Virus record (IMG/VR): IMGVR_UViG_3300035182_001315
DNA: 64,000 nucleotides
Source of the DNA: a virus
Taxonomy: Duplodnaviria; Caudoviricetes
Strand: one strand, 5' to 3'
Shown here: positions 1-64,000 of the stretch, in pieces
Numbering within the stretch: the first letter of the stretch is position 1
Layout: each line of letters opens with the position of its first letter
Translations under genes and position numbers: made by a program
Notes under the pieces: generated by a model
What the model saw: the letters and a program-made list of their open reading frames with translations, nothing else
What the model was told of the DNA's origin: nothing
Databases searched by the model: none

Positions 1-820
1 TAACATTCAATTTACCGAAAAGAAGTTGCTCCGCATTGAAGGCAGCATTGTTCGCTAAAGCTAATGCAAGTTGTTGTCCACCTATAACACCAAGTTTAGT
101 ATCAGTAAGTAAACCAGTTGCAGTAAGAACTCTACCGGCAAGACTGCTACGAATATCGTAGTTAGTAACTATACCACCTTTTGCAAGGCCAAGGCCCTGT
201 CCGTTAAGTACACTTCCAATTACATCTGCTGCTTGAACGGATGCTCCACCACCAAGATTTAACGCACCGTATTCATCTAAGTAAGATGGTAACTGCTGCG
301 CAGTTTGGATTGGTTGAAGAGTGATTATTTCAGCCATATCAATCTGCTTGGTGTAATCCAGATATAAATTCTTAATCGTATTTAATTTACGATATTGCTT
401 GAAGTCAGTTTTAGGTAAAAGACCGTATTGAGTAATATCCTCTTGAGAGTAGTCTCCAGAACCATTTGCTGAAGTAGGAAAATTAGCTGTTTTGCTAATA
501 TTTTCGATACTGATAAGTTCAGTAGCATTAGATTCGAGATTCTTATAATGGTTCATTATAACAGCATTATTATATCTGAATACACCATCCACTTCAATAC
601 TTACGTGTTGAATAACGGTATCACTACCAACTGATAAATCCAGTATCGGTTCACCACCCTTCGGAGCACCATTGATTGAAGTAGACAGGAAAGGATACTT
701 GATAGGATTCTGGATATTCTTGTGTAGAAGGAAATCCCTCAATCCATAACCAAGTGCTGTACCTGTGATGGAGTTTTTTGACCCAGAAGTCGGAGAAGCT
801 GTATTGTAGTACAATGGCAT
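1..820 (-). CDS. Probable virion structural (tail/baseplate) protein, N-terminal part; runs off the window start
   Basis: Manual translation: open from ATG at 820 (MPLYYNTASPTSGSKNSITGTALGYGLRDFLLHKNIQNP...) to position 1 without a stop. Missed by the ORF track. TATTTAT motif at 834-840 upstream; lies directly downstream of the tape measure gene. Confidence 0.7.
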   Translation of the reverse strand, partial: MPLYYNTASPTSGSKNSITGTALGYGLRDFLLHKNIQNPIKYPFLSTSINGAPKGGEPILDLSVGSDTVIQHVSIEVDGVFRYNNAVIMNHYKNLESNATELISIENISKTANFPTSANGSGDYSQEDITQYGLLPKTDFKQYRKLNTIKNLYLDYTKQIDMAEIITLQPIQTAQQLPSYLDEYGALNLGGGASVQAADVIGSVLNGQGLGLAKGGIVTNYDIRSSLAGRVLTATGLLTDTKLGVIGGQQLALALANNAAFNAEQLLFGKLNV

Positions 821-893
821 ACGGTGTTTTTATATAAATACCATAGTAACCCATTTTTTGAAGAAATAAACCTCAATAACTCTTTTTACCAAT

Positions 894-916
894 AAAAAAG
901 ACCCACTACGGGTCTT
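894..916 (-). terminator. Rho-independent terminator downstream of the tape measure gene
   Basis: Stem AAGACCC(898-904)/GGGTCTT(910-916), 5-nt loop, T-tract on the minus strand (A run 894-899 on plus). Confidence 0.7.
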
Positions 917-994
917 ATACTAAGTATGTTTGGTAAATGTATTTATGAAAATGTAGTTTTTATTATTTATTTTTATAAATTTATCATTGATAAA

Positions 995-1025
995 CAAATA
1001 TACGAATTTTTTTCCACATTGTCAA
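995..1025 (-). promoter_or_regulatory. Host-RNAP-type promoter TTGACA-N17-TATATTTG
   Basis: Minus strand reads TTGACA (1025-1020), 17-nt spacer, TATATTTG (1002-995). Matches the sigma70 -35/-10 and the Bacteroidota TAnnTTTG element. Confidence 0.6.
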
Positions 1026-1037
1026 GTAAATATAGCT

Positions 1038-3500
1038 TTATTTTCCAACTCTTTGCTGATTTATACCAGAAATTGCGTTAGAAGTCTCCATATGTATCAT
1101 TTTCGTGATGTCACGGATGAAACTTGGGGTATTTAGAAGGGTTCTGCCGACCTCTGGGTTGCTGTTTCCACCGGATTTTAGCTCAATACTACCTCCAAAT
1201 TTGATTTCACCGAAGGTAACGTTCAGAGAACCAGGTATTCCGCCGCCCATTCCGCCTGATTGTTGACCATTTCGTGCGCCAGAAATCAACTTTTCCTTGT
1301 TCTGGAAGTTCGGAGCACTACTATTCTGGATTGCCCTTGCCAAATCCTTATTTCCGTTCTCATTCGTACCGGCAATCATCGTTCCATCATCAACCTTCGT
1401 GAATTTATCCTTGTCGTTAAACTTAATAATACCATCATTAATCATGCTTGGTCCCTCATTTGACCCCTTCTTCTTTCCACTGAAGGCATCCCCAATGGCA
1501 CCGCCCAGCATAGAACCAAGCTGTCCACCCAAAGCAGTCCCCAGAGGACCCAAAAAGCTGCCCAATAAGCCGCCAATAGCGCCCCCAGCCACATTACCCA
1601 CACCCTCACCAATAGAGTTCGCAGAAAGAGCGTTTACACCGCCCACAGCAGCGCCACCAAGGGCTCCACCAAGCTTTGTACCCAATCCCTTGCTAATTCC
1701 ACCCAGCATGCTACCACCGCCGCCACCGCCACCGCCACCTACGGAAGCTGTCATATTGAATCCTTTACCCAACGCAATACCATTCAATAACCACTTACCG
1801 GCCTCAAACATAATGAACAGACCAGCAGAAAGCTTAGGAAATTTAACAATGAAGTTACCAACACCAGCGATGAAGTTACCAATACTTTCCGAGAATTTAA
1901 GAATACCATCCAAAAATTTAGGGTCTTTGAATTTTGTAACCAATCCTTGAAGAGTTGGGCCAAGCTTGGTATTAATAGCCTCAACCAACGGAACAAGCAA
2001 TTGCTTGAACATGGTATAGGTATTCTTTAACTGGTCATCAAACGTTTGCGAATCCTTGGCTCTTTGTTCCATAGATTCCCTTTGTTTAGATGCAGCCAAT
2101 AATTGTGCCTTATCAGATTCGTTAAGTGTATCTAAATATTTCTTACCACCATTGATTTGAATACTTGCTTTACCAGTTTTATCCAGTTGTGCTGTACTCG
2201 CAATGAACTCTTGCGTATCCTTATCAACGTTGATTGAGATTTGACTCTTTATCTTTGTAAACTTAGCAGCATTCTTACCAGACTTAACAAGGTCATCTAA
2301 TGCTAAACCAGTTTGTTGTGCAATGGTTCTAAGTCTGCTCATCTCAAGAGCTGAGATATCAAACTCACCTGTCTTCGAATTGAATTTAGCAGTTGATGCG
2401 GTTGCATCGGTAATTGCTTTAGTCAATCCTTCCATATCATTACGGGCCATGTTCATAAGCTTGAACGGGTCAGCAAGCTTCGCCCATTCTCCACCCAAAA
2501 CCTGCAACTGCGCAGACATATCAACAGCACCTTCAATGTCGAATAGCTTATCAGCAAAGCCAGAAGCAAAACTCATATCAACACCTAACTTGGTTGTTGA
2601 CTTCGCCATATCTGCAAGGCCCTTTACACCATTCTTGAAATTGTATTTGTTTAACAAACTAATGTTGTTGGAAATGTTTTTAATAATCTTTGATGAGTTA
2701 ATACCCAATGCATGGGCATCATTCATTGTTTGCTCAACATATTCGGCAGTACGCTGAGCACTGATACCAATCTGGTCGAAATCAGCAGCCATCTTTGCAG
2801 AGCCTTCAGCACCTAACCCAGTTGCAACAGACATTGAAGCCAATGCCTTAGCACCTTCTTTACCTAATTGAACTGTACGGCCCAACTCATCAGAATATGT
2901 TGCTTGTAGTTTTGCAATGTCACCAATACCAACACCATAATCAATAGTATCCATAGCGGCTGCTTGGATGTCTTTACTGAATTGTTGTGATTGATTGGAA
3001 AGAATACCCATCTGTAGAGCAGATGTTTTGATAGCCTTTGACATGTCAAATATTTCAGCAAAGTGAAGTTTTGCGTAAACGGTTTTGATACCAGTAACAA
3101 CACTCATTAAATCCTTACCACTCTGCTTGAAAATACTACCCATCTTGGTTGATGTCTTCAGCTGGGTCGCCAGAAGGTCCGATAGTTGCTTGTTCTTTTT
3201 AACCTCATCATCCAACCACTTAATCTTCGCCTTTTCAATTTCAAGTTGTTTCTTGGCATCATCGATATTCTTCTTGTTGCCGGATTTGTAGGCTTTGTTC
3301 AGTTCCTTTTGAGCATCAGACTCGGCAAGACGCTGCTTAACCATATCTTCCTGTAAGGCTTTGATGGTAGTTTGCATGTCCTTAATCTTCTTTATGGTTT
3401 TAGCATAACTGTTAGAAAGGTCATTTAACTCTTGCTGTTGGTCAAGGCTCTTTTTAAGTTCTTCAACCAGCTTTGCTATATCTTTGGGGTCTAATGCCAT
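1038..3500 (-). CDS. Tail tape measure protein
   Basis: 820 aa, long helical/coiled-coil Ala/Lys-rich N-terminus, Gly-rich hydrophobic C-terminal segments. Lies downstream of the tube and chaperone genes, with an ATATTTAT motif at 3518-3525. Confidence 0.8.
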   Translation of the reverse strand: MALDPKDIAKLVEELKKSLDQQQELNDLSNSYAKTIKKIKDMQTTIKALQEDMVKQRLAESDAQKELNKAYKSGNKKNIDDAKKQLEIEKAKIKWLDDEVKKNKQLSDLLATQLKTSTKMGSIFKQSGKDLMSVVTGIKTVYAKLHFAEIFDMSKAIKTSALQMGILSNQSQQFSKDIQAAAMDTIDYGVGIGDIAKLQATYSDELGRTVQLGKEGAKALASMSVATGLGAEGSAKMAADFDQIGISAQRTAEYVEQTMNDAHALGINSSKIIKNISNNISLLNKYNFKNGVKGLADMAKSTTKLGVDMSFASGFADKLFDIEGAVDMSAQLQVLGGEWAKLADPFKLMNMARNDMEGLTKAITDATASTAKFNSKTGEFDISALEMSRLRTIAQQTGLALDDLVKSGKNAAKFTKIKSQISINVDKDTQEFIASTAQLDKTGKASIQINGGKKYLDTLNESDKAQLLAASKQRESMEQRAKDSQTFDDQLKNTYTMFKQLLVPLVEAINTKLGPTLQGLVTKFKDPKFLDGILKFSESIGNFIAGVGNFIVKFPKLSAGLFIMFEAGKWLLNGIALGKGFNMTASVGGGGGGGGGSMLGGISKGLGTKLGGALGGAAVGGVNALSANSIGEGVGNVAGGAIGGLLGSFLGPLGTALGGQLGSMLGGAIGDAFSGKKKGSNEGPSMINDGIIKFNDKDKFTKVDDGTMIAGTNENGNKDLARAIQNSSAPNFQNKEKLISGARNGQQSGGMGGGIPGSLNVTFGEIKFGGSIELKSGGNSNPEVGRTLLNTPSFIRDITKMIHMETSNAISGINQQRVGK

Positions 3501-3532
3501 ATTTTCGTGTGTTCTTTATAAATATCAAGAAA

Positions 3533-3555
3533 TAAAAAAACCCTTGTAAAAGGGT
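3533..3555 (-). terminator. Terminator after the frameshift-extension ORF
   Basis: ACCCTT(3540-3545)-GTAA-AAGGGT(3550-3555), followed on the minus strand by a T8 tract. Confidence 0.6.
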
Positions 3556-3562
3556 CGTTTTA

Positions 3563-3839
3563 TTAATTATTTGGATTAATTTCACCAGATTTGAGCTTGC
3601 TCTTCAGTTGATTACCGCCAATTGTGGTTGTACGGTTACCCTTTCCGCCCTTTTGTTTCGGGGCCTCGGCCTCTCTATCCTGTGCATCATGATTTTCCTT
3701 TAATAGCAGTCCAAGGTGGAACCGGCGCTCAGCTGTCGGCATAGTCAGGATATCCTGATAACCCAATTCCAGTCTTTTCATACAAATATGAATCTCTTCC
3801 CAGATTTCACGCTTAAAGTGCGAAGTCAGGCCAAAAAAA
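3563..3839 (-). CDS. gp51-like / tail chaperone 'T' segment, probably reached by a +1 (or -2) frameshift from the upstream gene
   Basis: Frame open across the T7 run (3833-3839): ...FFGLTSHFKREIWEEIHICMKRLELGYQDILTMPTAERRFHLGLL... The LxxMPxxERxxxxxLL pattern recalls T4-like gp51 baseplate hub assembly catalysts. A terminator follows its stop. Confidence 0.6.
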
Positions 3840-5051
3840 GCTGATGTTAAGTGGAAAGAAAGTCTTAACCGACCCACCCCCCGGAGTCGGAACTGTAAGC
3901 TCCAAATCAATACCACTTTCAATAGAATCGATATGTTTCTTTAAAACACTTCCGTCCTTAACTCGAAGATTCTTTACGAAATCATCAACAACTTCCTCAC
4001 CACGCTCACCATTAACCTCAACGATTTGTCTTTCCAATACGTATGTGTTATGATGGTTTACTGGGTCTTCAGCTTCCTTATCTTCCTGCATAAGCAACTC
4101 GATTTCTTCCAAATCACCAACATTCAATAGTCTGAACTTGATGCTGGCCTTTGAAACCGGCAAGAAGAAATCAAACAATCCTTCAGCATCAGGAGTATCA
4201 CCTAAGTGTTTTGATTTTAATGATGTCAAATCAATTTCAGTTTCAAATGGAACATTGTTCTCATCCAAAAGAGTTACTGGATACATCTCACCATAGCTGG
4301 TAGCTCTCAACCATAACATGATTGCGCTTCTATCACCTACGTGCAAGTCCTTATAACGAAGGTCAGATTCCAATAATTTTCTGTTGATAAGAATCTCTAA
4401 GAATTCACCACTCTGAATAAGATTTGGTGATGTAAGAATGTTTTCATCTGCGGTTGTCATGTATGCAACCTTAACGTTTGCTTTCTTGTTTTTATAAAGC
4501 TTTCCCTCGGAAGGCAACGGAATTAAGTCGAACGCTGTGTTAAATTGTGGTTGACTTAATTCTTCAATGTAATTGTTTTTTGGTGCTGTCATAGTAAGGT
4601 TTGTAACTTTTGTTGTATTAACTGGGGCCTTTATTTCGGCCTTCTTTACTGGCTTAACTTCAGGAACAACTTCAACAACTGGCTTTCTCTGTTCTGCCTC
4701 GGCAAATTGAGTTTGATATTTTTCAGTTGCTTCCTTGTTCTTTTGGAGTTGAAGGTTCCTTGCTTCAAGTTGAAGCTTGGTTCTTTCTTGCATTTGTCTG
4801 ATAGCTTCCGCTTCAGCGCCATTGCCCTGAATAGAATTATCATATGATTGAACGGCTTGTTCAACATTATGTTCTTTGTATGTTGCATCGACCTTTATAT
4901 TCGGGTCAGCAATAGCAAGTTGTGGAACAAGTACTGGTATTACTTCGGCTTCTGGCGTTTGAACCTCTTTAACATTGGTTGGAATAATCTTTTTCTTAAC
5001 CTCTGTTAATTTCACGGTTTTCTTGTCAGGGATGACATTTGGTCTTTTCAT
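3813..5051 (-). CDS. T4 gp26-like baseplate hub assembly / tail assembly chaperone with N-terminal low-complexity extension
   Basis: C-terminal half IPLPSEGKLY...VAYMTTADENILTSPNLI...WLRATSYGEMY, ending FFWPDFAL. Immediately upstream of the tape measure gene; ATATTTAT at 5075-5082. Confidence 0.7.
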   Translation of the reverse strand: MKRPNVIPDKKTVKLTEVKKKIIPTNVKEVQTPEAEVIPVLVPQLAIADPNIKVDATYKEHNVEQAVQSYDNSIQGNGAEAEAIRQMQERTKLQLEARNLQLQKNKEATEKYQTQFAEAEQRKPVVEVVPEVKPVKKAEIKAPVNTTKVTNLTMTAPKNNYIEELSQPQFNTAFDLIPLPSEGKLYKNKKANVKVAYMTTADENILTSPNLIQSGEFLEILINRKLLESDLRYKDLHVGDRSAIMLWLRATSYGEMYPVTLLDENNVPFETEIDLTSLKSKHLGDTPDAEGLFDFFLPVSKASIKFRLLNVGDLEEIELLMQEDKEAEDPVNHHNTYVLERQIVEVNGERGEEVVDDFVKNLRVKDGSVLKKHIDSIESGIDLELTVPTPGGGSVKTFFPLNISFFWPDFAL

Positions 5052-5148
5052 AATATAAAACGTTTAACTTAACAATAAATATAGGTTTTTAAGTTTTTTT
5101 GTAAAGAGAACGCTACAATTAGTGTATATTTACCGAAAATTTCCCCTT

Positions 5149-5463
5149 ATGGATATAATGGATATGGTTTATCCCTCTGGGGATGAAAATTCTTGGATGG
5201 CAAAATCGGATTTTAAATTTAAGGTCTTGATTGATAATTTAATTAGAAAATATGGTGAAACACCGAACGCATCTGATTTTACACCTCAATTTATAATTGA
5301 AATATCTCCCTTGTTAAATTATGAAAATTTTAAGGTTACCTCAAGACCAATTTTTTTATACGAGAACAGGGTTTACTCAATAGACGAAACTGATGATACA
5401 ACAGAGATACTTAAACAATACTTGGATGATGGAAAGACCATCTGTATTATAACTCATATATAA
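5149..5463 (+). CDS. Hypothetical protein (~104 aa)
   Basis: Only ORF between two minus-strand genes, followed by a bidirectional terminator. ATG 5149 preferred over GTG 5122. Confidence 0.5.
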   Translation: MDIMDMVYPSGDENSWMAKSDFKFKVLIDNLIRKYGETPNASDFTPQFIIEISPLLNYENFKVTSRPIFLYENRVYSIDETDDTTEILKQYLDDGKTICIITHI

Positions 5464-5515
5464 AACACAATAAAATAGTACATATCTATACAATGCCTTA
5501 CGGTACAAAAAATAA

Positions 5516-5542
5516 AAAATCCCCTAATGAATAGGGGATTTT
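5516..5542. terminator. Bidirectional terminator between convergent genes
   Basis: AAAATCCCCTA-ATGAA-TAGGGGATTTT perfect stem with A/T tails. Confidence 0.75.
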
Positions 5543-5566
5543 CTTTATTAAGAATTTGATATTAAA

Positions 5567-6055
5567 TTAGAACAACAAGATAGCTCTGTCGAATCTAAGG
5601 GTAGCTGTAATTTCAGCGATACCATCATCATCCATTGCCAAGTCACCGAATACAACGTTTGTTAACATCGTACCATCAAGCAACCACTTTTCAACCACAA
5701 CACCCGTTGGGTCAAGCATTTCCAATTCAACTGGTCTCTTGTAACCTGCTGCGTAACCTTGTCTACCTGTTATAGTCTCAGAGTGTAAACGTACCCATTC
5801 CATGATAGCCTGAGATGCGGAAGGACCAATTGGGTCTCTGAAGGTAACGTCAATGTTTTCCCAAGTGAAACGACCAATAACCCAAGTAGAAGTATTAAGG
5901 AAAGGAATTTCTACTTCATTCTGTGTAATTGAAGGTCTGGAAGCTGTTGACAACCACCATTGTTGAATACCTAAATCAGCAGGGAATGTAATAAGCCAAC
6001 GATTCTTTTTCTTAGGTTCGTAAGGCAAAGGCATTTTCATGAGTAAATCGGCCAT
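5567..6055 (-). CDS. Tail tube protein (T4 gp19-like)
   Basis: 162 aa: YEPKKKNRWLITFP, RPSITQNEVEIPFLN, GRFTWENIDVTFRDPI, LEMLDPTGVVVEKWLL, LRFDRAIL. Downstream of the sheath gene. Confidence 0.9.
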   Translation of the reverse strand: MADLLMKMPLPYEPKKKNRWLITFPADLGIQQWWLSTASRPSITQNEVEIPFLNTSTWVIGRFTWENIDVTFRDPIGPSASQAIMEWVRLHSETITGRQGYAAGYKRPVELEMLDPTGVVVEKWLLDGTMLTNVVFGDLAMDDDGIAEITATLRFDRAILLF

Positions 6056-6124
6056 ATTCGTAAAATTTTAGTTTAAACTTATTTTTATATAAATATGCGG
6101 TAATTGCATTTTTATTAATTTTTT

Positions 6125-7576
6125 TTAAGGCTTAACCTTTTTTGGGTTCTTTTGAGCCCATAAATGCATAAATAATTCAAATAATACCGATAAAAACTTG
6201 GTAAGATTCTTTTTAAATGCTCTTCTGTCCTGTGCATCAGCCAAGAAAGCCTTGTTCGGCTCAATGGTATTGTATTCAGGAGCCTCATTCATCTTGTTCA
6301 ATCCACCACCAAACTTCGCTAATCTGTCGAGGTTTCCTGAGTATAACCCCAACAAAATCTCATCCATAAACGTCTTATATTGTCTCAATCCGTTCATATC
6401 ATCTGCCGGTACATTGAACATTTTCTGGAAATCAGTTAACATAATAGGATTCGCACGGAACCTCGCTATAATATTATCCAGCTTGGCATCTGTGCCGGTT
6501 GGCTTAAGATTCCTTACCTTCGGCCTGATACTATCAACCATTCCAATCAATTGTTCAAATAGCTTAACCTTATCGGTAGAAGTTGCTTTCTCTAAGTATG
6601 CTACGCTATTTGGGTCAGTAATATATCTCCCTTCAGTTAACGCCCCTGCTGGTGTAATTTTTTGTAAGTCACTGGTTTTCACAGCAAAAATGTTCTTTTT
6701 GCCGGGATATTTAACCTGAGTACGGCCCGGAGCGGAATCAATCTTTAATACTTCAACCTCGTTACCCTTATAAAGTCTCTTGTCTCCCGGCTTCATCATT
6801 TTGTCGATAGCGGCACCTGTACCAACCCTTGCACCGGCACGAACACCCAACATCTTACGATTGTTAATGATGAACTTGAATAGTGAAAGGGTTGAGCGGT
6901 AGATGTCTTCGAAGGCTGGGTCAAACGTTCCACGGCGAACATTTGCTGCACCGGCAGCTGGAGCTGTAGGTAGCGCAACGTGCTTTGGAAGTTCTGCTGG
7001 GTCAACCGGCTTAATTGAATTCAAGAGATTTGTAAGGATGGCAGCTCTGGATTCCTTTTTACCCACTTCTTTTGGAACTGGTGTAGCGGCTGTGTCGCCA
7101 AGGCGTTTGTTCACAACAGCTGGATAATCAGTCTCATAAACATTCTTGTAGATACCCTTGAGATTTCTGTCACGGATGTCTTGTACGTAGGTTCTAAGGT
7201 CAGAAATAATAGCATTGGCCGCTGGGACGGTCAGGTAACCATCTTCGGTTGGTGGTAGGTAGGTTGCGCCATGAACTTCTTCATAGGCTGCGTTGAGCTG
7301 TAGAACGGTATTTAGAAAGATAGTATTATCTTTGGAGTTTGGGAAGTCTGGGTCCTTCTGGCGAATGTCGGCATCCAAGTCTTTAACAAGCTGGTTGCTT
7401 ACGTTAGCAAGGGTCTTTGGGTCCTTTGAAATGTTCTTCTTTTTGGAAAGGGAAGAAAGGATATTCTTGATATTCTGGAAGGTGCCTTCGGATAAAATCT
7501 GCTGTGCGGCATCGCCCTTGATGGTTTCAACAAGACGAGAATATTGCTCAGTAGTTATGACAAGTTTTTTACCCAT
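6125..7576 (-). CDS. Hypothetical protein, candidate head-internal/virion protein
   Basis: 483-aa ORF. N-terminus MGKKLVITTEQYSRLVE; several (L/I/M)xE sites (LVE, LSE, LTE, MNE). Confidence 0.65.
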   Translation of the reverse strand: MGKKLVITTEQYSRLVETIKGDAAQQILSEGTFQNIKNILSSLSKKKNISKDPKTLANVSNQLVKDLDADIRQKDPDFPNSKDNTIFLNTVLQLNAAYEEVHGATYLPPTEDGYLTVPAANAIISDLRTYVQDIRDRNLKGIYKNVYETDYPAVVNKRLGDTAATPVPKEVGKKESRAAILTNLLNSIKPVDPAELPKHVALPTAPAAGAANVRRGTFDPAFEDIYRSTLSLFKFIINNRKMLGVRAGARVGTGAAIDKMMKPGDKRLYKGNEVEVLKIDSAPGRTQVKYPGKKNIFAVKTSDLQKITPAGALTEGRYITDPNSVAYLEKATSTDKVKLFEQLIGMVDSIRPKVRNLKPTGTDAKLDNIIARFRANPIMLTDFQKMFNVPADDMNGLRQYKTFMDEILLGLYSGNLDRLAKFGGGLNKMNEAPEYNTIEPNKAFLADAQDRRAFKKNLTKFLSVLFELFMHLWAQKNPKKVKP

Positions 7577-7973
7577 TGTAATTTGGAAATCTTTGGCTGA
7601 TTAGTTCTTGAATCTTAGCCATGTTGTATTTAAGAATAGTACCAATGGTAATCATTTCCTCAGGAGATTTCATTGATAGATAGCCACCATTCTTTCTTAC
7701 GATTGAGAAAAGCGTATCGGCTTCCTTTTCGAAACCATCACGGTAATAAACGTAACCATTCTGAAGGGCGGTAGGCATAAGATGAATACCAGCATCCTTA
7801 AGAACCTGTACAGTTTCAGGTAGTGCATATGTAGTAAAGCCTACACCACGCTTGCCGTCCAATACGGATTGCATCATTGAGTCCTTAACAGGATTCGCCT
7901 GTGATTGCACATCTTCGGTGACCTTGGCTGTAAGGGTCTTAAACTGGCTCTCAGTGATTCTTAGCTTTCTCAT
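7569..7973 (-). CDS. Hypothetical protein, candidate head-internal protein
   Basis: 134 aa. N-terminus MRKLRITESQFKTL resembles that of the next gene; own ATATTTAT motif at 7978-7985. Confidence 0.65.
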   Translation of the reverse strand: MRKLRITESQFKTLTAKVTEDVQSQANPVKDSMMQSVLDGKRGVGFTTYALPETVQVLKDAGIHLMPTALQNGYVYYRDGFEKEADTLFSIVRKNGGYLSMKSPEEMITIGTILKYNMAKIQELISQRFPNYNG

Positions 7974-7996
7974 GTATATAAATATTCTCTTAAAAT

Positions 7997-8025
7997 AAAA
8001 AACCCCTGAGTTTCAGGGGTTTTTT
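7997..8025 (-). terminator. Terminator of the tail sheath gene
   Basis: AAAAAACCCCTGA-GTT-TCAGGGGTTTTTT perfect inverted repeat. Confidence 0.8.
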
Positions 8026-8041
8026 AGATTTATAATCTTGA

Positions 8042-10885
8042 TTAGATATTCTGGAATGAAGCACCAGTGTTAAGGATGTCGAATTCGATTTCGATGAACT
8101 CAAGCGAACGAGTCGGCTTAAGGAAGATTTTACCTGTCAATTCATTTCTGTCGATTTCTTCTGGGTCAGTTGAAAGAACAACTCTGAAATCTGTAAGACC
8201 TCTTTCTGTTCTGATATTATCCAAGATTGGATTAACCAAAGACAAGAACTGGTTTCTTACAACGTTGTCGTTTTGTTCGAACAACAATCTGATAGCCACA
8301 GCAGAAATAAGCTTTCTTGCTTGCAACAACAATCTTCTAACGTTAACTCTGTCAAGAGCTGTGTCAGCAACCTGAAGAGTCTTGTTACCCCAAATCAACA
8401 CACCTTCAGTTGTAAAGGAAGCGATTGGATTGATTCTGTTTTCGTACAAGGTATCTCTTTCACCCTGAGTCAGTTTCTTTCTTGCCTTGATAGCATCAAC
8501 ATTACCTCTGTTAACACCCGCAGTTGCGAACCAAGGGAAAGCGATATTGTCAGTCAAAGCGATGTTTCTTACAACGTCTCTTGTTGGTGGAACGTAAATG
8601 AATACGTTGTTCTCAGCATCCAAGATTTGAATCCAAGGCCAGTAAGTAGCAGTGTAGTTGCTATCAAATTCACCAGAGATTTCGTCTGTTACATCCTGTG
8701 CAGAAAGTACATTTCCAGCACCATCAGTATCAGGAGTTGTTACGATATAAAGTGAGTCAGCTCTGTCAATTTCAACCATTTCGATTGCAGCCTCAACAAG
8801 GTTTGTGTTATCGAATGTATCGATACCCGGAGTTGCAAACACGTTAATGTTTACTGATTCTGGGTTAGAGAATGTCCAGATAGCTTCAAGGTAAGCGTAG
8901 TAATCTGAGTTGATACCCAAGTCACCGTTTGAAAGTGTTCTGTTCTGGAATACACCGCTCAATAAACCTGCCTGACCCTTCACACCATTGATAAGGAATG
9001 AGTCAAGGTTACTTCTTCTTGTTCTGTAGATATCCCAACCATCGAAACCACCGTATGGAGCGAAGGTAAACTTACGAGCGTAAACCTTTTCGTAAGGACC
9101 GCCAACCAAACCAGCTTCAGTTGTGAATACCCAATCACCAGTGTCAAACTTGAATATTGGGCTATATGTTCCGCCTGTTGAATCGATAACAACTTGTACG
9201 TTGTCGATTGTTGCAGCACTTGCATTAACGTCCATGTGGAAACCGTTTGTCATGCCGGTCCATTGGTCATAAGACTGTCCTACTGGAGCACCCTTGTAAT
9301 CGAAGATATCAGCATCGATACCAACAGTATCAGACAAACCTAAGTAGTACTTTCTCTTGTTTTCGAAAGTTCCGTAAGTCTGCTTGTACATAAGGCTTGG
9401 TGATGTTGTACCTGTGTTGCCATTCGCTTGGTAATCTCTGATAGGGAAACCTACGAAACCAGCTGCGAAAGCATCACTTGTGTCTGATGTGTCATCCAAC
9501 TCAACCAAAACGTAGGTTGACTTAGAAGCGTATGTACCATCAAGAGTACCGATTCTTCTCGCAATGTAATTGTTTGAAGTTGGGTCCATTGTACATCTTG
9601 CGTAAGATTCAAGAACAACTGGATTTGCATCTGTGTCATAGAATCCTCTGATATAAACGTCGAACTCTCTTGTATCTGGCTTGATGTTCACGATAGAAAT
9701 CTTGAACTGTTCGTTTGCTGCGTTACCGTCAGAGATGGTCCAGAATCTGAACAATCTAAGAACCTTGTTACCTCTCAATTCAGAAACAACATACGGTGTA
9801 ACCGCTGGCTGATACTGAGTCAAGTAGTCGTTGTAAGCAGTACCGTACTTAACAAGAGTTGAGTTGATACCATAAATTTTACCAGCAGTGTTCAATGAAG
9901 TGAACATGTGGTCGTATAATTCTTCAGCGAAGATTGCAGTTTTACCGTCCTGAGCACCACGTCCCAATACCTTTGGAAGGTAGTTCTTCTGAGTTTTGTC
10001 GAAAGACATTGAGTAATCGAAATTACCAACAGCTGAAGACTTACCAGAAAGGGAGAAGTTACCCAATGGGTTGTTTGTTGCGCCGGTTGCAGCTGGGTCG
10101 AAAATCAAACCAGTTGATGCGCTAACTTGAAATACAGGAACCTGAGTGGTTGCATCCACAGAACCTCTTGAACGCAAGATAGCAACTACCTTACCTTCAA
10201 CGCCTGTGTAACCTGTACCTGCGTAATATGTTGTTGTACCAGTTGTAGAACCAGTGATGAAACCACCGTTTGTACCAACTGAAGATACGTAAAGAGTTGC
10301 AGAAACACCACTGAAGGTAGTTCCGTTCTTTAAGAATGTTTGAGCGATTGTGCTTGTTGAACCTGTTGCAGAAACAGCCAAGTAGTCGAAGCTAATAAGA
10401 CCAGCTGCGAACAACTGACTGATAAGAGATTGATTTGTTGTGATTGAAAGAATGGTTCCACCAGTAGTTGCAGAGAATGTCAACAACGGATTTGCTGTTG
10501 TTGCAGACTGTGTAGTTACTACTGTTGCTGGGTCGATAGCTGCGCTAAGAGTGATACCCCAAGCCTGACCACCGTCATAACCAGAGAAACCAAGTACTCT
10601 TGTAACGAATAACTGGTTTGACTGAGACAAGTAGGATTTAGCGATATATGGAAGTTCATATAATGGAGCGCCGTTTCCGTCTGGTCCGTTTACAAGTGTG
10701 TTGTCTAACCCACCGAAGAAGGATTGAAATTCTCCGTAGTTACCAACGAAGATTGGTTGGAATGCTGGCCCTTGTGTTGTCTCACCCACCAAGCCAAGGG
10801 TTGTTACACCAACCTGACGTGTTACAAATGTGAGGTCTTTTTCAGAGGTATAGACACCCGGACTAACGAATACTTTATCTGCCAT
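8042..10885 (-). CDS. Tail sheath protein (T4 gp18-like)
   Basis: N-terminal VSPGVYTSEKDL, GETTQGPAF; C-terminal YWPW, VPPT, PWFATAGVNRG, RINPIASF, IWGNKTL, DRVNVRRL, IFLKPTRSLEFIEIEF. Confidence 0.95.
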   Translation of the reverse strand: MADKVFVSPGVYTSEKDLTFVTRQVGVTTLGLVGETTQGPAFQPIFVGNYGEFQSFFGGLDNTLVNGPDGNGAPLYELPYIAKSYLSQSNQLFVTRVLGFSGYDGGQAWGITLSAAIDPATVVTTQSATTANPLLTFSATTGGTILSITTNQSLISQLFAAGLISFDYLAVSATGSTSTIAQTFLKNGTTFSGVSATLYVSSVGTNGGFITGSTTGTTTYYAGTGYTGVEGKVVAILRSRGSVDATTQVPVFQVSASTGLIFDPAATGATNNPLGNFSLSGKSSAVGNFDYSMSFDKTQKNYLPKVLGRGAQDGKTAIFAEELYDHMFTSLNTAGKIYGINSTLVKYGTAYNDYLTQYQPAVTPYVVSELRGNKVLRLFRFWTISDGNAANEQFKISIVNIKPDTREFDVYIRGFYDTDANPVVLESYARCTMDPTSNNYIARRIGTLDGTYASKSTYVLVELDDTSDTSDAFAAGFVGFPIRDYQANGNTGTTSPSLMYKQTYGTFENKRKYYLGLSDTVGIDADIFDYKGAPVGQSYDQWTGMTNGFHMDVNASAATIDNVQVVIDSTGGTYSPIFKFDTGDWVFTTEAGLVGGPYEKVYARKFTFAPYGGFDGWDIYRTRRSNLDSFLINGVKGQAGLLSGVFQNRTLSNGDLGINSDYYAYLEAIWTFSNPESVNINVFATPGIDTFDNTNLVEAAIEMVEIDRADSLYIVTTPDTDGAGNVLSAQDVTDEISGEFDSNYTATYWPWIQILDAENNVFIYVPPTRDVVRNIALTDNIAFPWFATAGVNRGNVDAIKARKKLTQGERDTLYENRINPIASFTTEGVLIWGNKTLQVADTALDRVNVRRLLLQARKLISAVAIRLLFEQNDNVVRNQFLSLVNPILDNIRTERGLTDFRVVLSTDPEEIDRNELTGKIFLKPTRSLEFIEIEFDILNTGASFQNI

Positions 10886-10984
10886 GTTGTTTTTTTTACT
10901 GTTTTAAAATTATTTCTTCTAATAAATATTGCAGAAAAAAGGAAAATTTGGATATATAGTCAAAATCTTGAAAATTAAGGACCC

Positions 10985-11395
10985 TTATAAAAGGATTATT
11001 AACGCTATGGATACCACCAACATAGATATCTTCAATATTGCTGAAGCTTTTTCGGCCTTATTAGGAAACCACTTCTGTAACAACTTGTCGGTTTTAGCCG
11101 TAGTTCCCACAAAAAAGAAGGGTTTGTTCAATCCTACCTTGTGAACGATACCGGCGAAGATTGCCCAGAATGCAGAAAGGGAAAGAGGAATGAATTTAGC
11201 CCCAAACGCAAAAAAGGCAGTAAAAGCCAAGTACAGGAATAACCCAGCACCTACTTCATGCCATTCAGCGGAGACTTTATCATTCTCAGGAGTTCCGTCA
11301 GGAATCCTTGCGTCTTTGATTAATAAGGCGTTGTATAAGCCTAAAAGGACTACTCCAATGAGTACCCAGATTGTTCCAAGAATTGTTATAAGCAT
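10985..11395 (-). CDS. Integral membrane protein (136 aa, 3-4 TM segments)
   Basis: ATG at 11395 directly after the upstream TAA. Hydrophobic segments MLITILGTIWVLIGVVLLGLY, GAGLFLYLAFTAFFAFG, LSLSAFWAIFAGIV, ILKISMLVVSIALIILL. Confidence 0.7.
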   Translation of the reverse strand: MLITILGTIWVLIGVVLLGLYNALLIKDARIPDGTPENDKVSAEWHEVGAGLFLYLAFTAFFAFGAKFIPLSLSAFWAIFAGIVHKVGLNKPFFFVGTTAKTDKLLQKWFPNKAEKASAILKISMLVVSIALIILL

Positions 11396-11396
11396 A

Positions 11397-11570
11397 TTAC
11401 TCTTTAGTAATAAGTATCTTGGAATATGACACAGTTCCATCTTTATCAACCTGTTTTATGCGATAATAGACAGTTTTTGGCTGGGTTGGAGTAACAACAT
11501 TCTCTTTTTGGCATTTGAAGCCGATGAATGCGATAAAAAATATTGACAGGAAAATAATAAGCCTCTTCAT
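11397..11570 (-). CDS. 57-aa lipoprotein carrying the terminal strands of a T9SS-cargo-type beta-sandwich
   Basis: MKRLIIFLSIFFIAFIGFK-C20-QKEN is a signal peptide II with a Bacteroidota-like K/E patch. C-terminus YYRIKQVDKDGTVSYSKI. ATG at 11570, 4 nt after the upstream stop. Confidence 0.65.
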   Translation of the reverse strand: MKRLIIFLSIFFIAFIGFKCQKENVVTPTQPKTVYYRIKQVDKDGTVSYSKILITKE

Positions 11571-11574
11571 AGTT

Positions 11575-12576
11575 TTAACGGTTAAATGTAAAGTCGTAAG
11601 TAAGGGTCGCAGATGAGTTACCATTTGGAGCCTTGGAGTCGATTTTACCGACAGTGTTGAAACTAATTCCATCTTCACTTCTCTGAACCTCGAAGTAAGC
11701 ATTGTTGGATTCAGATACCGTTGTCCAATGAACAAGGGTAGAGTTTTGTATAGTTCTTAAATAGAAATCACCGAAAGTAATCGGAAGAGGAATACCCTTC
11801 TGATATTGCAACATCCACTCCCACATAGAAAGTCCAGTGGTCGGGCTGTGCCAGTTGATATCTTCATATGTTGTCCAGCAGCAGTGGCCACCCGGATAAA
11901 TCCAAAGCTCAGATGAGTTAGGAAAAAACTGGTTGAACCTTGAGTTAATCCATTTTGTCTGAGTAAGGAAGTCACCATCTTGGTCACCGTCCATACACCA
12001 TGTATGAATCTTTTCAGTAGCCCAAGCCTGTAGCTGAGCATCAGAAGGATTCACGTTTGTAGCGATTGACATTGGTACAGCAGCGGCAAAGTAATGAGTT
12101 AATTCCTGAGAATATGTAAGGGCATCAACAGTTTCCGCACCACCGGCACTAAGGCCATTGATGTAGATTCTGGAAATGTCAACACGGTAGTTGGCTATAA
12201 CCCACTTGATAGTTGCGAGAACTTCTTCAGGTGGCGGAGCCCAATCGTAATGCTGAGTAGCAATTACTATGAAAGAGAATTTCTTCTTGCTGATAGGGTC
12301 CGTGATATTATCAGGACGCATACCGTTTGCAATAAGATTTGGTATTCCTTGATTTAAAAGGATATTAACCGGCCCGAAGGCACCTGCTTCACCTAATCCG
12401 TGTAAAAAAATTACTACAGGATATTTCGTGGTGGAAAAAGGATAATCTGCGGGAAGGTATAAATACCCTTGTAAATTACCAGTGGGATATGGGACAGAAA
12501 CTTGTTGTTGTGGGCCTTGAGCAAAAGAGTAAAACGTTGTTGTAAGGATTGCTAACAATAAGAAAATCTTTCTCAT
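11575..12576 (-). CDS. Secreted alpha/beta-hydrolase (esterase / PHB-depolymerase-like / predicted peptidase family) with truncated C-terminal beta-sandwich
   Basis: Sec signal MRKIFLLLAILTTTFYSFA-Q; YPVVIFLHGLGE oxyanion motif; GLSAGG nucleophile; GDQD Asp; GGHCCW His. C-terminus LPITFGDF...HWTTVSESNNAYFEVQRSEDG...YDFT. Confidence 0.85.
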   Translation of the reverse strand: MRKIFLLLAILTTTFYSFAQGPQQQVSVPYPTGNLQGYLYLPADYPFSTTKYPVVIFLHGLGEAGAFGPVNILLNQGIPNLIANGMRPDNITDPISKKKFSFIVIATQHYDWAPPPEEVLATIKWVIANYRVDISRIYINGLSAGGAETVDALTYSQELTHYFAAAVPMSIATNVNPSDAQLQAWATEKIHTWCMDGDQDGDFLTQTKWINSRFNQFFPNSSELWIYPGGHCCWTTYEDINWHSPTTGLSMWEWMLQYQKGIPLPITFGDFYLRTIQNSTLVHWTTVSESNNAYFEVQRSEDGISFNTVGKIDSKAPNGNSSATLTYDFTFNR

Positions 12577-12596
12577 ACGTCTTGGTGGTTTTTATT

Positions 12597-13121
12597 TTAT
12601 CTTATCAGTGGTTTGTCAAATAGTTTTTCTAAATCTTTTCCACTGTTATCTTTAACGTACTTAACTGTTGTATCAGATACGTTAGTTATTTTTATGAAGT
12701 CAGCTGGCGCTACGTTTACAGAATTATTAGTTAGTATCGCAGATGAAGCTCCATACTGAGTGAACAAATATACTGCCAGAAGGATATAACATAGCCATTG
12801 GCCACCATTTCCCTGAACAAATATATCAGTTTTGTCCGCCGCACCCAAAATGATAAGGATAACTACACCGCCAACAGCGATATAAGAGATAACCTTTAGA
12901 ATCTTGTGAGCTGGTAATTCCTTAGCTTTTTCCAAAGCCAATTTAGGGGAAATGTCAACACGGTATTCAGCCGGTGCTGATTCGAAGTTGGCTCTCTTTT
13001 GTTCAGAGAAATATGTAACTGGGAACTTGTCGTCTTTCTTAACGATAACTTCAGCTACAAAGATTAATGAGGCAATAAGTGCCAATAATCCGATGATTGC
13101 ATTCTTAATTGGTGTTTTCAT
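12597..13121 (-). CDS. Membrane protein (3 predicted TM segments)
   Basis: 174 aa; hydrophobic stretches at about residues 8-27, 76-94 and 108-122. Confidence 0.65.
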   Translation of the reverse strand: MKTPIKNAIIGLLALIASLIFVAEVIVKKDDKFPVTYFSEQKRANFESAPAEYRVDISPKLALEKAKELPAHKILKVISYIAVGGVVILIILGAADKTDIFVQGNGGQWLCYILLAVYLFTQYGASSAILTNNSVNVAPADFIKITNVSDTTVKYVKDNSGKDLEKLFDKPLIR

Positions 13122-13187
13122 AACATTTTTTGTTTATTATAATTATCTTCCAGAAAGTAAAAGGTTAAGCTAATTACCAACAAAATA

Positions 13188-15122
13188 TTAATTCTGGGTC
13201 TCAATATATATTCTGTTTATACCCAAATTGACCGCAGTAGCTCCCGTATTCGCACCATTTGACGCTAAACAAGCTGCAACCATCGGAGTATTAACCGCTG
13301 GTGCATTGATACCAGTAGTTATCGTATTAACAATTGTTGTTCCAGAGTTAATATTATCTAAACGGTACCCGTACACATTAGTATTAGGTGCCATATATAT
13401 CCAAGCAACGTACCCAGTATTGGCAGAAAGTGTCGGCTGGCCACCTATAGCAGTTTTGGTTGATGTACCACCTGAGTTTGACATAAAGCTAATTGCCGTA
13501 TCACCAGAATCGATAATAAATCCGATTGTATTTGTATTTGCAGAGGGATTACCAACAACAATGTTACCCGTGTTGCTCGTAAGTCCAACAAATAATTTGC
13601 TACCGGCTGTCCAAGCATCAAAACCGAACGTACAGAAGAATAAGAATCCACCTCTTCCTGTAACCGAACCTCTGAACCACATGGCATCTGAACTTTTCTG
13701 GCCGACCTGTTGGTTAGTTGTAGTAATTACATTTGCATATCTACCTCTTTTAATTGTTGTATATACTGAAGTATTTGTAGGTAAGCCTAATGAATATGTA
13801 CCAGCACCCGCACCACCCGTACCAATCCAAAGTCCCGTTGAAGAACTCGTTGTTGACCAATATGTAATATTATTTGAAAGAAACGAATCTTGTACATTAG
13901 TTGCATGATTTGAAGAGTTAGTATACTTCAAGTGGTCATAACCACCAGCTGTCTTAGCATACATTCTAACCTGATTGGCTGATGTAGCTGCTGGTTCATT
14001 GGTAATAACCTGAATGTTAATACCAGTATCGGTACCACTTAAGGTAAGTGTGTTCGTTGCGTTGTTCCATGTAAGGTTTGCGTCACCTGCGTAACCAGTA
14101 CCGCCAGAGTTAAATATAAGTTGTCCATTACCTGTGACGTTTGGAAGCATATCATATCTTGTAGTACCTCTTGTAAAATATAATGAAGTGTTGTTGTATT
14201 CAAAAGCTCCAGTTTCTGGAGTATTTAATAAAGCACCACTACCTAACTTTAATGAAGCAGTACCAGCAGCAGTTGTACCACCAGTGATGTGAACCTGAGC
14301 AGTTGGGCCACTCGTACCAAAACCAACAACACCAAGGTCATTTTCACCATAGAACCAAGATACCGTATCGTTAACTCTCAATGCTCTTCTTGAATTCGGG
14401 AACACTAAGAAACCATTTAAAAACCCTGAGAAAAACCCAGCAGATAAAGGAATCGCAGATGAAGTTGTTGTTGTGAATACCGTAGCAATAGCATTAGCAT
14501 TTTCAAGTCTGATAGCGGCTGTGTCATTTACACCCACACCCGTGTTAACAACATGGAAGCCAGCATCTGCACCAGATGTTGCAGCCACCTTTATTCTTTG
14601 ATTAACGGCATCGATTGTATATTTTGAAGTACCAGTTAATGCACCATTTGAATTATATTGAATCTGTGTATCTGTACCACCGGCTGTTACATTAAGATAA
14701 GTTGCGGCGGATAATATACCATTCACTGTTAATCCAGTGAAGTTGTTAACTACGGTTGAGAATGTACCACCAGTGCTATCTTCAATCGCAAGTGTGTTGT
14801 TTGTAAAAGTGGTTGCAGTAACTCTCGTATCAATTGAACCCGGAATACCAGTTAAACCAGCACCAGAACCAAAGAAGGTAGTTGCAGAGATTGTAGTTGC
14901 GGAGACCGTAGGAACAATAAGTGTACCTGTCATGGTATCACCTGTTCTTGCGATTCTATCCCAACCAATTGGAAGAATTGAGTTGGTTGTTGTACCTGAT
15001 GCGTAAAGCTTTACATCAGCTGTGTTAAGGCTTAATTCACCTAATAATAGTGAACCAGCTGCTGGAACCTTTCCAGCTACATTAGAACGTTTAAGAAGAA
15101 AAATATTTTGTCTGTTTGCCAT
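13188..15122 (-). CDS. Tail fibre protein
   Basis: N-terminal LKRSNVAGKVP...GELSLNTAD fibre-anchor motif, Thr/Ser/Gly-rich shaft, distinct C-terminal tip domain. Confidence 0.75.
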   Translation of the reverse strand: MANRQNIFLLKRSNVAGKVPAAGSLLLGELSLNTADVKLYASGTTTNSILPIGWDRIARTGDTMTGTLIVPTVSATTISATTFFGSGAGLTGIPGSIDTRVTATTFTNNTLAIEDSTGGTFSTVVNNFTGLTVNGILSAATYLNVTAGGTDTQIQYNSNGALTGTSKYTIDAVNQRIKVAATSGADAGFHVVNTGVGVNDTAAIRLENANAIATVFTTTTSSAIPLSAGFFSGFLNGFLVFPNSRRALRVNDTVSWFYGENDLGVVGFGTSGPTAQVHITGGTTAAGTASLKLGSGALLNTPETGAFEYNNTSLYFTRGTTRYDMLPNVTGNGQLIFNSGGTGYAGDANLTWNNATNTLTLSGTDTGINIQVITNEPAATSANQVRMYAKTAGGYDHLKYTNSSNHATNVQDSFLSNNITYWSTTSSSTGLWIGTGGAGAGTYSLGLPTNTSVYTTIKRGRYANVITTTNQQVGQKSSDAMWFRGSVTGRGGFLFFCTFGFDAWTAGSKLFVGLTSNTGNIVVGNPSANTNTIGFIIDSGDTAISFMSNSGGTSTKTAIGGQPTLSANTGYVAWIYMAPNTNVYGYRLDNINSGTTIVNTITTGINAPAVNTPMVAACLASNGANTGATAVNLGINRIYIETQN

Positions 15123-15184
15123 ATCAATGGGCTTTAATCGATGCCTCTATATAGAGTTATTTTAAAATGGTTATATAACCAAGT

Positions 15185-15955
15185 TTATTCTTTAAATTTC
15201 CAAATAAATCCACCAGCAGATTTTGCCTTCCCGTTACATACTGAACCAACATTACCAAAATTAAATCCATCATCTACTACATTATGTAAACATTCATATT
15301 CCTTTATAAATTCACCTTCTTTTGAAAATTGTAGAACTTTTTTTCTATTCTTAGACTTCTTACCCCACATTGGATTTTTTTCACCCACCTGACGTTCACC
15401 TTTTCTATAGGCTGGGTTATTCTCTCCCTCATTTGCCTTTCTAATCTTATCTTTAACCTCATCTGAATGGTTCCTTCCAAGTTGACCCTTTCTCATATTC
15501 TCTTTGGCCAACTTAGCTTTCTCCTCTCCGAGAAGTTCTTCAAGAGATATACCTAACTTTTTCTTAGAGGCGGTGTCCTTTTGTTCTTGGGTCCATTTTC
15601 TACCGAAGTTTGGATTGTCCTCACCCAACATTTGTTTACCATGCTTAATCTTAACATATTCAGACCATTTTTTATTTAAAGGGTCTTTAAGATTATAGTT
15701 TAAATCAGAATTTATTCCACCATGTTCATTAATCCAAAATATCTCTCTATTATCCAAATCCTCAGTCTCTTCAATAATTTCAAACTTGAAATTATTCTTA
15801 CCATATTTCAAAAATGCCCTTTGTAAATGCTCGTTATGATGAGTATTATTTTCAAGCCTATAAAAATGTTCTCTTTCTCTGTAATTAAGCCTATCTGTCT
15901 GACCAATATAAGTCTTACCATTTATCAGATTCGTTATTTTATAAATCCCCTTCAT
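15185..15955 (-). mobile_element. Free-standing GIY-YIG homing endonuclease with NUMOD3-like repeats and NUMOD1-like C-terminus
   Basis: GIYKITNLINGKTYIGQT; HSDEVKDKIRKANEGENNP, GEKNPMWGK; C-terminal VLQFSKEGEFIKEY...CNGKAKSAGGFIWKF. Start 15955 preferred over 15982. Confidence 0.9.
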
Positions 15956-16029
15956 ATAAAAAAAGATGGTTGTTTTATCCATCTTTTAATAAATATGTAG
16001 AAATATTAAAAAGTAATAAGTTCCACGGT

Positions 16030-18192
16030 TTAGTAGACCCCCCCATCGAGGATGTCAAATTCGGCAAGAACTCTAACACCATTTGGAATAGCTGGGTTTG
16101 TGCTTCTAATAACAATATCATTCAACTGTGTAACCCAAGCTCTGTTAGCAAAACCAACTGAACCAGTGTACTCAGTTACGGATGGAATGTTACCAGCTGT
16201 AAGACCAGTGAAGCCGTTCATCGCTCTGATATCCAAGGTTACTGATGAACCTGAAGTACCTGAACCATCTTGGATTGTCCAACCAGCACCGATAGATGTT
16301 GATGGAGTACCACCCGATGGATTAAAGTTGATTGTGATGTTATTATCTTCAACGTACAACTGTGAAGTAAACGCTGAAATGGTTCCACCCAATACAGTCA
16401 AGTTACCGGCAACAGTTACATCACCAGCACTTATGATACCACCAGAACCAACAGTCAATGAACCAGCTGCTGGAAGAGTCATGTTGGTACCATCAAATAT
16501 CGCCGTACCTGTAATTAACTTACCAGAAGCAGGAGAGCTATAGATAAGTCTATTAGCAGTAAGGTCATTCGCTGTAAGGCCAGAGAAACTTGTCAAGTTG
16601 ACAACCAACGGATTCTGACCATTGTTCTGGTTTACAGAAAGAGCATTTGATGCCGGTGTGTATGTGTAACCAGTTACGAAAGTATCTGATGTTGTAATCG
16701 CTGAAATAGCTGCCAAAACAAAACCACCTGAAGTACCTGAAAGGAACTGATTGGCGAAGTTTGTATTACCCTGATATGTCTTAATCTGACCAAAGATATT
16801 CAAGTCCTGAGTTGCGATAGCAGTAGAAGCGGAAATTGTTGCCGCAGAAACGCTACCAGCAGATACAGTTGTTGAAGTTAAGCCAGCAAAGTTGCTTATG
16901 TTCGTTGTGAACGTACCACCAGTACTGTTTGTAATGGTCAACGTATTGTTAGAGAATGTCGCACCAGTTGCCTTCACATCAACAAGACCTGTGATATTCG
17001 AAGCAGAGATGTTTGTAAGACCAGCACCATTACCAAAGAATGAACCACCTGAAAAGGTAGCACCAGTAACCAATGGAGCAAAAATCGTAGAAGCACCTTG
17101 AATGGTACCACCGGAGATTGTTGAACCGAAGATAGCAGGAGCTGTAACTGAAGTTGATGCGGCAACCGTAGCACCAGAAATTGATGTTGCTAATGCTGTT
17201 GTTGCTGAAAGAATACCGTTAACTGTAAGACCAGTAAAGTTATTTATGGTTGTTGAGAATGTACCACCAGTGCTATTGGTAATCGTCAATAAGTTATTTG
17301 TAAATGTTGCACCGGTTGCCTTCACATCAACAAGTCCTGTGATATTTGCAGCTGTGATATTGGTAATTGCGGCACCATTACCAGCTAAAGTACCACCTGA
17401 AATTGAGGTACCAAGAATTGTTGTACCAGAAACCAACGGCGCAGAAAGAGATATTGAAGCTTGAACTGTTGATGCAGATACTGAAGTAGCCAATGCCGTA
17501 ACCGCAGAGAATGTACCATTTACTGTAAGAGCAGAGAAGTTGTTTATCAATACAGAGAATGTACCGCCAGTATTATTCGTGATTGTAAGTGTATTGTTTG
17601 TGAAGGTACCACCCGTAGCCTTGGTATCATTGATACCTGTAAGGCCAGCACCAGAACCAAAGAACGTACCGCCAGAGAAAATAGGTGACTGAATTGTACC
17701 AGCAGACATTGAAGTAGCCTGTACAGTCGCAGCAGAAAGTGTACCGTTTACTGTTAAACCAGTAACAGCATTGAATGTTGCTGAAAGGGCCGGTTGACCG
17801 TTATTTTGATTAATTGTGAATGTGTTGTTGTTGTAAGTGAAGCCGGTTGTGAAGGTATCGCTTGTTGAAATTTGAGAAATATTTGCAAGCGTGAACCCAC
17901 CTGTTGTACCTGAAAGGAACTTACCCGCAAGGCCAGCACCCGTGACACCTTCATACTGGATGATTCTGTGTCTAAGAGCAAGGTCATAAAGGTTAGAACC
18001 AACTTCAAAGAAAACGGAAGTTGCACCAGAACCAGCCTGAGTCCAACCAGAAGTTGACTGCGTATTACCAGAAAAATATAAGATACCATCGGCTGTATTT
18101 ACGATGGGTTCGCCCAAAGCCAAGGTTGTTGGTAATGGACGAGCAACAATGTTACTGTTTTTTAATATATGGGTGATTGTACGTTTTGCCAT
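16030..18192 (-). CDS. Tail fibre protein with repeated shaft modules
   Basis: N-terminus paralogous to 13188-15122 (GEPIVNTADG). About five D-x-x-x-TGxT(F/Y)xNNxxTI...(F/V)xGLTVNG modules; ends DGGVY. Confidence 0.75.
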   Translation of the reverse strand: MAKRTITHILKNSNIVARPLPTTLALGEPIVNTADGILYFSGNTQSTSGWTQAGSGATSVFFEVGSNLYDLALRHRIIQYEGVTGAGLAGKFLSGTTGGFTLANISQISTSDTFTTGFTYNNNTFTINQNNGQPALSATFNAVTGLTVNGTLSAATVQATSMSAGTIQSPIFSGGTFFGSGAGLTGINDTKATGGTFTNNTLTITNNTGGTFSVLINNFSALTVNGTFSAVTALATSVSASTVQASISLSAPLVSGTTILGTSISGGTLAGNGAAITNITAANITGLVDVKATGATFTNNLLTITNSTGGTFSTTINNFTGLTVNGILSATTALATSISGATVAASTSVTAPAIFGSTISGGTIQGASTIFAPLVTGATFSGGSFFGNGAGLTNISASNITGLVDVKATGATFSNNTLTITNSTGGTFTTNISNFAGLTSTTVSAGSVSAATISASTAIATQDLNIFGQIKTYQGNTNFANQFLSGTSGGFVLAAISAITTSDTFVTGYTYTPASNALSVNQNNGQNPLVVNLTSFSGLTANDLTANRLIYSSPASGKLITGTAIFDGTNMTLPAAGSLTVGSGGIISAGDVTVAGNLTVLGGTISAFTSQLYVEDNNITINFNPSGGTPSTSIGAGWTIQDGSGTSGSSVTLDIRAMNGFTGLTAGNIPSVTEYTGSVGFANRAWVTQLNDIVIRSTNPAIPNGVRVLAEFDILDGGVY

Positions 18193-18352
18193 TATTGGAT
18201 AGGGTTTCCAATAAATATGTAATTTAATGCCAAAATTGTGTAAACTTACCCGAAACTTATTGATTGTAAATAAGTCATTTATAATACCTTGAAAATCAAC
18301 ATTAAAATTAGATTAAAACTGTTAAAAAATATGTGTTTATTTATAAACAGAC

Positions 18353-18733
18353 TTAGTAGTTTCCACCTATAAGAATATCGTCTTGGATAATTGAGTTGTT
18401 TGCGGTTATTGTTCGTTGGTTACCGTCAGAGTCCAGACCCAAATCCAAGCTGGGTGTTTTCACATAATTGGTAGAGGTCCAGTATGAAGTTGTGCCGCTG
18501 ACAGTATTAAGGTCACGGAATCTTTTGACTGGGGTACCGATGGTATAAATGCCATCATCTTTAGGAACAAGGTTAGAAGAAAAAATAGTAGAACCGCTTT
18601 CCATTACGAACATAGGTTCACCATCACAGTTGAACAATGCGTTGGTGTAAACACCAGTACATGCCGTCCATGTTGCGCTCTCGCCGGTTAAGAAAAGAGG
18701 CTCTATAATGAAGGTCTCATTTACTATACTCAT
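18353..18733 (-). CDS. Small tail-fibre-related structural protein
   Basis: 126 aa: NLVPKDDGIYTIGTPVKRF fibre-like motif, C-terminal IGGNY similar to the DGGVY end of the neighbouring fibre. Confidence 0.55.
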   Translation of the reverse strand: MSIVNETFIIEPLFLTGESATWTACTGVYTNALFNCDGEPMFVMESGSTIFSSNLVPKDDGIYTIGTPVKRFRDLNTVSGTTSYWTSTNYVKTPSLDLGLDSDGNQRTITANNSIIQDDILIGGNY

Positions 18734-19782
18734 AGTGTATTACCAATTAATTGAAAGGTGCCTGTTGTTATATTCGCTTTTGTTACACTGATATTTACTA
18801 CATCACCCTGCTGAATAACCAATGGAACGCCCATTACCAATCCATCAAAAACCGTATTATTGTTTATGTTAATGATGATTCTTGATATATCAACCACGTT
18901 TATCAAGCCGGTGAAGGTGATAGCATATGCTGCGGTGAAGCTGAAGTCTGGGTCAGACCTTGGTTTAAATACGATGGTATATGTAGCGGTATTTCCTTTA
19001 ACAACTGGGTCAAAGATTACATTATGAAAACGCTTATTTTCATCCAATTCAATAAATGCCATACCACGGTTAATTGTTGGAACAACTTCAAAATCCTCTT
19101 CATCCAAGATATAACCCAAAAGAGTCATCTCGAATTGTTGAACATAGAATCTACGATTTTCAAAATCATCAATATTGCTTTCGTCGCTGATGCTTTCCAA
19201 ATGGACCGGCATAGGATGACCATTTACTCCAATATAAGCCTGTCTTGATTGAAAGGTTTTGTGAATCTTACTGTTAAATCTGTTCAAGTCCTTCATTCTG
19301 CCGGTGAAAAGTCTTACTTCATAGGTAATATCAACACTGGTCGGCTGAGGGATTTTATAAAGGTCAACACCCTTTCTTGCACCATCGAAGGTTGGTACTT
19401 TCATGTAAGTATAGGTACGATTACCGGGAATGTTCCAAAGACCCGCTTGGTTTTGACCCACCTGAATGTCAGGTTGTCTAACCACGGTTATGAAAGGCAT
19501 CTTTATGTCTTCGTATTCTGATTCGTCGAACTTCCATGTCTTGGTGAACTCAGTCCATCTTTGAATGGTAAGGAAAAATACAGGAATCTTTCGGCCATCA
19601 AGGGTTATGCTCAGCTCATTCTTCACGAATTCAACAAAGCTCAGGTCCATATCCTCTTCAGAAACGCCCCTTGGCAAAAAGGTTCCCTTATCAGCAATTC
19701 CATCAAGGATTTCCTGTCTACGTGGAACACCAATCTTACTTGGGTGAATATTTATGTCGTTTCTAAAGCCCTTTGGTACCAT
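18730..19782 (-). CDS. Tail terminator / sheath stabiliser (T4 gp15-like)
   Basis: KMPFITVVR, IPQPTSVDITYEVRLFTGRMKDLN motifs; sits in the neck/tail gene context. Confidence 0.65.
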   Translation of the reverse strand: MVPKGFRNDINIHPSKIGVPRRQEILDGIADKGTFLPRGVSEEDMDLSFVEFVKNELSITLDGRKIPVFFLTIQRWTEFTKTWKFDESEYEDIKMPFITVVRQPDIQVGQNQAGLWNIPGNRTYTYMKVPTFDGARKGVDLYKIPQPTSVDITYEVRLFTGRMKDLNRFNSKIHKTFQSRQAYIGVNGHPMPVHLESISDESNIDDFENRRFYVQQFEMTLLGYILDEEDFEVVPTINRGMAFIELDENKRFHNVIFDPVVKGNTATYTIVFKPRSDPDFSFTAAYAITFTGLINVVDISRIIININNNTVFDGLVMGVPLVIQQGDVVNISVTKANITTGTFQLIGNTL

Positions 19783-19783
19783 T

Positions 19784-20386
19784 TTATATTATTTTATTGC
19801 TTTTCTTTAAATTATCCTCACCCCATAACGGCTGCAAATTGCTTAATGCGTTTACAACACTCGGATGAGCACCTACATCAAATCTTGAAACCGGATATAT
19901 ATGGTCAATATGCCAATCACCATGATTTTCCCAAGTCATGCCTTCAACGAAAAGAGTTGAGATATAAATTTTGAGTTCGAGAGCTGAATAACCAAGTAAT
20001 TTATCGGTTGTTCCCTCTTTTTTTCTACCCATTCTACTTAAACAGTTGTTTAATAATCCTCTCCATTTATCATAAATTGTTAACTTTCTTGTTAATCTTC
20101 GTTGTTTCTTACCCTTTTCACTTTTATTATAACTTGTTATCGCCGTAATTCTATTCTGACTTTGGTTCCTTAATCGGTCGTATTCTTTTAATTCGGTCGA
20201 TTTTGTATTTCTGTAATTCTTCTGATATTCCGTCACTTTTCCGACATTATTTTGAAAATAAGTCTTTTTTCGTTCTTTGATACCCTCAGGATTTGCGTCA
20301 CGATAAACCTTAACTTTAGCGCAAATTTTTACCTTATTTGCCAAGTAGTATTGTCTATTCATCTCTTTTTTCTCTTCCGGGGTCAT
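19784..20386 (-). mobile_element. Free-standing HNH homing endonuclease
   Basis: C-terminal WHIDHIYPVS...NALSNLQPLWGEDNLKKSNK; Lys/Arg/Tyr-rich helical N-terminus. Confidence 0.8.
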
Positions 20387-20396
20387 GTGTTAATTT

Positions 20397-20918
20397 TTAG
20401 ATTCCTCTGAACTCTGATGAGTCAACCGGCGCACAGATTACGGTTCTGAATGCACCCTTATAACCCACAATTGTGTGTTTGTTATCCCAGTTCTTTTTAC
20501 CGTCATTTACAACGCTAAAGAACCTCATTTCCTTCTCCGTAACCGCATATCCTACATAATCACCGTATCTTATATCTACCTCTTCCTCAGCCAGCTGTGC
20601 TACATAGATTGCGAAGGTAAACTGCCCATCCTGTAAATATCTCCCAGTACCGTTATCGTTGTAAACCTTGTTTTCCGGCTCAGCATGAATCGGAACAACC
20701 TTCAACTCTATAGGCGGCATCCAGCGGATGCCATCTTTCACCGCTTCACCGTAAAGGTCATCAAATTGGCTCATTTGACGGTCTACACGGTAAAGGACTA
20801 TGGTAAAGTTTCCGTCACCTTCAATAGCTTCACGGCCCATTTGGATGTCCAAATTGAAATCTTCCTCTCCGAAGAACTTGTTGCTACGATTGATTGGGGT
20901 GATTTTAGGTGTTGCCAT
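20397..20918 (-). CDS. Neck / head-closure protein (T4 gp14-like)
   Basis: KFFGEEDFNLDIQMGREAIE, DDLYGEA, GDYVGY. Adjacent to the gp15-like gene; ATATTTAT at 20931-20938. Confidence 0.6.
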   Translation of the reverse strand: MATPKITPINRSNKFFGEEDFNLDIQMGREAIEGDGNFTIVLYRVDRQMSQFDDLYGEAVKDGIRWMPPIELKVVPIHAEPENKVYNDNGTGRYLQDGQFTFAIYVAQLAEEEVDIRYGDYVGYAVTEKEMRFFSVVNDGKKNWDNKHTIVGYKGAFRTVICAPVDSSEFRGI

Positions 20919-21029
20919 TGCGCTTTATTGATAAATATTTGAAGAAGCAAGAATATTCCAAAAGACTTGATTTTATTTGAAAATTCGTTATATTAATGCA
21001 TAATTATCCATTTAACAAACACACTGATT

Positions 21030-22871
21030 TTGATTAGATTAGAAGACATAATGGGCCACTCAGTAACCAGCTTGTTAGAAGCTTACAAGGGTATCAATCC
21101 GTACTTGAAAAAGTTGCGCAACGATTACTTGAAGAATAACAAGATTCAACTGACCGATACCCAGATAAAATACATACAAGACAACCATGAGCGTGAACCA
21201 ATGCTCATTAACCGTGTTGTGAAGATTACTCCCTACCTTGGCGAAGAACTTCAGAAGAAATATGAATTAAAGTTTCAACCTGAAAAAATTCTTATTGAAT
21301 ACATGTTGGCTGAAAACGAAAAGGCTTACCACATCTATGGCAAGCTTAAGCGTAATCAAGTCGAATCCTCTATGTACTGGGTTCCAAAGACTCAAGTTTT
21401 GGATGACCCTTACTTCGAGGAAATTAACATGGATGTTGATTTCGATAAATATAATGATATCCTTGCCAAGTTCGGAAAGAAGCTTTATTCACACCAAGAG
21501 TCTGGACCTAAGTTCCTGCTTGGAAGAAATGGTTGCATACTGGCCGATGATATGGGCCTTGGAAAATCCATGCAATCTATCATTGCTGCATTGGAATCCG
21601 GCGCAGAAAGAATACTTGTTGTTTGTCCAGCATCAGCAAAGATTAACTGGAAAAGAGAAATTGAAGTTTTCTGTAAGGACGTAACTATCATTGATGGCAA
21701 GCGTTGGGATAAAGCAAAGTTTACTATTATCAACTATGATATCCTGAAGAATTTCCATACCCTTCAAGACAAGGATATCAAAAAGGCATTACCTGAAAAT
21801 TTATTGAACCGTCAATTGGTAAACGCAAAGTTTGATTTGGCTATTGTTGATGAAGCGCACAATCTTAGTAATGCAAAGAGTGCCCGTAGCGAAATCATGG
21901 TTGAAGTGCTCGTTAAGCATGCTGTACCAAAGGTTTGGTTACTTACAGGTACACCGATTACCAACAGACCAATCAACTTTTATAATCTTTTGAAATTGAT
22001 AAAGTCTCCATTGGCAAATGATTGGATGTATTACACTCGCAGATATTGTGATGCAAAGAAATTCTTCCGTACACTTAAGAATGGTATGAAGAAACAAATC
22101 TGGCTTACTGATGGTGCATCCAATTTGGATGAGCTTGCGGTTAAGACAAAAAATCTTATTCTTAGAAGACTTAAGAAGGATGTGTTGGATATGCCTGACA
22201 AGATTATCATTCCTTCATACTTGGATTTAACACCGAAGAGCCGCCGTGAATACGAAGACCTTTGGGATGAATACTTATTGAAGAGAGCCATGGCGAAAAA
22301 GAAAGGTGAACCACAAAGAGACCTTGTTGAAATCATCCTTCTTAGAAAGTTTATCGCAATGGAAGCCATACCAGCAACCATTGAACTTGTTGAGAATGCA
22401 ATTGAGCTGGGCAAGAAGGTTATTATCTTCACCAATTTCAGTGATGAGTTGGCTGAGCTTGAAGAACACTTTGGAAACCTTTGTGTCACGCATCATGGTA
22501 GCATGAATGCGAAGGAAAAACAGAAATCTGTTGATGCCTTCCAAGAAAAAGATAAGATTAAGGTATTTATTGGTAACGTGAAATCTGCCGGTGTTGCGAT
22601 TACCCTTACCAAGGCAAATATTGTTGTATTTAACTCATTTGAATGGGTACCGGGGCTTAACGAACAGGCGGAAGACCGTGCTTACAGAATCGGACAGAAC
22701 GATGATGTAACCGTTTACTATCAGATGTTCCTTGAGACAATCTCAACCAGAATGTGGGACACCCTGAGAGCAAAACAAGACGTGATTTCAACCATCATGG
22801 GAGATAAAAAGCTTTCTGAGGAAGAGATTATCGAAATAATGACAGACAAAATGATGGAAGACCATGGTTAG
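21030..22871 (+). CDS. SNF2/SWI2-family (HARP/SMARCAL1-like) helicase
   Basis: ILADDMGLGKS (Walker A), VDEAH (Walker B), LTGTP, LRRLK, QAEDRAYRIGQ. Confidence 0.9.
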   Translation: MIRLEDIMGHSVTSLLEAYKGINPYLKKLRNDYLKNNKIQLTDTQIKYIQDNHEREPMLINRVVKITPYLGEELQKKYELKFQPEKILIEYMLAENEKAYHIYGKLKRNQVESSMYWVPKTQVLDDPYFEEINMDVDFDKYNDILAKFGKKLYSHQESGPKFLLGRNGCILADDMGLGKSMQSIIAALESGAERILVVCPASAKINWKREIEVFCKDVTIIDGKRWDKAKFTIINYDILKNFHTLQDKDIKKALPENLLNRQLVNAKFDLAIVDEAHNLSNAKSARSEIMVEVLVKHAVPKVWLLTGTPITNRPINFYNLLKLIKSPLANDWMYYTRRYCDAKKFFRTLKNGMKKQIWLTDGASNLDELAVKTKNLILRRLKKDVLDMPDKIIIPSYLDLTPKSRREYEDLWDEYLLKRAMAKKKGEPQRDLVEIILLRKFIAMEAIPATIELVENAIELGKKVIIFTNFSDELAELEEHFGNLCVTHHGSMNAKEKQKSVDAFQEKDKIKVFIGNVKSAGVAITLTKANIVVFNSFEWVPGLNEQAEDRAYRIGQNDDVTVYYQMFLETISTRMWDTLRAKQDVISTIMGDKKLSEEEIIEIMTDKMMEDHG

Positions 22872-23118
22872 ACTTTATACAATTGAAAACTGCCCATACT
22901 GCACCGAATTGAAGGAAATCTTCAACAACGAAGGGGTGGAATTCGTCGAAGTTGACGTAAATAAGCCTGAAAATCAGGAAGAATATAAGAAAGTTTTCGA
23001 AATTACCAAATCGGACGATGTGCCGATGATAAAGGTAGACAAAAGGCTTTTGGTAGCCAATGTTTCGTTTTTTAGCATTAGGGAAGCCGCCGACCTAACC
23101 AAGAAGTTTTTGGTTTAA
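22864..23118 (+). CDS. Glutaredoxin
   Basis: LYTIENCPYC active site, DVP cis-Pro motif, 84 aa. Confidence 0.9.
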   Translation: MVRLYTIENCPYCTELKEIFNNEGVEFVEVDVNKPENQEEYKKVFEITKSDDVPMIKVDKRLLVANVSFFSIREAADLTKKFLV

Positions 23119-23154
23119 TTGCGTATTTTCTAATATTTATAAGAAAACGAACTT

Positions 23155-24303
23155 ATGCCAATACCAGATGCAGACAGAGACAAACTTTTCTTACAATTCA
23201 GACACTCTATGGGTTCTCCTATCCGTGCCGTTGAGTTGGAAGACGAACAGTTGTGTACTCTTTTAGAAGTTGCCACAGACAGGTACGCCCAGTACGTGCA
23301 GGAATGGCTTGTTGAAAACCAATGGATGTCCCTTTATGGAAAGAACATCTCAACCACAGATATGGCCTTCGCTCTTAGCGTTAGGTCTCTGGATTACGTT
23401 AATCAATTCACATACGCATACTCAAAACAAGTCGGTCTTCAGACCAGAGGTCCATGGGAACTCAAAAAAGACTTTGTAACGCTTGAAGCCGGAAGACAGG
23501 TTTATCAAATTCCTGCTGGCCGTGAAATCAATGAAGTACTTTGGCTTACACCAACAGCTATAAATGCTGCTCTTCTTGCAAACTTCTCTGGAGTCGATTA
23601 CGGCTTCGGTGGTGGCTTCGCACAGACAGGTGGTGGATTTGGTGGTGCCGGTGGTGTTGGTGGCCGTCAGGGTTACTATATTGCCCCAGCTTTCGATGTA
23701 TTGCTTACAGCACAAGACATGAACCTTAAGAACAGAATTGTGAGAAGCGAATTGGTTTATAAGGTAACCGCAGGCCCAGACGGAACAAGACTTTTGCACT
23801 TGCTTTCTACTCCGGGGTCTAAGCTTTCTTTCGGTAACGGTATTGGACCGAATGCTGCTGGTGAATCTATTGGAATCGCCGGTTGTCAAGTTTGGTATCA
23901 CTATTATGATACAACACCAGCTAACGTTGACCAGTGTAAAAAAGACAATCCAGATATCATTCTCCTTCCAAATCAGGTTCCACTTGGAGAACTGAACTTT
24001 GCAACATTCAACGCACCAACAAAGACACTTATCAGACAGATATTTTTTGGCGAAGCTAAAAGAGCCTTGGCCAGAGTAAGAGGAAAGTTTGGTGGTATTG
24101 TTGGACCGCCTGAAGCAGAAAGAACAATGGATTACGAATCATTGTTGACTGAAGGTAACGAAGAAATCAACGCAGCTTTGCAGAGATTGGATGAAAGACT
24201 TCTTAGATTATCTACAGTAAGTCAGTTAGAAAGAGCGGCAAACGAAGCTGAGTATCTTAACAGAGCACTTAAATTACAACCATTAGGATTTTGGGTATAT
24301 TAA
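23155..24303 (+). CDS. Neck protein / head-tail adaptor (T4 gp13-like)
   Basis: GSPIRAVELEDEQL at the N-terminus, LARVRGKFGGI and EGNEE at the C-terminus, Gly-rich loop; ATATTTAT at 23133-23140. Confidence 0.7.
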   Translation: MPIPDADRDKLFLQFRHSMGSPIRAVELEDEQLCTLLEVATDRYAQYVQEWLVENQWMSLYGKNISTTDMAFALSVRSLDYVNQFTYAYSKQVGLQTRGPWELKKDFVTLEAGRQVYQIPAGREINEVLWLTPTAINAALLANFSGVDYGFGGGFAQTGGGFGGAGGVGGRQGYYIAPAFDVLLTAQDMNLKNRIVRSELVYKVTAGPDGTRLLHLLSTPGSKLSFGNGIGPNAAGESIGIAGCQVWYHYYDTTPANVDQCKKDNPDIILLPNQVPLGELNFATFNAPTKTLIRQIFFGEAKRALARVRGKFGGIVGPPEAERTMDYESLLTEGNEEINAALQRLDERLLRLSTVSQLERAANEAEYLNRALKLQPLGFWVY

Positions 24304-24338
24304 TAAAAAAAGGAAGCATTACAGCTTCCTTTTTTATT
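24302..24338. terminator. Bidirectional terminator between the neck gene and DNA polymerase
   Basis: AATAAAAAAAGGAAGC-ATTACA-GCTTCCTTTTTTATT. Confidence 0.8.
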
Positions 24339-27300
24339 TAGAAATTAAATCCGTCTTCGTTTAACTTCAGTGTGGTTTTCATAGTCTGTACCTTTTTAGC
24401 AGCCTCTTGCAAAACAAACGGTTTAGGTGGTTCTGGTGGTGCTTGATGTACTATTTCTTTTGTCTTTAGCTTCTCAGAAACCTGTGAAAGCAAGACGTTC
24501 TGTGTCTTTCTGATAACTTCCTGTTCTACTACGAATGATGCCTTTTGCAACTCAGGAATAAAGTCATCTATTTCATCCTTAACTTCATCTTCGTCGTCGT
24601 CATCATCTTCGTCTTCATCCTTATCTACCGTCCTTGGAATATACATGCTGTTTTCCTTTTCGGTAATTCTTTCCTGCACCTTAGAAATTGCTGTTTTAAG
24701 CGTTTTCTCAGAGATAACAGTTTCAGTTTGGCCGGTGATGGTCATTACTTCTTCCTGAATCTTATGAGCAATCCATGCTTCATACTTATCCTTGGTAACA
24801 CCAGACTGCTGGTACCAGAATTGTCTGTCATTGGCATCCGCTTCATACTTGAAAATTTCATCTATTGGACACAACACAGCATCCCACTTCCTTGAAACGA
24901 AGTTACCATCTTCATCAACCGTAGCGATGACAATAACTTCATCGGGAATGGCCTGAGTCTTTTCAATCCTTCTGATATCTTCAGCTTCAAGACGCTTGAA
25001 TATGTTATCCAGCTTTTCCTGTTCGTAAATGATACCATCGATTTTTTCCTGAGCCTTTCTTATATGATAATCCGCACGTACCCTATTCCACTCAGCTTCT
25101 TCCATATTGTTTGGAACCTTGTTCACCTTATCCCAGAACTTTATTTCCTTGTCTTCCATGGTCATCAGTTCTTCGTAAGTATCTTGGTCACCATCTTCAT
25201 TCGGCATACCAGAAACCAATTGACATTGAACTTCAGTAAAGATGTTCTTGTCATCCAGTTTTTCCAGTTTTGTCTTTTTGTCCTTCTTGATGGTCAAAAG
25301 AATCTTGCTTCTGATGTCGGTGTGAAAACATACCAACAACGGCTTAACCTTTTTGTTGAAAGCTTCAAGATACTTGGCAACGTTATATTCTTCGGTTGCT
25401 AATTTCTCTTCCATTTCAGCAATCTTCTCTTCAATTTCTGATATTTGCTGAGTTTCTGTTCTGTCGATATCAATAAGCATCTTCTTCAGAGAATCCATCT
25501 CACGAATCATTTCCATGTCGTTCTCAACAATCCCCGGTTCAATCAAACGGCAGTTCAATTGAACTTCAGTTGTACCGTTCTCCATCTTCACAGATTTCAA
25601 ATCACCATGAGATTTCAATTTACCAGTGTTCACGTAGTAAAGCGTATCACCAAGACCAACATCAATACCAGCCCTTAAAGCCAATTCCATGTGGGCCTGT
25701 TTAGGCATAGGGTTACCAGCTTTGTTCTTTTTGGTTGCTCTCTTGCGATAATCAGAAAGAGTTGACTTAACCTTTGACTTTGATGCAATCTTAACCAAAG
25801 GAATGTTATGATTGTAGATTTTATCTACGTAGTCTTGGTAGTAAGTAATAAAAGATTTTCCGTCACCATCCAAAAGCATACGAATAGCTTTGGCAAGGAA
25901 ATCCTCGATGTATACCGGCATTTTTTTAGACTTGATAGAGTTACCTACCAGCTTAATCTTACCGCCGATATCATTGGCGTAGTTCTTTCTTGAGAAGTTT
26001 ATTGTTGAGTTACATACGTCATCGATATCCAGACCCATACGGCCAATCATGTATTCCTCGTTAAATTCAGCAAGGACAGCTTCAAGACCCACCAGCTCTT
26101 TATCAGCATTCTTTTCTGTTTTCCAGTGCGAACCCTTTGCCACATAACGAACCTCATCAATGTTATCTGGGAATGCGAAGTTAAAACCATCCGTATTTTT
26201 TAGAATCATACCGCCAATACCACCAACAAACGTTCCATCTTCTGTAGATATATCATATACAAATTTATTTTTATCTCTATTGGCAACCGGATTATTTAAC
26301 CATACTTCATTAGTTTTCATCTGGGTTGTTTCTGTGAATTCTGAATTGTTTCGATTCCTATTCCGTAACTTAAAAGAAATGAAATTTTCTTTATCCTTTC
26401 GGAGTTTTAATTTGTACCCCATGTTGATTCCACAACCTTTCAAAAGATAACTAATCCCAGCCATAGCAACCTGCGACTTCATTCCGATATCTGAAACATT
26501 TTCTAAATCATTACCGTAACCATCTGAAGCACAAACACCATTCATAAATGCTCTTTTATTCACATCAGAAGTATTCAATACAATACTCGGAATCATCTTT
26601 TCTCGATAGCTTGTATAAAATTGTTCTGAAAACCATTTACTGAAACCGGTATCACACACAACCAGATTATAGACATTACTGCTTTTCATATGATTCTTAA
26701 CCGAAGCTTTAACATCTGGAAAATTAACTTCAATAATTTTCTTAAGCCGTTCAAGAAATTCTGTGTTCTGATTGGATATCTTCCACTCAGCCCTTATACC
26801 CTTATTGGTATTTATTTTACCCGTTTTTCTGGATTTGTAATACTGTTTTCTCGGACCATATACTGAAGACCCATCACCCAAGAAAAATCCGTATAACCAA
26901 AATAAGTCTTCATTATCAGATACTCGATTACACGTATATATCGGATATTCGTAGATATCAATTTTATCATGCCGTATAAGATTTGAAGGTTTAACCTGTT
27001 TTTGGTCTTGAAATAGGGAATGGTCTTCCGTTACACACACCATTCTGTCCTTGGTTGAAACCCTGTGTATTGTCTTATCAGTTTCATGTCGATAAACATA
27101 ATTTATACCCTTCCATCCGTTAGCAGTAAGCACCAGATAAGGTTTTTTATTGTAATCTCTTAATCCTTCTTCGTCCAATAACTCAGCTTTAGAGTCAAAC
27201 AAGTCACAGATTGGCCTTATTTCAATTTGTTTCGTTTTATTATTGAGTAAATATATAGGAGTATCAAAAACGACACTATCACCAACCAAAGCTTTAAAGC

Positions 27301-29140
27301 CATACTTTTCACAAAAGTGCTTAACCATCAGACGCAGGTACTGACGGCCACGGCAAGTTGTTTCCTCAGCGCAGTCAGAATCTCCCCAGTTAAAGATATA
27401 AGGGGCACCATAGGCACCAAACCATGAGTTGGCCAGAATCTTTAAAGGTAACTGTTTCTTATCATAAAGTCCTACCAAATCTTGATTCTTCTTCAATTCG
27501 TCCTTAAGTGTATCCAATTCTGATTGAATATACTTTGTACCTTCCATCTCCTTAATCTTCGACTTCAATTCCTTTACAATATCCTTATGTTCACCAGTAA
27601 GGAACTTGAACTTGTCACGGGTATCAACCACGTAGGTCAACATCCCTTCCATTACGCCGCTGATATCCAAGTCAGGATAAATATTATGTGTAAGCTGGCT
27701 CTTAGGATACAGAGCCGCATAGTCAAGCTTAACAACATTCTTGTTATAGCCCAATTGAAGAAGTCTTGATAAACCACCTGTGAAGTCTCTCTTGGATTCT
27801 GTTTCAGGAATAGCCAAATTATTTTCAAACGACCATGCTGCCATGATAAGTTTCCACTGAGAAGCGGTACCCATCGTTGAGCTACGGCTATATGTTGTAG
27901 GAAGAATCTTTGAGATAAGGAATGCCGCCTGATTGAAGATAACATCAATCTGTTCAGTTTCCCATAAGTCATCCAGAAGGTAACGCTGTACAATGAATGA
28001 GCCTGTCTTCGCTTCATAACCATCCTTCAATGGCATTCTTTCTGATATCTTGTACCAGTCACCGTTGTTTTCATTGAAAGCATATTGATTCGCAGCATCA
28101 GACCATGTAGTATGAATAAGGTTACCCGGAACATACACACGATTCTTTTTTGCAACACCAGCGTATTGAGTGATATACTTTAAACCCCATGACTTGATAT
28201 CAGAGTTAATCGCCATGGCCCTTCTTACAGAGTGAGCGATGTCAATGATATTGTGACCATAGATAAAGGTTTGTAAGAACGGTTCCATTTCATTGCCCAA
28301 CTTAAGCATCGCTGGCTTTCTCTTGAACTTTGGTAGTCCGTCCAAGCCAACGCAGATGCGGTCGATGTCCAATGAAAGTCTTTCGCATCTGTCAACGATA
28401 AAGCTCCAGTCAAATGATTCGGAGTTATAGCCGGTGATGATATCTGGCTTCAGGAAATTTATTGTTTGGAAGAACTTAATAATGTTCTCTCTTTCAGAAT
28501 CTCTTTTTTGCTGAAGGGTATTGCCTTTCGTTTCGAACACATGCTCGATACCCTTATTATCACGTACACCGATTTGGAATATTGCGTCTCTGCTACCGAA
28601 TAAACCTTCGGTTTCTAAGTCAAACTGAAACCTGTGCAGGTCATTGTAATCATCCATTCCTTTGAACAGACGAATACCTGTTTGAATCATGAATTGTTCT
28701 ACTGGGGAGAAGTTGAAAAACAGCTTGGAATACTGTCTGTCAAACACGTCGATGCCGCCTTCCTTGAAGAATTGGATAAGGTCGTTATAAGATTTCTTAC
28801 ATGTAATCATGTAACGGTAACCATTCTCCAGACGGGCCGGAGTATACCCAGTTGGGTCAGCAGTTGTAAGCTTCTTTATCTTTACACCATGACGCTGGCA
28901 AGCCTCAATTATCTTGAGCCTTTTACCCTCATACATGATTTGAGTTACTTCATGCTTGAACCACAGAAATGATTGATATTCATGCTTTTCTATGGTTTTT
29001 CCGACAGCTGGGTCGTTTACAATAAGATGAACGTAGGGTTCGTTATAGGTTGCTTCAACACCAACCACGTATTTCTTAGGATTGCGTCCGTTCAAGAAGG
29101 CTTCGATGACTTCAGGACTAACTTTTTGCTTTTCTGGCAT
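24338..29140 (-). CDS. polB: Family B DNA polymerase, intein-containing precursor (~1600 aa; ~1239 aa spliced)
   Basis: Exo I FDLETEG, Exo II GYNSESFDW, motif A DYAALYP, motif B KILANSWFG, motif C GD/TDG split by the intein. Start MPEKQK at 29140 preferred over 29179. Confidence 0.93.
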   Translation of the reverse strand: MPEKQKVSPEVIEAFLNGRNPKKYVVGVEATYNEPYVHLIVNDPAVGKTIEKHEYQSFLWFKHEVTQIMYEGKRLKIIEACQRHGVKIKKLTTADPTGYTPARLENGYRYMITCKKSYNDLIQFFKEGGIDVFDRQYSKLFFNFSPVEQFMIQTGIRLFKGMDDYNDLHRFQFDLETEGLFGSRDAIFQIGVRDNKGIEHVFETKGNTLQQKRDSERENIIKFFQTINFLKPDIITGYNSESFDWSFIVDRCERLSLDIDRICVGLDGLPKFKRKPAMLKLGNEMEPFLQTFIYGHNIIDIAHSVRRAMAINSDIKSWGLKYITQYAGVAKKNRVYVPGNLIHTTWSDAANQYAFNENNGDWYKISERMPLKDGYEAKTGSFIVQRYLLDDLWETEQIDVIFNQAAFLISKILPTTYSRSSTMGTASQWKLIMAAWSFENNLAIPETESKRDFTGGLSRLLQLGYNKNVVKLDYAALYPKSQLTHNIYPDLDISGVMEGMLTYVVDTRDKFKFLTGEHKDIVKELKSKIKEMEGTKYIQSELDTLKDELKKNQDLVGLYDKKQLPLKILANSWFGAYGAPYIFNWGDSDCAEETTCRGRQYLRLMVKHFCEKYGFKALVGDSVVFDTPIYLLNNKTKQIEIRPICDLFDSKAELLDEEGLRDYNKKPYLVLTANGWKGINYVYRHETDKTIHRVSTKDRMVCVTEDHSLFQDQKQVKPSNLIRHDKIDIYEYPIYTCNRVSDNEDLFWLYGFFLGDGSSVYGPRKQYYKSRKTGKINTNKGIRAEWKISNQNTEFLERLKKIIEVNFPDVKASVKNHMKSSNVYNLVVCDTGFSKWFSEQFYTSYREKMIPSIVLNTSDVNKRAFMNGVCASDGYGNDLENVSDIGMKSQVAMAGISYLLKGCGINMGYKLKLRKDKENFISFKLRNRNRNNSEFTETTQMKTNEVWLNNPVANRDKNKFVYDISTEDGTFVGGIGGMILKNTDGFNFAFPDNIDEVRYVAKGSHWKTEKNADKELVGLEAVLAEFNEEYMIGRMGLDIDDVCNSTINFSRKNYANDIGGKIKLVGNSIKSKKMPVYIEDFLAKAIRMLLDGDGKSFITYYQDYVDKIYNHNIPLVKIASKSKVKSTLSDYRKRATKKNKAGNPMPKQAHMELALRAGIDVGLGDTLYYVNTGKLKSHGDLKSVKMENGTTEVQLNCRLIEPGIVENDMEMIREMDSLKKMLIDIDRTETQQISEIEEKIAEMEEKLATEEYNVAKYLEAFNKKVKPLLVCFHTDIRSKILLTIKKDKKTKLEKLDDKNIFTEVQCQLVSGMPNEDGDQDTYEELMTMEDKEIKFWDKVNKVPNNMEEAEWNRVRADYHIRKAQEKIDGIIYEQEKLDNIFKRLEAEDIRRIEKTQAIPDEVIVIATVDEDGNFVSRKWDAVLCPIDEIFKYEADANDRQFWYQQSGVTKDKYEAWIAHKIQEEVMTITGQTETVISEKTLKTAISKVQERITEKENSMYIPRTVDKDEDEDDDDDEDEVKDEIDDFIPELQKASFVVEQEVIRKTQNVLLSQVSEKLKTKEIVHQAPPEPPKPFVLQEAAKKVQTMKTTLKLNEDGFNF
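26195..27277 (-). mobile_element. Intein with LAGLIDADG homing endonuclease (361 aa)
   Basis: Extein ...ALVGD | S1-VVFDTP; block B VTEDHSLF; LAGLIDADG blocks YGFFLGDGS and NGVCASDGY; block F VYDISTEDGTF; ends ILKN | T+1 DG. Confidence 0.92.
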
Positions 29141-29247
29141 TAATGTATTTTGGCAAAGAAACCAAAAAGAATGGCTCAATGCAATAAAAAGGTGATAAAT
29201 TTTTTAAGCTTTATGTAAAGCTTATGGCAAAGTAACGATTTTTTAAC

Positions 29248-30459
29248 TTAGAAGTACAAGTTTTCGTCAACCTTTTTTTGTCCAGCAAATTTATCCACTT
29301 CATCAATGATGAATTTCGCAACGTTGGAGATAACCTTAAGGTTAGCAAGAATCTTGTCCTTGTTTCCTTTCCATAAGGCAATATAAGTTGGTTGATGTTC
29401 TACAGGGAGACCGAAATGTTTCATAACAACGTATGCAACGCTTTCAGCTTGTAGTTCCATAACCGCACGGTCAGCTCTTACCTCATCACCTTGGAAATAT
29501 AGAGAAGATTTCTTCCAGTGCATAAGTTCGTGTGCAAGCTCGTGTACAAGAGTTGAGACCTCACCAGCGCCTTCAACGGCTGATGTCATGTTGATATGAT
29601 TACCGGCAGAGTAGCCTTTTTCGCCGCCATTGGCAGCATCGTTTGTAACGTTTATTCCCAAAGCCTCAGCCACTTGTTTCAAGTAACCCATAAGTTCTTT
29701 GGTTCTTTCTGTTGGTTCAGTTTCAGTAAACCAGCTAACTTCTTCAGGTGCGTTACCTCTCTCATCGATGGCTTCGGTATCGGCCATGTCGAATACGTAA
29801 ACTGGGCGGAATCTAATTGGGTTACCCTTCGCTACTTCTTTGTCCAATTCTGTATTGTTGGTTGGGGCCTCTTGGCCACCCTTGTTGAATACCGGCGCAA
29901 ATATCATGATACCCTTAGCACCTTTCTTAACTCTTCTGAAATATTTTGTTTCCCACTGTCTGAAACCGGCAACCTTTGTTGCGTTAGGTCTCTGGATGTA
30001 GATAAGCATTGTATTGAAAAAACTGTGACCCTTGAAGCTGGCGAAGAATGTCAGATATCTTCTGATTTCTGCTGACATTGCCTTCTCATCGGTAGTGTTG
30101 GCCAAATCTTGAACATAAAGGGAAAGCTTATCCATAAGATTGCCTTTACCATCGAAGTCTTCGGAATTTCTAACGAATGCTTCAAGGTCTTCAACCTTTC
30201 CAACGAACTCACTGGTTTTATTGATTTCATTCAATACAGCTTTAGCTTGCTCGAAGTTTGTGATTGGAGCAACCCATGCTTTGATGTCACCATCCCAGTT
30301 AAATAGTTTGTTAGCCTTTAATTTTTCTTTGTTTTTAAAGGTTTCAGCTGATGCTTTCTTTGGGTCCTTTTCATTGGAGAAAACAACAAGTTCTTGCTTG
30401 TCATTGTTCACCTTAAGAATAAGGGCTTCTTCCAAAAATTTCTTGATTAAGTCTTTCAT
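29248..30459 (-). CDS. ardC: ArdC-like ssDNA-binding / zincin-like protein with N-terminal extension
   Basis: HSFFNTMLIYIQRPNATKVAGFRQW...VKKGAKGIMIFAP (ArdC N-domain); HELAHELMH and ELQAESVAY (zincin-like domain). Confidence 0.8.
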   Translation of the reverse strand: MKDLIKKFLEEALILKVNNDKQELVVFSNEKDPKKASAETFKNKEKLKANKLFNWDGDIKAWVAPITNFEQAKAVLNEINKTSEFVGKVEDLEAFVRNSEDFDGKGNLMDKLSLYVQDLANTTDEKAMSAEIRRYLTFFASFKGHSFFNTMLIYIQRPNATKVAGFRQWETKYFRRVKKGAKGIMIFAPVFNKGGQEAPTNNTELDKEVAKGNPIRFRPVYVFDMADTEAIDERGNAPEEVSWFTETEPTERTKELMGYLKQVAEALGINVTNDAANGGEKGYSAGNHINMTSAVEGAGEVSTLVHELAHELMHWKKSSLYFQGDEVRADRAVMELQAESVAYVVMKHFGLPVEHQPTYIALWKGNKDKILANLKVISNVAKFIIDEVDKFAGQKKVDENLYF

Positions 30460-30461
30460 GA

Positions 30462-30833
30462 TTATTTCTTTATGCTACCGTCTAAAACGTTTATGAATAA
30501 TTCCTCATGGATAGGAACGATTAATGTACCTGTTCCGTCAAGAAAATCAATAGTAAATTGACCAACGTAACGACCAACTCTTGCTGTTTCCTTTGCGGAA
30601 AACTGGTATACAAGATAGTATTCGTCACCTACACAGCTCGGCGGAGTAACCAAAGCGGTGCCAGCTCTCTTTCGGCCAATTCTCTTGATACCAGTTACGA
30701 TATCAGTCATGGTGAAGTAGATGTTACCATTCTGGATAAGTTCGAAGAAATGACGAAAATCATTTCTACCATCTTGAATTAGTTCTAACTTGAGAACTGG
30801 AAGTGTTGATTCCTTGTTTATAAAAAATTCCAT
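30462..30833 (-). CDS. Small virion structural protein (BppU N-terminal-like Ig domain)
   Basis: FFINKESTLPVLKLEL...YQFSAKETARVGRYVGQFTIDF pattern; last gene of the adhesin block. Confidence 0.55.
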   Translation of the reverse strand: MEFFINKESTLPVLKLELIQDGRNDFRHFFELIQNGNIYFTMTDIVTGIKRIGRKRAGTALVTPPSCVGDEYYLVYQFSAKETARVGRYVGQFTIDFLDGTGTLIVPIHEELFINVLDGSIKK

Positions 30834-30843
30834 AGTTTATGTT

Positions 30844-32073
30844 TTAAACGGTATAATCGAATACGTTAGTTATTGAAAGATTTCTCGTGTTACCAGTGCC
30901 ACTTTCGTAAAATACAATCGTTCCTGCTGATACACTTGAATCATACCTCACAACATTGTTTATTACAGATTCAGACAAGCTACCAACAATTCTGATTGGT
31001 TTTGCGGCCTTGGTTAATATATTCGAAATGAAAATTCTCGAAGTATTCCCAACCGGCGCAATTCCACCAAATCCGGTATCACCAATGATAACAGCAGATT
31101 GTGTTGTTCCTGTCCCAGCATTATCCAAAACACCGTTAATGAATACATTGTAAATCCTTAATTGGGTCCCAGTGTTCAATAAACGCACATTTTGGTCATC
31201 GGTAGCGCACTTTATATCCCTTACGGTTACATTATAAATATCGTCACCTGACAAAACGATGTCCAAGCCACCAAGCAATGATTGTGTACCATATTGACCA
31301 GCGGTCTCACCAGATACGTTGATTGTAGCAAGTGCAACGCAGTCATCGCCAGTTCTACCGACAATACCCTTAACTACAATATCCTGACAACCACGTTTGA
31401 TGTCAATTCCATCCTGATTCTTACTCCAAACTGAAGTTCCGCTGACAATTCTACTACCTGTACTTGAAAAATCCAAATGAGCCAAACGCCCAGAAGTACA
31501 TCTCTCAAGGGTAATTGCCCACATGTGAGGGTCAACAATCTTGATTCCCTCGATTGAGAAATTGTTTACATTAATCATATAAATTCCGAATCCTCTCCAA
31601 TCTCCAATTTGAGTCTGGCCAGATACACCAGCATCACTACCATAAGAAGTAGAACCGAATTGAGTCGGTGTGAGACTTAAGGTTTTACCAGCATCTCCTG
31701 TAGCTCTTGGATTAAGAGCACCTTTCAGCACTGGGTTACCAATACCCAAAATATGAATATTGGTGTTTGCTGTAACAGCTGTTATTCCAAATCCACAGTT
31801 ATTGCTTCTAAAGAAATTATCTCTTGAAGTATCCGACAATTGAATCAAGCTGTTGTCCATAATTACCGTCATGTTTGATGGTAATAGGATAGCTGAATCC
31901 AAAAGCCATAAAGGGTTTCCCGTTTTTAAATTAATCCTCGGTATGTAGATTTCTCCACGACCAATCGAAGCCGCATAATCTACTGCGGCTTGAATTCTCT
32001 GAGTATCAGTCCCAGTAAAATCATTAGGACTAATATTTCTTGCATTAATATCTACGTGTGTTATAAATGACAT
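30844..32073 (-). CDS. Pectin-lyase-fold (GH28-like) beta-helix protein, probable polysaccharide depolymerase
   Basis: DTQRIQAAVD...IYIP cap; NQDGIDI and TGDDCVAL match the GH28 NTDG/GDD motifs; repeating beta-helix rungs. Confidence 0.75.
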   Translation of the reverse strand: MSFITHVDINARNISPNDFTGTDTQRIQAAVDYAASIGRGEIYIPRINLKTGNPLWLLDSAILLPSNMTVIMDNSLIQLSDTSRDNFFRSNNCGFGITAVTANTNIHILGIGNPVLKGALNPRATGDAGKTLSLTPTQFGSTSYGSDAGVSGQTQIGDWRGFGIYMINVNNFSIEGIKIVDPHMWAITLERCTSGRLAHLDFSSTGSRIVSGTSVWSKNQDGIDIKRGCQDIVVKGIVGRTGDDCVALATINVSGETAGQYGTQSLLGGLDIVLSGDDIYNVTVRDIKCATDDQNVRLLNTGTQLRIYNVFINGVLDNAGTGTTQSAVIIGDTGFGGIAPVGNTSRIFISNILTKAAKPIRIVGSLSESVINNVVRYDSSVSAGTIVFYESGTGNTRNLSITNVFDYTV

Positions 32074-32096
32074 TCTTTACGTTTTACTTGCTCTTC

Positions 32097-34253
32097 TTAT
32101 ATCAAATCCCAATATGTACCATCATTGATGAACACAAAACCTTCACCCGGATTAATGTTATATGATGTTCCAGCTGATGTACTATAAATAGTCGTTGATG
32201 CATCTGAAACATTCATTGTAAGTATACCAGAACCACGGTTCTTAATAGCAAACTCCCAACCTGTTTTACCAGAGATAGGTGGCAATGACCAAGTACCTGT
32301 AGTTCCCGTAAATATGTGAGCGTATGCTGTACCTGTAAGCGTCAATGAAGCTGCACCAGATACCAACACACCAAATGCTCTGTTACCGTTGACCTGAAGT
32401 CTTGCGCCGTTTTCAGAAACTGGGGTTGTGAAACCTAACAGAATATTCTGAGAACCATTACCAAGAATTGCAACGTTGGATACGTTGGTTGTTATACCAG
32501 CACCAATTATTGTTGTGTTAATAATAGCTGAAATGCTATCTGTACTTGTACCAATCAAGATGTTATTATCAAGCAATGTACCATTTACGTTTGCGTTGGT
32601 ACCAATTGCAATATTGTTTACACCGAGTAATACCTGACGAGATGCACTTGCACCAATTGCGATATTCTGGAACGATGGTCTTGTTAGTTTGGATGTACCA
32701 TTCTGCCAGAACATCGCACTTAAACCAATAGCAATGTTGGTATCACCAGACATGGCACCACCAGCCTTTGTACCAATCAAGACGTTATTGTTTGTACTAC
32801 CAGTTGCTTCTTGCATCGCAGAGTCACCGAATACAATGTTATCACTACCATTTTGGTTGTTTAACATTGATGTTCTACCCATTGTTAAGTTTCTACTACC
32901 AGTAAAGTTTGTTGTTTGTGATGCATGGCCAATAGCGATGTTACTTACACCAGTTGTTAAAGCTGAAAGGGCTCTGAAACCAACAGCAGTATTGCTTGTC
33001 GATGCAGTGATGGATGCCAAAGCATCTTCACCAATACCAACGCTCGTGTTGTTTGTTGCGTGACCACCGGCATTTTTACCAATGAACAAAGAAGTAAATC
33101 CAGCAGCAATTGGTGCTCTCATCTCCATCGCTACAACACCAGCAGAATTTTTAACCGCAAAGAATGGTGTAAAAGCTGATTGAGTTGATGGAAGTATGAT
33201 TGTCTGTTGTACAGCATTTGTTTTTCCAGTAATAACAAATTGGCCATTCAATGTAAAGCCAGTAGGATTGAACAAAGCTAAGTCACTTCTATTAATATCA
33301 CTTGTCCCGTTACCGATAACAACAAGTGACTCTGTATTTCCCGTTTTGTTCCAATAACCCATTGCTGAACTACCAGAAAGAAGAGAATATGTACCAATAC
33401 CTCCAGCATTTGAATAATCGCCGATAGCCTGAGTCGAATTACCTTCAGAATGTGAACCAATACCAATAGCTGTTGTACTGATACCTTCCGCATGTGAACC
33501 CTCACCTTGAGAAATAGAACTACGACCTTCAGCGTGTGAATTACTACCATTAGCTGTTGTGGCAGAACCCTCAGCATGAGAATAATCACCGCTTGCAATT
33601 GTTGTCCATCCTTCGGCATGTGCCGCAGTACCTAATGCCTGTGTAAAGAAACCTTCAGCGTGGGAAAAGTTATTAAGTGTTTGTGTTGAGAAACCTTCAG
33701 CATGTGATGATGCACCACTTGTTACAGTTGCCTGTCCTTCAGCATGTGAGTTATTACCCAGAGCTTGTGTACTATTACCTTCTGCATGTGAACCAAAACC
33801 TTGCGCAACTGTACTTGAACCCTCTGAGTGAGAGTTGGTACCCAACGCTTGCGTACCACCGCCTTCCGCATGCGTGAACGCACCTGATGCAGTATTGGTA
33901 TCACCATTTCTCATTTGACCATTTACGGTAATACCACTAAAGAAATCAATTACTGTAGTAAATGTGGCAGTTCCAGTTTTTGCTGTTAATACGTTTCCAG
34001 CGAATGTAAGTCCGCTTAAGGTACCTGTACCACCGCTCGTTCCACCACTTGATGTTACAAACGGGATTTCAATGGTGGAACCATTTACAAGGTTAAGAAT
34101 CAATTGGTTATTATTGGTTGAACCTGTATAGATATCTTGACCCTTCAAGAAAATGAAGTTGTTATCCACATCAGCTTGGCTCAACACACTACCTCTGGTT
34201 TCGTCACCATAAGGGCTGTCTAAGGTTCTTAATATCAATTTATTGTTCGGCAT
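32097..34253 (-). CDS. Tail fibre with YadA/Hep-Hag-like head repeats
   Basis: N-terminal RGSVLSQADVDNNF anchor; 14-aa SHAEG repeats; N(T/I)AIG repeats. Start MPNNK at 34253 follows ATATTTAT at 34267-34274. Confidence 0.8.
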   Translation of the reverse strand: MPNNKLILRTLDSPYGDETRGSVLSQADVDNNFIFLKGQDIYTGSTNNNQLILNLVNGSTIEIPFVTSSGGTSGGTGTLSGLTFAGNVLTAKTGTATFTTVIDFFSGITVNGQMRNGDTNTASGAFTHAEGGGTQALGTNSHSEGSSTVAQGFGSHAEGNSTQALGNNSHAEGQATVTSGASSHAEGFSTQTLNNFSHAEGFFTQALGTAAHAEGWTTIASGDYSHAEGSATTANGSNSHAEGRSSISQGEGSHAEGISTTAIGIGSHSEGNSTQAIGDYSNAGGIGTYSLLSGSSAMGYWNKTGNTESLVVIGNGTSDINRSDLALFNPTGFTLNGQFVITGKTNAVQQTIILPSTQSAFTPFFAVKNSAGVVAMEMRAPIAAGFTSLFIGKNAGGHATNNTSVGIGEDALASITASTSNTAVGFRALSALTTGVSNIAIGHASQTTNFTGSRNLTMGRTSMLNNQNGSDNIVFGDSAMQEATGSTNNNVLIGTKAGGAMSGDTNIAIGLSAMFWQNGTSKLTRPSFQNIAIGASASRQVLLGVNNIAIGTNANVNGTLLDNNILIGTSTDSISAIINTTIIGAGITTNVSNVAILGNGSQNILLGFTTPVSENGARLQVNGNRAFGVLVSGAASLTLTGTAYAHIFTGTTGTWSLPPISGKTGWEFAIKNRGSGILTMNVSDASTTIYSTSAGTSYNINPGEGFVFINDGTYWDLI
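33395..33880 (-). repeat. Coding tandem repeat, 42-nt / 14-aa period (xH(A/S)EG x11 plus one degenerate copy)
   Basis: THAEG, SHSEG, SHAEG..., AHAEG, SHSEG, SNAGG counted in the translation. Confidence 0.85.
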
Positions 34254-34306
34254 GGAGTCTTTAACAATAAATATCAACCCCAGCCCTTTTAGTACAATCT
34301 TTAAAC

Positions 34307-34332
34307 AAAAAAGTGCCCCGGAAGGCACTTTT
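34307..34332 (-). terminator. Terminator after the BNR-repeat gene
   Basis: AAAAGTGCC-CCGGAA-GGCACTTTT stem with a minus-strand T tract. Confidence 0.7.
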
Positions 34333-34350
34333 AAGCTTAATTTTGATTTT

Positions 34351-37300
34351 TTATTGATTTGTAACCGTAGCCGTTAATATTTGTGTATTGTTGGCGTTCG
34401 GAAACCTTGAAACACCAGCCGGTATCGGAATATACATTCTGCCATTCTCAACGATAAAGTAATAATTGAACGGCAAGACTGTTGACGAACCCAGAACTGG
34501 ATATGTAGAGTAATTAGCTGTTTTCCAGTTAAGACCATCCTTTGAAGTCCTTACACCATAGTAATCCAAGATATACAAGTTGTTGAATTCATCAGTTGTC
34601 AACCCATATACGTTACCACCAGCCTCAGAGTATTTTATTAATTTCCAATCAACACCATCAACAGAACGGAATAGACCCTTACCGGCGATACTTGTACCTG
34701 TTATAGTATAAGATATATAGAAAAATCCGTTAAAGAATCTCATAAATGCTGGAGCACCAATAAACGTACCAACCATTTCCTTAGACCAATTGAGACCATC
34801 GTTCGTACTGGTCCAAATGATTGAGTTGTTATTTGATGCAATAAGCCATCTACCGTTGCCGTAAGAAACAGCCGTTAAATCATCCTTGGATTGAAGATAG
34901 ATTTTGGTCCAGTTTATACCATCTGTAGAACGGTAAACATCACCCCACTGACCACCAACGATAAACACACCATTACCAAATCCCGCAAAATAGAATCTAC
35001 CAACCTTGCTTTGATAACTTATTGGTGACACATCGGCCCAATTTATACCGTCAGTACTTCTTAATATAGTTCCACCCGCACCCGCAGCGATATAACAACC
35101 CGCACCGAATACTACATCAATAATAGAAGCGGTATACGCAAGTGGTGTAAAGCATTGAGTCCAGCCAGATGCAATATTTGTTGATGTTCTGAAACCGGCT
35201 CCTGTAGATGTCAATGACATACTAATAGATGCAATGTAGAAATACCTTCCGTTTACTTTCTTTAAAACACCAGCAGCTGGTGATGATGAAGAATTCTTTT
35301 GCCCCTCATTTGTTTTCCATATAAAACCATCGGTTGAATACCATACAATTTTTTCATTCATCAACACAAAATAACCATTTGCATAATTGAGGACTGCCCT
35401 GATAGAGTTATTTTCTGAAAAACCACCATATGCGACCATATTCCAAGTTGCGCCAGAGTCTCTTGTTACAGCAACCTGTCCGTAAACAAGTTGAACAAGT
35501 ACCGTTGTACCAGAACCATTGGTTGCAGATTGGAAAAATTGGTTTGTACCCTGACTCATCAAGGTAGCTGGTGTAGAAATTGTCCAATTAATTGCATCTG
35601 TGCTCTTCACAAGAGAACCATTTTGCATTACATTTATGTATGTGGCACCATCATATACACCAGTAATACCAATCAATGTTGAACCTGATGAGGCAGGTGT
35701 TGGTATTGGACTGGTCCAGCTAATACCGTCATTGGAATAACTGAAACCATTATTATGATAGATAAAGAATGTATTGTTTAGTACCAACGCATTGTTTACA
35801 AGTGTTGATGCGGAGAAAAAAGTTACACCAGACCAAGTTGTACCATCATCGGAAGCCAATGCCTTCACACTCGCCAAGTTTTGAACAGCAATGAATCTTG
35901 AACCATTATTTACAATACGTGATACAGAACCAGTGAAACCAGATGCGGTAGCTCTTGTGGTAAATCCTGTTGCCGCTGACATGCTCATTGACCTAACAGA
36001 ACCAGTTGACGTACCAACAACAGCAATATCACCTAAGATATCTAAACCAGCATATGAAACGTTCGTATCACCAGAAGGTGCAGCGTTCGTCCAAGTTATG
36101 CCATCAAGACTCGTTGAATATGTTCCAAGAGTACCAACCATTAAATATTTGTTGGCTGTTGAGCTATAGTTCACATTTATTATATTTCTGGCGGCACCAA
36201 GGCTAAAACCCCTTGCTGGAACAGCTACCGAGAAAAATGGATTTTCAGGGTTATTGTCAGTTGACTGAATAATGAAACCAAACGAAGCAGCTGGTACCAT
36301 CCATTTGTTATTAATAAACTTAAATGGAAATATCGTTTGAAGGAATGTTGTTGGAAATGATGAATTATTGTTTGTTGCAGCTGCTGAATTACCTTCAGAA
36401 ACTTGTGTATAAGTTACACTACTTCCCGGATTTGTTTGAACATAAATTGGTGAATAGAGAGTCGTAGGGAACAACAAATTTTTGGTTGCATCTATCCTAT
36501 AAACTAAATTCGTAGTAGCTATTATCGGGTGCGCCGTATAACCCCAAGTAACACCATCATCACTTGAGTAAAAAGTTCCAATAGAACCGACAACATAGAA
36601 TACACCACTTTGGTAATATGTCACAGCAATAGCAGCACCAGTGTTTAATGCTGTAAGAACACCCGGATTAGCAATTTGGTCGTAATTCAAATCTGTCCAG
36701 TTAGCACCATTATCAGTACTTCTAAGAACTCTGGCACCAGTCGTAGAAATAGCAATACATGTATTAGCACCATTGCTTGACATAGCGTTGGCAAAACCAG
36801 AACTACCATAATATGTGTTGGTTACATTTGATGTTGACCATGTAATAAAATCATTTGTATAATATGATTGGTTTGCCACAGCAGAAAATACATGCCATCT
36901 ACCGTTGCTGTAAGCAATAGCATTGATATTTTGTGCAATTGGCAATTGTGAGAAAGTCCATGTTAATCCGTCGAAGCTATACCAAATGAGACCAGCTTGG
37001 TTGGCGTATGCAACAAATCTATCACCTAAAAATAAAACCTTTTGTAACGGTGTTTTAACTGATTGAAGTAACGTTGTTGGAATAGCCAATGGAACCTCAG
37101 ACCAGTTGATACCATCAGTTGAGCGATATAAACCATAACCATTAGATGCAGTGGCGGCAAGACCAATTGTCATAACAAATACACCATTACCAAACGCCAG
37201 ACCATCAATTGAAGTGCTCTGAGTCGAATTGGAAATAATTGCATCATTCCAATTTAAACCATCGGTAGAATACGTTAATACAGGGCCAAGCGTTACGTTA

Positions 37301-37926
37301 CCTGCAACCGGATTACCACCAGCAACAAACAAACCATTACCATAGAATATAAAGGCGTAAAGACTTGCCGATTCATTCTTGACATATGTTGACCATGTTG
37401 CCCCACTATCTGTACTACGAATCAAAGAGCCAGTAGAACCAATAACCACGTGTGTACCAGCACTGTTGGTTGCGCCAATACCGTAACAGTTCGCAGCAGG
37501 TGGAGAAGCAAAGGTGTTAACATAGTAAGGAGCAAGTTCAATTGTTGTTCCGGTTCTTACAGCCTTTGTATCAAAATCAACATCTGGAGCAAGTATATTA
37601 AAACTTGACGCAGTAACACCACTTGAGAATGCAGCTGATGTACCAGAAATACTCTGATTAAATATTACATTTGTTGTGAATGCACTAATAGTTGTATTTA
37701 CTGTTCCACCTGTTAAATTTTTCAATGAAAGTGTATTTGCAGAGAAAGTTGCACCCGTTAAGATACTACCAGAACCCCCAGTACCACCAGAGATTTGAGT
37801 GTTTAAGTAAGATGTAAGGGCACTAAGGGATAGAACCATGGTTGAACCGCTGGCATCCATCAAGAAAATATTCTCACCACTTGGTGACGTATTTATCGGA
37901 AATTGACTGATTTCTTTATTTGGCAT
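34351..37926 (-). CDS. Large BNR/Asp-box beta-propeller adhesin (tail spike/fibre)
   Basis: 1191 aa; N-terminal KEISQFP anchor; about 19 S-x-D-G-x-x-W Asp-box repeats. Confidence 0.75.
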   Translation of the reverse strand: MPNKEISQFPINTSPSGENIFLMDASGSTMVLSLSALTSYLNTQISGGTGGSGSILTGATFSANTLSLKNLTGGTVNTTISAFTTNVIFNQSISGTSAAFSSGVTASSFNILAPDVDFDTKAVRTGTTIELAPYYVNTFASPPAANCYGIGATNSAGTHVVIGSTGSLIRSTDSGATWSTYVKNESASLYAFIFYGNGLFVAGGNPVAGNVTLGPVLTYSTDGLNWNDAIISNSTQSTSIDGLAFGNGVFVMTIGLAATASNGYGLYRSTDGINWSEVPLAIPTTLLQSVKTPLQKVLFLGDRFVAYANQAGLIWYSFDGLTWTFSQLPIAQNINAIAYSNGRWHVFSAVANQSYYTNDFITWSTSNVTNTYYGSSGFANAMSSNGANTCIAISTTGARVLRSTDNGANWTDLNYDQIANPGVLTALNTGAAIAVTYYQSGVFYVVGSIGTFYSSDDGVTWGYTAHPIIATTNLVYRIDATKNLLFPTTLYSPIYVQTNPGSSVTYTQVSEGNSAAATNNNSSFPTTFLQTIFPFKFINNKWMVPAASFGFIIQSTDNNPENPFFSVAVPARGFSLGAARNIINVNYSSTANKYLMVGTLGTYSTSLDGITWTNAAPSGDTNVSYAGLDILGDIAVVGTSTGSVRSMSMSAATGFTTRATASGFTGSVSRIVNNGSRFIAVQNLASVKALASDDGTTWSGVTFFSASTLVNNALVLNNTFFIYHNNGFSYSNDGISWTSPIPTPASSGSTLIGITGVYDGATYINVMQNGSLVKSTDAINWTISTPATLMSQGTNQFFQSATNGSGTTVLVQLVYGQVAVTRDSGATWNMVAYGGFSENNSIRAVLNYANGYFVLMNEKIVWYSTDGFIWKTNEGQKNSSSSPAAGVLKKVNGRYFYIASISMSLTSTGAGFRTSTNIASGWTQCFTPLAYTASIIDVVFGAGCYIAAGAGGTILRSTDGINWADVSPISYQSKVGRFYFAGFGNGVFIVGGQWGDVYRSTDGINWTKIYLQSKDDLTAVSYGNGRWLIASNNNSIIWTSTNDGLNWSKEMVGTFIGAPAFMRFFNGFFYISYTITGTSIAGKGLFRSVDGVDWKLIKYSEAGGNVYGLTTDEFNNLYILDYYGVRTSKDGLNWKTANYSTYPVLGSSTVLPFNYYFIVENGRMYIPIPAGVSRFPNANNTQILTATVTNQ

Positions 37927-37936
37927 TTTAATTAGT

Positions 37937-39760
37937 TTAAGGTGTCCAAATTATCCCGAAACCATCTTCTGATAGAATTACGCTATTGTCAGAGGCTAAG
38001 ATAAAATTGTTATCGGGTAAACCCTTACAATCATATCGGGGTAATTCGCTATAATAAATATTTTCAATGTCCGTAAAACTTAAATCACAGATATTAAACT
38101 TGAATTGAGAGATGGCTCCAACGAAAGAACCAGCAAAGTTCTTCTCAATCGGTAGACCCAAATCCGCTTGGTCTCTACCATCAAAGGTTTGTGTTTCGAT
38201 AAGACCCTGAGAACCACCCCCTAAGCTAAAGTTAAAGGGTACAGCTACTTGCTTTTGCCAGTGTTCTTCAAGTCTCCTTGCGATAAATTCATCAAAGTCA
38301 TGCTTTACAAATTTTAATTTCCCGTTCACATAAATATAAAGAGTACCTTTTCTTTTCGGCTGAACCTCAAGACCACAATCATCTAAATAGTTTGTTTTGA
38401 ATCTGATAACGATGTTGCTCCAGCAATTGCCGGTAACCATACCGCTAAGGGAATAACTCTCTTCAACCGTAACACCGCTAACAAAAGTATCACCAGAACA
38501 CATTCCTGTAACGGTTAATAATCTGTAACCAATAGAACCGTCTTCTCTGATTCTAAAACCAATAGCATTATCGATAACATCCAGATTGTAATCAAGGTTA
38601 TCGAATTCTACTGATTTGCTGAATCCGCTGAAGCTACATGCTGTTTCATTCCCAAAGCCGCTCGGTGCTCCACATGAACCACATCTTGTTGCACCACTGT
38701 TGGCCCTTCCGTAAACCAAGAATGGATTTCTATGGTCAGTAACAACCGTCTTAGGTATTGTTTGAATAATCGGTGTACCGTCATAGCTGCATGCTGTTTG
38801 ATTACCGAATCCACTTGGCGCACCACATGAACCACATCTTGTTGCTCCACTGTTCGCACGACCATAGATAAGGAACGGATTGGTGATAAAGTTGGTGGTT
38901 ACTGAATCCGGTGAAAGAGAAATAGTATGCGCTGTTGCGCCGGTTCCACCAAATCCATTTGCGGCATTTATATAAACTTGTGTTTCCTTAGGTATTGTAC
39001 ACCACTCGCTAACCGTATCAGTACAGCCGGTTGGTTGGGTACATCCGCTTGTACATCCTGTATCAGCACCTTCAAATCTATTCCAGAACTTATTTTCTGC
39101 ACGGGTACCCATGTAGAAAAATATACCTGAGTTCTCAGGGTATGTATCGTTGAGCGTTGTGCCGGTGTTACCAGAACAAGGGCCACTATCTCTCTTTAAC
39201 CAAAATTGAGCTGTCCAAGCTTCATGCACCCTCGTAGGAAGGACCTGATAGGTTGAACCGTCAATCTTATAATAACCCTGATAGAATCCACCACAAAATT
39301 GAGCATAGGTTCCAGCGTTGCCGCTGATGGACGGTACAATATCAATAGGATAGATATAGTTGCCTGTGGTGCCCGTAACTCTTGTGAAGTGCATCCTTGT
39401 ATCACCTGAAGGAATAACGAGCGTAGTGCCGGTTAATGCAGATAACAACGCTTGATTGGATGTATCTCCGCTCAACTTCTCAAATGTTACTAACCCATTG
39501 TCGATACCTGTAAGACCAATTGTGCTGAAGGTATAACCAGTATTGGTTGCGCCGGTCCAGCTTACAAGGCTTGAAATGGTATTGGCAGATGTTGCGCCGG
39601 TGTAGAAGATACCTGAATTATTGAAATCAATATAGGTAACTGTACAGTCTGGTGGTCCAACCAATGGTGATTCATCGACCCCTAAAAAGAAATCCCAGTA
39701 ATCACTATTGCTTAGTATTACATCTAATTTATTAAAATTAAAATTTCGTATGTTCTGCAT
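37937..39760 (-). CDS. Concanavalin A/LamG-like structural protein, Cys-rich
   Basis: WTAQFWLK, GTLYIYVNGKL and FVGAISQFKF LamG-like strands; about 18 Cys; internal duplication. Confidence 0.6.
   Translation of the reverse strand: MQNIRNFNFNKLDVILSNSDYWDFFLGVDESPLVGPPDCTVTYIDFNNSGIFYTGATSANTISSLVSWTGATNTGYTFSTIGLTGIDNGLVTFEKLSGDTSNQALLSALTGTTLVIPSGDTRMHFTRVTGTTGNYIYPIDIVPSISGNAGTYAQFCGGFYQGYYKIDGSTYQVLPTRVHEAWTAQFWLKRDSGPCSGNTGTTLNDTYPENSGIFFYMGTRAENKFWNRFEGADTGCTSGCTQPTGCTDTVSEWCTIPKETQVYINAANGFGGTGATAHTISLSPDSVTTNFITNPFLIYGRANSGATRCGSCGAPSGFGNQTACSYDGTPIIQTIPKTVVTDHRNPFLVYGRANSGATRCGSCGAPSGFGNETACSFSGFSKSVEFDNLDYNLDVIDNAIGFRIREDGSIGYRLLTVTGMCSGDTFVSGVTVEESYSLSGMVTGNCWSNIVIRFKTNYLDDCGLEVQPKRKGTLYIYVNGKLKFVKHDFDEFIARRLEEHWQKQVAVPFNFSLGGGSQGLIETQTFDGRDQADLGLPIEKNFAGSFVGAISQFKFNICDLSFTDIENIYYSELPRYDCKGLPDNNFILASDNSVILSEDGFGIIWTP
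38624..38881 (-). repeat. Two copies of a 35-aa Cys-rich motif (NPFLxYGRANSGATRCGSCGAPSGFGNxTACS), 153 nt apart
   Basis: Copies at 38777-38881 and 38624-38728; differences are mostly at synonymous positions. Confidence 0.85.
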
Positions 39761-39762
39761 TA

Positions 39763-40986
39763 TTAAAAGGTTTCAAGCTTCGTTCTTTTCCAGCCAGTAT
39801 TTGTTTTTATATAAAGATATTCGTTGTCTCGTGTCACAGAACCTTCAAGCTCAGCTATCTCTAACGCTGATTGCGGTGTATAGAAAGGAATAACCAAACC
39901 CATTGGCTTGAGGTTATTGTTCGTAATCCAATCACCATGCTTGTCAGTTACAAACTCAGCTGTACCATCTTCACTCATCGCATGCAAGACCTTCATACCA
40001 CCACCGATTGATGAACCGTAGTTTCCGTTGAAGTTTAATTCAATGTCATTATCTTCAGCTATGATGGTCTGTGTATTCACGACACTCTTACTTGTTATGG
40101 TACCACCACTGCTTACAAGTTCTTTTAATGCTTCAACCAACAAAGGAGTTACATTATCATAATGCACACCCATGTAAAGTTCTGGCGACTTTTTGTTTAC
40201 GAAAGCCAGTTCAGGTACTGCCTTAGCAACTTCCTGAGCAATAAATCCAATTCTCTTATCACCAGTTGGTTCAAGGGCCCAGTTGTAATAAATACCACTT
40301 AAGGAAAGGACCTTACCCAAAGCTCCGGTGATTGGAACAATGTTTGTTTTGAGTCTTTTATCAGAAGTATTCACGGTTAACGTACCATCTGAAGTATAAT
40401 GTAACGAACCGGCCTGTGCTGCCGAACCGATGTTTGTAAATTGAGCATCGCCGGTTGCAATCAATTGTTTTGTTCTTGTGATACCTGAAACATCAACCCA
40501 GATTGTACGGCCAGTAAAATCCAGTGTACCGGCAGTCAGGAATTGAAGAACTTGAGTTGTTGCTTGACCAGAATAATTTCCACCACCCAAGTTCAAATAT
40601 GTTGTTGGGGTGAAGTCATAACTTACGCCGGAGTAAATCAGAACCACGGTATTTCCGTCAATTACGGTTGTGGTTTTGGCTGTGAAGCCTTTGGTATACT
40701 GGGTAGTTGCACTCAAGTTGGCTGAAAGTGGGGTAAAAAGACCTGTTACAGCCAAATTCATATTTGAATTTCCAAAATTGTATGTTGTTGTTGTCGCATT
40801 ACCTGAAAAAGTACTTGAAACGTTGGTTAATGTGCTTGTTTGTCCAGTTGCCAATAAGTCAGGGCCGTGTGTCAACGCACTGAAAGGAACACCAAATACC
40901 GTAGTTCCTGATAACACGGTAGTTGTCTCAGGTCTCTGCTTAATTTGTCTGTTATCCGAAAAGTCCAATTTTGTTCTAAATGCCAT
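39763..40986 (-). CDS. Tail fibre with intramolecular chaperone (peptidase S74) domain
   Basis: TSDKRLKTNI, YYNW, IGFIAQEV, VHYDNVTPLLVEALKEL. Confidence 0.85.
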   Translation of the reverse strand: MAFRTKLDFSDNRQIKQRPETTTVLSGTTVFGVPFSALTHGPDLLATGQTSTLTNVSSTFSGNATTTTYNFGNSNMNLAVTGLFTPLSANLSATTQYTKGFTAKTTTVIDGNTVVLIYSGVSYDFTPTTYLNLGGGNYSGQATTQVLQFLTAGTLDFTGRTIWVDVSGITRTKQLIATGDAQFTNIGSAAQAGSLHYTSDGTLTVNTSDKRLKTNIVPITGALGKVLSLSGIYYNWALEPTGDKRIGFIAQEVAKAVPELAFVNKKSPELYMGVHYDNVTPLLVEALKELVSSGGTITSKSVVNTQTIIAEDNDIELNFNGNYGSSIGGGMKVLHAMSEDGTAEFVTDKHGDWITNNNLKPMGLVIPFYTPQSALEIAELEGSVTRDNEYLYIKTNTGWKRTKLETF

Positions 40987-41002
40987 TTTTGAGCGGTTTA
41001 TT

Positions 41003-41032
41003 ATAAATATTCGGCCTTTCTGATATATTTAT
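41003..41032. promoter_or_regulatory. Back-to-back ATATTTAT putative late promoters at the strand switch
   Basis: ATAAATAT at 41003-41010 (minus-strand motif for gene 40986) and ATATTTAT at 41025-41032 (for gene 41049). The same motif precedes at least 13 gene starts in the window. Confidence 0.65.
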
Positions 41033-41048
41033 GATTAAAGAATTATTT

Positions 41049-41534
41049 ATGTCAATGAATAAAAATGATATTGCTGAAAATCCAATCACAGAATTAGTTG
41101 ATTCTGAAGGTAGCCCAATCAGCGGTGACAGGAACGCTACAAGCGATTCTGAAATCGAAACTGGGCCTGTTCAGAAGCCATTTAACGATGATTCTGACTA
41201 CGAAAAAGGCATGTCAACAACAACTGACAGAGCGACAAGATATGCTCAGAATATACCTTGGTTTGCTGTTTACAGCTATGGTCAAACCGCTGGCCCAATT
41301 GCCAGAGTGAATGAAACCAAAAAGAAATTAACCAAGAAGCAACTTGAAGAGGATATCAAGGAAGACCTTGTAAAGAAGTCAACCAGAGACCGTGATGTAA
41401 TGAGCAAAGAAGAGAAGGCTGAGAAATTGATTGATAAAATCGGTGATGCAATTGATGCTGTTGAATTAACGCCGGACCAGCTTGAGAAGATAAAGACCGC
41501 TGTAATGAATAAATTGAGCAAAGCAGATGCCTAA
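41049..41534 (+). CDS. Hypothetical protein
   Basis: Start MSMNKND at 41049 (downstream of the promoter motif) preferred over 41031; charged C-terminus. Confidence 0.65.
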   Translation: MSMNKNDIAENPITELVDSEGSPISGDRNATSDSEIETGPVQKPFNDDSDYEKGMSTTTDRATRYAQNIPWFAVYSYGQTAGPIARVNETKKKLTKKQLEEDIKEDLVKKSTRDRDVMSKEEKAEKLIDKIGDAIDAVELTPDQLEKIKTAVMNKLSKADA

Positions 41535-41982
41535 CCAAAAACTTGTAAATAAGGTTTATGACGTACCACCGGAGCTTCAGAGCTTTTTGGGGCCGACAAT
41601 CACCTACCAGAACCTTAAGATGACGAAATCTCGTTTAAAAAAGGCTCAGGATGATAAAAATGTGGCTGAATTTGATAGAAAAGGTGGAGAAAACGTAAAA
41701 AAATGGATTGATGGCTTGTTGAAAAAGGACCGTGACGCTATTTATAATACTAAGAAGATTGGGATGGATACTGGCCGTGAGAATCAGTTTTTGAAAACCC
41801 ATGACAAGGACCAGAGCAAGAACCCAACTAAGGTTGGTGGTTTGCCGAAGATTGGAAAGGGGAGTGTGAACAGGAAAATAATGACGAACACAGAAGTTTA
41901 CAACGAATCCATCAATAAAGAATTAAAAGATATCATATACCTGATGGAGTATATGGATAATAATAAAAAACAAACAATTTAA
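41527..41982 (+). CDS. Hypothetical protein
   Basis: 151-aa Lys-rich ORF overlapping the previous stop. Confidence 0.65.
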   Translation: MPNQKLVNKVYDVPPELQSFLGPTITYQNLKMTKSRLKKAQDDKNVAEFDRKGGENVKKWIDGLLKKDRDAIYNTKKIGMDTGRENQFLKTHDKDQSKNPTKVGGLPKIGKGSVNRKIMTNTEVYNESINKELKDIIYLMEYMDNNKKQTI

Positions 41983-41983
41983 T

Positions 41984-42352
41984 ATGCCAATTCCACACTT
42001 ACCAGATGGCGGACAGTCCGCATTAGAGCTTGCAGCAATCAAGCAAAGAAACATATTAATTCCGATTAATATCTACAACAATGCTGCTGAGGCTAACGAG
42101 TACACAGCTACTCACTCAAGAGCCTTGGCTGACCAGAAGACCCCTCACTACGGTAAGGGTACTGGTAATTTCTTGGATATCTATAACTACAATGCCGGTT
42201 CTGACTGGGACCAATTTGGTAACCAATCAAACTCTGTAGGTTCTGGTAGAAACCCAGCATTTGCAAACAATTTCGGTACATGGGGTTATGATAACACTCA
42301 TTACTACTTGTCACCGGATATGTCTAAGAACGTTGGTCAGGTAATAATCTAA
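41984..42352 (+). CDS. Hypothetical protein (possible virion protein)
   Basis: 122-aa Asn/Gly/Tyr-rich ORF, tightly coupled to its neighbours. Confidence 0.6.
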   Translation: MPIPHLPDGGQSALELAAIKQRNILIPINIYNNAAEANEYTATHSRALADQKTPHYGKGTGNFLDIYNYNAGSDWDQFGNQSNSVGSGRNPAFANNFGTWGYDNTHYYLSPDMSKNVGQVII

Positions 42353-42359
42353 ACCAAAC

Positions 42360-42860
42360 ATGAAGCTTTACAATCTACTTGAAGATATTATATTAGAGGA
42401 AACAGTTAAAGCGAAAGCACTGTTGACTGAGGGGGTTGCGGATTCAGATGTTATAGCGGCTATTAACGGCAAATACAACGTTAATATCCTTTATGACGAC
42501 TATCCCGATGCTCAGCCAGCTACTGCCCCAAGCAAAAGATATATTCAAGTTTATGCCTTCGCCGAAACGAAAGCAGGTAATAAAGCAATAAGAGCCTTCC
42601 AAATCTTTGGTGGCTCGAAAACAACGCCAAAGAATGGCGCATGGAAGATATTCAGATTGGATAGAATCCGTGGATGGTTCCCAACAAAGGTTAAGTTCGC
42701 TCAACCAGTTTCAAACAAGGACCCAAACATTCCGGCATATAATAACAACGGTGACAGAAGCATGTCACGAGTTTATAATAAGGTGGATTTTAATAAACCA
42801 CAACCAGTAAACAAACCGAAAAATGGACCAACCAACACCAGTGGACCTGAACAAGCTTAA
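42360..42860 (+). CDS. WYL-like domain protein
   Basis: VNILYDD...RYIQVYAFAETKAGNKAIRAFQ...WKIFRLDRI matches the WYL pattern. Confidence 0.65.
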   Translation: MKLYNLLEDIILEETVKAKALLTEGVADSDVIAAINGKYNVNILYDDYPDAQPATAPSKRYIQVYAFAETKAGNKAIRAFQIFGGSKTTPKNGAWKIFRLDRIRGWFPTKVKFAQPVSNKDPNIPAYNNNGDRSMSRVYNKVDFNKPQPVNKPKNGPTNTSGPEQA

Positions 42861-43443
42861 AGGTATTCTATCAGCATCAAGAAAATTGATGACGAAGGTA
42901 GAAAGCAATGACTATACAACAGGGCACATCGACTCAAGAGCACTTAACCAAGATGGTATCAACCTTATCAAAGGTGAAGACCCAGAAGTTAGAGCGGCAT
43001 CAAGAACACCTCAATCAGTTGTTCCAGCTGGCGGCTTTAGTACTGAACAAATTAATAACTCAAATCTTCCACCGGCTGTTAAGAAAGCTATGTTGGAAAG
43101 ACCTATACCACAACTCACAGGACTTAATCACACATTCACATTGGATGACGTAACTGATGATTCAGCTTACGAAAAACCAGCAGGCTTTGTTAAGCCGAAA
43201 GCTCAACCACAACAGAAGGCTGCGCCAAGACAACAAATTGCTGAGCAAAGAACACACAACACAGATTTGATTACCATCAGTAAGACTGAGCTAAAAGAAA
43301 TGGTGGATGCATTGGTAAACGAGAAACTGTTAGAACATTACACCAAGGCTGCATCAAGCAGAATTACAGAAGATGCCGTGAAGAAAACCATCGGAATGAT
43401 GATTAAAGAAGGCAAGTTAACCCCAAAAAAGAAGATAGCATAA
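42823..43443 (+). CDS. Hypothetical protein
   Basis: 206-aa ORF followed by a terminator. Confidence 0.65.
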   Translation: MDQPTPVDLNKLKGILSASRKLMTKVESNDYTTGHIDSRALNQDGINLIKGEDPEVRAASRTPQSVVPAGGFSTEQINNSNLPPAVKKAMLERPIPQLTGLNHTFTLDDVTDDSAYEKPAGFVKPKAQPQQKAAPRQQIAEQRTHNTDLITISKTELKEMVDALVNEKLLEHYTKAASSRITEDAVKKTIGMMIKEGKLTPKKKIA

Positions 43444-43464
43444 GCTAAAATAAGATTATTTTTC

Positions 43465-43494
43465 AAAAGGACCTGATTTTCGGGTCCTTTTTTA
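43465..43494 (+). terminator. Rho-independent terminator
   Basis: AAAAGGACCTGA-TTT-TCGGGTCCTTTT followed by a T tract. Confidence 0.75.
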
Positions 43495-43540
43495 TTTACA
43501 AATATCCGGGATTGTTTATATTAAGTCCAAAGTTTAAAAT

Positions 43541-44779
43541 ATGAGCAAAATCAAGGTTTTAGTTATCCCTTCCGACAGGACAGGTGTAAGTTATTTCAGA
43601 AGCACCAGCCCTCACATAGCCTTAGAAGAAAAATATCCCGACGAATTCCACATCGACATCGACTACGAGCCACAGATGCTCAATGACGAATGGGTGAAAC
43701 AATACGACATCATTCATTATCACCGTACACTTGGCCCTTTCGAAGGCGTTCCAGCCCTTTTGGATCGCATGGATAAGCTTGGCGTTGTTACTATAATGGA
43801 CTTGGATGACTATTGGTCTCCCGGCCCACACCATCCGGGGTATCTCATGATTAAGAATTCAGGTATGGATAAGCAAATCCTTGCTAACGTCCGTTCTGCA
43901 AGAAACATCACAACCACAACCCCTATATTCGCCGAAGAAATGAAGCGATTCAATCCGAACGTAACTGTTCTACCTAATGCCATTGACCCAAAACAAAAGC
44001 AATTCGTTTCGAATCCAGAACCTTCTGAAAGAATAAGAATCGGCTGGTTAGGCGGTTCAAGCCATTTGCATGACTTGGAAATCCTTAATGGACTTGTTAG
44101 TAAGGTAAAGAGCCATGGCCTTATAGATAAGGTACAATTCGTTCTGTGTGGATTCGATATCAGAGGCGCTATTACCATGATTGACGAGAAGACCAAAGAA
44201 CAGAAACAAAGACCTATCAAGCCACACGAAAGTGTTTGGTGCCAGTACGAAAGAATCTTCACGGATAACTACGGTACAATAAGCCCAGAATACAGAGCGT
44301 TCCTTGAACAGTTCATTCCTAATTCAGAATACCCAGATATCAAGAACCAACCTTACAGAAGAGTTTGGACAAAACCTATCAGCACATACGCTTCAAACTA
44401 TAACCTGTTTGATATCTCATTGGCACCAATCGAAGAGAATACCTTCAATAAGGTAAAGAGCCAGCTGAAGATAATTGAAGGTGGCTTCCATAAGAAAGCA
44501 GTTATTGCTCAGGACTTTGGCCCTTACCAAATCGATGTGAACCCAGCCAACAAATTCGGCGGCGAATGGGACCCAGAAGGTAACGGTATCCTTATTGACA
44601 CAAACAAAAATCATAAGGATTGGTTCAAGTATGTAAAGAAGCTTATTGAACAGCCAGAACTCATCGCTCAATTAAGTACAAATCTTCATAACATGGTGAG
44701 CCAGAAATATTCTGTATCAGCTGTTTCTGATGAAAGAAGAGAACTTTACAAGAGATTGGTTACTGAAAAAAAGAAGTAA
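43541..44779 (+). CDS. Glycosyltransferase, GT-B fold (GT4-like)
   Basis: SDRTGVSYFRS, MDLDDYW, VLPNAID, IGWLGGSSH, DISLAPIEENTFNKVKSQLKIIE. Confidence 0.85.
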   Translation: MSKIKVLVIPSDRTGVSYFRSTSPHIALEEKYPDEFHIDIDYEPQMLNDEWVKQYDIIHYHRTLGPFEGVPALLDRMDKLGVVTIMDLDDYWSPGPHHPGYLMIKNSGMDKQILANVRSARNITTTTPIFAEEMKRFNPNVTVLPNAIDPKQKQFVSNPEPSERIRIGWLGGSSHLHDLEILNGLVSKVKSHGLIDKVQFVLCGFDIRGAITMIDEKTKEQKQRPIKPHESVWCQYERIFTDNYGTISPEYRAFLEQFIPNSEYPDIKNQPYRRVWTKPISTYASNYNLFDISLAPIEENTFNKVKSQLKIIEGGFHKKAVIAQDFGPYQIDVNPANKFGGEWDPEGNGILIDTNKNHKDWFKYVKKLIEQPELIAQLSTNLHNMVSQKYSVSAVSDERRELYKRLVTEKKK

Positions 44780-44795
44780 AAAGTTTTAGCTAAGG

Positions 44796-44826
44796 TTGCA
44801 ACACTGGGAAAGTTTTGGTATATTTG
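44796..44826 (+). promoter_or_regulatory. Bacteroidota-type promoter TTGCAA-N17-TATATTTG
   Basis: TTG at 44796-44798, TAnnTTTG at 44819-44826, 16 nt before the ATG at 44843. Confidence 0.65.
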
Positions 44827-44842
44827 CGAAAATTCAATACCT

Positions 44843-45436
44843 ATGACTCCAATTTCTAATGAAACCATCGCAAAGAATGCGAGAAAATTCTTCAAAGTAG
44901 CCACAGAAAAGGGCTTCATGAACGACGAATTAATGACCTTCTTAGGCTCAAACTTTATCGAAGCACCAGCCACTACAATGAAGGACATGAATAACGCATT
45001 TAAGGGTGGTCTTATTGACCATATTCTTAAGGTTACAACCTATGCTATCGGCTTAAACGACCTTCACAAAACAAACAAGGTTGATGCAACAAGCATTCTT
45101 AAGGTTTGTTTCCTTCACCAGATTGGCAAGGCACATTCTTATGTTCCAAACCCATCACAATGGCATGTTGAAAAACAAGGAAAGATTTACGAATTCACTG
45201 ACCAGCTTTCTATGCGTGTTGGTGAACGCTCTGCTTTCTATGCATTGTCTCACGGTATTACACTTACCGAAGAAGAATACCAAGCCATCGTTAATCATGA
45301 CAAGGATGACTCCGACAAACAATCCAAATACCATAACTCATGGTTGGGTGATTTGTTGAAGATTGCCACGGTTATGGCCATCGCTGAAGAAAAAAATACT
45401 AAGCCAGCAGTAGCAGTAGCAGCAGTTGCTGAATAA
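44843..45436 (+). CDS. HD-domain-like phosphohydrolase (HD altered to HQ)
   Basis: GGLIDHILKV...CFLHQIGK...RSAFYAL...IVNHD pattern of YhaM-like HD domains. Confidence 0.65.
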   Translation: MTPISNETIAKNARKFFKVATEKGFMNDELMTFLGSNFIEAPATTMKDMNNAFKGGLIDHILKVTTYAIGLNDLHKTNKVDATSILKVCFLHQIGKAHSYVPNPSQWHVEKQGKIYEFTDQLSMRVGERSAFYALSHGITLTEEEYQAIVNHDKDDSDKQSKYHNSWLGDLLKIATVMAIAEEKNTKPAVAVAAVAE

Positions 45437-45445
45437 TTTTATACC

Positions 45446-46027
45446 ATGGACGTAACAAGAATGACAGAGAAATTGCTTCTGACACTTGACCCAAATTCGG
45501 GTTATACTCAGAAGGATTTTGAAAAGGAATTCATGCAAGCAACGGTGAACTCCGCTGCTCTTAAGACAGACTTCTATAAGTTGAAGGTTAACTTCGTAAA
45601 CGAATCAAACAACCCAAACCCAGAGTACGCAACTCCCGGTTCTTCAGGCTTTGATTTACGTGCTAACCTTGAAGAACCACTTGAGATTCAAGCTGGACAA
45701 AGAAAACTGGTACCAACCGGCCTCTTCTTTGAACTACCAGACAACTATGAACTTCAGGTGCGCCCACGTAGCGGCCTTGCAATCAAGCAAGGTATTACCG
45801 TATTGAATACGCCGGGAACTGTAGATTCTGATTACCGTGGTGAAGTTAAGGTTATCCTTATCAATCTGAGCACAATCACTCAAGCCATTTTACATGGTGA
45901 TAGAATTGCTCAGGCAGTTATTGCTCCGGTTACAGCATCAAACATTGTGAAGCTACTTCAAATTGAAACAATTGGAACCAACACAGAAAGAGGTGCCGGT
46001 GGGTTTGGTTCAACGGGTTTACAATAA
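45446..46027 (+). CDS. dut: Trimeric dUTPase
   Basis: All five motifs present: [37 protein letters not shown]. Confidence 0.95.
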
Positions 46028-46044
46028 TTCAAAAGATTTAATTT

Positions 46045-47511
46045 ATGATTACAGTAGTATATTGTACAAGAGAAGCAAACTCTAAGCACACAGACCATAT
46101 CATTAAGTCATCCGGCATGCCTAAGATGATTCAGGTAATTGAGATTGTTAATAACGGTGAAGCATTGACAAAGGCTTACAACCGTGGACTTGAAATGGCA
46201 AAGAATGATATCGTTGTATTTATGCACGATGACGTAACCTTTGACAACTCAGGCTGGGGAAAGAAATTGCTGAAGCATTTCCAAGAAACCGATTATGGTA
46301 TTCTTGGTTTAGCCGGTACTACAGACATCCCAGAAACAGGCAAGTGGTGGGAAGACCGCCAGAAGATGGTTGGTATTGTTAACCACGAAAGCGGCGGAAA
46401 GAAATGGGAATCAAAATACTCAAAGAGCTGGGAAGGTAGAATAACTGAAGTTGCTGTTGTTGATGGACTTTTCTTCGCAGTAAACAAGAAACGCATACAT
46501 GCAATCTTTGATGAAACAATCGATGGTTTCCACTTCTATGAATTGGATTTCGTATTGAGTAATCATCTTGATGGCGTAAAGGTTGGTGTTATTTACAACA
46601 TCCGTGTGACTCACAAATCTATCGGTCAGACAAACGCACAATGGGAATCAAACCGTGTTCAATTCTCAACGAAATTCGCCGACAAGCTTCCAATCAAGTT
46701 GGTACCAGATTTCCCTGAATCAGAAGAAATTGCTGACCCAAAGATTGATACACCAATCAAGGTGATTATCCAATCATCCGGCGATGGGGTAGTTCTTGAA
46801 AACCTGTATAATAAAATCATTTCTTTTGGATATCCAAGCCTGAGCGTGGTTGTTATCAGCAATGAAAGCAATTTCGAAGACTTGAAGCATCAATGCCAGT
46901 GGAACCCAGCAGTAAAGGTTTACGAAGGATTCTATAATTCACTTCCAAAGAACCTTTCAGTATTGAAGTTCGAAGATGACTTTATTACAAAAAGCGATGA
47001 GCTGGTTGTTTTCATGAACGACAATGTGAAGATTATTAACAACATCCTTACCAATTTCGCCAAGCTTTATAAGATAAACAAGAATACATTCGGTGGCGCT
47101 TTCCCGCTGGCTTACAATGAGAACAGAACAATTTTCTCTTCAAGTCTGAGCATCTTTGCTGACAAGGAAAACAAGGTGGGTATCGATATGAGAGATGGTA
47201 ATTCTTATTATAATGTGCAGTACGGTTACATTGTGAATGCGCTGGGAAACCTTGCGGATTGCTTTGCTACAACAGCAAATAACTTGGTACTTTTGGATTG
47301 GTTCAAGAATAACTTCGAGACCCCAATGTATTTCAATGAATTTGCTTTAAGGCTTTACTTAAAGAAGAAAATTGTGTATAATGATACAAACTCCCTGACG
47401 GTGCAGAAATCATTCTCTGGTCAACACAATATCCAGCAGGATTTCCAAACCTACATCGATGCAATTGCTTCCGATGTCAATTTACAGGCGTTGGTAAAAC
47501 AGATAAAATGA
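46045..47511 (+). CDS. Glycosyltransferase (GT-A/GT2-like) with second degenerate GT-A domain
   Basis: LTKAYNRG, FMHDDV, VVDGLFFA, FHFYELDF; second half VFMNDNV. Confidence 0.8.
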   Translation: MITVVYCTREANSKHTDHIIKSSGMPKMIQVIEIVNNGEALTKAYNRGLEMAKNDIVVFMHDDVTFDNSGWGKKLLKHFQETDYGILGLAGTTDIPETGKWWEDRQKMVGIVNHESGGKKWESKYSKSWEGRITEVAVVDGLFFAVNKKRIHAIFDETIDGFHFYELDFVLSNHLDGVKVGVIYNIRVTHKSIGQTNAQWESNRVQFSTKFADKLPIKLVPDFPESEEIADPKIDTPIKVIIQSSGDGVVLENLYNKIISFGYPSLSVVVISNESNFEDLKHQCQWNPAVKVYEGFYNSLPKNLSVLKFEDDFITKSDELVVFMNDNVKIINNILTNFAKLYKINKNTFGGAFPLAYNENRTIFSSSLSIFADKENKVGIDMRDGNSYYNVQYGYIVNALGNLADCFATTANNLVLLDWFKNNFETPMYFNEFALRLYLKKKIVYNDTNSLTVQKSFSGQHNIQQDFQTYIDAIASDVNLQALVKQIK

Positions 47512-48290
47512 TAAAAATAATTTCAGGTTATACAGATAAAGGTGGCTCAACGGTCGCCTTTATCAATTTGACGAACGCCCTGAATGCTGCCGGTTACGAA
47601 ACCATCATGTACGGGCCACATCCGTGGTTTATGCATCATTGCAAATCAGATACCATTCAGAACTTTAAACCGGAACCAGATGATAATGTCATTGCTCACT
47701 TCTTGGATTTGAAGGTTAGGCCGAACGTTAAAAAGATTGTTTTGGCTTGCCATGAGAAATGGTGGTATGACGTAGCTAAGGTTCAACAGTTCTGGGATGA
47801 GGTAATCTTCCTGCATAAGGCACATAGAGAATATCATGGCGGTTATAGAGGCGATTGGACCATAATTCCGAATATCAAGGAACCTTTCATAATGAGAGAG
47901 AAACCAGAATTGGATTTGGTTGCCGGTATCGTTGGTGGAATTGAAGACAGGAAACAAACTCATGTTTCAATTCAAAGAGCGATGAAAGACCGTTGCAAAC
48001 AGATTTATCTTTTCGGTGGAATAAACGACAAAAGATATTACGAGCAAATGGTTAAACCCATGCTCAATCCAAGGATAATTGAATACGGCTACGCTTCAGA
48101 TAAACAAGCCATGTACGATTTGGTTGGTAGGGTTTATCACTCATCGAAAGGTGAAGTGGCATCACTGGTAAAGGATGAGTGTTTTTCAACCGGCACAAAA
48201 TTTTTCGGTAACGAGGAAACGGAAAATCAAATCTCAACACTTACCAATAACGAGGTTGTAGACCTTTGGAAAATAGTTTTTAGCTTATGA
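47508..48290 (+). CDS. Glycosyltransferase, GT-B (GT4-like)
   Basis: GGSTVAFINL N-terminus; EVASLVKDE is an E-x7-E motif. Confidence 0.7.
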   Translation: MIKIISGYTDKGGSTVAFINLTNALNAAGYETIMYGPHPWFMHHCKSDTIQNFKPEPDDNVIAHFLDLKVRPNVKKIVLACHEKWWYDVAKVQQFWDEVIFLHKAHREYHGGYRGDWTIIPNIKEPFIMREKPELDLVAGIVGGIEDRKQTHVSIQRAMKDRCKQIYLFGGINDKRYYEQMVKPMLNPRIIEYGYASDKQAMYDLVGRVYHSSKGEVASLVKDECFSTGTKFFGNEETENQISTLTNNEVVDLWKIVFSL

Positions 48291-49003
48291 TAATACACGC
48301 ACATATACTGGCATGGAACGAAGAAATGATTCTTCCGTATACCTTGGATTACTACTCCCTGATATGCGATAAGATTTTCGTCTATGATAACATGTCTACC
48401 GATGGTTCTGACGCAATTTACGCCAAGTATCCAAAAGTAAGTGTTATCAAGTGGTCAAGCAATGATGAGATAAACGAAATGAATTACGTTAACATCAAAT
48501 CAATGGCTTATCGGGAAACGAGCAGAGATGCTGACTGGGTTATTGTTTGTGATTGTGATGAATTTTTGTATTCTCCAATGTTATTAGAAGTACTGGAGAT
48601 TTATAAAATCACAGGGGTAACCGTTCCGAAAATTAATGGTCATGACATGGTGTCTGCAACCTTCCCAGAATACGATGGTGGTTCATTAATTGCTAAGATT
48701 AGAACTGGTTCGGATGTTTACGGCCCGATGAGCAAGAATATCATCTTTAACCCAAAGCTGGATGTATCCTATGGGATTGGTGGACACAGCTTTCAGGCTC
48801 CGGGTGCGGTTTATTCAGAAGCCGTTAATTTAAAATTGCTTCATTATAAGTTCCTTGGTAAGGATTATGTAAAGAAGCTTTATATCGCCAGAGCCAAGAG
48901 ACTTTCAACTTGGAACAAGCAGCATAAGTTCGGCGAGCATTACTTCAACCTTCCGTTCGAATACATGGATAGGTTGTTGAAAGAAAACAGACAAGTTATA
49001 TGA
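48287..49003 (+). CDS. Glycosyltransferase family 2-like
   Basis: AWNEE, YDNMSTDGS, VCDCDEF, LLHYKF. Confidence 0.8.
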   Translation: MIIHAHILAWNEEMILPYTLDYYSLICDKIFVYDNMSTDGSDAIYAKYPKVSVIKWSSNDEINEMNYVNIKSMAYRETSRDADWVIVCDCDEFLYSPMLLEVLEIYKITGVTVPKINGHDMVSATFPEYDGGSLIAKIRTGSDVYGPMSKNIIFNPKLDVSYGIGGHSFQAPGAVYSEAVNLKLLHYKFLGKDYVKKLYIARAKRLSTWNKQHKFGEHYFNLPFEYMDRLLKENRQVI

Positions 49004-49824
49004 GACAAATATTAGTATCAGACTTTACCATAAAGGAAGTTTCCCACGGTGGTTCAGAATGGGTAAACCAAGTGGTTATGGACAGATTTCCAGACTTAGA
49101 ATTCTGGTATTCTCAGCAAGTAACTGAATGGGATAAGGATGCATTTTATATTATCTCTAACATTTCTCTAATGAATCAGGCTTTGGTTAGACAAATCCCC
49201 AGCCTCAACTACATAATCTTAGAAAACGACTATAAAATTTGTCATAGCCGTCATCCATGGCGCTGGCCCAATTCTTTGGTTCCTCATAACGAGCGCATAA
49301 ACTACGATATCTATGCGAATGCAAAGGCTGTTTTTGTACAGACAACAGACCACATGAATGTTTACAAGGCCAATGATGTGAAGGCAAACTTTATCAATCT
49401 GAATTGTTCCATATGGTCCGATTCGGATTTGGCATTATTACAAAGTTTTTTACGCAAGAAACCTTTGAAAAATGGAAAACAAGCGGTATATTCTACGGGA
49501 AACTGGATTAAAAATACTGAAGGTGCGGTTAAGTACTGTGCTGAAAATAAACTAGAAGCTGTGCAGATTGAAAATCAGGAGAAGAGAGAAGACTTTTTGG
49601 ATAAGCTGTCCGATTGTTCTGGGTTGGTATTCTTCCCAATTGCGAGAGAAACCTTTTGCAGGTTGTTGGTTGAGGCCAAGTGTCTTGGATTGAAGGTGAC
49701 TACTAACAAGAATTCGGGGGCGGCTATGGAGAATTGGTTCGGTATGGAAGGTGAAGACCTCTTGAAGTTCCTGAAGATAAAAACTGAAATAAACCTTAAG
49801 AAAATTGGGGAATACATAAAATAA
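49000..49824 (+). CDS. Glycosyltransferase, GT-B (GT4-like)
   Basis: HGGSE N-terminus; ETFCRLLVE E-x7-E motif followed by AKCLG. Confidence 0.75.
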   Translation: MRQILVSDFTIKEVSHGGSEWVNQVVMDRFPDLEFWYSQQVTEWDKDAFYIISNISLMNQALVRQIPSLNYIILENDYKICHSRHPWRWPNSLVPHNERINYDIYANAKAVFVQTTDHMNVYKANDVKANFINLNCSIWSDSDLALLQSFLRKKPLKNGKQAVYSTGNWIKNTEGAVKYCAENKLEAVQIENQEKREDFLDKLSDCSGLVFFPIARETFCRLLVEAKCLGLKVTTNKNSGAAMENWFGMEGEDLLKFLKIKTEINLKKIGEYIK

Positions 49825-49829
49825 AAGTA

Positions 49830-50765
49830 ATGAGTATTAAAGAATGGCTTAGACGACAAGCGATGGCGATAACACTCGCTGTTACCAATGTTCAAAAAAA
49901 TGCTTTGAACCAAGAAGCCAATGAGCTTACTGCTGGCTCAAATCTTGAACAGAAGAAGGAATCGAGCGATTTGCTTCAGGCATTGTTGCGTGGTGAGGTT
50001 AACCAAGAAGTGAAAGACCTTCGCTGGAGAACATATAAGGTTATGAAGGCCGCAGAAAAGAAAAACGCCAGACTTATCCCTAAGATGATTTATGGTGAAA
50101 ATGGAGAAAGAGAATTTGCTTATGATGAAGAAGGTAGTATTATTTTTGAATCTGCAACCGTTAATCCTCGAAACAAAGAAAGAGCACTCGAAAAGGTCGT
50201 TGTTGATTTGACAGATAACTATCCAGTAAAGATGGTTGTAAAGAATGAGCCAGTTACCAATCCACTTGATTCAAAAGCAGACGAGAACATGGTTGTCGGA
50301 TATTCTTCCAAGAATCTTAATGATATGCCAATCAAAATTATCAGAGATTTTGTACCAAAGTTTGAGATTGAAAACTACGCAAAGAAAATGGTTGTAAGAA
50401 CCATCTCCGATACGGAAGTTCTTTTGGAGTTCTATATCAGCAAATACATAGACCCGTACAACGCTTCAAGCAAAATGCTCGTAGCTGAAATGAATAAAAT
50501 ACTGACCAATGGTCCCGACAAGGTTAATTCTCTTGAAATAAAGGAAGTTGGTTTCATTTCTGACAATACTATCGGTTCTGATGACTTCATGGGTTACGCA
50601 TATGATATTATTGGGTTTGACAAGATTGTTGATTTCGACGGGTATTACGTTCTGAAATTCAAGGCAACCGTAACTCTGGATGGTGAAGACCTGATGGAAA
50701 AATACAGGGAAGCTGAACTTGACAGGAAGTATAATGAAAAGGAACAGAGAAAAATGACCATATGA
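49830..50765 (+). CDS. Hypothetical protein within the glycan island
   Basis: 311-aa ORF with no recognised motif. Confidence 0.65.
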   Translation: MSIKEWLRRQAMAITLAVTNVQKNALNQEANELTAGSNLEQKKESSDLLQALLRGEVNQEVKDLRWRTYKVMKAAEKKNARLIPKMIYGENGEREFAYDEEGSIIFESATVNPRNKERALEKVVVDLTDNYPVKMVVKNEPVTNPLDSKADENMVVGYSSKNLNDMPIKIIRDFVPKFEIENYAKKMVVRTISDTEVLLEFYISKYIDPYNASSKMLVAEMNKILTNGPDKVNSLEIKEVGFISDNTIGSDDFMGYAYDIIGFDKIVDFDGYYVLKFKATVTLDGEDLMEKYREAELDRKYNEKEQRKMTI

Positions 50766-51481
50766 GTGTAACAGCAATTCTTAATGGATTTAAAAGGCCA
50801 CAATCTTTACAGGAACAGGTTGATGCTATCAGAGCACAGACAATCCCTGTGGACGATATTATGCTTTGGCAGAATCACGATGAAGGATTCGATAAGAATC
50901 TTACCAGCCAGCTTACAACAGCCGTTTGTAACAGGAACTTGGGTGTATGGGCCAGATTTGCTTTTGCCCTTAATGCCAAGACTGAGTACATCGCAATGTT
51001 CGATGACGATACCATCCCCGGCACCATGTGGATTGAGAATTGTTTAAACACCATGAAAAGTCATGAAGGATTGCTTGGTAGCATTGGATTGGTTTTGGAT
51101 TCACCAAATGGATATCGACCACATACAAGACATGGTTGGGCCGAACCTAACGAGAAGGTTGTTGAGTGTGATATTGTTGGTCATGCTTGGTTCTTCAAAC
51201 GTGAATGGCTTGCAACATACTGGAGAGAATTACCACCAATCGATGTTACGCTGGTAGGTGAGGATATGCACTTCTCTTATATGATTCAAAAGTATCTTGG
51301 ATTGAAGACTTTTGTCCCACCGCATCCTAAGCATGTTCCAGAAATGTGGGGCAGCATAAAGGGCTGGCAGCTTGGTGTTGGGCCGCAAGCTATTTCAGCA
51401 AACGAACACAGTATTGTTCTGATGAACAATTATTTTAATATAATACGCAGCAAGGGTTTTAAATTGGTAAAGCATGGATAA
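50762..51481 (+). CDS. Glycosyltransferase family 2-like
   Basis: LNGFKRP, NLGVWARF, AMFDDDTIPG, GEDMHFS. Confidence 0.8.
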   Translation: MSVTAILNGFKRPQSLQEQVDAIRAQTIPVDDIMLWQNHDEGFDKNLTSQLTTAVCNRNLGVWARFAFALNAKTEYIAMFDDDTIPGTMWIENCLNTMKSHEGLLGSIGLVLDSPNGYRPHTRHGWAEPNEKVVECDIVGHAWFFKREWLATYWRELPPIDVTLVGEDMHFSYMIQKYLGLKTFVPPHPKHVPEMWGSIKGWQLGVGPQAISANEHSIVLMNNYFNIIRSKGFKLVKHG

Positions 51482-52193
51482 GTATACAGCCGACTTTGAC
51501 TATTTCTGGCGACTTATCAACGAAGGTATGAATGTTACCTTTGCGAGATATGCCGATGGGGAAGTTTTGCTTATGCGTGGACATTCTGTTGGTAGTGACA
51601 CACAGGCTGGTAGGGTTGATAATTGGACATCTCCCGGTGGAACAACCAAGGTTGGTGCTGACCTTTTGCAAACCCTCAACCACGAAGAAAACGATTATTA
51701 CTATGCCATCTCTGGAATGAGCGATGATATGAATGACCACAAATACTTGAGAAGCGTTATTAAGCAAAATGAATCGCATTTGACGTTCGTTAACCTTTGG
51801 ATAAACGCAAATTATTCGAGGATGAAAGAAATGTTGTTGAATCTGAAACGTCCTGTTATTCTGATAGCGAATGAGATTGCACAAGGAAAGCCTTTCCCAT
51901 TTCCAGTAACGCATTTTACCGGCTTCCCAAACAACTGCATTCAATTCTGGGAGCAATTTGGCGACGAATACTCTCAATTCTTGCTGGATAATTACGGAAA
52001 AATGGAGAATCAGCTATTTTTTATCTCCTGCGGACCTGTTTCTGAGATTATTATTCACAAGCTTTATCAGAACAATCCTAACAATGCGTACATTGATGTT
52101 GGCTCATCCTTGGATGAACTTGTACATGGTAGACAAACCAGACCCTACATGAACCCAGCTTCAAGATACGCCAACGAAAAATCAAGTTTCTAA
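51474..52193 (+). CDS. GT-D-fold (DUF1792-like) glycosyltransferase
   Basis: FARYADGE and SCGP...YIDVGS motifs. Confidence 0.65.
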   Translation: MDKYTADFDYFWRLINEGMNVTFARYADGEVLLMRGHSVGSDTQAGRVDNWTSPGGTTKVGADLLQTLNHEENDYYYAISGMSDDMNDHKYLRSVIKQNESHLTFVNLWINANYSRMKEMLLNLKRPVILIANEIAQGKPFPFPVTHFTGFPNNCIQFWEQFGDEYSQFLLDNYGKMENQLFFISCGPVSEIIIHKLYQNNPNNAYIDVGSSLDELVHGRQTRPYMNPASRYANEKSSF

Positions 52194-52888
52194 TGATACA
52201 AGTAGCATATTCTAATTCGGTTTGTAAGGACCTCTGGCCAGCATTTTATAAACTGTTGATGATTCATTCAAAGATGCAAACATATTCAATCTTGGATATA
52301 GAAGCACCTTATTATATCGACAAGCATTTTATTTACGCCGGTGATGCACCCTATTACAAGGCTTGGACTGATGCATTAAAAGCTCTCCCAAACGAATTCT
52401 TTATCTATCTTCAAGAAGATTTTTTCCTTTACGATAGAGTAGACATGGTTAAGATAAGAGAGTACGAAACTTACCTTAAGGAACATCCTGAGTATTCATT
52501 CGTAAGACTTTTGAAATCCGGTGCGCTGGGTAACAAAAAGATTACTGATACCCTTTACGAAATCGAATCGACCAATCAAGATATTTTCTCCATGCAAGCC
52601 ACCATCTGGAGAAGTTCAGATTACATAAAGTTACTTGAGGAAGTGAAAGATGAGAAATGGCTTGAGAACTACAAATACCGTGACGCAGCCATCAAGCTTG
52701 GCATAAAGGGCCTCTACCATTACGATGGTGAGCCTAAGAGGGGCGGAGCACACTATGACAGCAAAGTTTATCCCTACATCGCCACGGCGCTCGTAAGGGG
52801 CAAATGGAACCTTTCTGAATATCCAAAGGAACTTGGGAAAATTGGACAAGACCATAACATTGATTTTACAAAAAGAGGAACTTACTAA
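52193..52888 (+). CDS. Putative glycosyltransferase (GT-A-like)
   Basis: FIYLQEDFFL, FVRL, SMQATIW; located among GT genes. Confidence 0.55.
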   Translation: MIQVAYSNSVCKDLWPAFYKLLMIHSKMQTYSILDIEAPYYIDKHFIYAGDAPYYKAWTDALKALPNEFFIYLQEDFFLYDRVDMVKIREYETYLKEHPEYSFVRLLKSGALGNKKITDTLYEIESTNQDIFSMQATIWRSSDYIKLLEEVKDEKWLENYKYRDAAIKLGIKGLYHYDGEPKRGGAHYDSKVYPYIATALVRGKWNLSEYPKELGKIGQDHNIDFTKRGTY

Positions 52889-53646
52889 TGGCAAATGAAA
52901 ACTTAGGTGTTTGGGAAGGATTCAAGAATTCTGTCAGACATCACTTAAATACGGATAATATAAATAACTTTCATAACTGGCCGGTGCTTCAGCAGACAAT
53001 GATTGCTGGGATTGATGCGGTGGAATTTACTCACTTGCAAAATTCACCTCTTTGGTCTAAGTGGATGGAAACACTGAATGAAACAGCCCTTCAACCCAAC
53101 TCTTATAACCCATTCCCAAGCAGCTCAACCAACAACATGCATCACGCATATTCCTTGGATGTAATGATGAGCCTTTTGGGGTTGAATCTTAATGAATTTG
53201 GTACAATTGTTGAGTTCGGCGGCGGCTATGGCAACACAGCCCGTTTGTTCAAAAGATGGGGTCACACCGGCGATTTTTATATCTACGACATCCCAGAACT
53301 TCTGGAAATCCAGAGGCATTACCTGACAGTAAACAATGCACCAGAAATCAAGCTTATCTCCGGCGCTGAGGCTCTGGGAGAGATTGGAAAAAATTCTTTG
53401 TTCCTTGGGTTATGGTCTATCAGTGAAGTGCCGGTTGAAGCCAGAGCAGCGTTGCTTGACCAGTTGAAGTTTTATGAATGTGAGAACATCTTCATCGCCA
53501 TGGGTGAAACCTTCTATCAAGAGAATAATATGGCTTGGTTGCAAGAGGTTGTAATACCAAAGCTTGGCCCAAAGTATGCGCATGAGTTTGTAAGGATTGC
53601 ACATGGCCAAGGTATGTACTATTTCCGAGCTAAAAAGACGGATTAA
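52888..53646 (+). CDS. Putative sugar O-methyltransferase
   Basis: IVEFGGGYGNTAR SAM motif, YIYDIPELLEIQRHYL, WSISE. Confidence 0.75.
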   Translation: MANENLGVWEGFKNSVRHHLNTDNINNFHNWPVLQQTMIAGIDAVEFTHLQNSPLWSKWMETLNETALQPNSYNPFPSSSTNNMHHAYSLDVMMSLLGLNLNEFGTIVEFGGGYGNTARLFKRWGHTGDFYIYDIPELLEIQRHYLTVNNAPEIKLISGAEALGEIGKNSLFLGLWSISEVPVEARAALLDQLKFYECENIFIAMGETFYQENNMAWLQEVVIPKLGPKYAHEFVRIAHGQGMYYFRAKKTD

Positions 53647-53649
53647 GGG

Positions 53650-53680
53650 TTTACATATTTATTTTTAATTAGTATCTTTG
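53650..53680 (+). promoter_or_regulatory. Bacteroidota-type promoter TTTACA-N17-TATCTTTG overlapping an ATATTTAT motif
   Basis: TATCTTTG at 53673-53680; ATATTTAT at 53655-53662. Confidence 0.65.
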
Positions 53681-53687
53681 CGTAACT

Positions 53688-54458
53688 ATGAAAGTTATCG
53701 CATTGACCTACGACTATGATTTAACCAAACTGGCTGAAATTGGGAGAAAATGGGCACCTGATGTTTATGGAAACAAGGACTATATCTTCGAATATTCAGC
53801 GGCATCCTATGCTACATTTTTGGACAAAAATCCAAACAAAGTACTTCATCTTTACACTGATGACATTCCTCTTATAAAAGAAAAGCTTAGCAAATATGTT
53901 ACCGGCCTTGAGTGGGTAATTTTCTATGATATTAACCACCTACTGGAGAAATATAAAAATGGGATGAGATACAGCTTTGATATGCTGACAGACTTCATCC
54001 ATTACGGCAAATCTCAAACAGAATTTACACTTAAGATTGATAATGATTTGGTATTTCATTCTGAAGTACCTGAACCGGCAACGGAAGGTAATGTCGTTTA
54101 CGTATGGAAATACGAAAGGCTGGTTAAGGAAGGTGACCCACGCATGGGCGAAATAAAGGTTGCCTCAGAAACCCTTGGTACCCTTGATTTCCCAATCTAC
54201 AACTTGGGTGTTTTTGGTTTACCGGCTCAATACCCAGAAGATGAGGTTCGTGAATTGATTGATAGAATGGTTGACGTTGATATCAGACCCGTAAGTGATT
54301 TGGGTGTAAAGATATGGCATTGCGCCGAACAGACGGCAAATAATTGGATTTTTCATGAAGTTGGCTACCACGTTGTTGAAACTTTTCGACATGTAACCCA
54401 CCACTATGACAATAAGCAGCTATGTATAAAGCATGCTGAATATCTTTTAAAGAAATAA
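53688..54458 (+). CDS. Putative nucleotide-diphospho-sugar transferase (GT-A)
   Basis: LHLYTDD, LKIDNDLVF (DxD), YNLGVFG, EQTA. Confidence 0.6.
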   Translation: MKVIALTYDYDLTKLAEIGRKWAPDVYGNKDYIFEYSAASYATFLDKNPNKVLHLYTDDIPLIKEKLSKYVTGLEWVIFYDINHLLEKYKNGMRYSFDMLTDFIHYGKSQTEFTLKIDNDLVFHSEVPEPATEGNVVYVWKYERLVKEGDPRMGEIKVASETLGTLDFPIYNLGVFGLPAQYPEDEVRELIDRMVDVDIRPVSDLGVKIWHCAEQTANNWIFHEVGYHVVETFRHVTHHYDNKQLCIKHAEYLLKK

Positions 54459-54459
54459 C

Positions 54460-55056
54460 ATGGCTGATGAATATTCACAGGCTGGCCAAGACAAATTTGT
54501 CCTGAGCCTTGCAAAAACTGACTTAGATCCAAATCATTACTTTGTTGATATCGGATGCTGGTTACCGATTACTCTTAACAACACAATGCTTCTTGAAGAA
54601 AATAGTTGGAAAGGTGTATCATTGGATATCTCCGACATGTATGCGGATTGGACAAGTAGGAAAACTCCTTTCGTACAAGCTGATGCACTTACAATGGACT
54701 ACGCATTGCTTTTCAAGAATACTGGGTTACCCCATTTTATTGATTACCTGAATGTGGATATCGAAGGAACCGGAATGAGATTTCAAGCCCTCAAGAAGGT
54801 TTTCGAATCTGGCCATGAGTTTGGAATCATAACAATCGAGCATGATGCTTACCGTGGGTTAACCGAATCTGAAATGGTACCTCAAAGGGAATTCCTGAGT
54901 GAGAAGGGTTACAGATTGGTTTGTGCCAGTGTTTGTTTGGGTGGCAACCCATTCGAGGATTGGTGGGTAAATACAAAATTCTATAAGGATTCTGAATACG
55001 AACATCTCTTGTCAAACAATGAAGAGGCAAGTGCAATAATAGCAAAATTAAAATGA
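54460..55056 (+). CDS. FkbM-like methyltransferase
   Basis: YSQAGQDKFV, FVDIG, WKGVSLD, IDYLNVDIEG, ITIEH, FEDWWV. Confidence 0.8.
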   Translation: MADEYSQAGQDKFVLSLAKTDLDPNHYFVDIGCWLPITLNNTMLLEENSWKGVSLDISDMYADWTSRKTPFVQADALTMDYALLFKNTGLPHFIDYLNVDIEGTGMRFQALKKVFESGHEFGIITIEHDAYRGLTESEMVPQREFLSEKGYRLVCASVCLGGNPFEDWWVNTKFYKDSEYEHLLSNNEEASAIIAKLK

Positions 55057-55610
55057 ACAATATGAGCAAAAACTATCAGAGTGATAACTCAAGCAATGTA
55101 GGCGAGTGGGAAAGCCACGCAGCCATCGCAGCAGCCGCTGAAAACGTAATCGTTGAGATTGGCGTTTTATTCGGTGACACAACAAAGGTATTGCTGGGCG
55201 CAGCAAAGCCAACAACTCACATTTACGGTATTGACCCTATAATTCCTGACTCTATGAACGAAGCCCTTATCGGTAGCGTTGAAAAGATAAATGAATTGGT
55301 TGCCCAGTATCCTAATTTCACCTTCATCAAGGATTACAGCTTCAACGTTGTTAAGACTTGGGACAAGGAAATTGATTACATCTTTATTGATGGTGACCAC
55401 CAGTACGAAGCAGTTAAGGCGGATTACGAACAATGGTTGCCTTTCGTTAAGGTTGGTGGTATCATTGCCATCCATGATTCAGCTGCGAACAGAGGCGGTC
55501 CGTTTTACTGGCCGGGGCCTTCACAATTGGCTGACGAATTAATCAATGCGTCTAATCTGGAATTCATTCAGACAAGACATACAATGACAATTTTAAAAAA
55601 AATCGCATGA
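55053..55610 (+). CDS. Class I SAM-dependent methyltransferase (Methyltransf_24-like)
   Basis: VEIGVLFG, YGIDP, IDYIFIDGDHQYEAVKAD, GGIIAIHD. Confidence 0.85.
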   Translation: MNNMSKNYQSDNSSNVGEWESHAAIAAAAENVIVEIGVLFGDTTKVLLGAAKPTTHIYGIDPIIPDSMNEALIGSVEKINELVAQYPNFTFIKDYSFNVVKTWDKEIDYIFIDGDHQYEAVKADYEQWLPFVKVGGIIAIHDSAANRGGPFYWPGPSQLADELINASNLEFIQTRHTMTILKKIA

Positions 55611-57295
55611 AAAAAAGAGTTTTAATATTGGGTGGTGGTGGCTTTATCGGCGGACACTTAGCGAAGAAACTAAAGTCTGAGGGTTGCTGGGTACGTGTTG
55701 TGGATATCAAGAAACATGAGTACTTTAAGGAAGAAGATTTCTGTCATGAATTCATTCTCGGAGACCTCAGAAATCCTTTAACCGTTTCAAAGGCAATGTT
55801 CTCCCCATCTCAATCATCACCAAATGATGCTGTTGGTAGCTTCGATGAAGTTTACCAGCTTGCGGCAGACATGGGCGGTGCCGGTTATATTTTTACTGGT
55901 GACCATGATGCAGACGTTATGCACAACTCAGCTCTTATCAACCTAAACGTTGCTCATTACGCTGAGAAGCACAAGGTGAAGAAGATATTTTACTCTTCAT
56001 CAGCATGCATGTATCCTGAACACAACCAGCTTGACCCTTTGAATCCAAACTGTGAAGAATCTTCTGCATACCCTGCAAATCCAGATTCTGAATATGGTTG
56101 GGAAAAGTTATTCAGCGAAAGACTCTACGGAGCATTCAGCCGTAACTATGGAATGGATGTACGTATTGCAAGGTTCCACAACATCTTCGGTCCTTATGGA
56201 ACATGGAAGGGTGGAAAGGAAAAAGCACCGGCAGCTATGTGCAGAAAGGCCGCTGAAACTGAGGCTGGCAGCAGCATTGAGGTTTGGGGTGACGGTCAAC
56301 AGACTCGTTCATTCTTATACATTGATGATTGTCTTAAGGCAATTGAGAAGTTCATGGAATCTAATTTCCAAGGGCCGGTGAATATCGGTTCTGAAGAAAT
56401 GGTAACAATCAACGAATTGGCTCAAATGGCTATTGATTTATCAGGAAAAGACATTAAGATTGATAATATTAAGGGTGTTGAATTCTTGTTGAAATACGGA
56501 TTCAATTGTCCTACAGGTGTTAGAGGAAGAAATTCTGATAACAAACTGTTCGAAGAAAAAATGAAGTGGAAGGTTAATCAGCCGTTGAAGGATGGCATGG
56601 CCAAGACCTTTAATTGGATAAAGAACCAGTTATACATGGATAAATTTTGCGTAGTAGTACAAGGCCCCAGCACCCAAGTGGATGAAATCAGGACAGCGTT
56701 CGGTGAGGCCGGTATTCATGTTATCTTTTCTACATGGGAAGGACAGAGGGATAAATATTCTGATAGCGATATCGTGGTGTTTAACGAATATCCAACTGAT
56801 GCTGGAATAGGGAATATCAACTATCAGAAGATTACAACTCTCAATGGTTTGATGAAAGCGAAACAGCTGGGGTTTGACTACGCATTAAAATTCAGAAGTG
56901 ACCAAATTCCGACGAATCCAAAAGAATTCGTTAAGTCTTTTTTTAATGACAGGCTTAACTTCTTTGCTTGGCACTTCACACCGGATTTGGCAATCAAGGG
57001 TTACATGGTTGATTATTTTATGTCTGGGCCGATTGACCAACTCATTGATATCTGGACGTTCGAATCAATCAGGTACAGCATTCCAGAGGCGATGATAACC
57101 AATGGAATTCTGAAGAATTTTGAGAAGTTCAATTTCCTTGTAAATGTTTTGGATGAGGACAACGATGTGTACTGGGACAAATATAAGATTAAACTTAGTA
57201 ACTTCAAGAACATCAAAACAACAACTTGGTTCGGTGAAATCGACCTGAGAATTGAGCCGGTTGTTCATGAAGCATATAAAACAGTTTTCGAATGA
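55607..57295 (+). CDS. GDP-mannose 3,5-epimerase-like SDR fused in frame to a WavE-like domain
   Basis: GGGGFIG, SSACMYP, YGWEK, RFHNIFGP, EKAPAAMCRK, VRGRNSDN (aa 1-342); then M344-DKFCVVVQGP...IFSTW...KFRSD (WavE-like). Confidence 0.85.
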   Translation: MKKRVLILGGGGFIGGHLAKKLKSEGCWVRVVDIKKHEYFKEEDFCHEFILGDLRNPLTVSKAMFSPSQSSPNDAVGSFDEVYQLAADMGGAGYIFTGDHDADVMHNSALINLNVAHYAEKHKVKKIFYSSSACMYPEHNQLDPLNPNCEESSAYPANPDSEYGWEKLFSERLYGAFSRNYGMDVRIARFHNIFGPYGTWKGGKEKAPAAMCRKAAETEAGSSIEVWGDGQQTRSFLYIDDCLKAIEKFMESNFQGPVNIGSEEMVTINELAQMAIDLSGKDIKIDNIKGVEFLLKYGFNCPTGVRGRNSDNKLFEEKMKWKVNQPLKDGMAKTFNWIKNQLYMDKFCVVVQGPSTQVDEIRTAFGEAGIHVIFSTWEGQRDKYSDSDIVVFNEYPTDAGIGNINYQKITTLNGLMKAKQLGFDYALKFRSDQIPTNPKEFVKSFFNDRLNFFAWHFTPDLAIKGYMVDYFMSGPIDQLIDIWTFESIRYSIPEAMITNGILKNFEKFNFLVNVLDEDNDVYWDKYKIKLSNFKNIKTTTWFGEIDLRIEPVVHEAYKTVFE

Positions 57296-58017
57296 ATGTA
57301 TTAATACCAATGGCTGGGCTGGGTTCTCGTTTTCCAGTAAGTGAATACAAGGTACCGAAGCCAATGATACCGATAAAGAATTTTGGTCTACCAATGATTG
57401 AGGTGGCTATCAAAACTCTTGATGTTTCTGGTAAATATATTTTTATTGTAAACAGTGCTCAACCAGAATATTTTGAAGTTGTGAAGACTCTTTGGAAAGC
57501 GGCTAATAATCCAATAATCATCAATGTTGATTATTTAACAGAAGGCCCAGCTTCAACTTGTTTATTGGCAACTCAATTTATTAACAACGATGAACCGTTG
57601 GTTATTGCTAACTGCGACCAAATTATGGAATGGTCAGGACAGTCTTTTTTGGAATACTGTAACCAATCAGATTCAGATGGTATCGTTGTAACGTATGATG
57701 TACAGACAACAAAAAACAGTTATGTGAAACTGGATGAGCGTGGATGGGCAACTGAATTTGCTGAAAAGAAAATCATCAGTAATCACTCCCTTAATGGTAT
57801 TCATTACTGGAAGAAGGGGTCTGATTTCGTTGAGTCAGCAATGAAAATGATTGACAAAGACATCAGGGTGAACAATGAATTTTATATTTCCCAGACGTAC
57901 AATGAACTTGTACAGGAAGGAAAGAAAATAACAATTTATGAAATAGACAAGTTTCAGCACTGGGCCGTAGGAACACCTGAAGACTTGGATAAATACAATG
58001 AACATGCGAATTTATAA
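57292..58017 (+). CDS. Sugar-phosphate nucleotidyltransferase (NTP_transferase family)
   Basis: LIPMAGLGSRF, PKPMI, TEGPA, IANCDQ, FAEKK, NNEFYIS, VGTPEDL. Confidence 0.85.
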   Translation: MNVLIPMAGLGSRFPVSEYKVPKPMIPIKNFGLPMIEVAIKTLDVSGKYIFIVNSAQPEYFEVVKTLWKAANNPIIINVDYLTEGPASTCLLATQFINNDEPLVIANCDQIMEWSGQSFLEYCNQSDSDGIVVTYDVQTTKNSYVKLDERGWATEFAEKKIISNHSLNGIHYWKKGSDFVESAMKMIDKDIRVNNEFYISQTYNELVQEGKKITIYEIDKFQHWAVGTPEDLDKYNEHANL

Positions 58018-58327
58018 TTTACGTGATATGGTGGGTGGTTGGTTTGTAGGTAACTTCGAACCGGCAGCATTACAAACAGATACTTTCGAGGTTTGTTATA
58101 AGCATCATAAAGAAGGTGAAGTATGGGACACACATTACCATAAGGAAGCCATTGAAGTTAATTTATTGGTTAAGGGTACGATGTTCATTAACGATATGAA
58201 GATAGTAGCTGGTGAAATCTTTGTTATTCCACCTTATTATGTTTCAGCACCAGTATTTGCAAGTGATTGTGAGCTGGTCGTAATTAAAACACCTTCAATT
58301 AAGGGTGACAAATATGTAGTAAAATAA
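57998..58327 (+). CDS. Cupin-domain protein
   Basis: GGWFVGNFEP, HYHKEAIEVN (cupin motif 1), GEIFVIPP (motif 2), VVIKTPS. Confidence 0.8.
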   Translation: MNMRIYNLRDMVGGWFVGNFEPAALQTDTFEVCYKHHKEGEVWDTHYHKEAIEVNLLVKGTMFINDMKIVAGEIFVIPPYYVSAPVFASDCELVVIKTPSIKGDKYVVK

Positions 58328-58332
58328 ACGAT

Positions 58333-59514
58333 ATGATATTTAAAGAAAAATTAAACGAACAGGATTACATTATAGTGAAGTACTATCTTGAATCAGAAAC
58401 CAACCTCAGAGATGCGGCTTGGAATTTGGCGATTGGCCAAAGCGTAGGTAACCCTAATGTAAGAAACAAATGGGAAAGCGATGAGTTATTCGAAAAATAT
58501 TCCGCAATGGTGGAAGGTGACGAGGAATCTTTAAAAGGTGTGAAGGGAGGGATAGTGAAGATTGGATTCCCCAAAATCAATTTGGATTGGGCTACTGACG
58601 GTGTTTCTCAATTGCTTTGCTTCATTATGGGTGGCCAGATGGACATCGACAACGTAACCAAGTGTCACGTGTTGGATATCGACTTCCCAGAATCAATCTC
58701 TTCAACATTCCTTAAGCCAAAGTTTGGCCTTACAGGATTCAGAGATTTCAGCAACACACATGGCAAGCCTTTCTTTGGTGCTATCGTAAAACCAAAGACT
58801 GGCATTTCAAGTGATGTACTTTTGGAGATGGTAAAGGAAATGGTTGATGGTGGTGTAAACTTCATCAAGGAAGACGAAATTCTTTCTAACCCAGCATTCT
58901 GTACGATTGAAGAAAGAGTTCCGAAAATCATGGAATACGTTAAAGGTAAGGGTGTGATATACTCTGTGTGTATCAACTCAGACCCTGCATATATATTGGA
59001 CCGTGTAAAGCGTGTTCACGAGCTGGGTGGAAACTCAGTTCACGTTAATTTTTGGTCTGGCCTTGGCGTATATAAGTCAATCCGTGAATTGGACCTTCCG
59101 ATTTTTATTCACTTCCAGAAATCTGGTGACAAGACCCTGACTGCAAAGTCTCACGATTATCATATCGAATGGTATGTAATCTGTAAGCTGGCCGCAGCCA
59201 TGGGTGTGGATTCGATTCATGCTGGCATGTATGGTGGTTATTTGAATGATGAGAAAGAAGAACTTCTTCACAACTTGGGGGTATTGAGAAGTGCGAATGT
59301 TATCCCAGCCTTGAGTTGTGGCATGCATGCCGGTTTGATTGACTACGTTACTGATAACGTGGGTATCGATTACATGGCGAACGTTGGTGGGGCTATTCAT
59401 GGTCATCCAGATTCAACCGGAGCCGGTTGTAGAGCAATAAGACAAGCCATAGACAAAACCTATGGTGAAGAATACTACAAGGCAATTGCCAAGTGGGGTA
59501 AAAAAACTGACTAA
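58333..59514 (+). CDS. RuBisCO-like protein (form IV RLP)
   Basis: K153-P-K155 (K175/K177), FIK179-E-D181-E182 (K201/D203/E204), H260 (H294), H296 (H327), S328-C-G, G352-G353. E60, R295 and K334 equivalents are replaced (G35, F261, Y303). Confidence 0.92.
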   Translation: MIFKEKLNEQDYIIVKYYLESETNLRDAAWNLAIGQSVGNPNVRNKWESDELFEKYSAMVEGDEESLKGVKGGIVKIGFPKINLDWATDGVSQLLCFIMGGQMDIDNVTKCHVLDIDFPESISSTFLKPKFGLTGFRDFSNTHGKPFFGAIVKPKTGISSDVLLEMVKEMVDGGVNFIKEDEILSNPAFCTIEERVPKIMEYVKGKGVIYSVCINSDPAYILDRVKRVHELGGNSVHVNFWSGLGVYKSIRELDLPIFIHFQKSGDKTLTAKSHDYHIEWYVICKLAAAMGVDSIHAGMYGGYLNDEKEELLHNLGVLRSANVIPALSCGMHAGLIDYVTDNVGIDYMANVGGAIHGHPDSTGAGCRAIRQAIDKTYGEEYYKAIAKWGKKTD

Positions 59515-60152
59515 TGATTATAAGTAATTTCGTAAACCATATCCTTGGTCAGAACAAGGATTATTCACCAAAGGTAATCTTGGACATCGGTTCAAGAGAC
59601 CTTGGCCAGAGCATTGAGCTGGGCTCCGTGTTCCCGAATGCCAAGATTTATGCCTTCGAACCAAACCCAGAACAGTTTAAGATTTGTGCTGAGTTAGCTA
59701 AGAATTATCCAAATATCACCGCAATTCCCAAGGCTGTAAGCAACATCACCGGCACCTTGGATTTTTATGTAACTCATGGTAACGTGGGCGCATCATCAAC
59801 GCTGGAACCTCTTGACGTTCCGTTCGGTACAAGCAGGGACTTTACAAAGATTACTGTTGAATCAATCATCCTTTATGATTGGTTAAACGCTGAAGGAATT
59901 GACCAAGTTGACGTTATGTGGATGGACGCTCAGGGTATCGAATTGTCTGTATTGAAAAGTCTTGGTGAAAAATTGGAAAAAGTTAAGTATCTTCACTGTG
60001 AAGCGGCAGAAATTGGGTATTACAAGGGACATCAGTTGAAGGCTGAGCTTGATGAATACTTGGTTTCAATGGGTTTTGACCTTTTATTTAAAAACGAAGC
60101 ATACCATCCTTACAAAGAGGGAGATATTATTGCTACAAACAGAAACATATGA
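59514..60152 (+). CDS. FkbM-family methyltransferase
   Basis: ILDIGSRD, YAFEP, GASS, DVMWMDAQGIELSVLKS. Confidence 0.85.
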   Translation: MIISNFVNHILGQNKDYSPKVILDIGSRDLGQSIELGSVFPNAKIYAFEPNPEQFKICAELAKNYPNITAIPKAVSNITGTLDFYVTHGNVGASSTLEPLDVPFGTSRDFTKITVESIILYDWLNAEGIDQVDVMWMDAQGIELSVLKSLGEKLEKVKYLHCEAAEIGYYKGHQLKAELDEYLVSMGFDLLFKNEAYHPYKEGDIIATNRNI

Positions 60153-60712
60153 TACTTATAAGCCACAGGGGGAACATTGACGGCATCAATCCAAAATTGG
60201 AGAATGACCCGATGTATATCAAGATGGCCCTGACCATGGGTTATCATGTTGAAATTGACGTTTGGTATTCAAACGAACAATGGTACCTTGGCCATGACCT
60301 ACCAACGTTTCCAATTGATGAATCATTTCTTGAGAATGATAAGCTTTGGTGCCATTCGAAGAATCATTACGCAATGGAGAAGATGTTACATAACCATTTG
60401 ATTCATTGTTTCTGGCATGAGAATGACCAGCTGACCCTCACTTCAAAAAGATTTGTGTGGACATATATGGGTAAGAATCAAATAGCAAATTCAATTGCTG
60501 TTCTCCCTGAGAAATTTCCATTCAGAGAGATTTCACCAAACGTTGTTGGTATATGCAGCGATAATATTAAAAATTATAAAGGTAATGATATTACTCACTT
60601 ACGGAACCCGTCCAGAATATATAAAGGTTCATCCAATAATGGTGGAGATGACCAGAAGGCAAATGAAATTCAAGACTCTTTTCACAGGCCAACACAAGGA
60701 CCTGCTATCTGA
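60149..60712 (+). CDS. GDPD/PI-PLC-like phosphodiesterase-fold protein (C-terminus extended over the next gene)
   Basis: ISHRGN, VEIDVW, LGHD, WCHSKN, FWHEND, GICSD. Confidence 0.7.
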   Translation: MILISHRGNIDGINPKLENDPMYIKMALTMGYHVEIDVWYSNEQWYLGHDLPTFPIDESFLENDKLWCHSKNHYAMEKMLHNHLIHCFWHENDQLTLTSKRFVWTYMGKNQIANSIAVLPEKFPFREISPNVVGICSDNIKNYKGNDITHLRNPSRIYKGSSNNGGDDQKANEIQDSFHRPTQGPAI

Positions 60713-61622
60713 TAATGAAGCTGATTACAATCACCCATTTGAAAACTTCCCCGGTAACCGTTTAGATTCGGTATTGAAGAATTGCTTGAGCCTGAACGAT
60801 AGATACTTTGATGGTATCACCCATGTATTGGTACAAGGTGATACAACGTCTGTATTGGGATTGGCTATAACAGCAATGCACAGAGGATTAAAGATTATTC
60901 ATCTTGAAGCTGGGCTAAGAACTTATGATAAACAGAATCCATTCCCAGAGGAAAACAATCGTAGACTTATTTCAGCAATCGCTGATATTCATTTATGTCC
61001 AACAATACAGAGTCAATCAAATTTAATTCGAGAAGGTATTGATGAGAATGATACATACCTTGTTGGTAACACCGGCTTAGATGAAATCTTAAAAAAAATA
61101 ATTCCTCTCCGTGATACAAGTGAACCAAAAGAAATATTAATAACTCTTCATAGACGAGAAAATCACGAGAAGATGGATGAGTGGTTTACCGCAATTAATG
61201 ATTTAGCCAAGGACTATCCACAATATAATTTTGTTGTCCCTTTGCATCCAAACCCAATGGTACAAAAGCATAAAGATTTATTAACAGATGTTGTTATCGT
61301 TGAGCCAATGTCTCATTTTCAATTGTTAAATTTCATCTCAAGAAGTAGATTGGTAATAACCGATTCGGGCGGTATTCAAGAAGAATGTTCGTTCTTGAGA
61401 AAGAAAGTGCTGGTTTGTCGTAAGATAACCGAAAGGCCAGAATCGCTGGGGTTAACGTCATGGCCGGTTATGACTCCAAACGATTTGAAGAATCTGTTTA
61501 GGAAACACAGTAGTTCCTATTTTGTTCCGCCAGATACATATTGTCCATACGGGGACGGGCATGCCTCAGAAAAAATCTGTGATATATTTCAGGGTTGGTG
61601 TAACTTCGAAAAAGGTCTTTGA
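60585..61622 (+). CDS. wecB: UDP-N-acetylglucosamine 2-epimerase (non-hydrolysing)
   Basis: GTRPE, VQGDT, HLEAGLR, PEENNR, TLHRREN, DSGGIQEE, YGDG. True start MILLTYG at 60585. Confidence 0.92.
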   Translation: MILLTYGTRPEYIKVHPIMVEMTRRQMKFKTLFTGQHKDLLSDNEADYNHPFENFPGNRLDSVLKNCLSLNDRYFDGITHVLVQGDTTSVLGLAITAMHRGLKIIHLEAGLRTYDKQNPFPEENNRRLISAIADIHLCPTIQSQSNLIREGIDENDTYLVGNTGLDEILKKIIPLRDTSEPKEILITLHRRENHEKMDEWFTAINDLAKDYPQYNFVVPLHPNPMVQKHKDLLTDVVIVEPMSHFQLLNFISRSRLVITDSGGIQEECSFLRKKVLVCRKITERPESLGLTSWPVMTPNDLKNLFRKHSSSYFVPPDTYCPYGDGHASEKICDIFQGWCNFEKGL

Positions 61623-61642
61623 TATTTATTTAAAAAGACTGC

Positions 61643-62479
61643 ATGATTAAAAAAGCGTCCGAAAAGAAACCAAGAGGTAGGAAATCCCTTTCCGCCTCGT
61701 CCGAGACCGTTACAGAAATCAAAAACAAAGCAACCTTACCAGAACTAATCAAATTCGCCCAGCCCTTCAAGTGCAAGACTAAAAACCAGAAGATATTGGC
61801 CCAACTCATTGCTGAGAAGGAAATTATCATCGCTTCTGGAGCTGCCGGTGTGGGTAAAACCTACGTAGCAATCGCTATTGCGCTAGAACTGATTAAGTCC
61901 ACAAACACACCCTTTAACAAAATTATCATATCCAAGCCAGCCGTGGAATCCGAAGAGGAACATGGCTTTTTGCCGGGAGACCAAAGAGAGAAGATGGAAC
62001 CATTCGTGGCATCCATTCTTGATATCATTGACAAGCTTATCGGCAAGGGCAGCAGGTTGGCCTTGGAAGAGGCTGGATACCTCGAAATCATGGCTCTGGC
62101 CTACGTTAGAGGTAAATCCATCGATAACGCCATTTTCATACTTGATGAGGCGCAGAACACATCCCCAAGCCAAATGAAGACGGTTCTAACCCGTATTGGC
62201 TATAACTCCAAGTTTGTAATCACTGGTGACCTTGACCAATCAGATAGGTACCGTCATATCCATGAGAGTGGATTGTATGATGCTATCAAAAAACACAAAA
62301 ATATCCCAGAAATCGGATTTATTGAGTTTGATTTGGAGGATATCGTGAGAAACAAATTGATTAGCAAGATTTTGGAGAACTACAAACAGCCGGAATTTGT
62401 TCAAAAACCAAAGGTTGTTTTGGTTAAACCAGAGAAAAAATTGCCTTGGTGGAAGAAATTTCTTAATTGGCTTCATTAA
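61643..62479 (+). CDS. phoH: PhoH-family ATPase
   Basis: GAAGVGKT, RGKSIDNAIFILDEAQN, GDLDQSD, DIVRNKLI. Confidence 0.93.
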   Translation: MIKKASEKKPRGRKSLSASSETVTEIKNKATLPELIKFAQPFKCKTKNQKILAQLIAEKEIIIASGAAGVGKTYVAIAIALELIKSTNTPFNKIIISKPAVESEEEHGFLPGDQREKMEPFVASILDIIDKLIGKGSRLALEEAGYLEIMALAYVRGKSIDNAIFILDEAQNTSPSQMKTVLTRIGYNSKFVITGDLDQSDRYRHIHESGLYDAIKKHKNIPEIGFIEFDLEDIVRNKLISKILENYKQPEFVQKPKVVLVKPEKKLPWWKKFLNWLH

Positions 62480-62540
62480 TTCGGTAAATAACTGAATAGA
62501 AGTACTTTACTTTATCACCAAAAGGAATTATTTTAATTCC

Positions 62541-63143
62541 ATGAGGATAGGTATATCAATTAATGAAGTTTTAAGAAACTTTTTGGGGCAGTTAATCTAC
62601 ACTTACGAAAAGTATATTGGCGAACTCGACATCAATACGTCAGATGTAACGGACTTTGACCTTATAAAGTCATTCCCTTTCGTTACTGAAGCTGAGATGA
62701 AGAGATTCCTTTACGCTGGAGAAGGCTCATTGGAAGTCTTCGGCCACGCTGATGAGATGACAGATGGTCTTATGGGTCACTTCAATCGTTTTGTTTTGGA
62801 TCTGAAGGACGATGGTCATTACGTTGAGCTTACCGGCAAGGAAGCCAACAAAAGCATTCAATCTACTTTTTTCTACTTATCAAAAACAGGTTGCAGAATC
62901 AGCGACATTCGCTTTGTTACAGACAGTACCAAGGAATGGGACGGCCTCGACCTTTTGATTACTGCGAACCCAGACGCACTTAAAAACAAACCCAGCGGCA
63001 AAATCAGCATCAAGATAAACGCACCGTATAACACCGATGCTCCGGCTGATTACGCCTTCGACTCAATCGTTGATTTCATAAAAGATTTCAATCTACGTGA
63101 TGTCGTATTAAATACCAAAATAACAACTTACGAAGAAATTTAA
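62541..63143 (+). CDS. HAD-fold 5'(3')-deoxynucleotidase-like protein, catalytic Asp motif degenerate
   Basis: MRIGISINEVLRNF in place of DxDxV; K..W..LDLLI..NP and IKINAPYN resemble the NT5C pattern. Confidence 0.5.
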   Translation: MRIGISINEVLRNFLGQLIYTYEKYIGELDINTSDVTDFDLIKSFPFVTEAEMKRFLYAGEGSLEVFGHADEMTDGLMGHFNRFVLDLKDDGHYVELTGKEANKSIQSTFFYLSKTGCRISDIRFVTDSTKEWDGLDLLITANPDALKNKPSGKISIKINAPYNTDAPADYAFDSIVDFIKDFNLRDVVLNTKITTYEEI

Positions 63144-63147
63144 AACT

Positions 63148-63498
63148 ATGATAGAATTCGGTGACAGCCAGTATTACATCGACCTTGACACCTTGGATAA
63201 ATTGATTACATTAAAAGGTAGCAAGGTTGACGAAGTTACAGTCAAAACAATCACGAACCAAACAACTGGTGTTATAACTGTAGAGAAAGAAGAATTTACA
63301 AGGAAGTCAGAAGAAGGAAAGACCATCGACATGGCCAAGTATGACATGTTAAAATATTTCATTGAACTCTTGGTTGAGGATGAAAGCGTCGATGATGATT
63401 CACTGGGTTCTGAGAGAGCACTAAACAAAGCTTCATTAGCTTATAAGATAGTATTTAACACCCTCTTAAAAGAAAACGTTCTTAAAGAGGCAGAATAA
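63148..63498 (+). CDS. Hypothetical protein
   Basis: 116-aa ORF coupled to its neighbours. Confidence 0.6.
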   Translation: MIEFGDSQYYIDLDTLDKLITLKGSKVDEVTVKTITNQTTGVITVEKEEFTRKSEEGKTIDMAKYDMLKYFIELLVEDESVDDDSLGSERALNKASLAYKIVFNTLLKENVLKEAE

Positions 63499-63514
63499 AA
63501 AACAAAACACCAAT

Positions 63515-64000
63515 ATGGAAGACAAGCAAACAAAATTGGACCAAGTTAAAGGGTTCATCAAGAATTTAGAGAATAAAGATTTTACGCTTTATTTCTTCAC
63601 GCTCGACACAAAGGGTAATCCTACTGCCGGTATCGCAAACATTTACGAACACGTAAAGGTTTTGAACAGTTTGGGTTACAAAGCCGTTATTCTTCATGAA
63701 AAGAATGACTACAAATTACACGCTGATGAAGCTGGTATGGGTATCGCAGAATGGCTGGGTGCTGAATACGCTGCATTGCCACACAAGGCAATCGAAGGTC
63801 AGAACCTGAATATCAGACCAACTGATTTCATCGTTATTCCAGAAATTTTCTCTACCATCATGGACCAAGTTAAATCTTTCCCATGTCGTAAGATTGTATT
63901 CTGCCAAAGCTATGACTATCTTTTGGAACTCCTTCCAATCGGTAAGAGATGGGATTTGGATTACGGCTTCAGCCATGTTATTACTACAAGTGAAAGACAA
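63515..64000 (+). CDS. Glycosyltransferase (GT4-like), N-terminal part; runs off the window end
   Basis: Manual translation from ATG 63515: MEDKQ...TAGIANIYEHVKVLNSLGY...DFIVIPEIF...KIVFCQSYDY; open to 64000. Confidence 0.7.
   Translation, partial: MEDKQTKLDQVKGFIKNLENKDFTLYFFTLDTKGNPTAGIANIYEHVKVLNSLGYKAVILHEKNDYKLHADEAGMGIAEWLGAEYAALPHKAIEGQNLNIRPTDFIVIPEIFSTIMDQVKSFPCRKIVFCQSYDYLLELLPIGKRWDLDYGFSHVITTSERQ

What the first reader, a model, noticed from the sequence alone, without database searches (positions are those of the whole stretch)
11397..12576. Split beta-sandwich: the missing C-terminal strands of a secreted esterase are encoded on a separate 57-aa lipoprotein
Seen: the hydrolase ends LPITFGDF...HWTTVSESNNAYFEVQRSEDG...GNSSATLTYDFTFNR*. 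Four nt later, in another frame, a new ATG gives a lipoprotein signal peptide (Cys20), a short linker, then YYRIKQVDKDGTVSYSKI. Established from family knowledge: Chitinophagaceae/Cytophagales secreted proteins carry one continuous domain LPV.L..F...W.T.SE.N...FE.ERS.DG...GNS....YSFTD...YYRLKQVD.DG...YS.I just before the T9SS CTD. Inference: a signal-II sequence was inserted inside the domain and the T9SS CTD was lost. The lipoprotein could now tether the esterase to a membrane by beta-strand complementation, a two-part anchoring system that bypasses T9SS. It may remodel the host envelope (superinfection exclusion or lysis aid).
Basis: partly seen in the sequence, partly recalled or inferred. 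Interest (0 to 1): 0.8.

Follow-up and report, generated by a model that had tools for sequence, protein, structure and literature searches.

The report
Phage esterase with lipoprotein-borne missing strands
A large environmental phage of Bacteroidota makes a secreted esterase whose last small domain lacks two strands, and the next gene, a tiny lipoprotein-type protein, supplies them; the same module occurs as one piece at the end of dozens of bacterial surface proteins, which points to an undescribed way of fastening exported proteins to a lipid anchor.

Summary
On the minus strand a 333-aa secreted serine esterase ends after strand E of an FnIII/Ig-like sandwich. Four nt later a 57-aa ORF encodes a hydrophobic leader, Cys20, a linker and the missing F-G hairpin.

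- **Conservation:** the same gene pair occurs in eight further loci with DNA. Esterases diverge to 26-71% identity and synonymous sites are saturated in the four closest loci, yet the break point is fixed within a residue or two.
- **Junction:** contigs of four runs bridge it without any difference.
- **Complex model:** ipSAE 0.80 against a best control of 0.20. This is a split of one fold, so the pass may only reflect likeness to whole folds.

New here: Niabella and other Bacteroidota carry the module unsplit, as a C-terminal tag. Its order is sandwich part, TM helix, K/R loop, second hydrophobic segment with a canonical lipobox, invariant C-x-K, hairpin, stop. One genome has 40-48 tagged ORFs. 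Pfam and NCBIfam did not match it.

In three loci the pair adjoins endolysins of three unrelated families, so I favour an envelope or lysis role; this is untested. In the window copy the lipobox is atypical (Lys at -1).

Earlier notes of this scan describe lipoprotein-coupled lipases in Burkholderiales phage lysis cassettes, a parallel on other DNA.

The parts
11575..12576 (-). Esterase gene (333 aa plus stop), protein P0001.
   Evidence: Searches give the ORF; alpha/beta-hydrolase Pfam hits; nearest solved relatives are 4q82, 3doh and CE1 feruloyl esterases. AF2 model with pLDDT 93.
12520..12576 (-). Sec signal peptide (aa 1-19), with predicted cleavage SFA|QGPQ.
   Evidence: AQGPQ is conserved in the homologues. 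Gln at +1 fits the Bacteroidetes Q-rule; I saw only the title and abstract of PMC5837995. No signal-peptide predictor was available.
11791..12519 (-). Catalytic alpha/beta-hydrolase domain (aa 20-262) with G-L-S143-A-G, D200 and H231.
   Evidence: S143, D200 and H231 are invariant in seven phage esterases plus one bacterial one. In 62 homologues H231 is invariant and S143 and D200 are nearly so.
11578..11790 (-). Incomplete FnIII/Ig-like sandwich (aa 263-333): strands A, B, C, C' and E only.
   Evidence: modelled strands at 266-276, 279-289, 294-299, 307-313 and 325-332; alignment to continuous domains; 45-58% identity to the sandwich part of the bacterial tag.
11571..11574 (-). 4-nt spacer between the esterase stop and the small ORF's ATG.
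   Evidence: In the other loci the spacing ranges from a 13-nt overlap to 6 nt, and the frame offset is not constant.
11514..11570 (-). Hydrophobic leader of the small protein (aa 1-19: MKR plus an h-region).
11511..11513 (-). Cys20, invariant and the presumed lipidation site. It is preceded by G-F-K, which is atypical at -1.
   Evidence: Cys and Lys+3 are invariant in 16 sequences; the -1 residue is S, A or G in 131 of 132 family clusters.
11475..11510 (-). Linker (aa 21-32) starting Q-K-E-N. It is variable except for Lys22.
   Evidence: It resembles the Bacteroidota lipoprotein export signal C-X-K-(D/E)2-X (PMC5080379).
11400..11474 (-). F-G beta-hairpin (aa 33-57, TVYYRIKQVDKDGTVSYSKILITKE), which completes the esterase's sandwich.
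   Evidence: residues 34-41 pair with esterase 293-301 and residues 48-57 with 271-273; pN 0.07-0.25. R-x-KQVDKDG is invariant.
11397..11399 (-). Stop codon of the small ORF. It lies 1 nt before the ATG of the next gene.
10985..11395 (-). Neighbour: 136-aa multi-TM protein of unknown function, tightly coupled downstream.
   Evidence: conserved after the pair in L002 and L089 (66-68% identity); belongs to unnamed viral membrane-protein clusters.
12597..13121 (-). Neighbour: 174-aa membrane protein of unknown function, directly upstream.
   Evidence: conserved upstream of the pair in L002 (57% identity); no family hit.

Best explanation
The two genes are a phage version, cut in two, of a C-terminal anchoring module of Bacteroidota.

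**What is observed**
- The esterase has a Sec-type leader and an intact Ser-Asp-His triad. Its last domain has only five of the seven strands of an FnIII/Ig-like sandwich.
- The next gene is tightly coupled. It encodes a leader ending in an invariant Cys, a ~12-residue linker and the two missing strands.

**What is inferred**
- Both proteins are exported by Sec.
- The small protein stays in a membrane through its lipidated Cys. In this particular copy, which has Lys at -1, it may instead stay through an uncleaved leader.
- Its hairpin inserts into the esterase's open sandwich: strand F beside strand C, strand G beside strand A.
- The esterase is therefore held a short tether away from a membrane without T9SS.

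**Relation to the bacterial tag**
Bacterial relatives make the same module as one chain. Its order is sandwich part, TM helix, basic loop, internal lipoprotein-type signal, hairpin. Signal peptidase II would be expected to cut this into the same two parts. The phage arrangement therefore suggests that a covalent link between the parts is not needed.

**Role (weaker inference)**
The tethered esterase acts on the host envelope at the end of infection as an accessory of the lysis cassette. In principle this resembles mycobacteriophage LysB. The substrate is unknown.
For: **Pair conservation**
- Nine loci with DNA carry the pair: the window, L001, L002, L003, L089 (L090 is a second contig of the same type), L091, L092, L093 and L094.
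- Their esterases are 26-71% identical and all stop within a residue or two of the end of strand E.
- One further pair is known from gene tables only.
- The two genes lie between a 13-nt overlap and 6 nt apart.
- The pair has moved between genome contexts as a unit.

**Selection**
- Synonymous sites are saturated in the four closest loci, while the hairpin has pN 0.07-0.25 and the catalytic domain 0.15-0.29.
- Many residues of the incomplete sandwich are invariant in the four closest esterases.

**Complex model**
- ipSAE 0.80, best of 3 controls 0.20. In calibration this mark was reached by 58 of 80 solved complexes and 2 of 110 mismatched pairs.
- The runs agree in at least 91% of contacts, and the partner's pLDDT is at least 74.
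- My own 4-row alignments were used, so the calibration counts hold only roughly.

**Unsplit homologues**
- Twelve bacterial C-termini align over both phage proteins. Cys, Lys+3 and R-x-KQVDKDG are invariant and the spacing is fixed.
- Of the 150 best representative clusters, 111 have the TM-insert form.
- Over 132 clusters the -1 residue is S, A or G in 131.
- An AF2 model of the unsplit module docks the hairpin at pLDDT about 90-95, with two helices looped out.
- The phage sandwich part scores 60-79 bits against this module, but 30-43 bits against the sandwich of the closest T9SS esterases.

**Lysis link**
- The pair adjoins a PF11860 muramidase in L001, a PF00959 lysozyme in L092 and a VanY/M15 peptidase in L093.
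- L001 also has a holin hit (phrog_2359, E 1.6e-7) and a 268-aa N-terminal-TM protein with a weak Rz-like hit.
Against: - Nothing here is experimental.
- The complex model may pass only because the two chains together form an ordinary sandwich fold that the predictor knows.
- In the window copy the residue before Cys20 is Lys (Thr in L002). This breaks the lipobox rule that 131 of 132 relatives keep, so this copy may not be lipidated or cleaved.
- In the window, L002 and L089 the pair lies beside tail genes and unknown membrane proteins, not beside an endolysin. No endolysin homologue was found in the window.
- Enzymes exported by Sec before holin firing would need to be harmless until lysis.
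- The nearest characterised relatives of the catalytic domain are carbohydrate or polyester esterases, not lipases.
- The C-x-K-x-(D/E) stretch after the Cys partly matches the surface-export signal. That fits surface display at least as well as a periplasmic lysis role.
Confidence: 0.7

Rival explanations
1. The two-part anchor is the same, but its purpose is surface display rather than lysis. The lipoprotein carries a surface-export signal and takes the esterase to the cell surface. There the esterase removes ester groups from a polysaccharide receptor or capsule. This would stop superinfection and keep progeny from sticking to debris.
For: - Lys at +3 is invariant and acidic residues at +4/+5 are common. 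They resemble the tested signal C-X-K-(D/E)2-X (PMC5080379), and the L001 copy (C-V-K-E-E) matches it exactly.
- Bacterial proteins with the unsplit tag carry adhesin-like passengers: CshA, Big_9, cadherin-like, SdrD_B, DUF6923.
- The closest esterase relatives are T9SS-secreted enzymes, and the structural relatives are carbohydrate esterases.
- In the window the pair lies next to a fibre-like gene.
Against: - Most copies have only one acidic residue where the tested minimal signal needs two.
- It is unclear how a folded, non-covalently bound 33-kDa partner would cross the outer membrane with the lipoprotein.
- Three loci place the pair inside lysis cassettes.
Confidence: 0.25
2. The small lipoprotein is simply the phage's o-spanin or another independent lipoprotein. 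Its likeness to the missing strands is only a relic of descent, and the esterase's truncated domain is a non-functional stub that binds nothing.
For: - Its size (53-64 aa), its lipoprotein leader and its position beside an endolysin and an N-terminal-TM coiled-coil protein in L001 and L093 are what an o-spanin looks like.
- Spanin features are taken from the abstract of PMC6139136.
Against: - The truncated sandwich is strongly conserved: W284, E289, S300, D302, G303 and Y327 are invariant down to 26% overall identity.
- A five-strand sandwich with an open core should not be kept unless something completes it.
- The hairpin is the most conserved part of the small protein.
- Every stand-alone copy whose locus I could read follows such an esterase.
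- The i-spanin-like hit is weak (E 0.007), and no such gene lies beside the pair in the window.
Confidence: 0.08
3. The split is an artefact or decay: an assembly error, a recent frameshift pseudogene, or two ORFs joined in vivo by programmed frameshifting.
For: The two ORFs are 4 nt apart and in different frames, as a frameshift would leave them.
Against: - Contigs of four runs bridge the junction with no indel.
- Nine loci with DNA keep both ORFs intact under purifying selection.
- The frame offset differs between loci (+7, +4, +5 and -1 nt from the first base of the stop to the ATG in the window, L001, L002 and L003). Each small ORF also has its own start and leader.
Confidence: 0.02

Closest known systems
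T9SS-secreted esterases of Chitinophagaceae (about 436 aa; Flavisolibacter and relatives), with an esterase domain, a continuous sandwich and a PF18962 CTD
   Same: The catalytic domain is 41-47% identical, with the same leader (AQGPQ) and the same triad. A sandwich domain follows the enzyme domain.
   Different: The phage proteins have no CTD. Their sandwich stops after strand E and belongs to another sequence subtype (30-43 bits against 60-79 bits to the lipobox tag). The last two strands are on a separate gene.
Donor-strand complementation in pili (chaperone-usher pili, and type V pili of Bacteroidota, whose pilins are made as lipoprotein precursors; e.g. PMC4789730, seen as title and abstract)
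   Same: An incomplete Ig-like fold is completed by strands from another polypeptide. In type V pili a lipoprotein leader is also part of the pathway.
   Different: No sequence relation was found. Here a two-strand hairpin from a dedicated 4-kDa partner completes an enzyme's appendage domain. Nothing suggests polymerisation, and the purpose is anchoring.
Mycobacteriophage LysB, the mycolyl-arabinogalactan esterase (PMC5707550)
   Same: It is a phage serine esterase of the alpha/beta-hydrolase class encoded in the lysis cassette, and it attacks the outer layer after the endolysin has acted.
   Different: No cutinase-type Pfam match appeared in the scan. The host is a Gram-negative Bacteroidota, and the enzyme is Sec-exported and paired with a lipoprotein. 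Only three of nine loci are beside an endolysin. The substrate is unknown.
Two-component spanins (lambda Rz/Rz1; PMC6139136)
   Same: A small lipoprotein-type gene lies in or near lysis genes. In L001 and L093 it lies downstream of an N-terminal-TM coiled-coil protein.
   Different: The partner of the lipoprotein's C-terminus is predicted to be an enzyme's sandwich domain, not an i-spanin. An esterase gene lies between the i-spanin-like gene and the lipoprotein gene. The spanin profile hit is weak.
C-terminal protein-sorting tags recognised by dedicated or general enzymes (T9SS CTD, PEP-CTERM/exosortase, GlyGly-CTERM/rhombosortase, LPXTG/sortase; from my own knowledge)
   Same: The unsplit bacterial form is a C-terminal tag on many unrelated surface-type passengers. 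It contains a TM helix followed by a basic cluster, is present in many copies in some genomes, and is patchy across genomes.
   Different: The tag is built into a loop of a folded domain and holds a complete internal lipoprotein-type signal. The expected result is a non-covalent lipid anchor. No Pfam or NCBIfam model matched it.

Membership tests
Alpha/beta-hydrolase serine esterase (PHB-depolymerase / CE1-like group) | Nucleophile elbow G-x-S-x-G plus a catalytic Asp and His | tested here: met
   G141-L-S143-A-G145, D200 and H231 are invariant in seven phage esterases and P0006.
Alpha/beta-hydrolase serine esterase (PHB-depolymerase / CE1-like group) | Fold match to solved members | tested here: met
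   Foldseek: 4q82 at E 2e-12, 3doh, 1jt2/1jjf, 5vol. Profile against PDB sequences: 4q82 at E 2.6e-25.
Alpha/beta-hydrolase serine esterase (PHB-depolymerase / CE1-like group) | Curated family score cut-offs | tested here: inconclusive
   Pfam Peptidase_S9 scores 23.9 bits against a cut-off of 22.6; the other Pfam hits fall below their cut-offs. TIGR01840 scores 34 against 108, and NF050058 scores 48 against 150.
Bacterial lipoprotein (signal peptidase II substrate) | Basic n-region, hydrophobic h-region, and Cys at +1 | tested here: met
   MKR, then a 16-residue hydrophobic run, then Cys20. The Cys is invariant in 16 aligned sequences.
Bacterial lipoprotein (signal peptidase II substrate) | Lipobox with a small residue (G/A/S) at -1 | tested here: not met
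   The window copy reads G-F-K|C and the L002 copy Y-T|C. Seven of the nine phage copies with DNA, and 131 of 132 family clusters, do have S, A or G. The lipobox rule itself is from my own knowledge (PROSITE PS51257).
Bacterial lipoprotein (signal peptidase II substrate) | Lipid modification and cleavage | not testable with these tools
   This needs lipid labelling, globomycin treatment or mass spectrometry. No SignalP or LipoP was available.
T9SS cargo | C-terminal sorting domain (PF18962 / TIGR04183) | tested here: not met
   P0001 and P0002 gave no hit at E up to 1. The domain is present in the bacterial homologues.
Surface-exposed lipoprotein of Bacteroidota (lipoprotein export signal) | C-X-K-(D/E)2-X directly after the lipidated Cys (PMC5080379) | tested here: inconclusive
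   Sequences after the Cys: window C-Q-K-E-N, L001 C-V-K-E-E (full match), L003 C-V-K-N-D, L002 C-S-K-S-V. Across the family, +3 is K in 129 of 132 clusters and +5 is D or E in 87 of 132.
Two-component spanin (o-spanin) | A small OM lipoprotein gene embedded in, overlapping or directly following an i-spanin gene in a lysis cassette | tested here: inconclusive
   L001 and L093 have a 268-269-aa N-terminal-TM protein upstream (phrog_1152 Rz-like, E 0.007 in L001 only). An esterase gene lies between it and the lipoprotein gene. The window has no such neighbour.
Mycobacteriophage LysB family | Homology to cutinase-type LysB, and a position in the lysis cassette | tested here: not met
   No cutinase-type Pfam hit appeared among matches up to E 1. 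Only three of nine loci lie beside an endolysin. The comparison concerns how the enzyme may work, not membership.
Unsplit C-terminal 'sandwich - TM - basic loop - lipobox - hairpin' tag of Bacteroidota (defined here) | Sandwich part ending ...GNS....Y.F; invariant C-x-K; 14-17 residues from the Cys to the motif; R-x-KQVDKDG; stop 12-14 residues after the motif | tested here: met
   The alignments (A5, A6) and the statistics support this, as do the blastp scores of 60-79 bits.
Unsplit C-terminal 'sandwich - TM - basic loop - lipobox - hairpin' tag of Bacteroidota (defined here) | A single polypeptide with a first TM helix and a K/R loop before the lipobox segment | tested here: not met
   The phage esterases stop before the first helix, and the small ORF has its own start. 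The phage pair is a split derivative, not a plain member.

The most novel reading that the evidence does not exclude
The phage pair exposes an undescribed protein-sorting route of Bacteroidota. An internal lipoprotein signal set in a loop of an FnIII-like domain is cut by signal peptidase II. The released lipidated hairpin stays bound in the domain, so exported proteins gain a non-covalent C-terminal lipid anchor and may follow the lipoprotein route to the outer membrane or cell surface, independently of T9SS. Some genomes use it for dozens of surface proteins. Phages have taken it over in two-gene form to place an envelope-degrading esterase for lysis.
Probability: 0.35. Interest if true: 0.9.

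Novelty: new variant of a known kind. Interest (0 to 1): 0.8.

Why it matters
**Protein anchoring.** If the reading holds, a folded domain can be divided between an enzyme and a 4-kDa lipopeptide to make a detachable membrane anchor. That arrangement was not found in Pfam, NCBIfam or the papers searched.

**A testable sorting question.** The unsplit form tags about 40-48 ORFs in one Niabella genome. This opens a direct question about protein sorting in Bacteroidota beside T9SS and the surface-lipoprotein route: are these precursors cut at the internal lipobox, and where do the two parts end up?

**Phage lysis.** The pair adds a candidate enzymatic accessory of lysis in Bacteroidota phages, whose outer-membrane step is poorly known.

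**Practical use.** A natural 25-residue hairpin tag with its matching receiver domain could serve as a tethering tool.

Tried and rejected
**Searches that found nothing**
- Phage GenBank records, by DNA and by protein with the esterase.
- IMG/VR scans with the esterase and with the small-protein alignment.
- Word-based protein search with the 57-aa protein: only itself.
- No whole genome is held for the window.
- Metagenome scan with the esterase alignment: only bacterial-type homologues and one truncated locus, L008.
- PHROGs: no hit for the esterase, the small protein or the two flanking membrane proteins.
- Atlas look-ups of the 136-aa and 174-aa neighbours: only unnamed viral clusters.
- tblastn of three endolysin types and the L001 holin against the window: nothing.
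- Foldseek of the unsplit tag model: only weak, generic FnIII/Ig-like matches.
- Paper searches for an internal lipobox, a split domain with a lipoprotein, or a lipobox-type sorting tag: nothing relevant.
- No RNA holder was listed for the stretch, so expression was not examined.

**Readings considered and rejected**
- Assembly chimera.
- Pseudogene.
- Programmed frameshift.
- A peptidoglycan de-O-acetylase that helps muramidases. This is weakened because L093 pairs the genes with an M15 peptidase endolysin.

**Gene-calling caveat**
Several 'stand-alone' small hits lack a basic N-terminus (for example P0133, P0149, P0242). They are probably gene-calling fragments of the unsplit form, so I did not count them as split pairs.
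Full report
**1. The observation**

The minus strand holds a 333-aa ORF (11575..12576, P0001). It ends ...GNSSATLTYDFTFNR and stops at TAA 11577-11575. After 4 nt, an ATG at 11570 opens a 57-aa ORF in another frame (11397..11570, P0002). P0002 has four parts:
- a leader, MKRLIIFLSIFFIAFIGFK;
- Cys20;
- a linker, QKENVVTPTQPK;
- a C-terminal stretch, TVYYRIKQVDKDGTVSYSKILITKE.

P0001 has a Sec-type leader (SFA|QGPQ) and an alpha/beta-hydrolase domain. From residue ~263 it has a run of five beta-strands (AF2 model, pLDDT 93).

The window is part of a large environmental phage. It carries a tail sheath, a tail tube and a GIY-YIG endonuclease. P0001 was seen on contigs up to 228 kb, from sediment and microbial-mat metagenomes.

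**2. The domain is normally continuous**

The ~436-aa bacterial homologues of the esterase come from Flavisolibacter and other Chitinophagaceae. They carry the esterase, one unbroken sandwich domain and a PF18962 T9SS CTD.

In a scan of species-representative genomes, most loci with the hairpin motif were of this continuous, CTD-bearing kind.

**3. The split is real, old and selected**

- **Closest relatives.** The three nearest esterases (P0003 71%, P0004 57%, P0005 58% identity) stop at the same place. Each is followed by a 53-58-aa ORF with a leader, a Cys and KTVYYR[ILV]KQVDKDG...KE.
- **Wider search.** A profile search of 1.84 billion representative proteins found further small stand-alone copies. 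Every one whose locus I could read follows an esterase of this family that ends just after strand E. These are L089/L090, L091, L092, L093 and L094. Their esterases are 58% identical to P0001 in L089 and only 26-32% in L091-L094. One more pair is known from gene tables only.
- **Coupling.** The two genes lie between a 13-nt overlap and 6 nt apart. The frame offset is not constant, so a conserved frameshift site is unlikely.
- **Selection.** Among the four closest loci synonymous sites are saturated (pS about 0.75 or more). Non-synonymous differences are 0.07-0.25 per site in the hairpin and 0.15-0.29 in the catalytic domain.
- **Mobility.** The pair has moved between genome contexts as a unit.
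- **Junction.** Contigs of four runs bridge it with no difference. Three of those runs may be the source samples.

**4. Do the parts fit?**

I folded residues 258-333 of the esterase with residues 21-57 of the small protein.
- The score (ipSAE) was 0.80, against 0.20 for the best of three controls. In the tool's calibration this mark was reached by 58 of 80 solved complexes and 2 of 110 mismatched pairs.
- The three runs share at least 91% of their contacts, and the partner's pLDDT is at least 74.
- I supplied my own 4-row alignments, so the calibration counts hold only roughly.
- Residues 34-41 of the small protein pair with esterase residues 293-301 (strand F beside strand C). Residues 48-57 lie against 271-273 (strand G beside strand A). 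This is the normal FnIII/Ig-like topology.

Because the two chains are halves of an ordinary fold, the pass may only reflect that likeness. It supports binding but does not show it.

**5. The unsplit form in bacteria (new here)**

*Architecture.* The genome scan also found proteins in Niabella spp., a Sphingobacteriales MAG, Pedobacter arcticus and others that carry everything in one chain. From N to C the C-terminus reads:
1. the sandwich part, ending ...GNS....Y.F;
2. a hydrophobic helix;
3. a K/R-rich loop;
4. a second hydrophobic segment ending in a lipobox;
5. Cys-x-Lys;
6. a linker;
7. [LV][FY]VRIKQVDKDG..YSK;
8. about 13 more residues after the motif and then the stop.

*Alignment.* Aligned with the four phage small proteins, Cys, Lys+3 and R-x-KQVDKDG are invariant.

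*How common it is.* Of the 150 best representative clusters, 111 have this form.

*Statistics over 132 clusters.*

| Feature | Result |
|---|---|
| Residue at -1 | S 76, A 35, G 20, T 1 (a canonical lipobox) |
| Residue at +3 | K in 129 |
| Residue at +5 | D or E in 87 |
| Cys to start of the hairpin motif | 14-17 residues |

*Model.* An AF2 model of the Niabella module folds the sandwich, with the hairpin at pLDDT about 90-95. The two helices loop out at low confidence.

*Relation to the phage pair.* The sandwich part of the phage esterases is closer to this module (45-58% identity, 60-79 bits) than to the sandwich of their nearest esterase relatives (30-43 bits). The phage pair therefore descends from this module, with the first helix and basic loop lost and a stop and start put in. 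It did not arise from a fresh insertion into a T9SS protein.

*Distribution and naming.* One Niabella genome has 40-48 ORFs with the tag and two other genomes have 12 each. Only about 5 of 151 sampled genomes of the family show the full tag. Passengers are adhesin-like or otherwise surface-type: DUF6923, CshA/Big_9/cadherin-like, SdrD_B, RCC1 and a glycine-rich domain. Neither Pfam nor NCBIfam matched the tag, and I found no paper on it.

**6. Mechanism**

What the sequences show is described in sections 1-5. The rest is inference.

In the bacterial precursor the first helix should stop transfer and the basic loop should stay in the cytoplasm. The second segment should then act as an internal lipoprotein signal. 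Lipidation and cleavage before the Cys would leave a lipidated 40-residue hairpin, which stays bound in the passenger's sandwich.

The phage encodes the two products directly, which suggests that covalent continuity is not needed. The result is an esterase held to a membrane by a short lipid-anchored tether, without T9SS.

Which membrane or face is not known. The C-x-K-x-(D/E) stretch partly matches the tested surface-export signal C-X-K-(D/E)2-X (PMC5080379).

The window copy is the outlier: it has Lys at -1. It may not be cleaved, and may instead act as a signal-anchored inner-membrane tether.

**7. What is it for?**

- **The enzyme.** The Ser143-Asp200-His231 triad is invariant. The fold is closest to 4q82, 3doh and CE1 feruloyl/acetyl esterases, and profile hits point to the PHB-depolymerase family. 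The substrate is unknown.
- **L001.** The gene order is a 121-aa TM protein, a holin (phrog_2359, E 1.6e-7), a 268-aa N-terminal-TM protein (weak Rz-like hit, E 0.007), the esterase, the lipoprotein and a PF11860 muramidase.
- **L092.** The pair is followed by a 61-aa gene and then a PF00959 lysozyme.
- **L093.** The pair is followed by a VanY/M15 peptidase.
- **Reading.** Three unrelated endolysin types in the same slot mark a lysis cassette. I therefore favour an envelope-directed role at lysis, like LysB in principle (PMC5707550).
- **Against it.** In the window, L002 and L089 the pair lies between two unknown membrane proteins just before the tail sheath gene. No endolysin homologue is in the window.
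- **Rival.** Surface display for receptor destruction or superinfection exclusion remains a serious alternative.

**8. Comparison and novelty**

The parts are familiar: an alpha/beta-hydrolase, an FnIII-like sandwich, a lipoprotein leader and strand complementation as in pili. I did not find the combination described. It has two new elements:
- a domain divided between an enzyme and a tiny lipoprotein;
- its one-chain bacterial counterpart, with an internal lipoprotein signal in a domain loop, used as a C-terminal tag.

I file it as a new variant of known kinds (C-terminal anchoring tags and strand complementation). The stronger reading, a new sorting route, is stated separately.

Earlier notes of this scan (e1-3538874, e1-3546042, e1-3540829) describe lipases or esterases, two of them lipoprotein-coupled, in lysis cassettes of other phages. 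They are a parallel, not evidence, and I did not test them.

Noticed in passing
L001:1393-2199 and L093:119-928: Homologous 268-269-aa proteins with an N-terminal TM helix, a coiled-coil stretch and a beta-rich C-terminus. The L001 copy ends ...NYRIF, like an outer-membrane-protein signal. They lie upstream of the pair in lysis cassettes. The L001 copy has a weak Rz-like spanin hit (phrog_1152, E 0.007). They may be an unusual i-spanin or a one-piece envelope-spanning protein.
   Followed up: partly
window 15185-15982 (-): A free-standing GIY-YIG/HNH-type homing endonuclease gene (phrog_314, E 5e-34) lies between virion genes.
   Followed up: no
P0175 (104-aa metagenome protein): A fragment in which strand C' of an L002-type esterase sandwich (...VERSEDGLNFTEAARI) runs directly into the end of the small protein's leader (AFYTC SKSV...) and the hairpin. 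It is either a deletion variant that re-fuses the two genes or an assembly artefact.
   Followed up: no
L011 (Niabella ginsengisoli) 3217-9249: Three tandem paralogues carry the unsplit tag. The first looks interrupted: a 474-aa ORF followed by a 160-aa ORF that holds the tag.
   Followed up: no
G001 (Niabella sp. 22666) contig C2, about 352-396 kb: At least a dozen tag-bearing ORFs cluster within about 45 kb, out of 40-48 in the genome. This may be a genomic island of tagged surface proteins.
   Followed up: no
L092:4165-4350, L093:1582-1755, L001:6700-6918 (-): A conserved 57-72-aa soluble protein (...L..LD.LI....F..A.P...F......) recurs near the pair and the endolysin in three loci. Its function is unknown.
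   Followed up: no
window 10985-11395 (-) and 12597-13121 (-): Two multi-TM proteins flank the pair and travel with it in L002 (both) and L089 (the 136-aa one). The 136-aa one belongs to large unnamed viral membrane-protein clusters in the ESM Atlas. They might be holin-like, but nothing shows it.
   Followed up: partly
L035 and L055: Two tag-bearing contigs are binned in MAGs labelled Acinetobacter pittii and Competibacteraceae. Their proteins are 75% and 42% identical to the Niabella module, so these are probably mis-binned Bacteroidota contigs.
   Followed up: no

Follow-up and report, generated by a model that had tools for sequence, protein, structure and literature searches.

A glycan-assembly locus with an exchangeable cassette in an uncultured jumbo myophage, and its possible role in a variable virion sugar coat

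What does a phage build with some 20 kb of genes for soluble enzymes of sugar assembly, and to what is the product attached? The question is raised by an island at positions 43541-64000 of the window (the whole stretch of 64,000 nucleotides analysed here), which comes from an uncultured myovirus-like jumbo phage whose DNA was recovered from samples of sediment and microbial mats. Judging by relatives, its genome would be about 350 kb long, and GenBank phages gave no nucleotide match to this lineage. The island is a single block on the + strand, with 26 ORFs that overlap or are separated by short gaps, and the window also holds the genes for sheath, tape measure, fibres, DNA polymerase and helicase, the capsid gene falling outside it. 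The best overall explanation, to which we give about even odds, is a glycan-assembly locus of a jumbo myophage that provides the particle with a variable sugar coat.

The initial annotation had considered that the contig might be an assembly chimera, with a bacterial polysaccharide locus joined onto phage DNA. The bacterial look of the enzymes, and nothing more, speaks for it. Against it, GC content is uniform across the window (0.39-0.41), phage genes flank the island on either side, the same DNA was recovered in six separate assemblies with identical sequence in independent ones, the locus is collinear among related phages, and a phage motif, ATATTTAT, occurs inside the island. On these grounds a chimera was rejected as far as sequence data allow, and its probability is negligible. 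The evidence supports a phage-borne, all-soluble, multi-sugar, O-methylating glycan locus.

Comparison with related phages shows that the locus consists of a conserved frame surrounding a hypervariable cassette, which is swapped wholesale. The frame genes follow the order GT4-like glycosyltransferase (GT), HD-like, dUTPase, GT2_5, GT2_4, 311-aa protein, PhoH, GT-B-like and GT2. Outside the exchanged segment the island contains:

43541-44779, + strand: GT-B (GT4-like) GT, frame gene; Pfam Glyco_transf_4, E 6e-5, below the cut-off
44843-45436, + strand: HD-like protein, weak call, frame gene; E 0.08, the HD motif reading HQ
45446-46027, + strand: dUTPase, frame gene; NF001862, 179 bits against a cut-off of 103; conserved in L109
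46045-47511, + strand: GT-A GT (Glyco_tranf_2_5), frame gene; 99 bits
47508-48290, + strand: compact GT-B/GT4-fold GT of 260 aa; AlphaFold2 pLDDT 93, Foldseek
48287-49003, + strand: GT-A GT (Glyco_tranf_2_4); 64 bits
49000-49824, + strand: probable GT-B-like GT, weak call; profile matches to PglA/GlgA C-terminal domains, E 0.07-0.1
49830-50765, + strand: 311-aa protein, conserved frame gene; N-terminal helices and a beta domain
61643-62479, + strand: PhoH-like ATPase, frame gene
62541-63498, + strand: two conserved frame genes, of 200 and 116 aa
63515-64000, + strand: start of a GT-B-like frame gene of 373 aa, weak call; continues beyond the window end

Three relatives (L109, L110 and L111) retain the frame genes at 33-78% identity, and in their middle part GT11, GT17, sulfotransferase, DegT (aminotransferase), epimerase and DUF genes replace window positions 50762-61622. 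Two others, L007 and L013, carry a cassette version near to that of the window. The GT at 43541 showed 63% identity across 109 homologue residues lying inside L109, and the dUTPase and HD-like genes are 57-58% identical in relatives. The 311-aa protein is not enzyme-like, and its beta domain bears a weak resemblance to tail-tube/Hcp proteins. More frame genes, including a GT2 and a sigma-like gene, follow past the window end.

Besides a four-gene group described below, the cassette comprises:

50762-51481, + strand: GT2 GT, first variable-cassette gene; Glycos_transf_2, 29 bits against a cut-off of 23
51474-52193, + strand: GT-D (DUF1792)-like GT, weak call; PDB profile matches, E 0.005
52193-52888, + strand: GT-A-fold GT; Atlas structure search, TM 0.62-0.76, GT2/GT8-type clusters
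52888-53646, + strand: probable SAM methyltransferase, weak call
53688-54458, + strand: GT8-like GT-A GT; Atlas structure search, TM 0.65-0.70, Glyco_transf_8 clusters
54460-55056, + strand: probable FkbM-type methyltransferase, weak call
55053-55610, + strand: Methyltransf_24 (TylF-like) methyltransferase; 71.5 bits
55607-57295, + strand: GDP-mannose 3,5-epimerase fused to a WavE-like domain; profile matches
59514-60152, + strand: FkbM methyltransferase; FkbM 53 bits, TIGR01444 76 bits
60585-61622, + strand: WecB, UDP-GlcNAc 2-epimerase of 345 aa; TIGR00236, 234.8 bits against a cut-off of 210

In total, seven well supported and four weak GTs were found, in keeping with the "about 10" initially annotated, and GT-A, GT-B and GT-D-like folds are all represented as had been proposed. 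The GT-D call is weak, its matches being limited to PDB entries 4phr and 4pfx, both of the one protein GalT1. The WavE-like domain, another weak GT call, is indeed present in the fusion, but its 26.5 bits fall just under the cut-off of 27. The GT at 46045 (488 aa) has an extra C-terminal region, and the profile match at 49000 covers the C-terminal part of the GT-B fold. Pfam gave no match to the 47508 protein, whose AlphaFold2 model matched GT4 enzymes with Foldseek probability 1.0 and TM 0.65-0.71, including BshA, PimA and HepE, as well as tetrahydrobiopterin glucosyltransferase and methylmannose-polysaccharide mannosyltransferase. Its family is highly conserved (597 matches at E <= 0.001, the best 120 of them 57-70% identical).

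Four methyltransferases had also been annotated, of which two are firm (55053 and 59514) and two only weak (52888 and 54460). Both nucleotide-sugar epimerases were upheld. Residues 4-346 of the 55607 product matched GDP-mannose 3,5-epimerase 2c59 at E 8e-89 (302 bits, the next family reaching 83 bits), and in L007 the epimerase and the WavE-like domain are two separate genes; WecB is intact, its true start being the ATG at 60585. The phage encodes donor-sugar steps of its own, with WecB leading to UDP-ManNAc and the GDP-mannose 3,5-epimerase to GDP-L-galactose or GDP-L-gulose.

A further source of sugar donors may be a four-gene cassette inside the island, whose products would together yield an activated sugar:

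57292-58017, + strand: sugar-phosphate nucleotidyltransferase, gene 1
57998-58327, + strand: metal-binding cupin of 109 aa, gene 2; phrog_24762
58333-59514, + strand: RuBisCO-like protein (RLP) of the "Form IV-like" kind, gene 3
60149-60712, + strand: miniature GDPD-like phosphodiesterase (mini-GDPD), gene 4

The cupin matched the profiles of Cupin_2 and of a mannose-6-phosphate isomerase of 113 aa, and the 3' tail of the mini-GDPD gene overlaps WecB by 128 nt. Within 10 kb of the RLP, a nucleotidyltransferase was found in 93 of 96 loci, the mini-GDPD in 85 and the cupin in 78, with the most frequent gene order in 43; fusions of nucleotidyltransferase with RLP also exist. No RLP homologue was detected by tblastn in 50,697 GenBank phage records. 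In a Pelagibacter chromosome, the cassette adjoins a heptosyltransferase, a HAD-nucleotidyltransferase fusion and a KdsB-like gene, a neighbourhood of LPS-core type. The RLP agrees with the "Form IV-like" RLPs as described in the relevant passages of Jaffe et al. (2019; PMC6389311) in its occurrence on myovirus contigs and its divergence from canonical Form IV, and our homologue set likewise includes a Beckwithbacteria genome. Those passages discuss carbon metabolism and leave the function open, whereas the RLP gene studied here is locked to nucleotidyltransferase, cupin and mini-GDPD genes in glycan loci.

Where would the glycan go? No membrane helices were predicted in the island proteins, and no 19-residue Kyte-Doolittle window exceeded 1.7 in genuine ORFs, the sole exception being a spurious TTG extension 5' of WecB. 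The window is also devoid of a priming phosphoglycosyltransferase, flippase, polymerase or transporter, and priming transferases and flippases (Bac_transf, WecA-type, Wzx) were not found in five relatives, of which two are at least 91% complete. The initial annotation was correct on these absences, but the cytoplasmic acceptor that it deduced from them is not compelled. Missing transmembrane segments do not prove a cytoplasmic acceptor: GTs of lipid-linked glycans normally have no transmembrane helices, those that assemble undecaprenyl-linked glycans being as a rule soluble or peripheral, and priming and export of the product could be left to the host.

A less probable, though credible, destination is the host envelope, where the soluble GTs would elongate a lipid A-core or undecaprenyl-linked acceptor on the inner side of the host membrane, and a host priming enzyme, flippase and ligase would export the product, the surface change blocking, for example, superinfection or grazing. 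The contexts of WecB, WavE and the GT9-neighbour type are usual in LPS, ECA and capsule pathways, the cassette exchange is reminiscent of O-antigen loci, the Pelagibacter neighbourhood fits, and the cyanophage literature interprets comparable clusters in this way (PMC12801897). Nevertheless, no phage-encoded priming transferase or flippase was found in either the window or the five relatives, a lytic jumbo phage has little time for cell-surface renewal, and a promoter-like motif common to island and virion genes is a poor fit with an early protective function. The copies of this motif related to the island are:

41025-41032, + strand: ATATTTAT, promoter-like, head of the + block
53655-53662, + strand: ATATTTAT, 26 nt 5' of the next ATG
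61622-61629, + strand: ATATTTAT, upstream of PhoH; position kept in L007 and L013

All three island transcription units are headed by ATATTTAT, of which the window has 21 copies where 5.1 would be expected (a fourfold enrichment). It heads most virion genes, lying 5-45 nt 5' of tape measure, sheath, fibre and others, and is missing from the polymerase and helicase genes. The copy at 41025 is divergent from one on the - strand at 41003 that heads the tail-fibre operon; for the copy at 53655, no exact match is retained in L007 or L013. The motifs annotated as late at 53655 and 61622 are thus present, but late expression is only plausible: since ATATTTAT also precedes PhoH and a gene at 23155, it may be a general phage promoter.

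We tentatively favour virion proteins as the acceptor over host-envelope remodelling and DNA modification, at somewhat less than even odds. The + block runs divergently from the tail-fibre operon and shares ATATTTAT with virion genes. Stretches of 30 residues with 40-47% Ser+Thr occur in the N-terminal domain of the sheath, in two other virion proteins and in the fibres, confirming the Ser/Thr richness noted earlier for fibres and sheath. The solved GT-D enzyme serves to O-glycosylate a serine-rich adhesin in the cytoplasm. In mycobacteriophages, glycosylation of virions by phage-encoded enzymes is established (Freeman 2023, as cited in PMC12619734). On this reading, 7 to 11 soluble GTs and 2 to 4 methyltransferases would assemble a strain-specific, O-methylated hetero-oligosaccharide in the cytoplasm, which would be joined to virion proteins in late infection. 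Several observations count against it: Ser/Thr-rich fibres are common among non-glycosylated phages too, soluble GTs are also compatible with lipid-linked acceptors, the chromosomal Pelagibacter cassette lies in an LPS-core-type neighbourhood, and 4 of 11 GT and 2 of 4 methyltransferase calls are weak.

Phage DNA as the acceptor, with GTs glycosylating hydroxymethylated pyrimidines to evade restriction and CRISPR, appears very unlikely. Multi-sugar glycans can be placed on DNA by viral GTs (Pyle 2024, as cited in PMC12619734), the locus contains a dUTPase and an HD-like gene, and the 260-aa GT-B at 47508 is conserved like a core replication gene. The initial annotation had drawn on such interleaved nucleotide genes. 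The dUTPase is real and the HD match weak, but both belong to the frame and persist in relatives with a different cassette, and thus are not evidence for DNA glycosylation. The supposed NT5C-like ORF at 62541 (200 aa) gave no match in HMM searches, and the expected N-terminal DxD (HAD-type) aspartates are missing in all six homologues. No hydroxymethylase was seen within the window. The proposed search for dCMP/dUMP hydroxymethylases, extended to relatives, gave PF00303 matches in three of five; the two scanned further are plain, true thymidylate synthases (TIGR03284, 276-291 bits against a cut-off of 108), and a 100%-complete relative has no second PF00303 family member. Moreover, several O-methyltransferases and about ten GTs far exceed any DNA-glycan system known to us.

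Improbable, too, is a soluble or small-molecule product, such as a cytoplasmic methylated oligosaccharide, a glycolipid or a glycosylated metabolite serving infection physiology. Every enzyme is soluble, and 47508 resembles the small-molecule GT4 enzymes and the methylmannose-polysaccharide mannosyltransferase named above; wholesale cassette exchange among close relatives, however, better fits an exposed, selected surface, and the motif shared with virion genes also argues against it.

The island is a real phage locus of a kind that is not unprecedented, similarly GT-rich islands being known in marine cyanophages, and the initial view that giant viruses, rather than described phages, are the more typical bearers of such a glycan was overstated given the clusters of S-SCSM2R and Bellamy. 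Among giant viruses, chloroviruses and the Mimivirus fibril clusters combine their own nucleotide-sugar synthesis, many GTs and methyltransferases to produce a lineage-specific particle glycan; these are viruses of eukaryotic hosts with unrelated genes, and the likeness is confined to function. The O-antigen and capsule loci of bacteria, whether Wzx/Wzy or ABC-dependent, are alike in their mix of donor-sugar, GT and modifying genes and in cassette replacement between strains, but the island lacks their priming phosphoglycosyltransferase, flippase, polymerase, transporter and membrane proteins. Mycobacteriophage virion O-glycosylation systems reportedly have far fewer GTs. Their mechanism, soluble phage GTs acting in the cytoplasm on virion proteins, is the one favoured here (Freeman et al. 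2023, via PMC12619734); their acceptors, as cited there, have been demonstrated (capsid and tail-tube C-termini), whereas virion proteins are a proposed acceptor here. The islands of T4-like marine cyanophages (P-SSM2, S-SCSM1, S-SCSM2R, Bellamy) likewise belong to large myoviruses, with at least 10 GTs and nucleotide-sugar epimerases gathered in a single variable region, no export genes reported and a predicted function; S-SCSM2R has 13 GTs and 22 cell-wall-type genes (PMC12801897), and Bellamy carries a homologue of the 109-aa cupin within its sugar cluster. In contrast, the phage studied here belongs to a different, uncultured lineage, and its island adds a GDP-mannose 3,5-epimerase, several O-methyltransferases and the RuBisCO-like cassette, organized as a conserved frame with an exchangeable cassette and headed by a virion-gene motif.

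Comparison of the glycan island (window 43541-64000) with related phages separated its genes into a conserved frame and an exchanged middle part. We located three distant relatives (L109, L110 and L111) through homologues of ORF 49830 (ORFs are named here by their start coordinate in the window), and in all three the frame genes listed below keep the same order.

Frame genes of the locus, with their identity in relatives
GT4-like gene: 63% over the 109 residues captured in L109
HD-like gene: 57%
dUTPase: 58%
GT2_5: 33%
GT2_4: 34%
311-aa protein 49830: 37%
PhoH: 53-59%
200-aa and 116-aa genes: kept after PhoH
373-aa GT-B-like gene: 56-71% over the full length, 62-78% for the 162 residues that fall in the window
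GT2 after the 373-aa gene: 46-65%
sigma-like gene, just beyond the window end: 54-76%

The gene content of these phages varies between the conserved parts: L109, L110 and L111 retain the frame but carry other genes in its middle. In L109 the middle includes GT11 and FkbM genes; in L111 it includes DegT, an epimerase, GT2, DUF5672, a sulfotransferase-like gene, DUF3431, GT11, FkbM and GT17. Since the middle differs from one relative to another, positions 50762-61622 represent one of several interchangeable cassettes, and a smaller gene group built around a RuBisCO-like protein (RLP) is carried inside it. Two closer relatives, L007 and L013, retain the version found in the window, with differences in detail. 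The GDP-mannose 3,5-epimerase (GME) and WavE-like parts, which form a single 562-aa protein at 55607-57295, are split into adjacent genes (346 and 219 aa) at 7268-8960 of L007, a 78%-related phage whose island also has GIY-YIG-like and NUMOD3 homing-endonuclease-like genes inserted.

The first 41 kb of the window contain the genes of a myovirus, including a tape measure, a 947-aa sheath, tail fibres, a 1613-aa DNA polymerase and a helicase. GC content is even across the whole window (0.36-0.42), identical DNA was recovered in six independent metagenome assemblies, and the same DNA is present in sediment and microbial-mat sequencing runs, with no RNA run listed among those that contain it. A contig of 228,620 bp also carries proteins of the window. 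Relatives of 64-67 kb are 18-19% complete according to CheckV, so that the full genomes would be of jumbo size, roughly 350 kb. A nucleotide search with the island against 50,697 GenBank phage records gave no match, and an exact-word search of IMG/VR did not find this phage. Between 43541 and the end of the window lie 26 ORFs, all on the + strand and separated by short gaps or overlaps.

About ten glycosyltransferases (GTs) had been counted in the island by the initial annotation, a fair estimate because seven are solid and four are weak (51474, 49000, the WavE-like tail of 55607, and 63515). Pfam assigned 46045, 48287 and 50762 to GT-A families and found 43541 to be GT4-like, with a score below the cut-off. 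ORF 47508 had no Pfam match, and its model (pLDDT 93, from an alignment of 32 sequences) is a compact GT-B fold that matches BshA, PimA, HepE and other GT4 enzymes with a Foldseek probability of 1.0 and TM scores of 0.65-0.71. For the Atlas models of 52193 and 53688, the nearest named neighbours are GT-A folds of the GT2 and GT8 types (TM 0.62-0.76). The GT-A and GT-B transferases proposed earlier were recovered; the GT-D-like one, 51474, is weak: its profile search against the PDB matched only the GalT1 entries 4phr and 4pfx, which we take to be the solved DUF1792/GT-D enzyme, at an E value of 0.005 and over 52 aligned residues, and the Pfam GT-D family was not matched. ORF 49000 has a weak similarity (E 0.07) to GT-B folds, limited to their C-terminal part, and the 373-aa gene starting at 63515 gave weak matches to Glycos_transf_1. 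The WavE-like domain named earlier is a weak call in 55607, its 26.5 bits falling under the cut-off of 27. Single-sequence searches of Pfam and PHROGs gave no name to 47508, 49000, 49830, 51474, 52193, 53688, 62541 or 63148, and pairwise hhalign comparisons among the GT-B candidates, and likewise among the weak methyltransferases, returned nothing usable (probabilities of 12% or less).

The 260-aa minimal GT-B protein at 47508-48290 has 597 metagenomic matches at E <= 0.001, on contigs of up to 385 kb, and the best 120 of these 597 are 57-70% identical to it. Conservation of this degree is unusual for a phage GT.

Within the GT block lies the conserved frame gene 49830 (49830-50765, 311 aa), whose model (pLDDT 75) has three N-terminal helices followed by a beta domain. 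It matched no family, and Foldseek found nothing in the PDB at E <= 0.001. With VIA-align the beta domain was placed mostly among tail-tube, Hcp and Dit folds, at Z scores of 5-6 that are too low to be trusted; the comparison with the Atlas stayed below a TM of 0.5, and the single match in BFVD is an uncharacterised myovirus homologue. As modelled, the protein does not look like an enzyme, and it is possibly an acceptor, an adaptor or a virion component.

Both nucleotide-sugar epimerases named in the initial annotation were confirmed. The SDR domain of 55607 scores 302 bits against the Arabidopsis GDP-mannose 3,5-epimerase 2c59 and 83 bits against the next family, and this full-length similarity, far above that to other SDR sugar enzymes, identifies it as a predicted GDP-mannose 3,5-epimerase. 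WecB exceeds the cut-off of the TIGR00236 equivalog model (234.8 against 210.15 bits). Its N-terminus is intact, with the ATG at 60585 as the start and a GTRPE motif behind it; the sequence at this point is identical in three assemblies. A longer version bearing a transmembrane segment (60495-61622) was rejected, the hydrophobic stretch being a spurious TTG extension; as had been proposed, no island protein has a transmembrane-like segment. Two of the four methyltransferases previously listed are firm (55053 and 59514), and the other two are weak (52888 and 54460).

Nucleotide-type genes interleaved with the sugar genes had raised the possibility that the glycan is placed on phage DNA, and multi-sugar DNA glycans are known from other phages (PMC12619734). 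The dUTPase is genuine, and the HD-like gene is a weak call. The NT5C-like identity proposed for 62541 failed, with no HMM support and with the expected catalytic aspartates missing. The nucleotide genes belong to the frame, and the frame-plus-cassette layout makes the dUTPase and the HD-like gene fixed neighbours rather than partners of the variable sugar chemistry. Moreover, the PF00303 proteins scanned in relatives score as true ThyA, and no dCMP or dUMP hydroxymethylase was seen within the window, all of which leaves DNA as a highly improbable acceptor. Related phages have thymidylate synthases of 425-435 aa that the ThyA model covers in two or three separate segments (L108, G002:C1:48900-50400; L009, 16581-17858), which points to an insertion of some 120-170 residues. 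ORF 62541-63143 is a conserved 200-aa protein after PhoH that, in our own reading, resembles NT5C/HAD proteins at both ends; an active nucleotidase was rejected because the N-terminal aspartates are absent, and since they are absent in 6/6 homologues the protein may be a pseudo-enzyme.

The RLP cassette occupies 57292-60712 and comprises the four genes below.

Genes of the RLP cassette
57292, + strand: sugar-phosphate nucleotidyltransferase
57998, + strand: cupin of 109 aa (phrog_24762), with profile matches to Cupin_2 and to a 113-aa mannose-6-phosphate isomerase
58333, + strand: RuBisCO large-chain homologue (the RLP)
60149, + strand: protein of about 150 residues that holds the glycerophosphodiester phosphodiesterase (GDPD) motifs HRG, EN, ExD and GHD (the mini-GDPD)

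Inspection of motifs showed that the RLP keeps KPK, K-x-DE, H294, H327 and the Gly-Gly loop, and with them the carbamate and metal site and one phosphate site, and that it has Phe at the Arg295 position and Tyr at the position of loop-6 Lys334. With these two replacements and only 170 bits against the form III model, whose cut-off is 497, it was rejected as a bona fide RuBisCO of forms I-III; scores so far below carboxylase cut-offs indicate that it is not a carboxylase. It fits the published description of the "Form IV-like" clade of phages and Beckwithbacteria, whose function Jaffe et al. 2019 (PMC6389311) leave open. One Beckwithbacteria locus was found at 53% identity. A tblastn search with the RLP against the 50,697 GenBank phage records found no homologue.

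The mini-GDPD, at about 150 aa, corresponds to roughly half a TIM barrel; its catalytic motifs are invariant among 25 homologues and its N-terminal 53 residues align to 7e0v. Its ORF overlaps the start of WecB by 128 nt in another frame (60585-60712), giving a 37-aa tail that is absent in homologues, and because the sequence is identical in three assemblies the overlap is not a sequencing error.

We counted the neighbours of the RLP in 96 loci (80 from IMG/VR and 16 from cellular genomes). Within 10 kb, the nucleotidyltransferase was present in 93/96, the mini-GDPD in 85/96 and the cupin in 78/96; the order nucleotidyltransferase-cupin-RLP-GDPD was the commonest (43/96), and fused nucleotidyltransferase-RLP proteins were found. 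Other neighbours are SDR epimerases, FkbM/TylF methyltransferases, GT1/GT4 enzymes and a DegT aminotransferase. Altogether the RLP cassette, with FkbM optional, occurs in 273 IMG/VR loci and in 16 cellular genomes, whose carriers include Pelagibacter, Verrucomicrobiae, CPR bacteria (Beckwithbacteria, Saccharibacteria, Patescibacteria) and one Nanoarchaeia MAG. On a complete Pelagibacter chromosome it adjoins a heptosyltransferase, a HAD-nucleotidyltransferase fusion and a KdsB-like gene. The cassette is likely to make some activated sugar; our literature search returned nothing relevant tying RLPs to nucleotide sugars, nucleotidyltransferases or glycosyltransferases.

The promoter-like motif ATATTTAT occurs 21 times in the window against 5.1 expected, a fourfold enrichment, with sites that include 3518, 10922, 18211, 41003, 41025, 53655 and 61622; the last two had been put forward earlier as signs of late expression and are indeed at those positions. 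At least 13 copies precede a start codon on the coding strand by 5-45 nt. Among the genes headed in this way are the tape measure, the sheath, several genes of the tail and the first of the fibre operon; the genes for the DNA polymerase and the helicase have no copy. The island belongs to a + strand block that begins 17 nt after the copy at 41025, which is divergent from the fibre-operon copy at 41003, and further copies head the units starting at 53688 and at 61643 (PhoH). L007 and L013 both keep the PhoH copy, but neither has an exact match to the copy at 53655. This distribution is consistent with co-expression of island and virion genes and falls short of proof of late timing. The motif is a candidate phage promoter, perhaps a late one, with a sigma-like gene just past the window end.

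The motif common to island and virion genes, the position of the island beside the fibre operon, the solubility of all its enzymes and the presence of a GT-D-like enzyme point to virion proteins as the acceptor of the glycan, a reading that we adopt tentatively and place slightly short of an even chance. The exchange of cassettes suggests selection on something exposed. Ser/Thr-rich stretches occur in the sheath N-terminal domain, in two virion proteins to which no function was assigned and in the fibres, a weak support since phage fibres are often Ser/Thr-rich. Alternatively, the sugars could be added to the host envelope: WecB and WavE have an LPS-like flavour, the RLP cassette has its Pelagibacter context, and GTs acting on lipid-linked glycans are normally soluble. 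Unlike Wzx/Wzy-type loci, the island has no priming phosphoglycosyltransferase, flippase or polymerase, and Bac_transf (PF02397), WecA-type (PF00953) and Wzx (PF01943) proteins are absent from five relatives, two of them 91-100% complete, which speaks for virion proteins. We consider the host envelope a rather unlikely acceptor, and a soluble product very unlikely.

If virion proteins are the acceptor, the frame GTs together with the 311-aa protein 49830 would glycosylate them, and the exchangeable cassette would set the "serotype" of the particle. In this phage the cassette would supply L-galactose or L-gulose, ManNAc and O-methyl groups, and a further sugar would come from the RuBisCO-superfamily enzyme acting with the nucleotidyltransferase, the cupin and the half-size GDPD. 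The locus as a whole could then be a phage counterpart of an O-antigen locus, a possibility that we regard as doubtful in this complete form. Were it true, jumbo phages would bear a glycan coat that varies, and the RuBisCO fold would take part in making nucleotide sugars. A glycan on the virion would mean strain-specific sugar coats in tailed phages outside mycobacteriophages, and such coats could influence adsorption, aggregation, grazing, decay and recognition by host defences. The layout also offers a natural experiment, with one frame and different sugars across relatives. Phages commonly carry the RLP cassette, and it is also present in several cellular genomes, including Pelagibacter (SAR11). 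Since it is often annotated as rbcL (in JGI names and in one AMG table), its recognition as a glycan gene would correct claims of viral carbon fixation.

Clusters of this kind have precedents. Cyanophage S-SCSM2R is reported to have 13 GTs along with 22 genes of the cell-wall type, homologues of which occur in P-SSM2 and S-SCSM1 (PMC12801897), and Synechococcus phage Bellamy has a comparable sugar cluster (MF351863.1, 154654-172953) that contains even the cupin family of our island. The neighbours of the Bellamy cupin are annotated as phosphatases, an aldolase, a kinase and a nucleotidyltransferase, without an RLP, and the cupin is therefore not confined to the RLP cassette. Glycosylation of virions by phage GTs is established in mycobacteriophages (PMC12619734). 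As in GT-rich islands of tailed phages, the firm and weak GTs cluster here with GME, WecB and a nucleotidyltransferase next to virion genes. Given the cyanophage clusters, a GT-rich island in a large myophage is of a known kind, found here in an undescribed lineage, and the island as such is no new kind of system. What goes beyond the known systems is the explicit frame-and-cassette structure, the shared promoter-like motif and the presence of the RLP cassette.

What the first reader, a model, noticed from the sequence alone, without database searches (positions are those of the whole stretch)
57292..60712. Phage RuBisCO-like protein embedded in a sugar-nucleotide biosynthesis module (nucleotidyltransferase-cupin-RLP-methyltransferase-GDPD-like)
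Seen: five tightly coupled genes with overlapping or adjacent start/stop codons. The RLP keeps the carbamate/Mg2+ site (K179, D181, E182; K153 to K179 spacing is 26, as for K175 to K201), H294, H327 and the phosphate-binding S/GG loops. It has lost E60, R295 and loop-6 K334, so it should enolise a ketose-phosphate-like substrate but not fix CO2. Established: characterised RLPs act in salvage or catabolism (MtnW enolase, R. rubrum MTRu-1P isomerase, apiose/acid-sugar and hamamelose pathways). Inference: here the RLP, with the cupin as a second isomerase/epimerase, makes a rare or branched sugar phosphate. The nucleotidyltransferase then activates it for the neighbouring GTs and O-methyltransferases. 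That would be an anabolic role for the RuBisCO fold in viral glycan synthesis. RuBisCO-family genes have been noted in phage metagenomes before, so the novelty is the function, not the presence.
Basis: partly seen in the sequence, partly recalled or inferred. Interest (0 to 1): 0.9.

Follow-up and report, generated by a model that had tools for sequence, protein, structure and literature searches.

The report
Phage RuBisCO-like enzyme in sugar-activation cassette
A large tailed phage carries a RuBisCO relative that cannot fix CO2 and that travels with, and is sometimes fused to, a sugar-activating enzyme, a small metal-binding isomerase-like protein and a miniature phosphodiesterase in surface-sugar gene clusters of phages and bacteria, which points to an untested sugar-building job for this enzyme family.

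Summary
Window 57292-60712 holds five overlapping or abutting + strand genes: a sugar-1-P nucleotidyltransferase (NTase), a 109-aa cupin, a 393-aa RuBisCO-like protein (RLP), an FkbM methyltransferase and a GDPD-like protein.

Four of them form a conserved cassette. In 80 IMG/VR loci that hold the RLP, the NTase is present in 79, the mini-GDPD in 74 and the cupin in 69. The methyltransferase is present in only 6. Gene order varies, and fusions link all four: NTase-cupin, NTase-RLP in both orders, and GDPD-RLP.

The cassette also lies in the cell-surface glycan island HVR2 of a complete SAR11 chromosome, and in CPR and other cellular assemblies.

The RLP is a separate clade, not MtnW and not a carboxylase. 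One residue claim needs correcting. H294 is Gln262. R295 is kept as Lys263 (Lys or Arg across the family). Both phosphate sites therefore look retained.

Cultured cyanomyoviruses have RLP-less versions: NTase fused to a HAD or RpiB domain, plus the mini-GDPD and sometimes the cupin.

The most likely role is that the RLP enolises or isomerises a ketose (bis)phosphate that ends as a nucleotide-activated rare sugar. The chemistry is untested.

Phage RLPs were reported by Jaffe et al. 2019. This scan has found the same cassette on at least 13 other genomes.

The parts
57292..58017 (+). Sugar-1-phosphate nucleotidyltransferase-like gene (241 aa); core member of the cassette
   Evidence: PF00483 at 36.8 bits against a cut-off of 21.2. 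Best solved relative is 4evw, an NDP-sugar pyrophosphorylase, E 2.4e-8 over the full length. Weak NCBIfam hits to RmlA, GlmU, AglF and HddC. Present in 79 of 80 RLP loci. Fused to the cupin in 16 loci and to the RLP in P0091, P0107, P0117 and P0125.
57998..58327 (+). Small cupin (109 aa) with a predicted metal site (H46, H48, E53), resembling phosphomannose-isomerase cupins; core member
   Evidence: AF2 pLDDT 96.7. Foldseek PDB hits include 3h8u and the archaeal small PMI 7zvm/7zvy, E 6e-6. The top 15 Swiss-Prot rows are the C-terminal cupin domain of ManC, XanB, AlgA and RfbM, E 8e-7 to 3e-6. Present in 69 of 80 loci.
58333..59514 (+). RuBisCO-like protein (393 aa, P0001) of the form-IV-like phage/CPR clade; non-carboxylating
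   Evidence: PF00016 at E 1.6e-35. Below every NCBIfam equivalog cut-off. Forms a monophyletic clade with SH-aLRT 99-100, apart from MtnW-like and bona fide forms. Active-site map.
59514..60152 (+). FkbM-family methyltransferase (212 aa); an accessory gene, not part of the conserved cassette
   Evidence: PF05050 at 6.3e-14. TIGR01444 at 75.7 bits against a cut-off of 37.7. A homologue of this window's copy is found in only 6 of 80 loci. Other loci carry other sugar methyltransferases.
60149..60712 (+). Miniature GDPD-like phosphodiesterase (187 aa here; the family is typically 138-157 aa); core member. Its 3' tail overlaps wecB.
   Evidence: Invariant H6, R7, E18, N19, E35, D37 and H49. AF2 pLDDT 95. 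In VIA-align the top 22 rows are all GDPD family, Z 7.5-10.4 with 137-145 of 150 residues aligned, and the next row is Z 6.4. No Pfam hit. Present in 74 of 80 loci. Fused to the RLP in P0160.
55607..57295 (+). SDR epimerase/dehydratase fused to a WavE-like domain (562 aa); context gene directly upstream
   Evidence: PF01370 at 4.6e-39, with a weak PF07507 WavE hit. SDR homologues occur in 13 of 80 loci by tblastn and in 38 of 96 by clustering. WavE also flanks the NTase-RLP fusion.
60585..61622 (+). Non-hydrolysing UDP-GlcNAc 2-epimerase (WecB); context gene downstream
   Evidence: TIGR00236 at 234.8 bits against a cut-off of 210. PF02350 at 3.3e-66. The start at 60585 comes from the gene call.
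43541..57295 (+). Co-directional glycan island upstream: GT4, several GT2 genes and methyltransferases
   Evidence: Pfam hits.

Best explanation
The RLP belongs to a four-enzyme cassette: NTase, PMI-like cupin, RLP and mini-GDPD. The cassette feeds a nucleotide-activated unusual sugar, or a sugar-like phosphate, into glycan synthesis. The neighbouring glycosyltransferases and methyltransferases would then use and decorate the product.

Shown here:
- The four genes are co-inherited across phages and cells.
- They are joined by gene fusions.
- They sit in glycan islands.
- The RLP keeps the Mg2+/carbamate enolisation set (K153, K179, D181, E182) and both phosphate sites: S328, G330 and G352/G353 for one, K263 and H296 for the other.
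- The RLP has lost the residues needed for CO2 addition and C-C cleavage (E60, N123, H294, K334).

Inferred:
- The RLP enolises a ketose bisphosphate, or a similar doubly anionic ketose, and reprotonates it. That would make it an epimerase or 1,3-isomerase, which are known side reactions of RuBisCO.
- The cupin performs an aldose-ketose isomerisation, like the PMI domain of ManC/AlgA.
- The NTase then makes the NDP-sugar.
- The role of the mini-GDPD (phosphoester trimming or transfer) is open.
- In RLP-less versions in cultured cyanomyoviruses, HAD or RpiB domains with kinases appear to do the feeding instead. The RLP is therefore one of several interchangeable sugar-phosphate feeder enzymes for this NTase.
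For: Synteny. NTase 79/80, mini-GDPD 74/80 and cupin 69/80, despite changes of order and strand. The same genes are found in 12 to 14 of 16 cellular loci.

Fusions. NTase-cupin in 16 loci. NTase-RLP, RLP-NTase and GDPD-RLP. NTase-HAD and GDPD-DUF7796.

Cellular context. In a complete Ca. Pelagibacter chromosome the cassette abuts the 16S-tRNA-tRNA-23S block. That is the edge of HVR2, the SAR11 glycosyltransferase/methyltransferase island (PMC3448164). Its neighbours there are a GT9 heptosyltransferase, a HAD-NTase fusion and a CMP-sugar-synthase-like gene.

Neighbours elsewhere. Sugar O-methyltransferases, a DegT aminotransferase, a C-methyltransferase-like gene, a GT61-like gene and WavE.

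Cupin. Its best reviewed fold matches are the PMI domain of bifunctional NTase-cupin enzymes.

RLP residues.

RLP clade. It is distinct from MtnW-like and bona fide forms.

Cultured-phage variants. These carry HAD_2-NTase or NTase-RpiB, then the mini-GDPD, sometimes the cupin, a GHMP kinase and a PfkB-like gene.
Against: - No biochemical data exist for any member, and no substrate can be named.
- The conserved cassette holds no kinase or mutase, so the route to an anomeric sugar-1-phosphate is not evident.
- A phosphodiesterase has no obvious place in a standard NDP-sugar pathway.
- The NTase could activate a polyol phosphate or another phosphate rather than an aldose-1-phosphate.
- The glycan's target in the phage (host surface, virion or DNA) is unknown.
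Confidence: 0.7

Rival explanations
1. Salvage-type pathway. The RLP, a phosphoesterase and a cupin would repeat the MtnW enolase, MtnX phosphatase and MtnD cupin dioxygenase trio of Bacillus methionine salvage. They would process a by-product such as a 5-deoxy- or methylthio-pentulose phosphate, and would not build a glycan precursor.
For: MtnW of Geobacillus (2oek) is among the best solved relatives: 126 bits for the single sequence and 148 bits for the family profile. RLP plus cupin plus a phosphate-removing enzyme is the classical trio (established knowledge of the mtn pathway).
Against: The score is far below the MtnW equivalog cut-offs: 150 against 409, and 126 against 514. The RLP is a separate clade from the MtnW-like signature group. 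H294, which MtnW keeps, is Gln here. The cupin's best matches are PMI domains, and no ARD/MtnD family appears in the rows shown. The NTase is the most tightly linked partner and is fused to the RLP. No MtnA/B/K-type genes were seen among the recurrent neighbours.
Confidence: 0.07
2. The cassette makes an activated phospho-substituent rather than a glycosyl donor. This would be an NDP-polyol or NDP-ketose, in the manner of CDP-ribitol or CDP-glycerol. The product would be added to a glycan through a phosphodiester, and the mini-GDPD would handle that bond.
For: The mini-GDPD keeps the full GDPD catalytic motif set. It is nearly as conserved as the NTase. It follows the NTase in cultured cyanophages too. 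It is fused to a WavE/DUF7796-like putative transferase in L013. The NTase gives weak hits to MobA/IspD-type models.
Against: The NTase's best full-length matches are sugar-1-P enzymes: 4evw, RmlA, GlmU, AglF and HddC. The cupin resembles the PMI domain of GDP-mannose enzymes. This is a variant of the main explanation, not a contradiction of it.
Confidence: 0.15
3. In phages the product is used to hypermodify DNA, as a sugar on a modified base, rather than for a surface or virion glycan.
For: A dUTPase/dCTP-deaminase-like gene (45446-46027) and a weak HD-domain gene lie at the start of the island, next to a GT4. Large phages often glycosylate DNA (general knowledge).
Against: The same cassette lies in SAR11 HVR2 and in CPR and other cellular assemblies, among LPS-type genes. 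The island holds many GT2-type genes, WavE and O-methyltransferases, which are typical of oligosaccharide assembly.
Confidence: 0.05
4. The RLP is a working carboxylase, or acts in AMP/nucleoside salvage like form III RuBisCO.
For: The form III model gives the highest NCBIfam score (170 bits). Form III chains are among the best PDB matches.
Against: E60 is Gly, N123 is Gly (or Gln), H294 is Gln and K334 is Tyr, invariant in 117 members. The score is far below the form III cut-off of 497. No AMP phosphorylase or R15P isomerase was seen among the recurrent neighbours.
Confidence: 0.02

Closest known systems
'Form IV-like' RuBisCO-related proteins of phages and Beckwithbacteria (Jaffe, Castelle, Dupont & Banfield 2019, Mol Biol Evol; PMC6389311)
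   Same: Large myovirus-type phage genomes that carry a divergent RLP lacking the carboxylase residues. A Beckwithbacteria homologue is 53% identical (L093). This is very probably the same clade.
   Different: That paper leaves the function open. Its main text has no occurrence of 'nucleotidyl', 'glycosyl' or 'cupin'.
MtnW / YkrW 2,3-diketo-5-methylthiopentyl-1-phosphate enolase (PDB 2oek, 2zvi)
   Same: RuBisCO fold. Carbamylated Lys with the Asp/Glu Mg2+ site. Loss of E60 and K334. Enolisation chemistry is expected.
   Different: Separate clade and below the equivalog cut-offs. H294 is Gln here, whereas MtnW keeps His. R295 is Lys/Arg here, whereas MtnW-like sequences have Pro. The partners are an NTase and glycan genes, not mtn genes.
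Bifunctional mannose-1-phosphate guanylyltransferase / mannose-6-phosphate isomerase (ManC, XanB, AlgA; type II PMI-GMP)
   Same: An N-terminal PF00483 NTase with a C-terminal cupin. The NTase-orf109 fusions in 16 loci have this architecture, and orf109's best reviewed fold matches are exactly that cupin domain.
   Different: Sequence identity is only 15-25%. The cupin here is 109 aa and no third His ligand is evident. The pair is joined by an RLP and a mini-GDPD, which GDP-mannose synthesis does not use.
Glycerophosphodiester phosphodiesterases (GDPD, PF03009; e.g. 7e0v, 1o1z, GlpQ 5t91)
   Same: Same barrel topology (Z up to 10.4) and the same catalytic motif set, HR..EN..ExD..HD.
   Different: About 145 aa instead of 220-330, with most helices missing. 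No Pfam hit. The Atlas clusters are almost wholly viral. The substrate is unknown.
RLP-less NTase cassettes of cultured cyanomyoviruses (S-CAM9 gp067, B3 gp358-359, SynMITS9220M01_192-195, Bellamy)
   Same: The NTase is 39-47% identical. It is followed by the mini-GDPD (34-42% identical) and, in two phages, by the cupin (37-38%). All lie in glycosyltransferase islands.
   Different: There is no RLP. The NTase is instead fused to a HAD_2 domain or to an RpiB/LacAB isomerase, with a GHMP kinase, a PfkB-like gene and a HAD phosphatase nearby.

Membership tests
RuBisCO large-subunit superfamily (PF00016 + PF02788) | Both Pfam domains above the gathering score | tested here: met
   PF00016 at 123.3 bits against 30.1. 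PF02788 at 21.9 bits against 20.7.
Carboxylating RuBisCO (forms I-III) | Mg2+/carbamate set: K175, K201, D203, E204 | tested here: met
   K153, K179, D181 and E182 are invariant or near-invariant in 117 members.
Carboxylating RuBisCO (forms I-III) | Residues for CO2 addition, hydration and cleavage: E60, N123, H294, K334 | tested here: not met
   G35, G101 (or Q102), Q262 and Y303, all invariant. Form III model at 170 bits against a cut-off of 497.
MtnW / YkrW DK-MTP-1-P enolase | Score above the NCBIfam equivalog cut-off, and placement in the MtnW clade | tested here: not met
   NF007095 at 149.7 against 409. TIGR03332 at 125.6 against 513.6. The RLP clade is separate from the group with the MtnW-like signature (Lys at N123, His-Pro at 294-295).
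OiaX / apiose-pathway RLPs | Score above the NCBIfam equivalog cut-off | tested here: not met
   NF042437 at 123.1 against 700.
'Form IV-like' phage/Beckwithbacteria RLP clade (Jaffe et al. 2019) | Divergent RLP on large tailed-phage genomes that groups with Beckwithbacteria sequences | tested here: met
   The window has a tail sheath, baseplate hub and tape measure. 273 IMG/VR contigs hold relatives. The Beckwithbacteria locus L093 is 53% identical. The family is one clade.
Sugar-phosphate nucleotidyltransferase (PF00483) | Pfam gathering score and the N-terminal G-x-G-S/T-R motif | tested here: met
   36.8 bits against 21.2. The sequence reads MAGLGSRF at residues 7-14. The nucleotide and the sugar cannot be determined with these tools.
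Cupin superfamily, PMI-like | Cupin fold with motif 1, G-x5-H-x-H-x3,4-E-x6-G | tested here: met
   The motif lies at G40 to G60. H46, H48, E53 and G60 are invariant and G40 nearly so. Fold matches. Isomerase activity cannot be tested here.
GDPD (PF03009) | Pfam model match | tested here: not met
   No Pfam hit at E<=5 for residues 1-150 or for the full length.
GDPD (PF03009) | GDPD barrel fold with the catalytic residues His/Arg, Glu/Asn, Glu-x-Asp and His-Asp | tested here: met
   Z 7.5-10.4 to 22 GDPD-family chains, with the next unrelated row at 6.4. H6, R7, E18, N19, E35, D37 and H49 are invariant.

The most novel reading that the evidence does not exclude
The cassette is a kinase-free and mutase-free route to a rare NDP-sugar. 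It would start from a common ketose-1,n-bisphosphate such as FBP, SBP or RuBP. The RLP epimerises or 1,3-isomerises it, using RuBisCO's enolisation half-reaction as the main reaction. The cupin converts the ketose-1-phosphate end to an anomeric aldose-1-phosphate. The mini-GDPD removes or rearranges the distal phosphate. The NTase then caps the product. This would be the first anabolic, glycan-building role for the RuBisCO fold. It would be spread by phages into SAR11, CPR bacteria and DPANN archaea.
Probability: 0.15. Interest if true: 0.85.

Novelty: new variant of a known kind. Interest (0 to 1): 0.66.

Why it matters
All characterised RuBisCO-like proteins work in salvage or catabolism. 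A clade that is wired to a sugar-activating enzyme in surface-glycan islands would give the superfamily a biosynthetic role. That clade has 273 IMG/VR contigs and also occurs in SAR11 HVR2, CPR and other cellular assemblies.

It would also point to an unknown sugar in the surfaces that decide phage-host recognition in some of the most abundant aquatic microbes.

The question can be tested directly. The enzymes are small, the conserved partners are known, and cultured cyanomyoviruses carry RLP-less versions for comparison.

Tried and rejected
- Megablast of 57292-61700 and tblastn of the RLP against 50,697 GenBank phage records: no match.
- PHROGs: no family for the RLP.
- Single-sequence scan of IMG/VR: no confirmed locus. 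The alignment-based scan was needed.
- No whole genome is held for the window.
- The control genomes of the genome search matched the family but returned no sequences. Named form I-IV references could therefore not go into the tree. I classified tips by active-site signature instead.
- Tabita et al. 2007 (the IV-GOS clade) could not be read under the id I recalled. Whether this family is IV-GOS stays open.
- Literature searches linking RLPs to nucleotidyltransferases, nucleotide sugars, SAR11 or viral AMGs found nothing relevant.
- No RNA holder was listed for the stretch.
- The roughly 250-aa family clustered with orf187 by single linkage is not related to it (hhalign probability 0.2). Its similarity to the window's WavE-like domain is not significant (E 0.05).

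Full report
**What is there**

The window is part of a large tailed phage.
- It encodes a tape measure, baseplate hub, tail sheath, tail-fibre-like protein and a 1613-aa DNA polymerase on the - strand.
- It also has a long co-directional + strand block of glycan genes from about 43.5 kb to the PhoH gene at 61.6 kb.
- Near-identical DNA comes from sediment and microbial-mat metagenomes.
- The nearest cultured relatives by tail sheath are distant, at 30-40% identity over part of the protein.

Inside the finding's coordinates are five genes with junctions of -20, +5, -1 and -4 nt.
- An NTase: PF00483 at 36.8 bits. Its best solved relative is the NDP-sugar pyrophosphorylase 4evw.
- A 109-aa ORF.
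- A 393-aa RuBisCO-like protein: PF00016 at E 1.6e-35.
- An FkbM methyltransferase.
- A 187-aa ORF.

**The two unnamed ORFs**

Neither has a Pfam hit. Both fold with high confidence from alignments of phage homologues.

The 109-aa protein is a cupin.
- Its model has pLDDT 96.7.
- It carries a canonical motif 1, G40-x5-H46-x-H48-x4-E53-x6-G60.
- Its top 15 matches among reviewed proteins are the C-terminal phosphomannose-isomerase cupin of ManC, XanB, AlgA and RfbM, at E 8e-7 to 3e-6 and TM 0.64-0.68.
- Small archaeal PMIs are among its best PDB matches.

The 187-aa protein is a stripped-down GDPD barrel over residues 1-150.
- Its model has pLDDT 95.
- The top 22 VIA-align rows are all GDPD-family chains, at Z 7.5-10.4. 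The next row is Z 6.4.
- It has invariant HR, EN, ExD and HD motifs.
- Homologues are typically 138-157 aa.
- Here a roughly 35-residue tail runs into the wecB gene in another frame.

**The conserved unit**

The RLP has 2586 homologues at E<=1e-5 in the metagenomic protein collection. 273 IMG/VR contigs encode relatives.

I searched the 80 best loci with this window's proteins by tblastn.

| Gene | Loci with a homologue (of 80) |
|---|---|
| NTase | 79 |
| mini-GDPD | 74 |
| cupin | 69 |
| SDR | 13 |
| WecB | 9 |
| FkbM methyltransferase | 6 |

Order and orientation differ between loci. For example, L028, L036 and L045 are each arranged differently. Linkage is thus kept despite rearrangement.

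Fusions tie the genes together.
- NTase-cupin ORFs of 343-353 and 434-443 aa occur in 16 loci.
- NTase-RLP fusions exist (P0091, P0107, P0117), and so does the reverse order, RLP-NTase (P0125).
- P0160 is a partial GDPD-RLP ORF.
- One locus has NTase fused to a HAD phosphatase. One has the mini-GDPD fused to a DUF7796-like domain.

The unit is four genes, not five. The methyltransferase is a local accessory. Other loci carry CmcI-, TylF- or C-methyltransferase-like genes instead.

**Cellular copies**

The GTDB species set holds 16 loci with relatives of the RLP. Of these, 14 also hold the NTase and 12 hold at least one further cassette gene.
- One is a complete Ca. Pelagibacter chromosome. There the cassette abuts the 16S-tRNA-tRNA-23S block.
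- That position is the edge of HVR2, the SAR11 island known for glycosyltransferases and methyltransferases (PMC3448164).
- Its neighbours there are a GT9 heptosyltransferase, a HAD_2-NTase fusion, a 2-hydroxyacid dehydrogenase and a CMP-sugar-synthase-like gene.
- Other carriers are SAR11 single-cell genomes, a Verrucomicrobiae chromosome, and Beckwithbacteria, other Patescibacteria and Saccharibacteria assemblies. Some of these contigs may be phage DNA binned into MAGs.

**The RLP itself**

It falls below every NCBIfam equivalog cut-off.

| Model | Score (bits) | Cut-off (bits) |
|---|---|---|
| form III | 170 | 497 |
| MtnW | 150 | 409 |
| OiaX | 123 | 700 |

I built a tree of 113 representatives at 50% identity, drawn from a full HMMER scan of 1.84 billion proteins. 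In it the family is one clade with SH-aLRT 99-100. It is separate from the bona fide carboxylase signature group and from the MtnW-like group. The deeper position is unresolved, and the tree has no named references.

Residue mapping by profile alignments to form III chains and to RLP 3nwr, and by the 120-sequence alignment:

| RuBisCO residue | Here |
|---|---|
| K175 | K153 |
| K177 | K155 |
| K201 | K179 |
| D203 | D181 |
| E204 | E182 |
| H292 | H260 |
| H294 | Q262 |
| R295 | K263 |
| H298 | D266 |
| H327 | H296 |
| K334 | Y303 |
| S379 | S328 |
| G380 | C329 |
| G381 | G330 |
| G403/404 | G352/353 |
| E60 | G35 |
| T65 | N40 |
| N123 | G101 (or Q102) |

These positions are invariant or near-invariant in 117 close members. 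Across the wider clade, position 263 alternates between Lys and Arg, while position 260 varies among H, F, M and Y. This supports the new register. The MtnW-like sequences align their His-Pro with columns 262-263. From memory, the literature equates MtnW His264 with H294, which would agree.

In my reading of the textbook roles of these residues, the enolisation machinery and both phosphate sites are kept. The residues for CO2 addition and cleavage are gone. This points to a RuBP-like, doubly anionic ketose as the substrate. It does not fit the monophosphate that loss of R295 would suggest.

**RLP-less relatives in cultured phages**

No cultured phage in GenBank has the RLP. About 20 Synechococcus myoviruses do have the NTase at 39-47% identity. 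The mini-GDPD follows close behind it. Bellamy and SynMITS9220M01 also have the cupin.
- In S-CAM9 and B3 the NTase is the C-terminal half of a HAD_2-NTase fusion.
- In SynMITS9220M01 the NTase is fused to an RpiB/LacAB sugar-phosphate isomerase. A GHMP kinase, a PfkB-like gene, a HAD phosphatase and a DUF7796 gene lie around it.
- All of these sit in glycosyltransferase islands.

The NTase's fusion partners across all versions are HAD_2, HAD, RpiB, the cupin and the RLP. All are enzymes that reshape sugar phosphates. This is the best argument that the RLP prepares the NTase's substrate, or acts on its product.

**Mechanism**

Shown: co-inheritance, fusions, glycan context and the residue pattern.

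Inferred:
- The RLP enolises a ketose (bis)phosphate and reprotonates it to give an epimer or a 3-keto isomer.
- The cupin isomerises between ketose and aldose forms.
- The NTase makes the NDP derivative.
- The role of the mini-GDPD is open.

The exact sugar cannot be named. Rivals are listed separately: salvage, an NDP-polyol or phospho-substituent donor, DNA modification, and true carboxylation. Only the phospho-substituent variant keeps appreciable weight.

**Novelty**

Jaffe et al. 2019 reported about 80 phage 'form IV-like' RLPs together with Beckwithbacteria sequences, and left the function open. The held literature has nothing that links RLPs to nucleotide sugars.

Earlier agents of this scan reached the same cassette reading on at least 13 other genomes. 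My analysis was run before I saw those notes, and it agrees with them.

I did not see three points in those notes:
- the H294/R295 register;
- the PMI-domain match of the cupin;
- the RLP-less variants in cultured cyanophages.

Noticed in passing
window 60585-60712: The mini-GDPD ORF runs 35-40 codons beyond the usual family length (138-157 aa). It overlaps the start of wecB by about 128 nt in another frame. Gene callers on sister contigs either drop the ORF or shorten wecB.
   Followed up: partly
L070:8617-9399, L024:8182-8865, L105:7103-7852, L013:8212-9273: A family of about 250 aa with a weak DUF7796 hit lies beside the cassette in 34 of the 96 loci analysed. It is annotated 'capsular polysaccharide biosynthesis protein' in SynMITS9220M01. 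In L013 it is fused to the mini-GDPD. It may be the transferase that uses the product. It is not related to orf187, and its similarity to the window's WavE-like domain is not significant.
   Followed up: partly
window 44843-46027: A gene with a weak HD-domain hit and a dUTPase/dCTP-deaminase-like gene sit between a GT4 and the GT2 array at the start of the glycan island. This hints at nucleotide-pool or DNA-modification functions next to the glycan genes.
   Followed up: no
window 24338-29179 (- strand): The DNA polymerase ORF is unusually long at 1613 aa. The polymerase PHROG matches cover only about residues 96-620. The remaining roughly 1000 residues are unassigned.
   Followed up: no
L045:8258-9373 and 9404-10420 (and 9 or 6 similar loci): In one subgroup of loci, an NDP-sugar C-methyltransferase-like gene and a GT61-like gene lie between the RLP and the mini-GDPD. 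Several of these contigs are labelled GVMAG (giant-virus bins) in IMG/VR. The Atlas neighbours of these genes are partly Nucleocytoviricota. The cassette may therefore also occur in giant viruses, or those bins may be phages.
   Followed up: partly
L105 (Synechococcus phage SynMITS9220M01) 5632-6789: A cultured cyanophage has an NTase fused to an RpiB/LacAB sugar-phosphate isomerase. It is annotated only as 'phosphatase'. The cupin homologue at record 152797-153096 is only partly annotated.
   Followed up: partly
P0137 (428 aa): This is the sister lineage to the cassette RLP clade. It shares Gln at H294, Arg at R295 and Tyr at K334, but has Gly at G380 and a different N-terminal motif. Its genomic context was not examined.
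   Followed up: no
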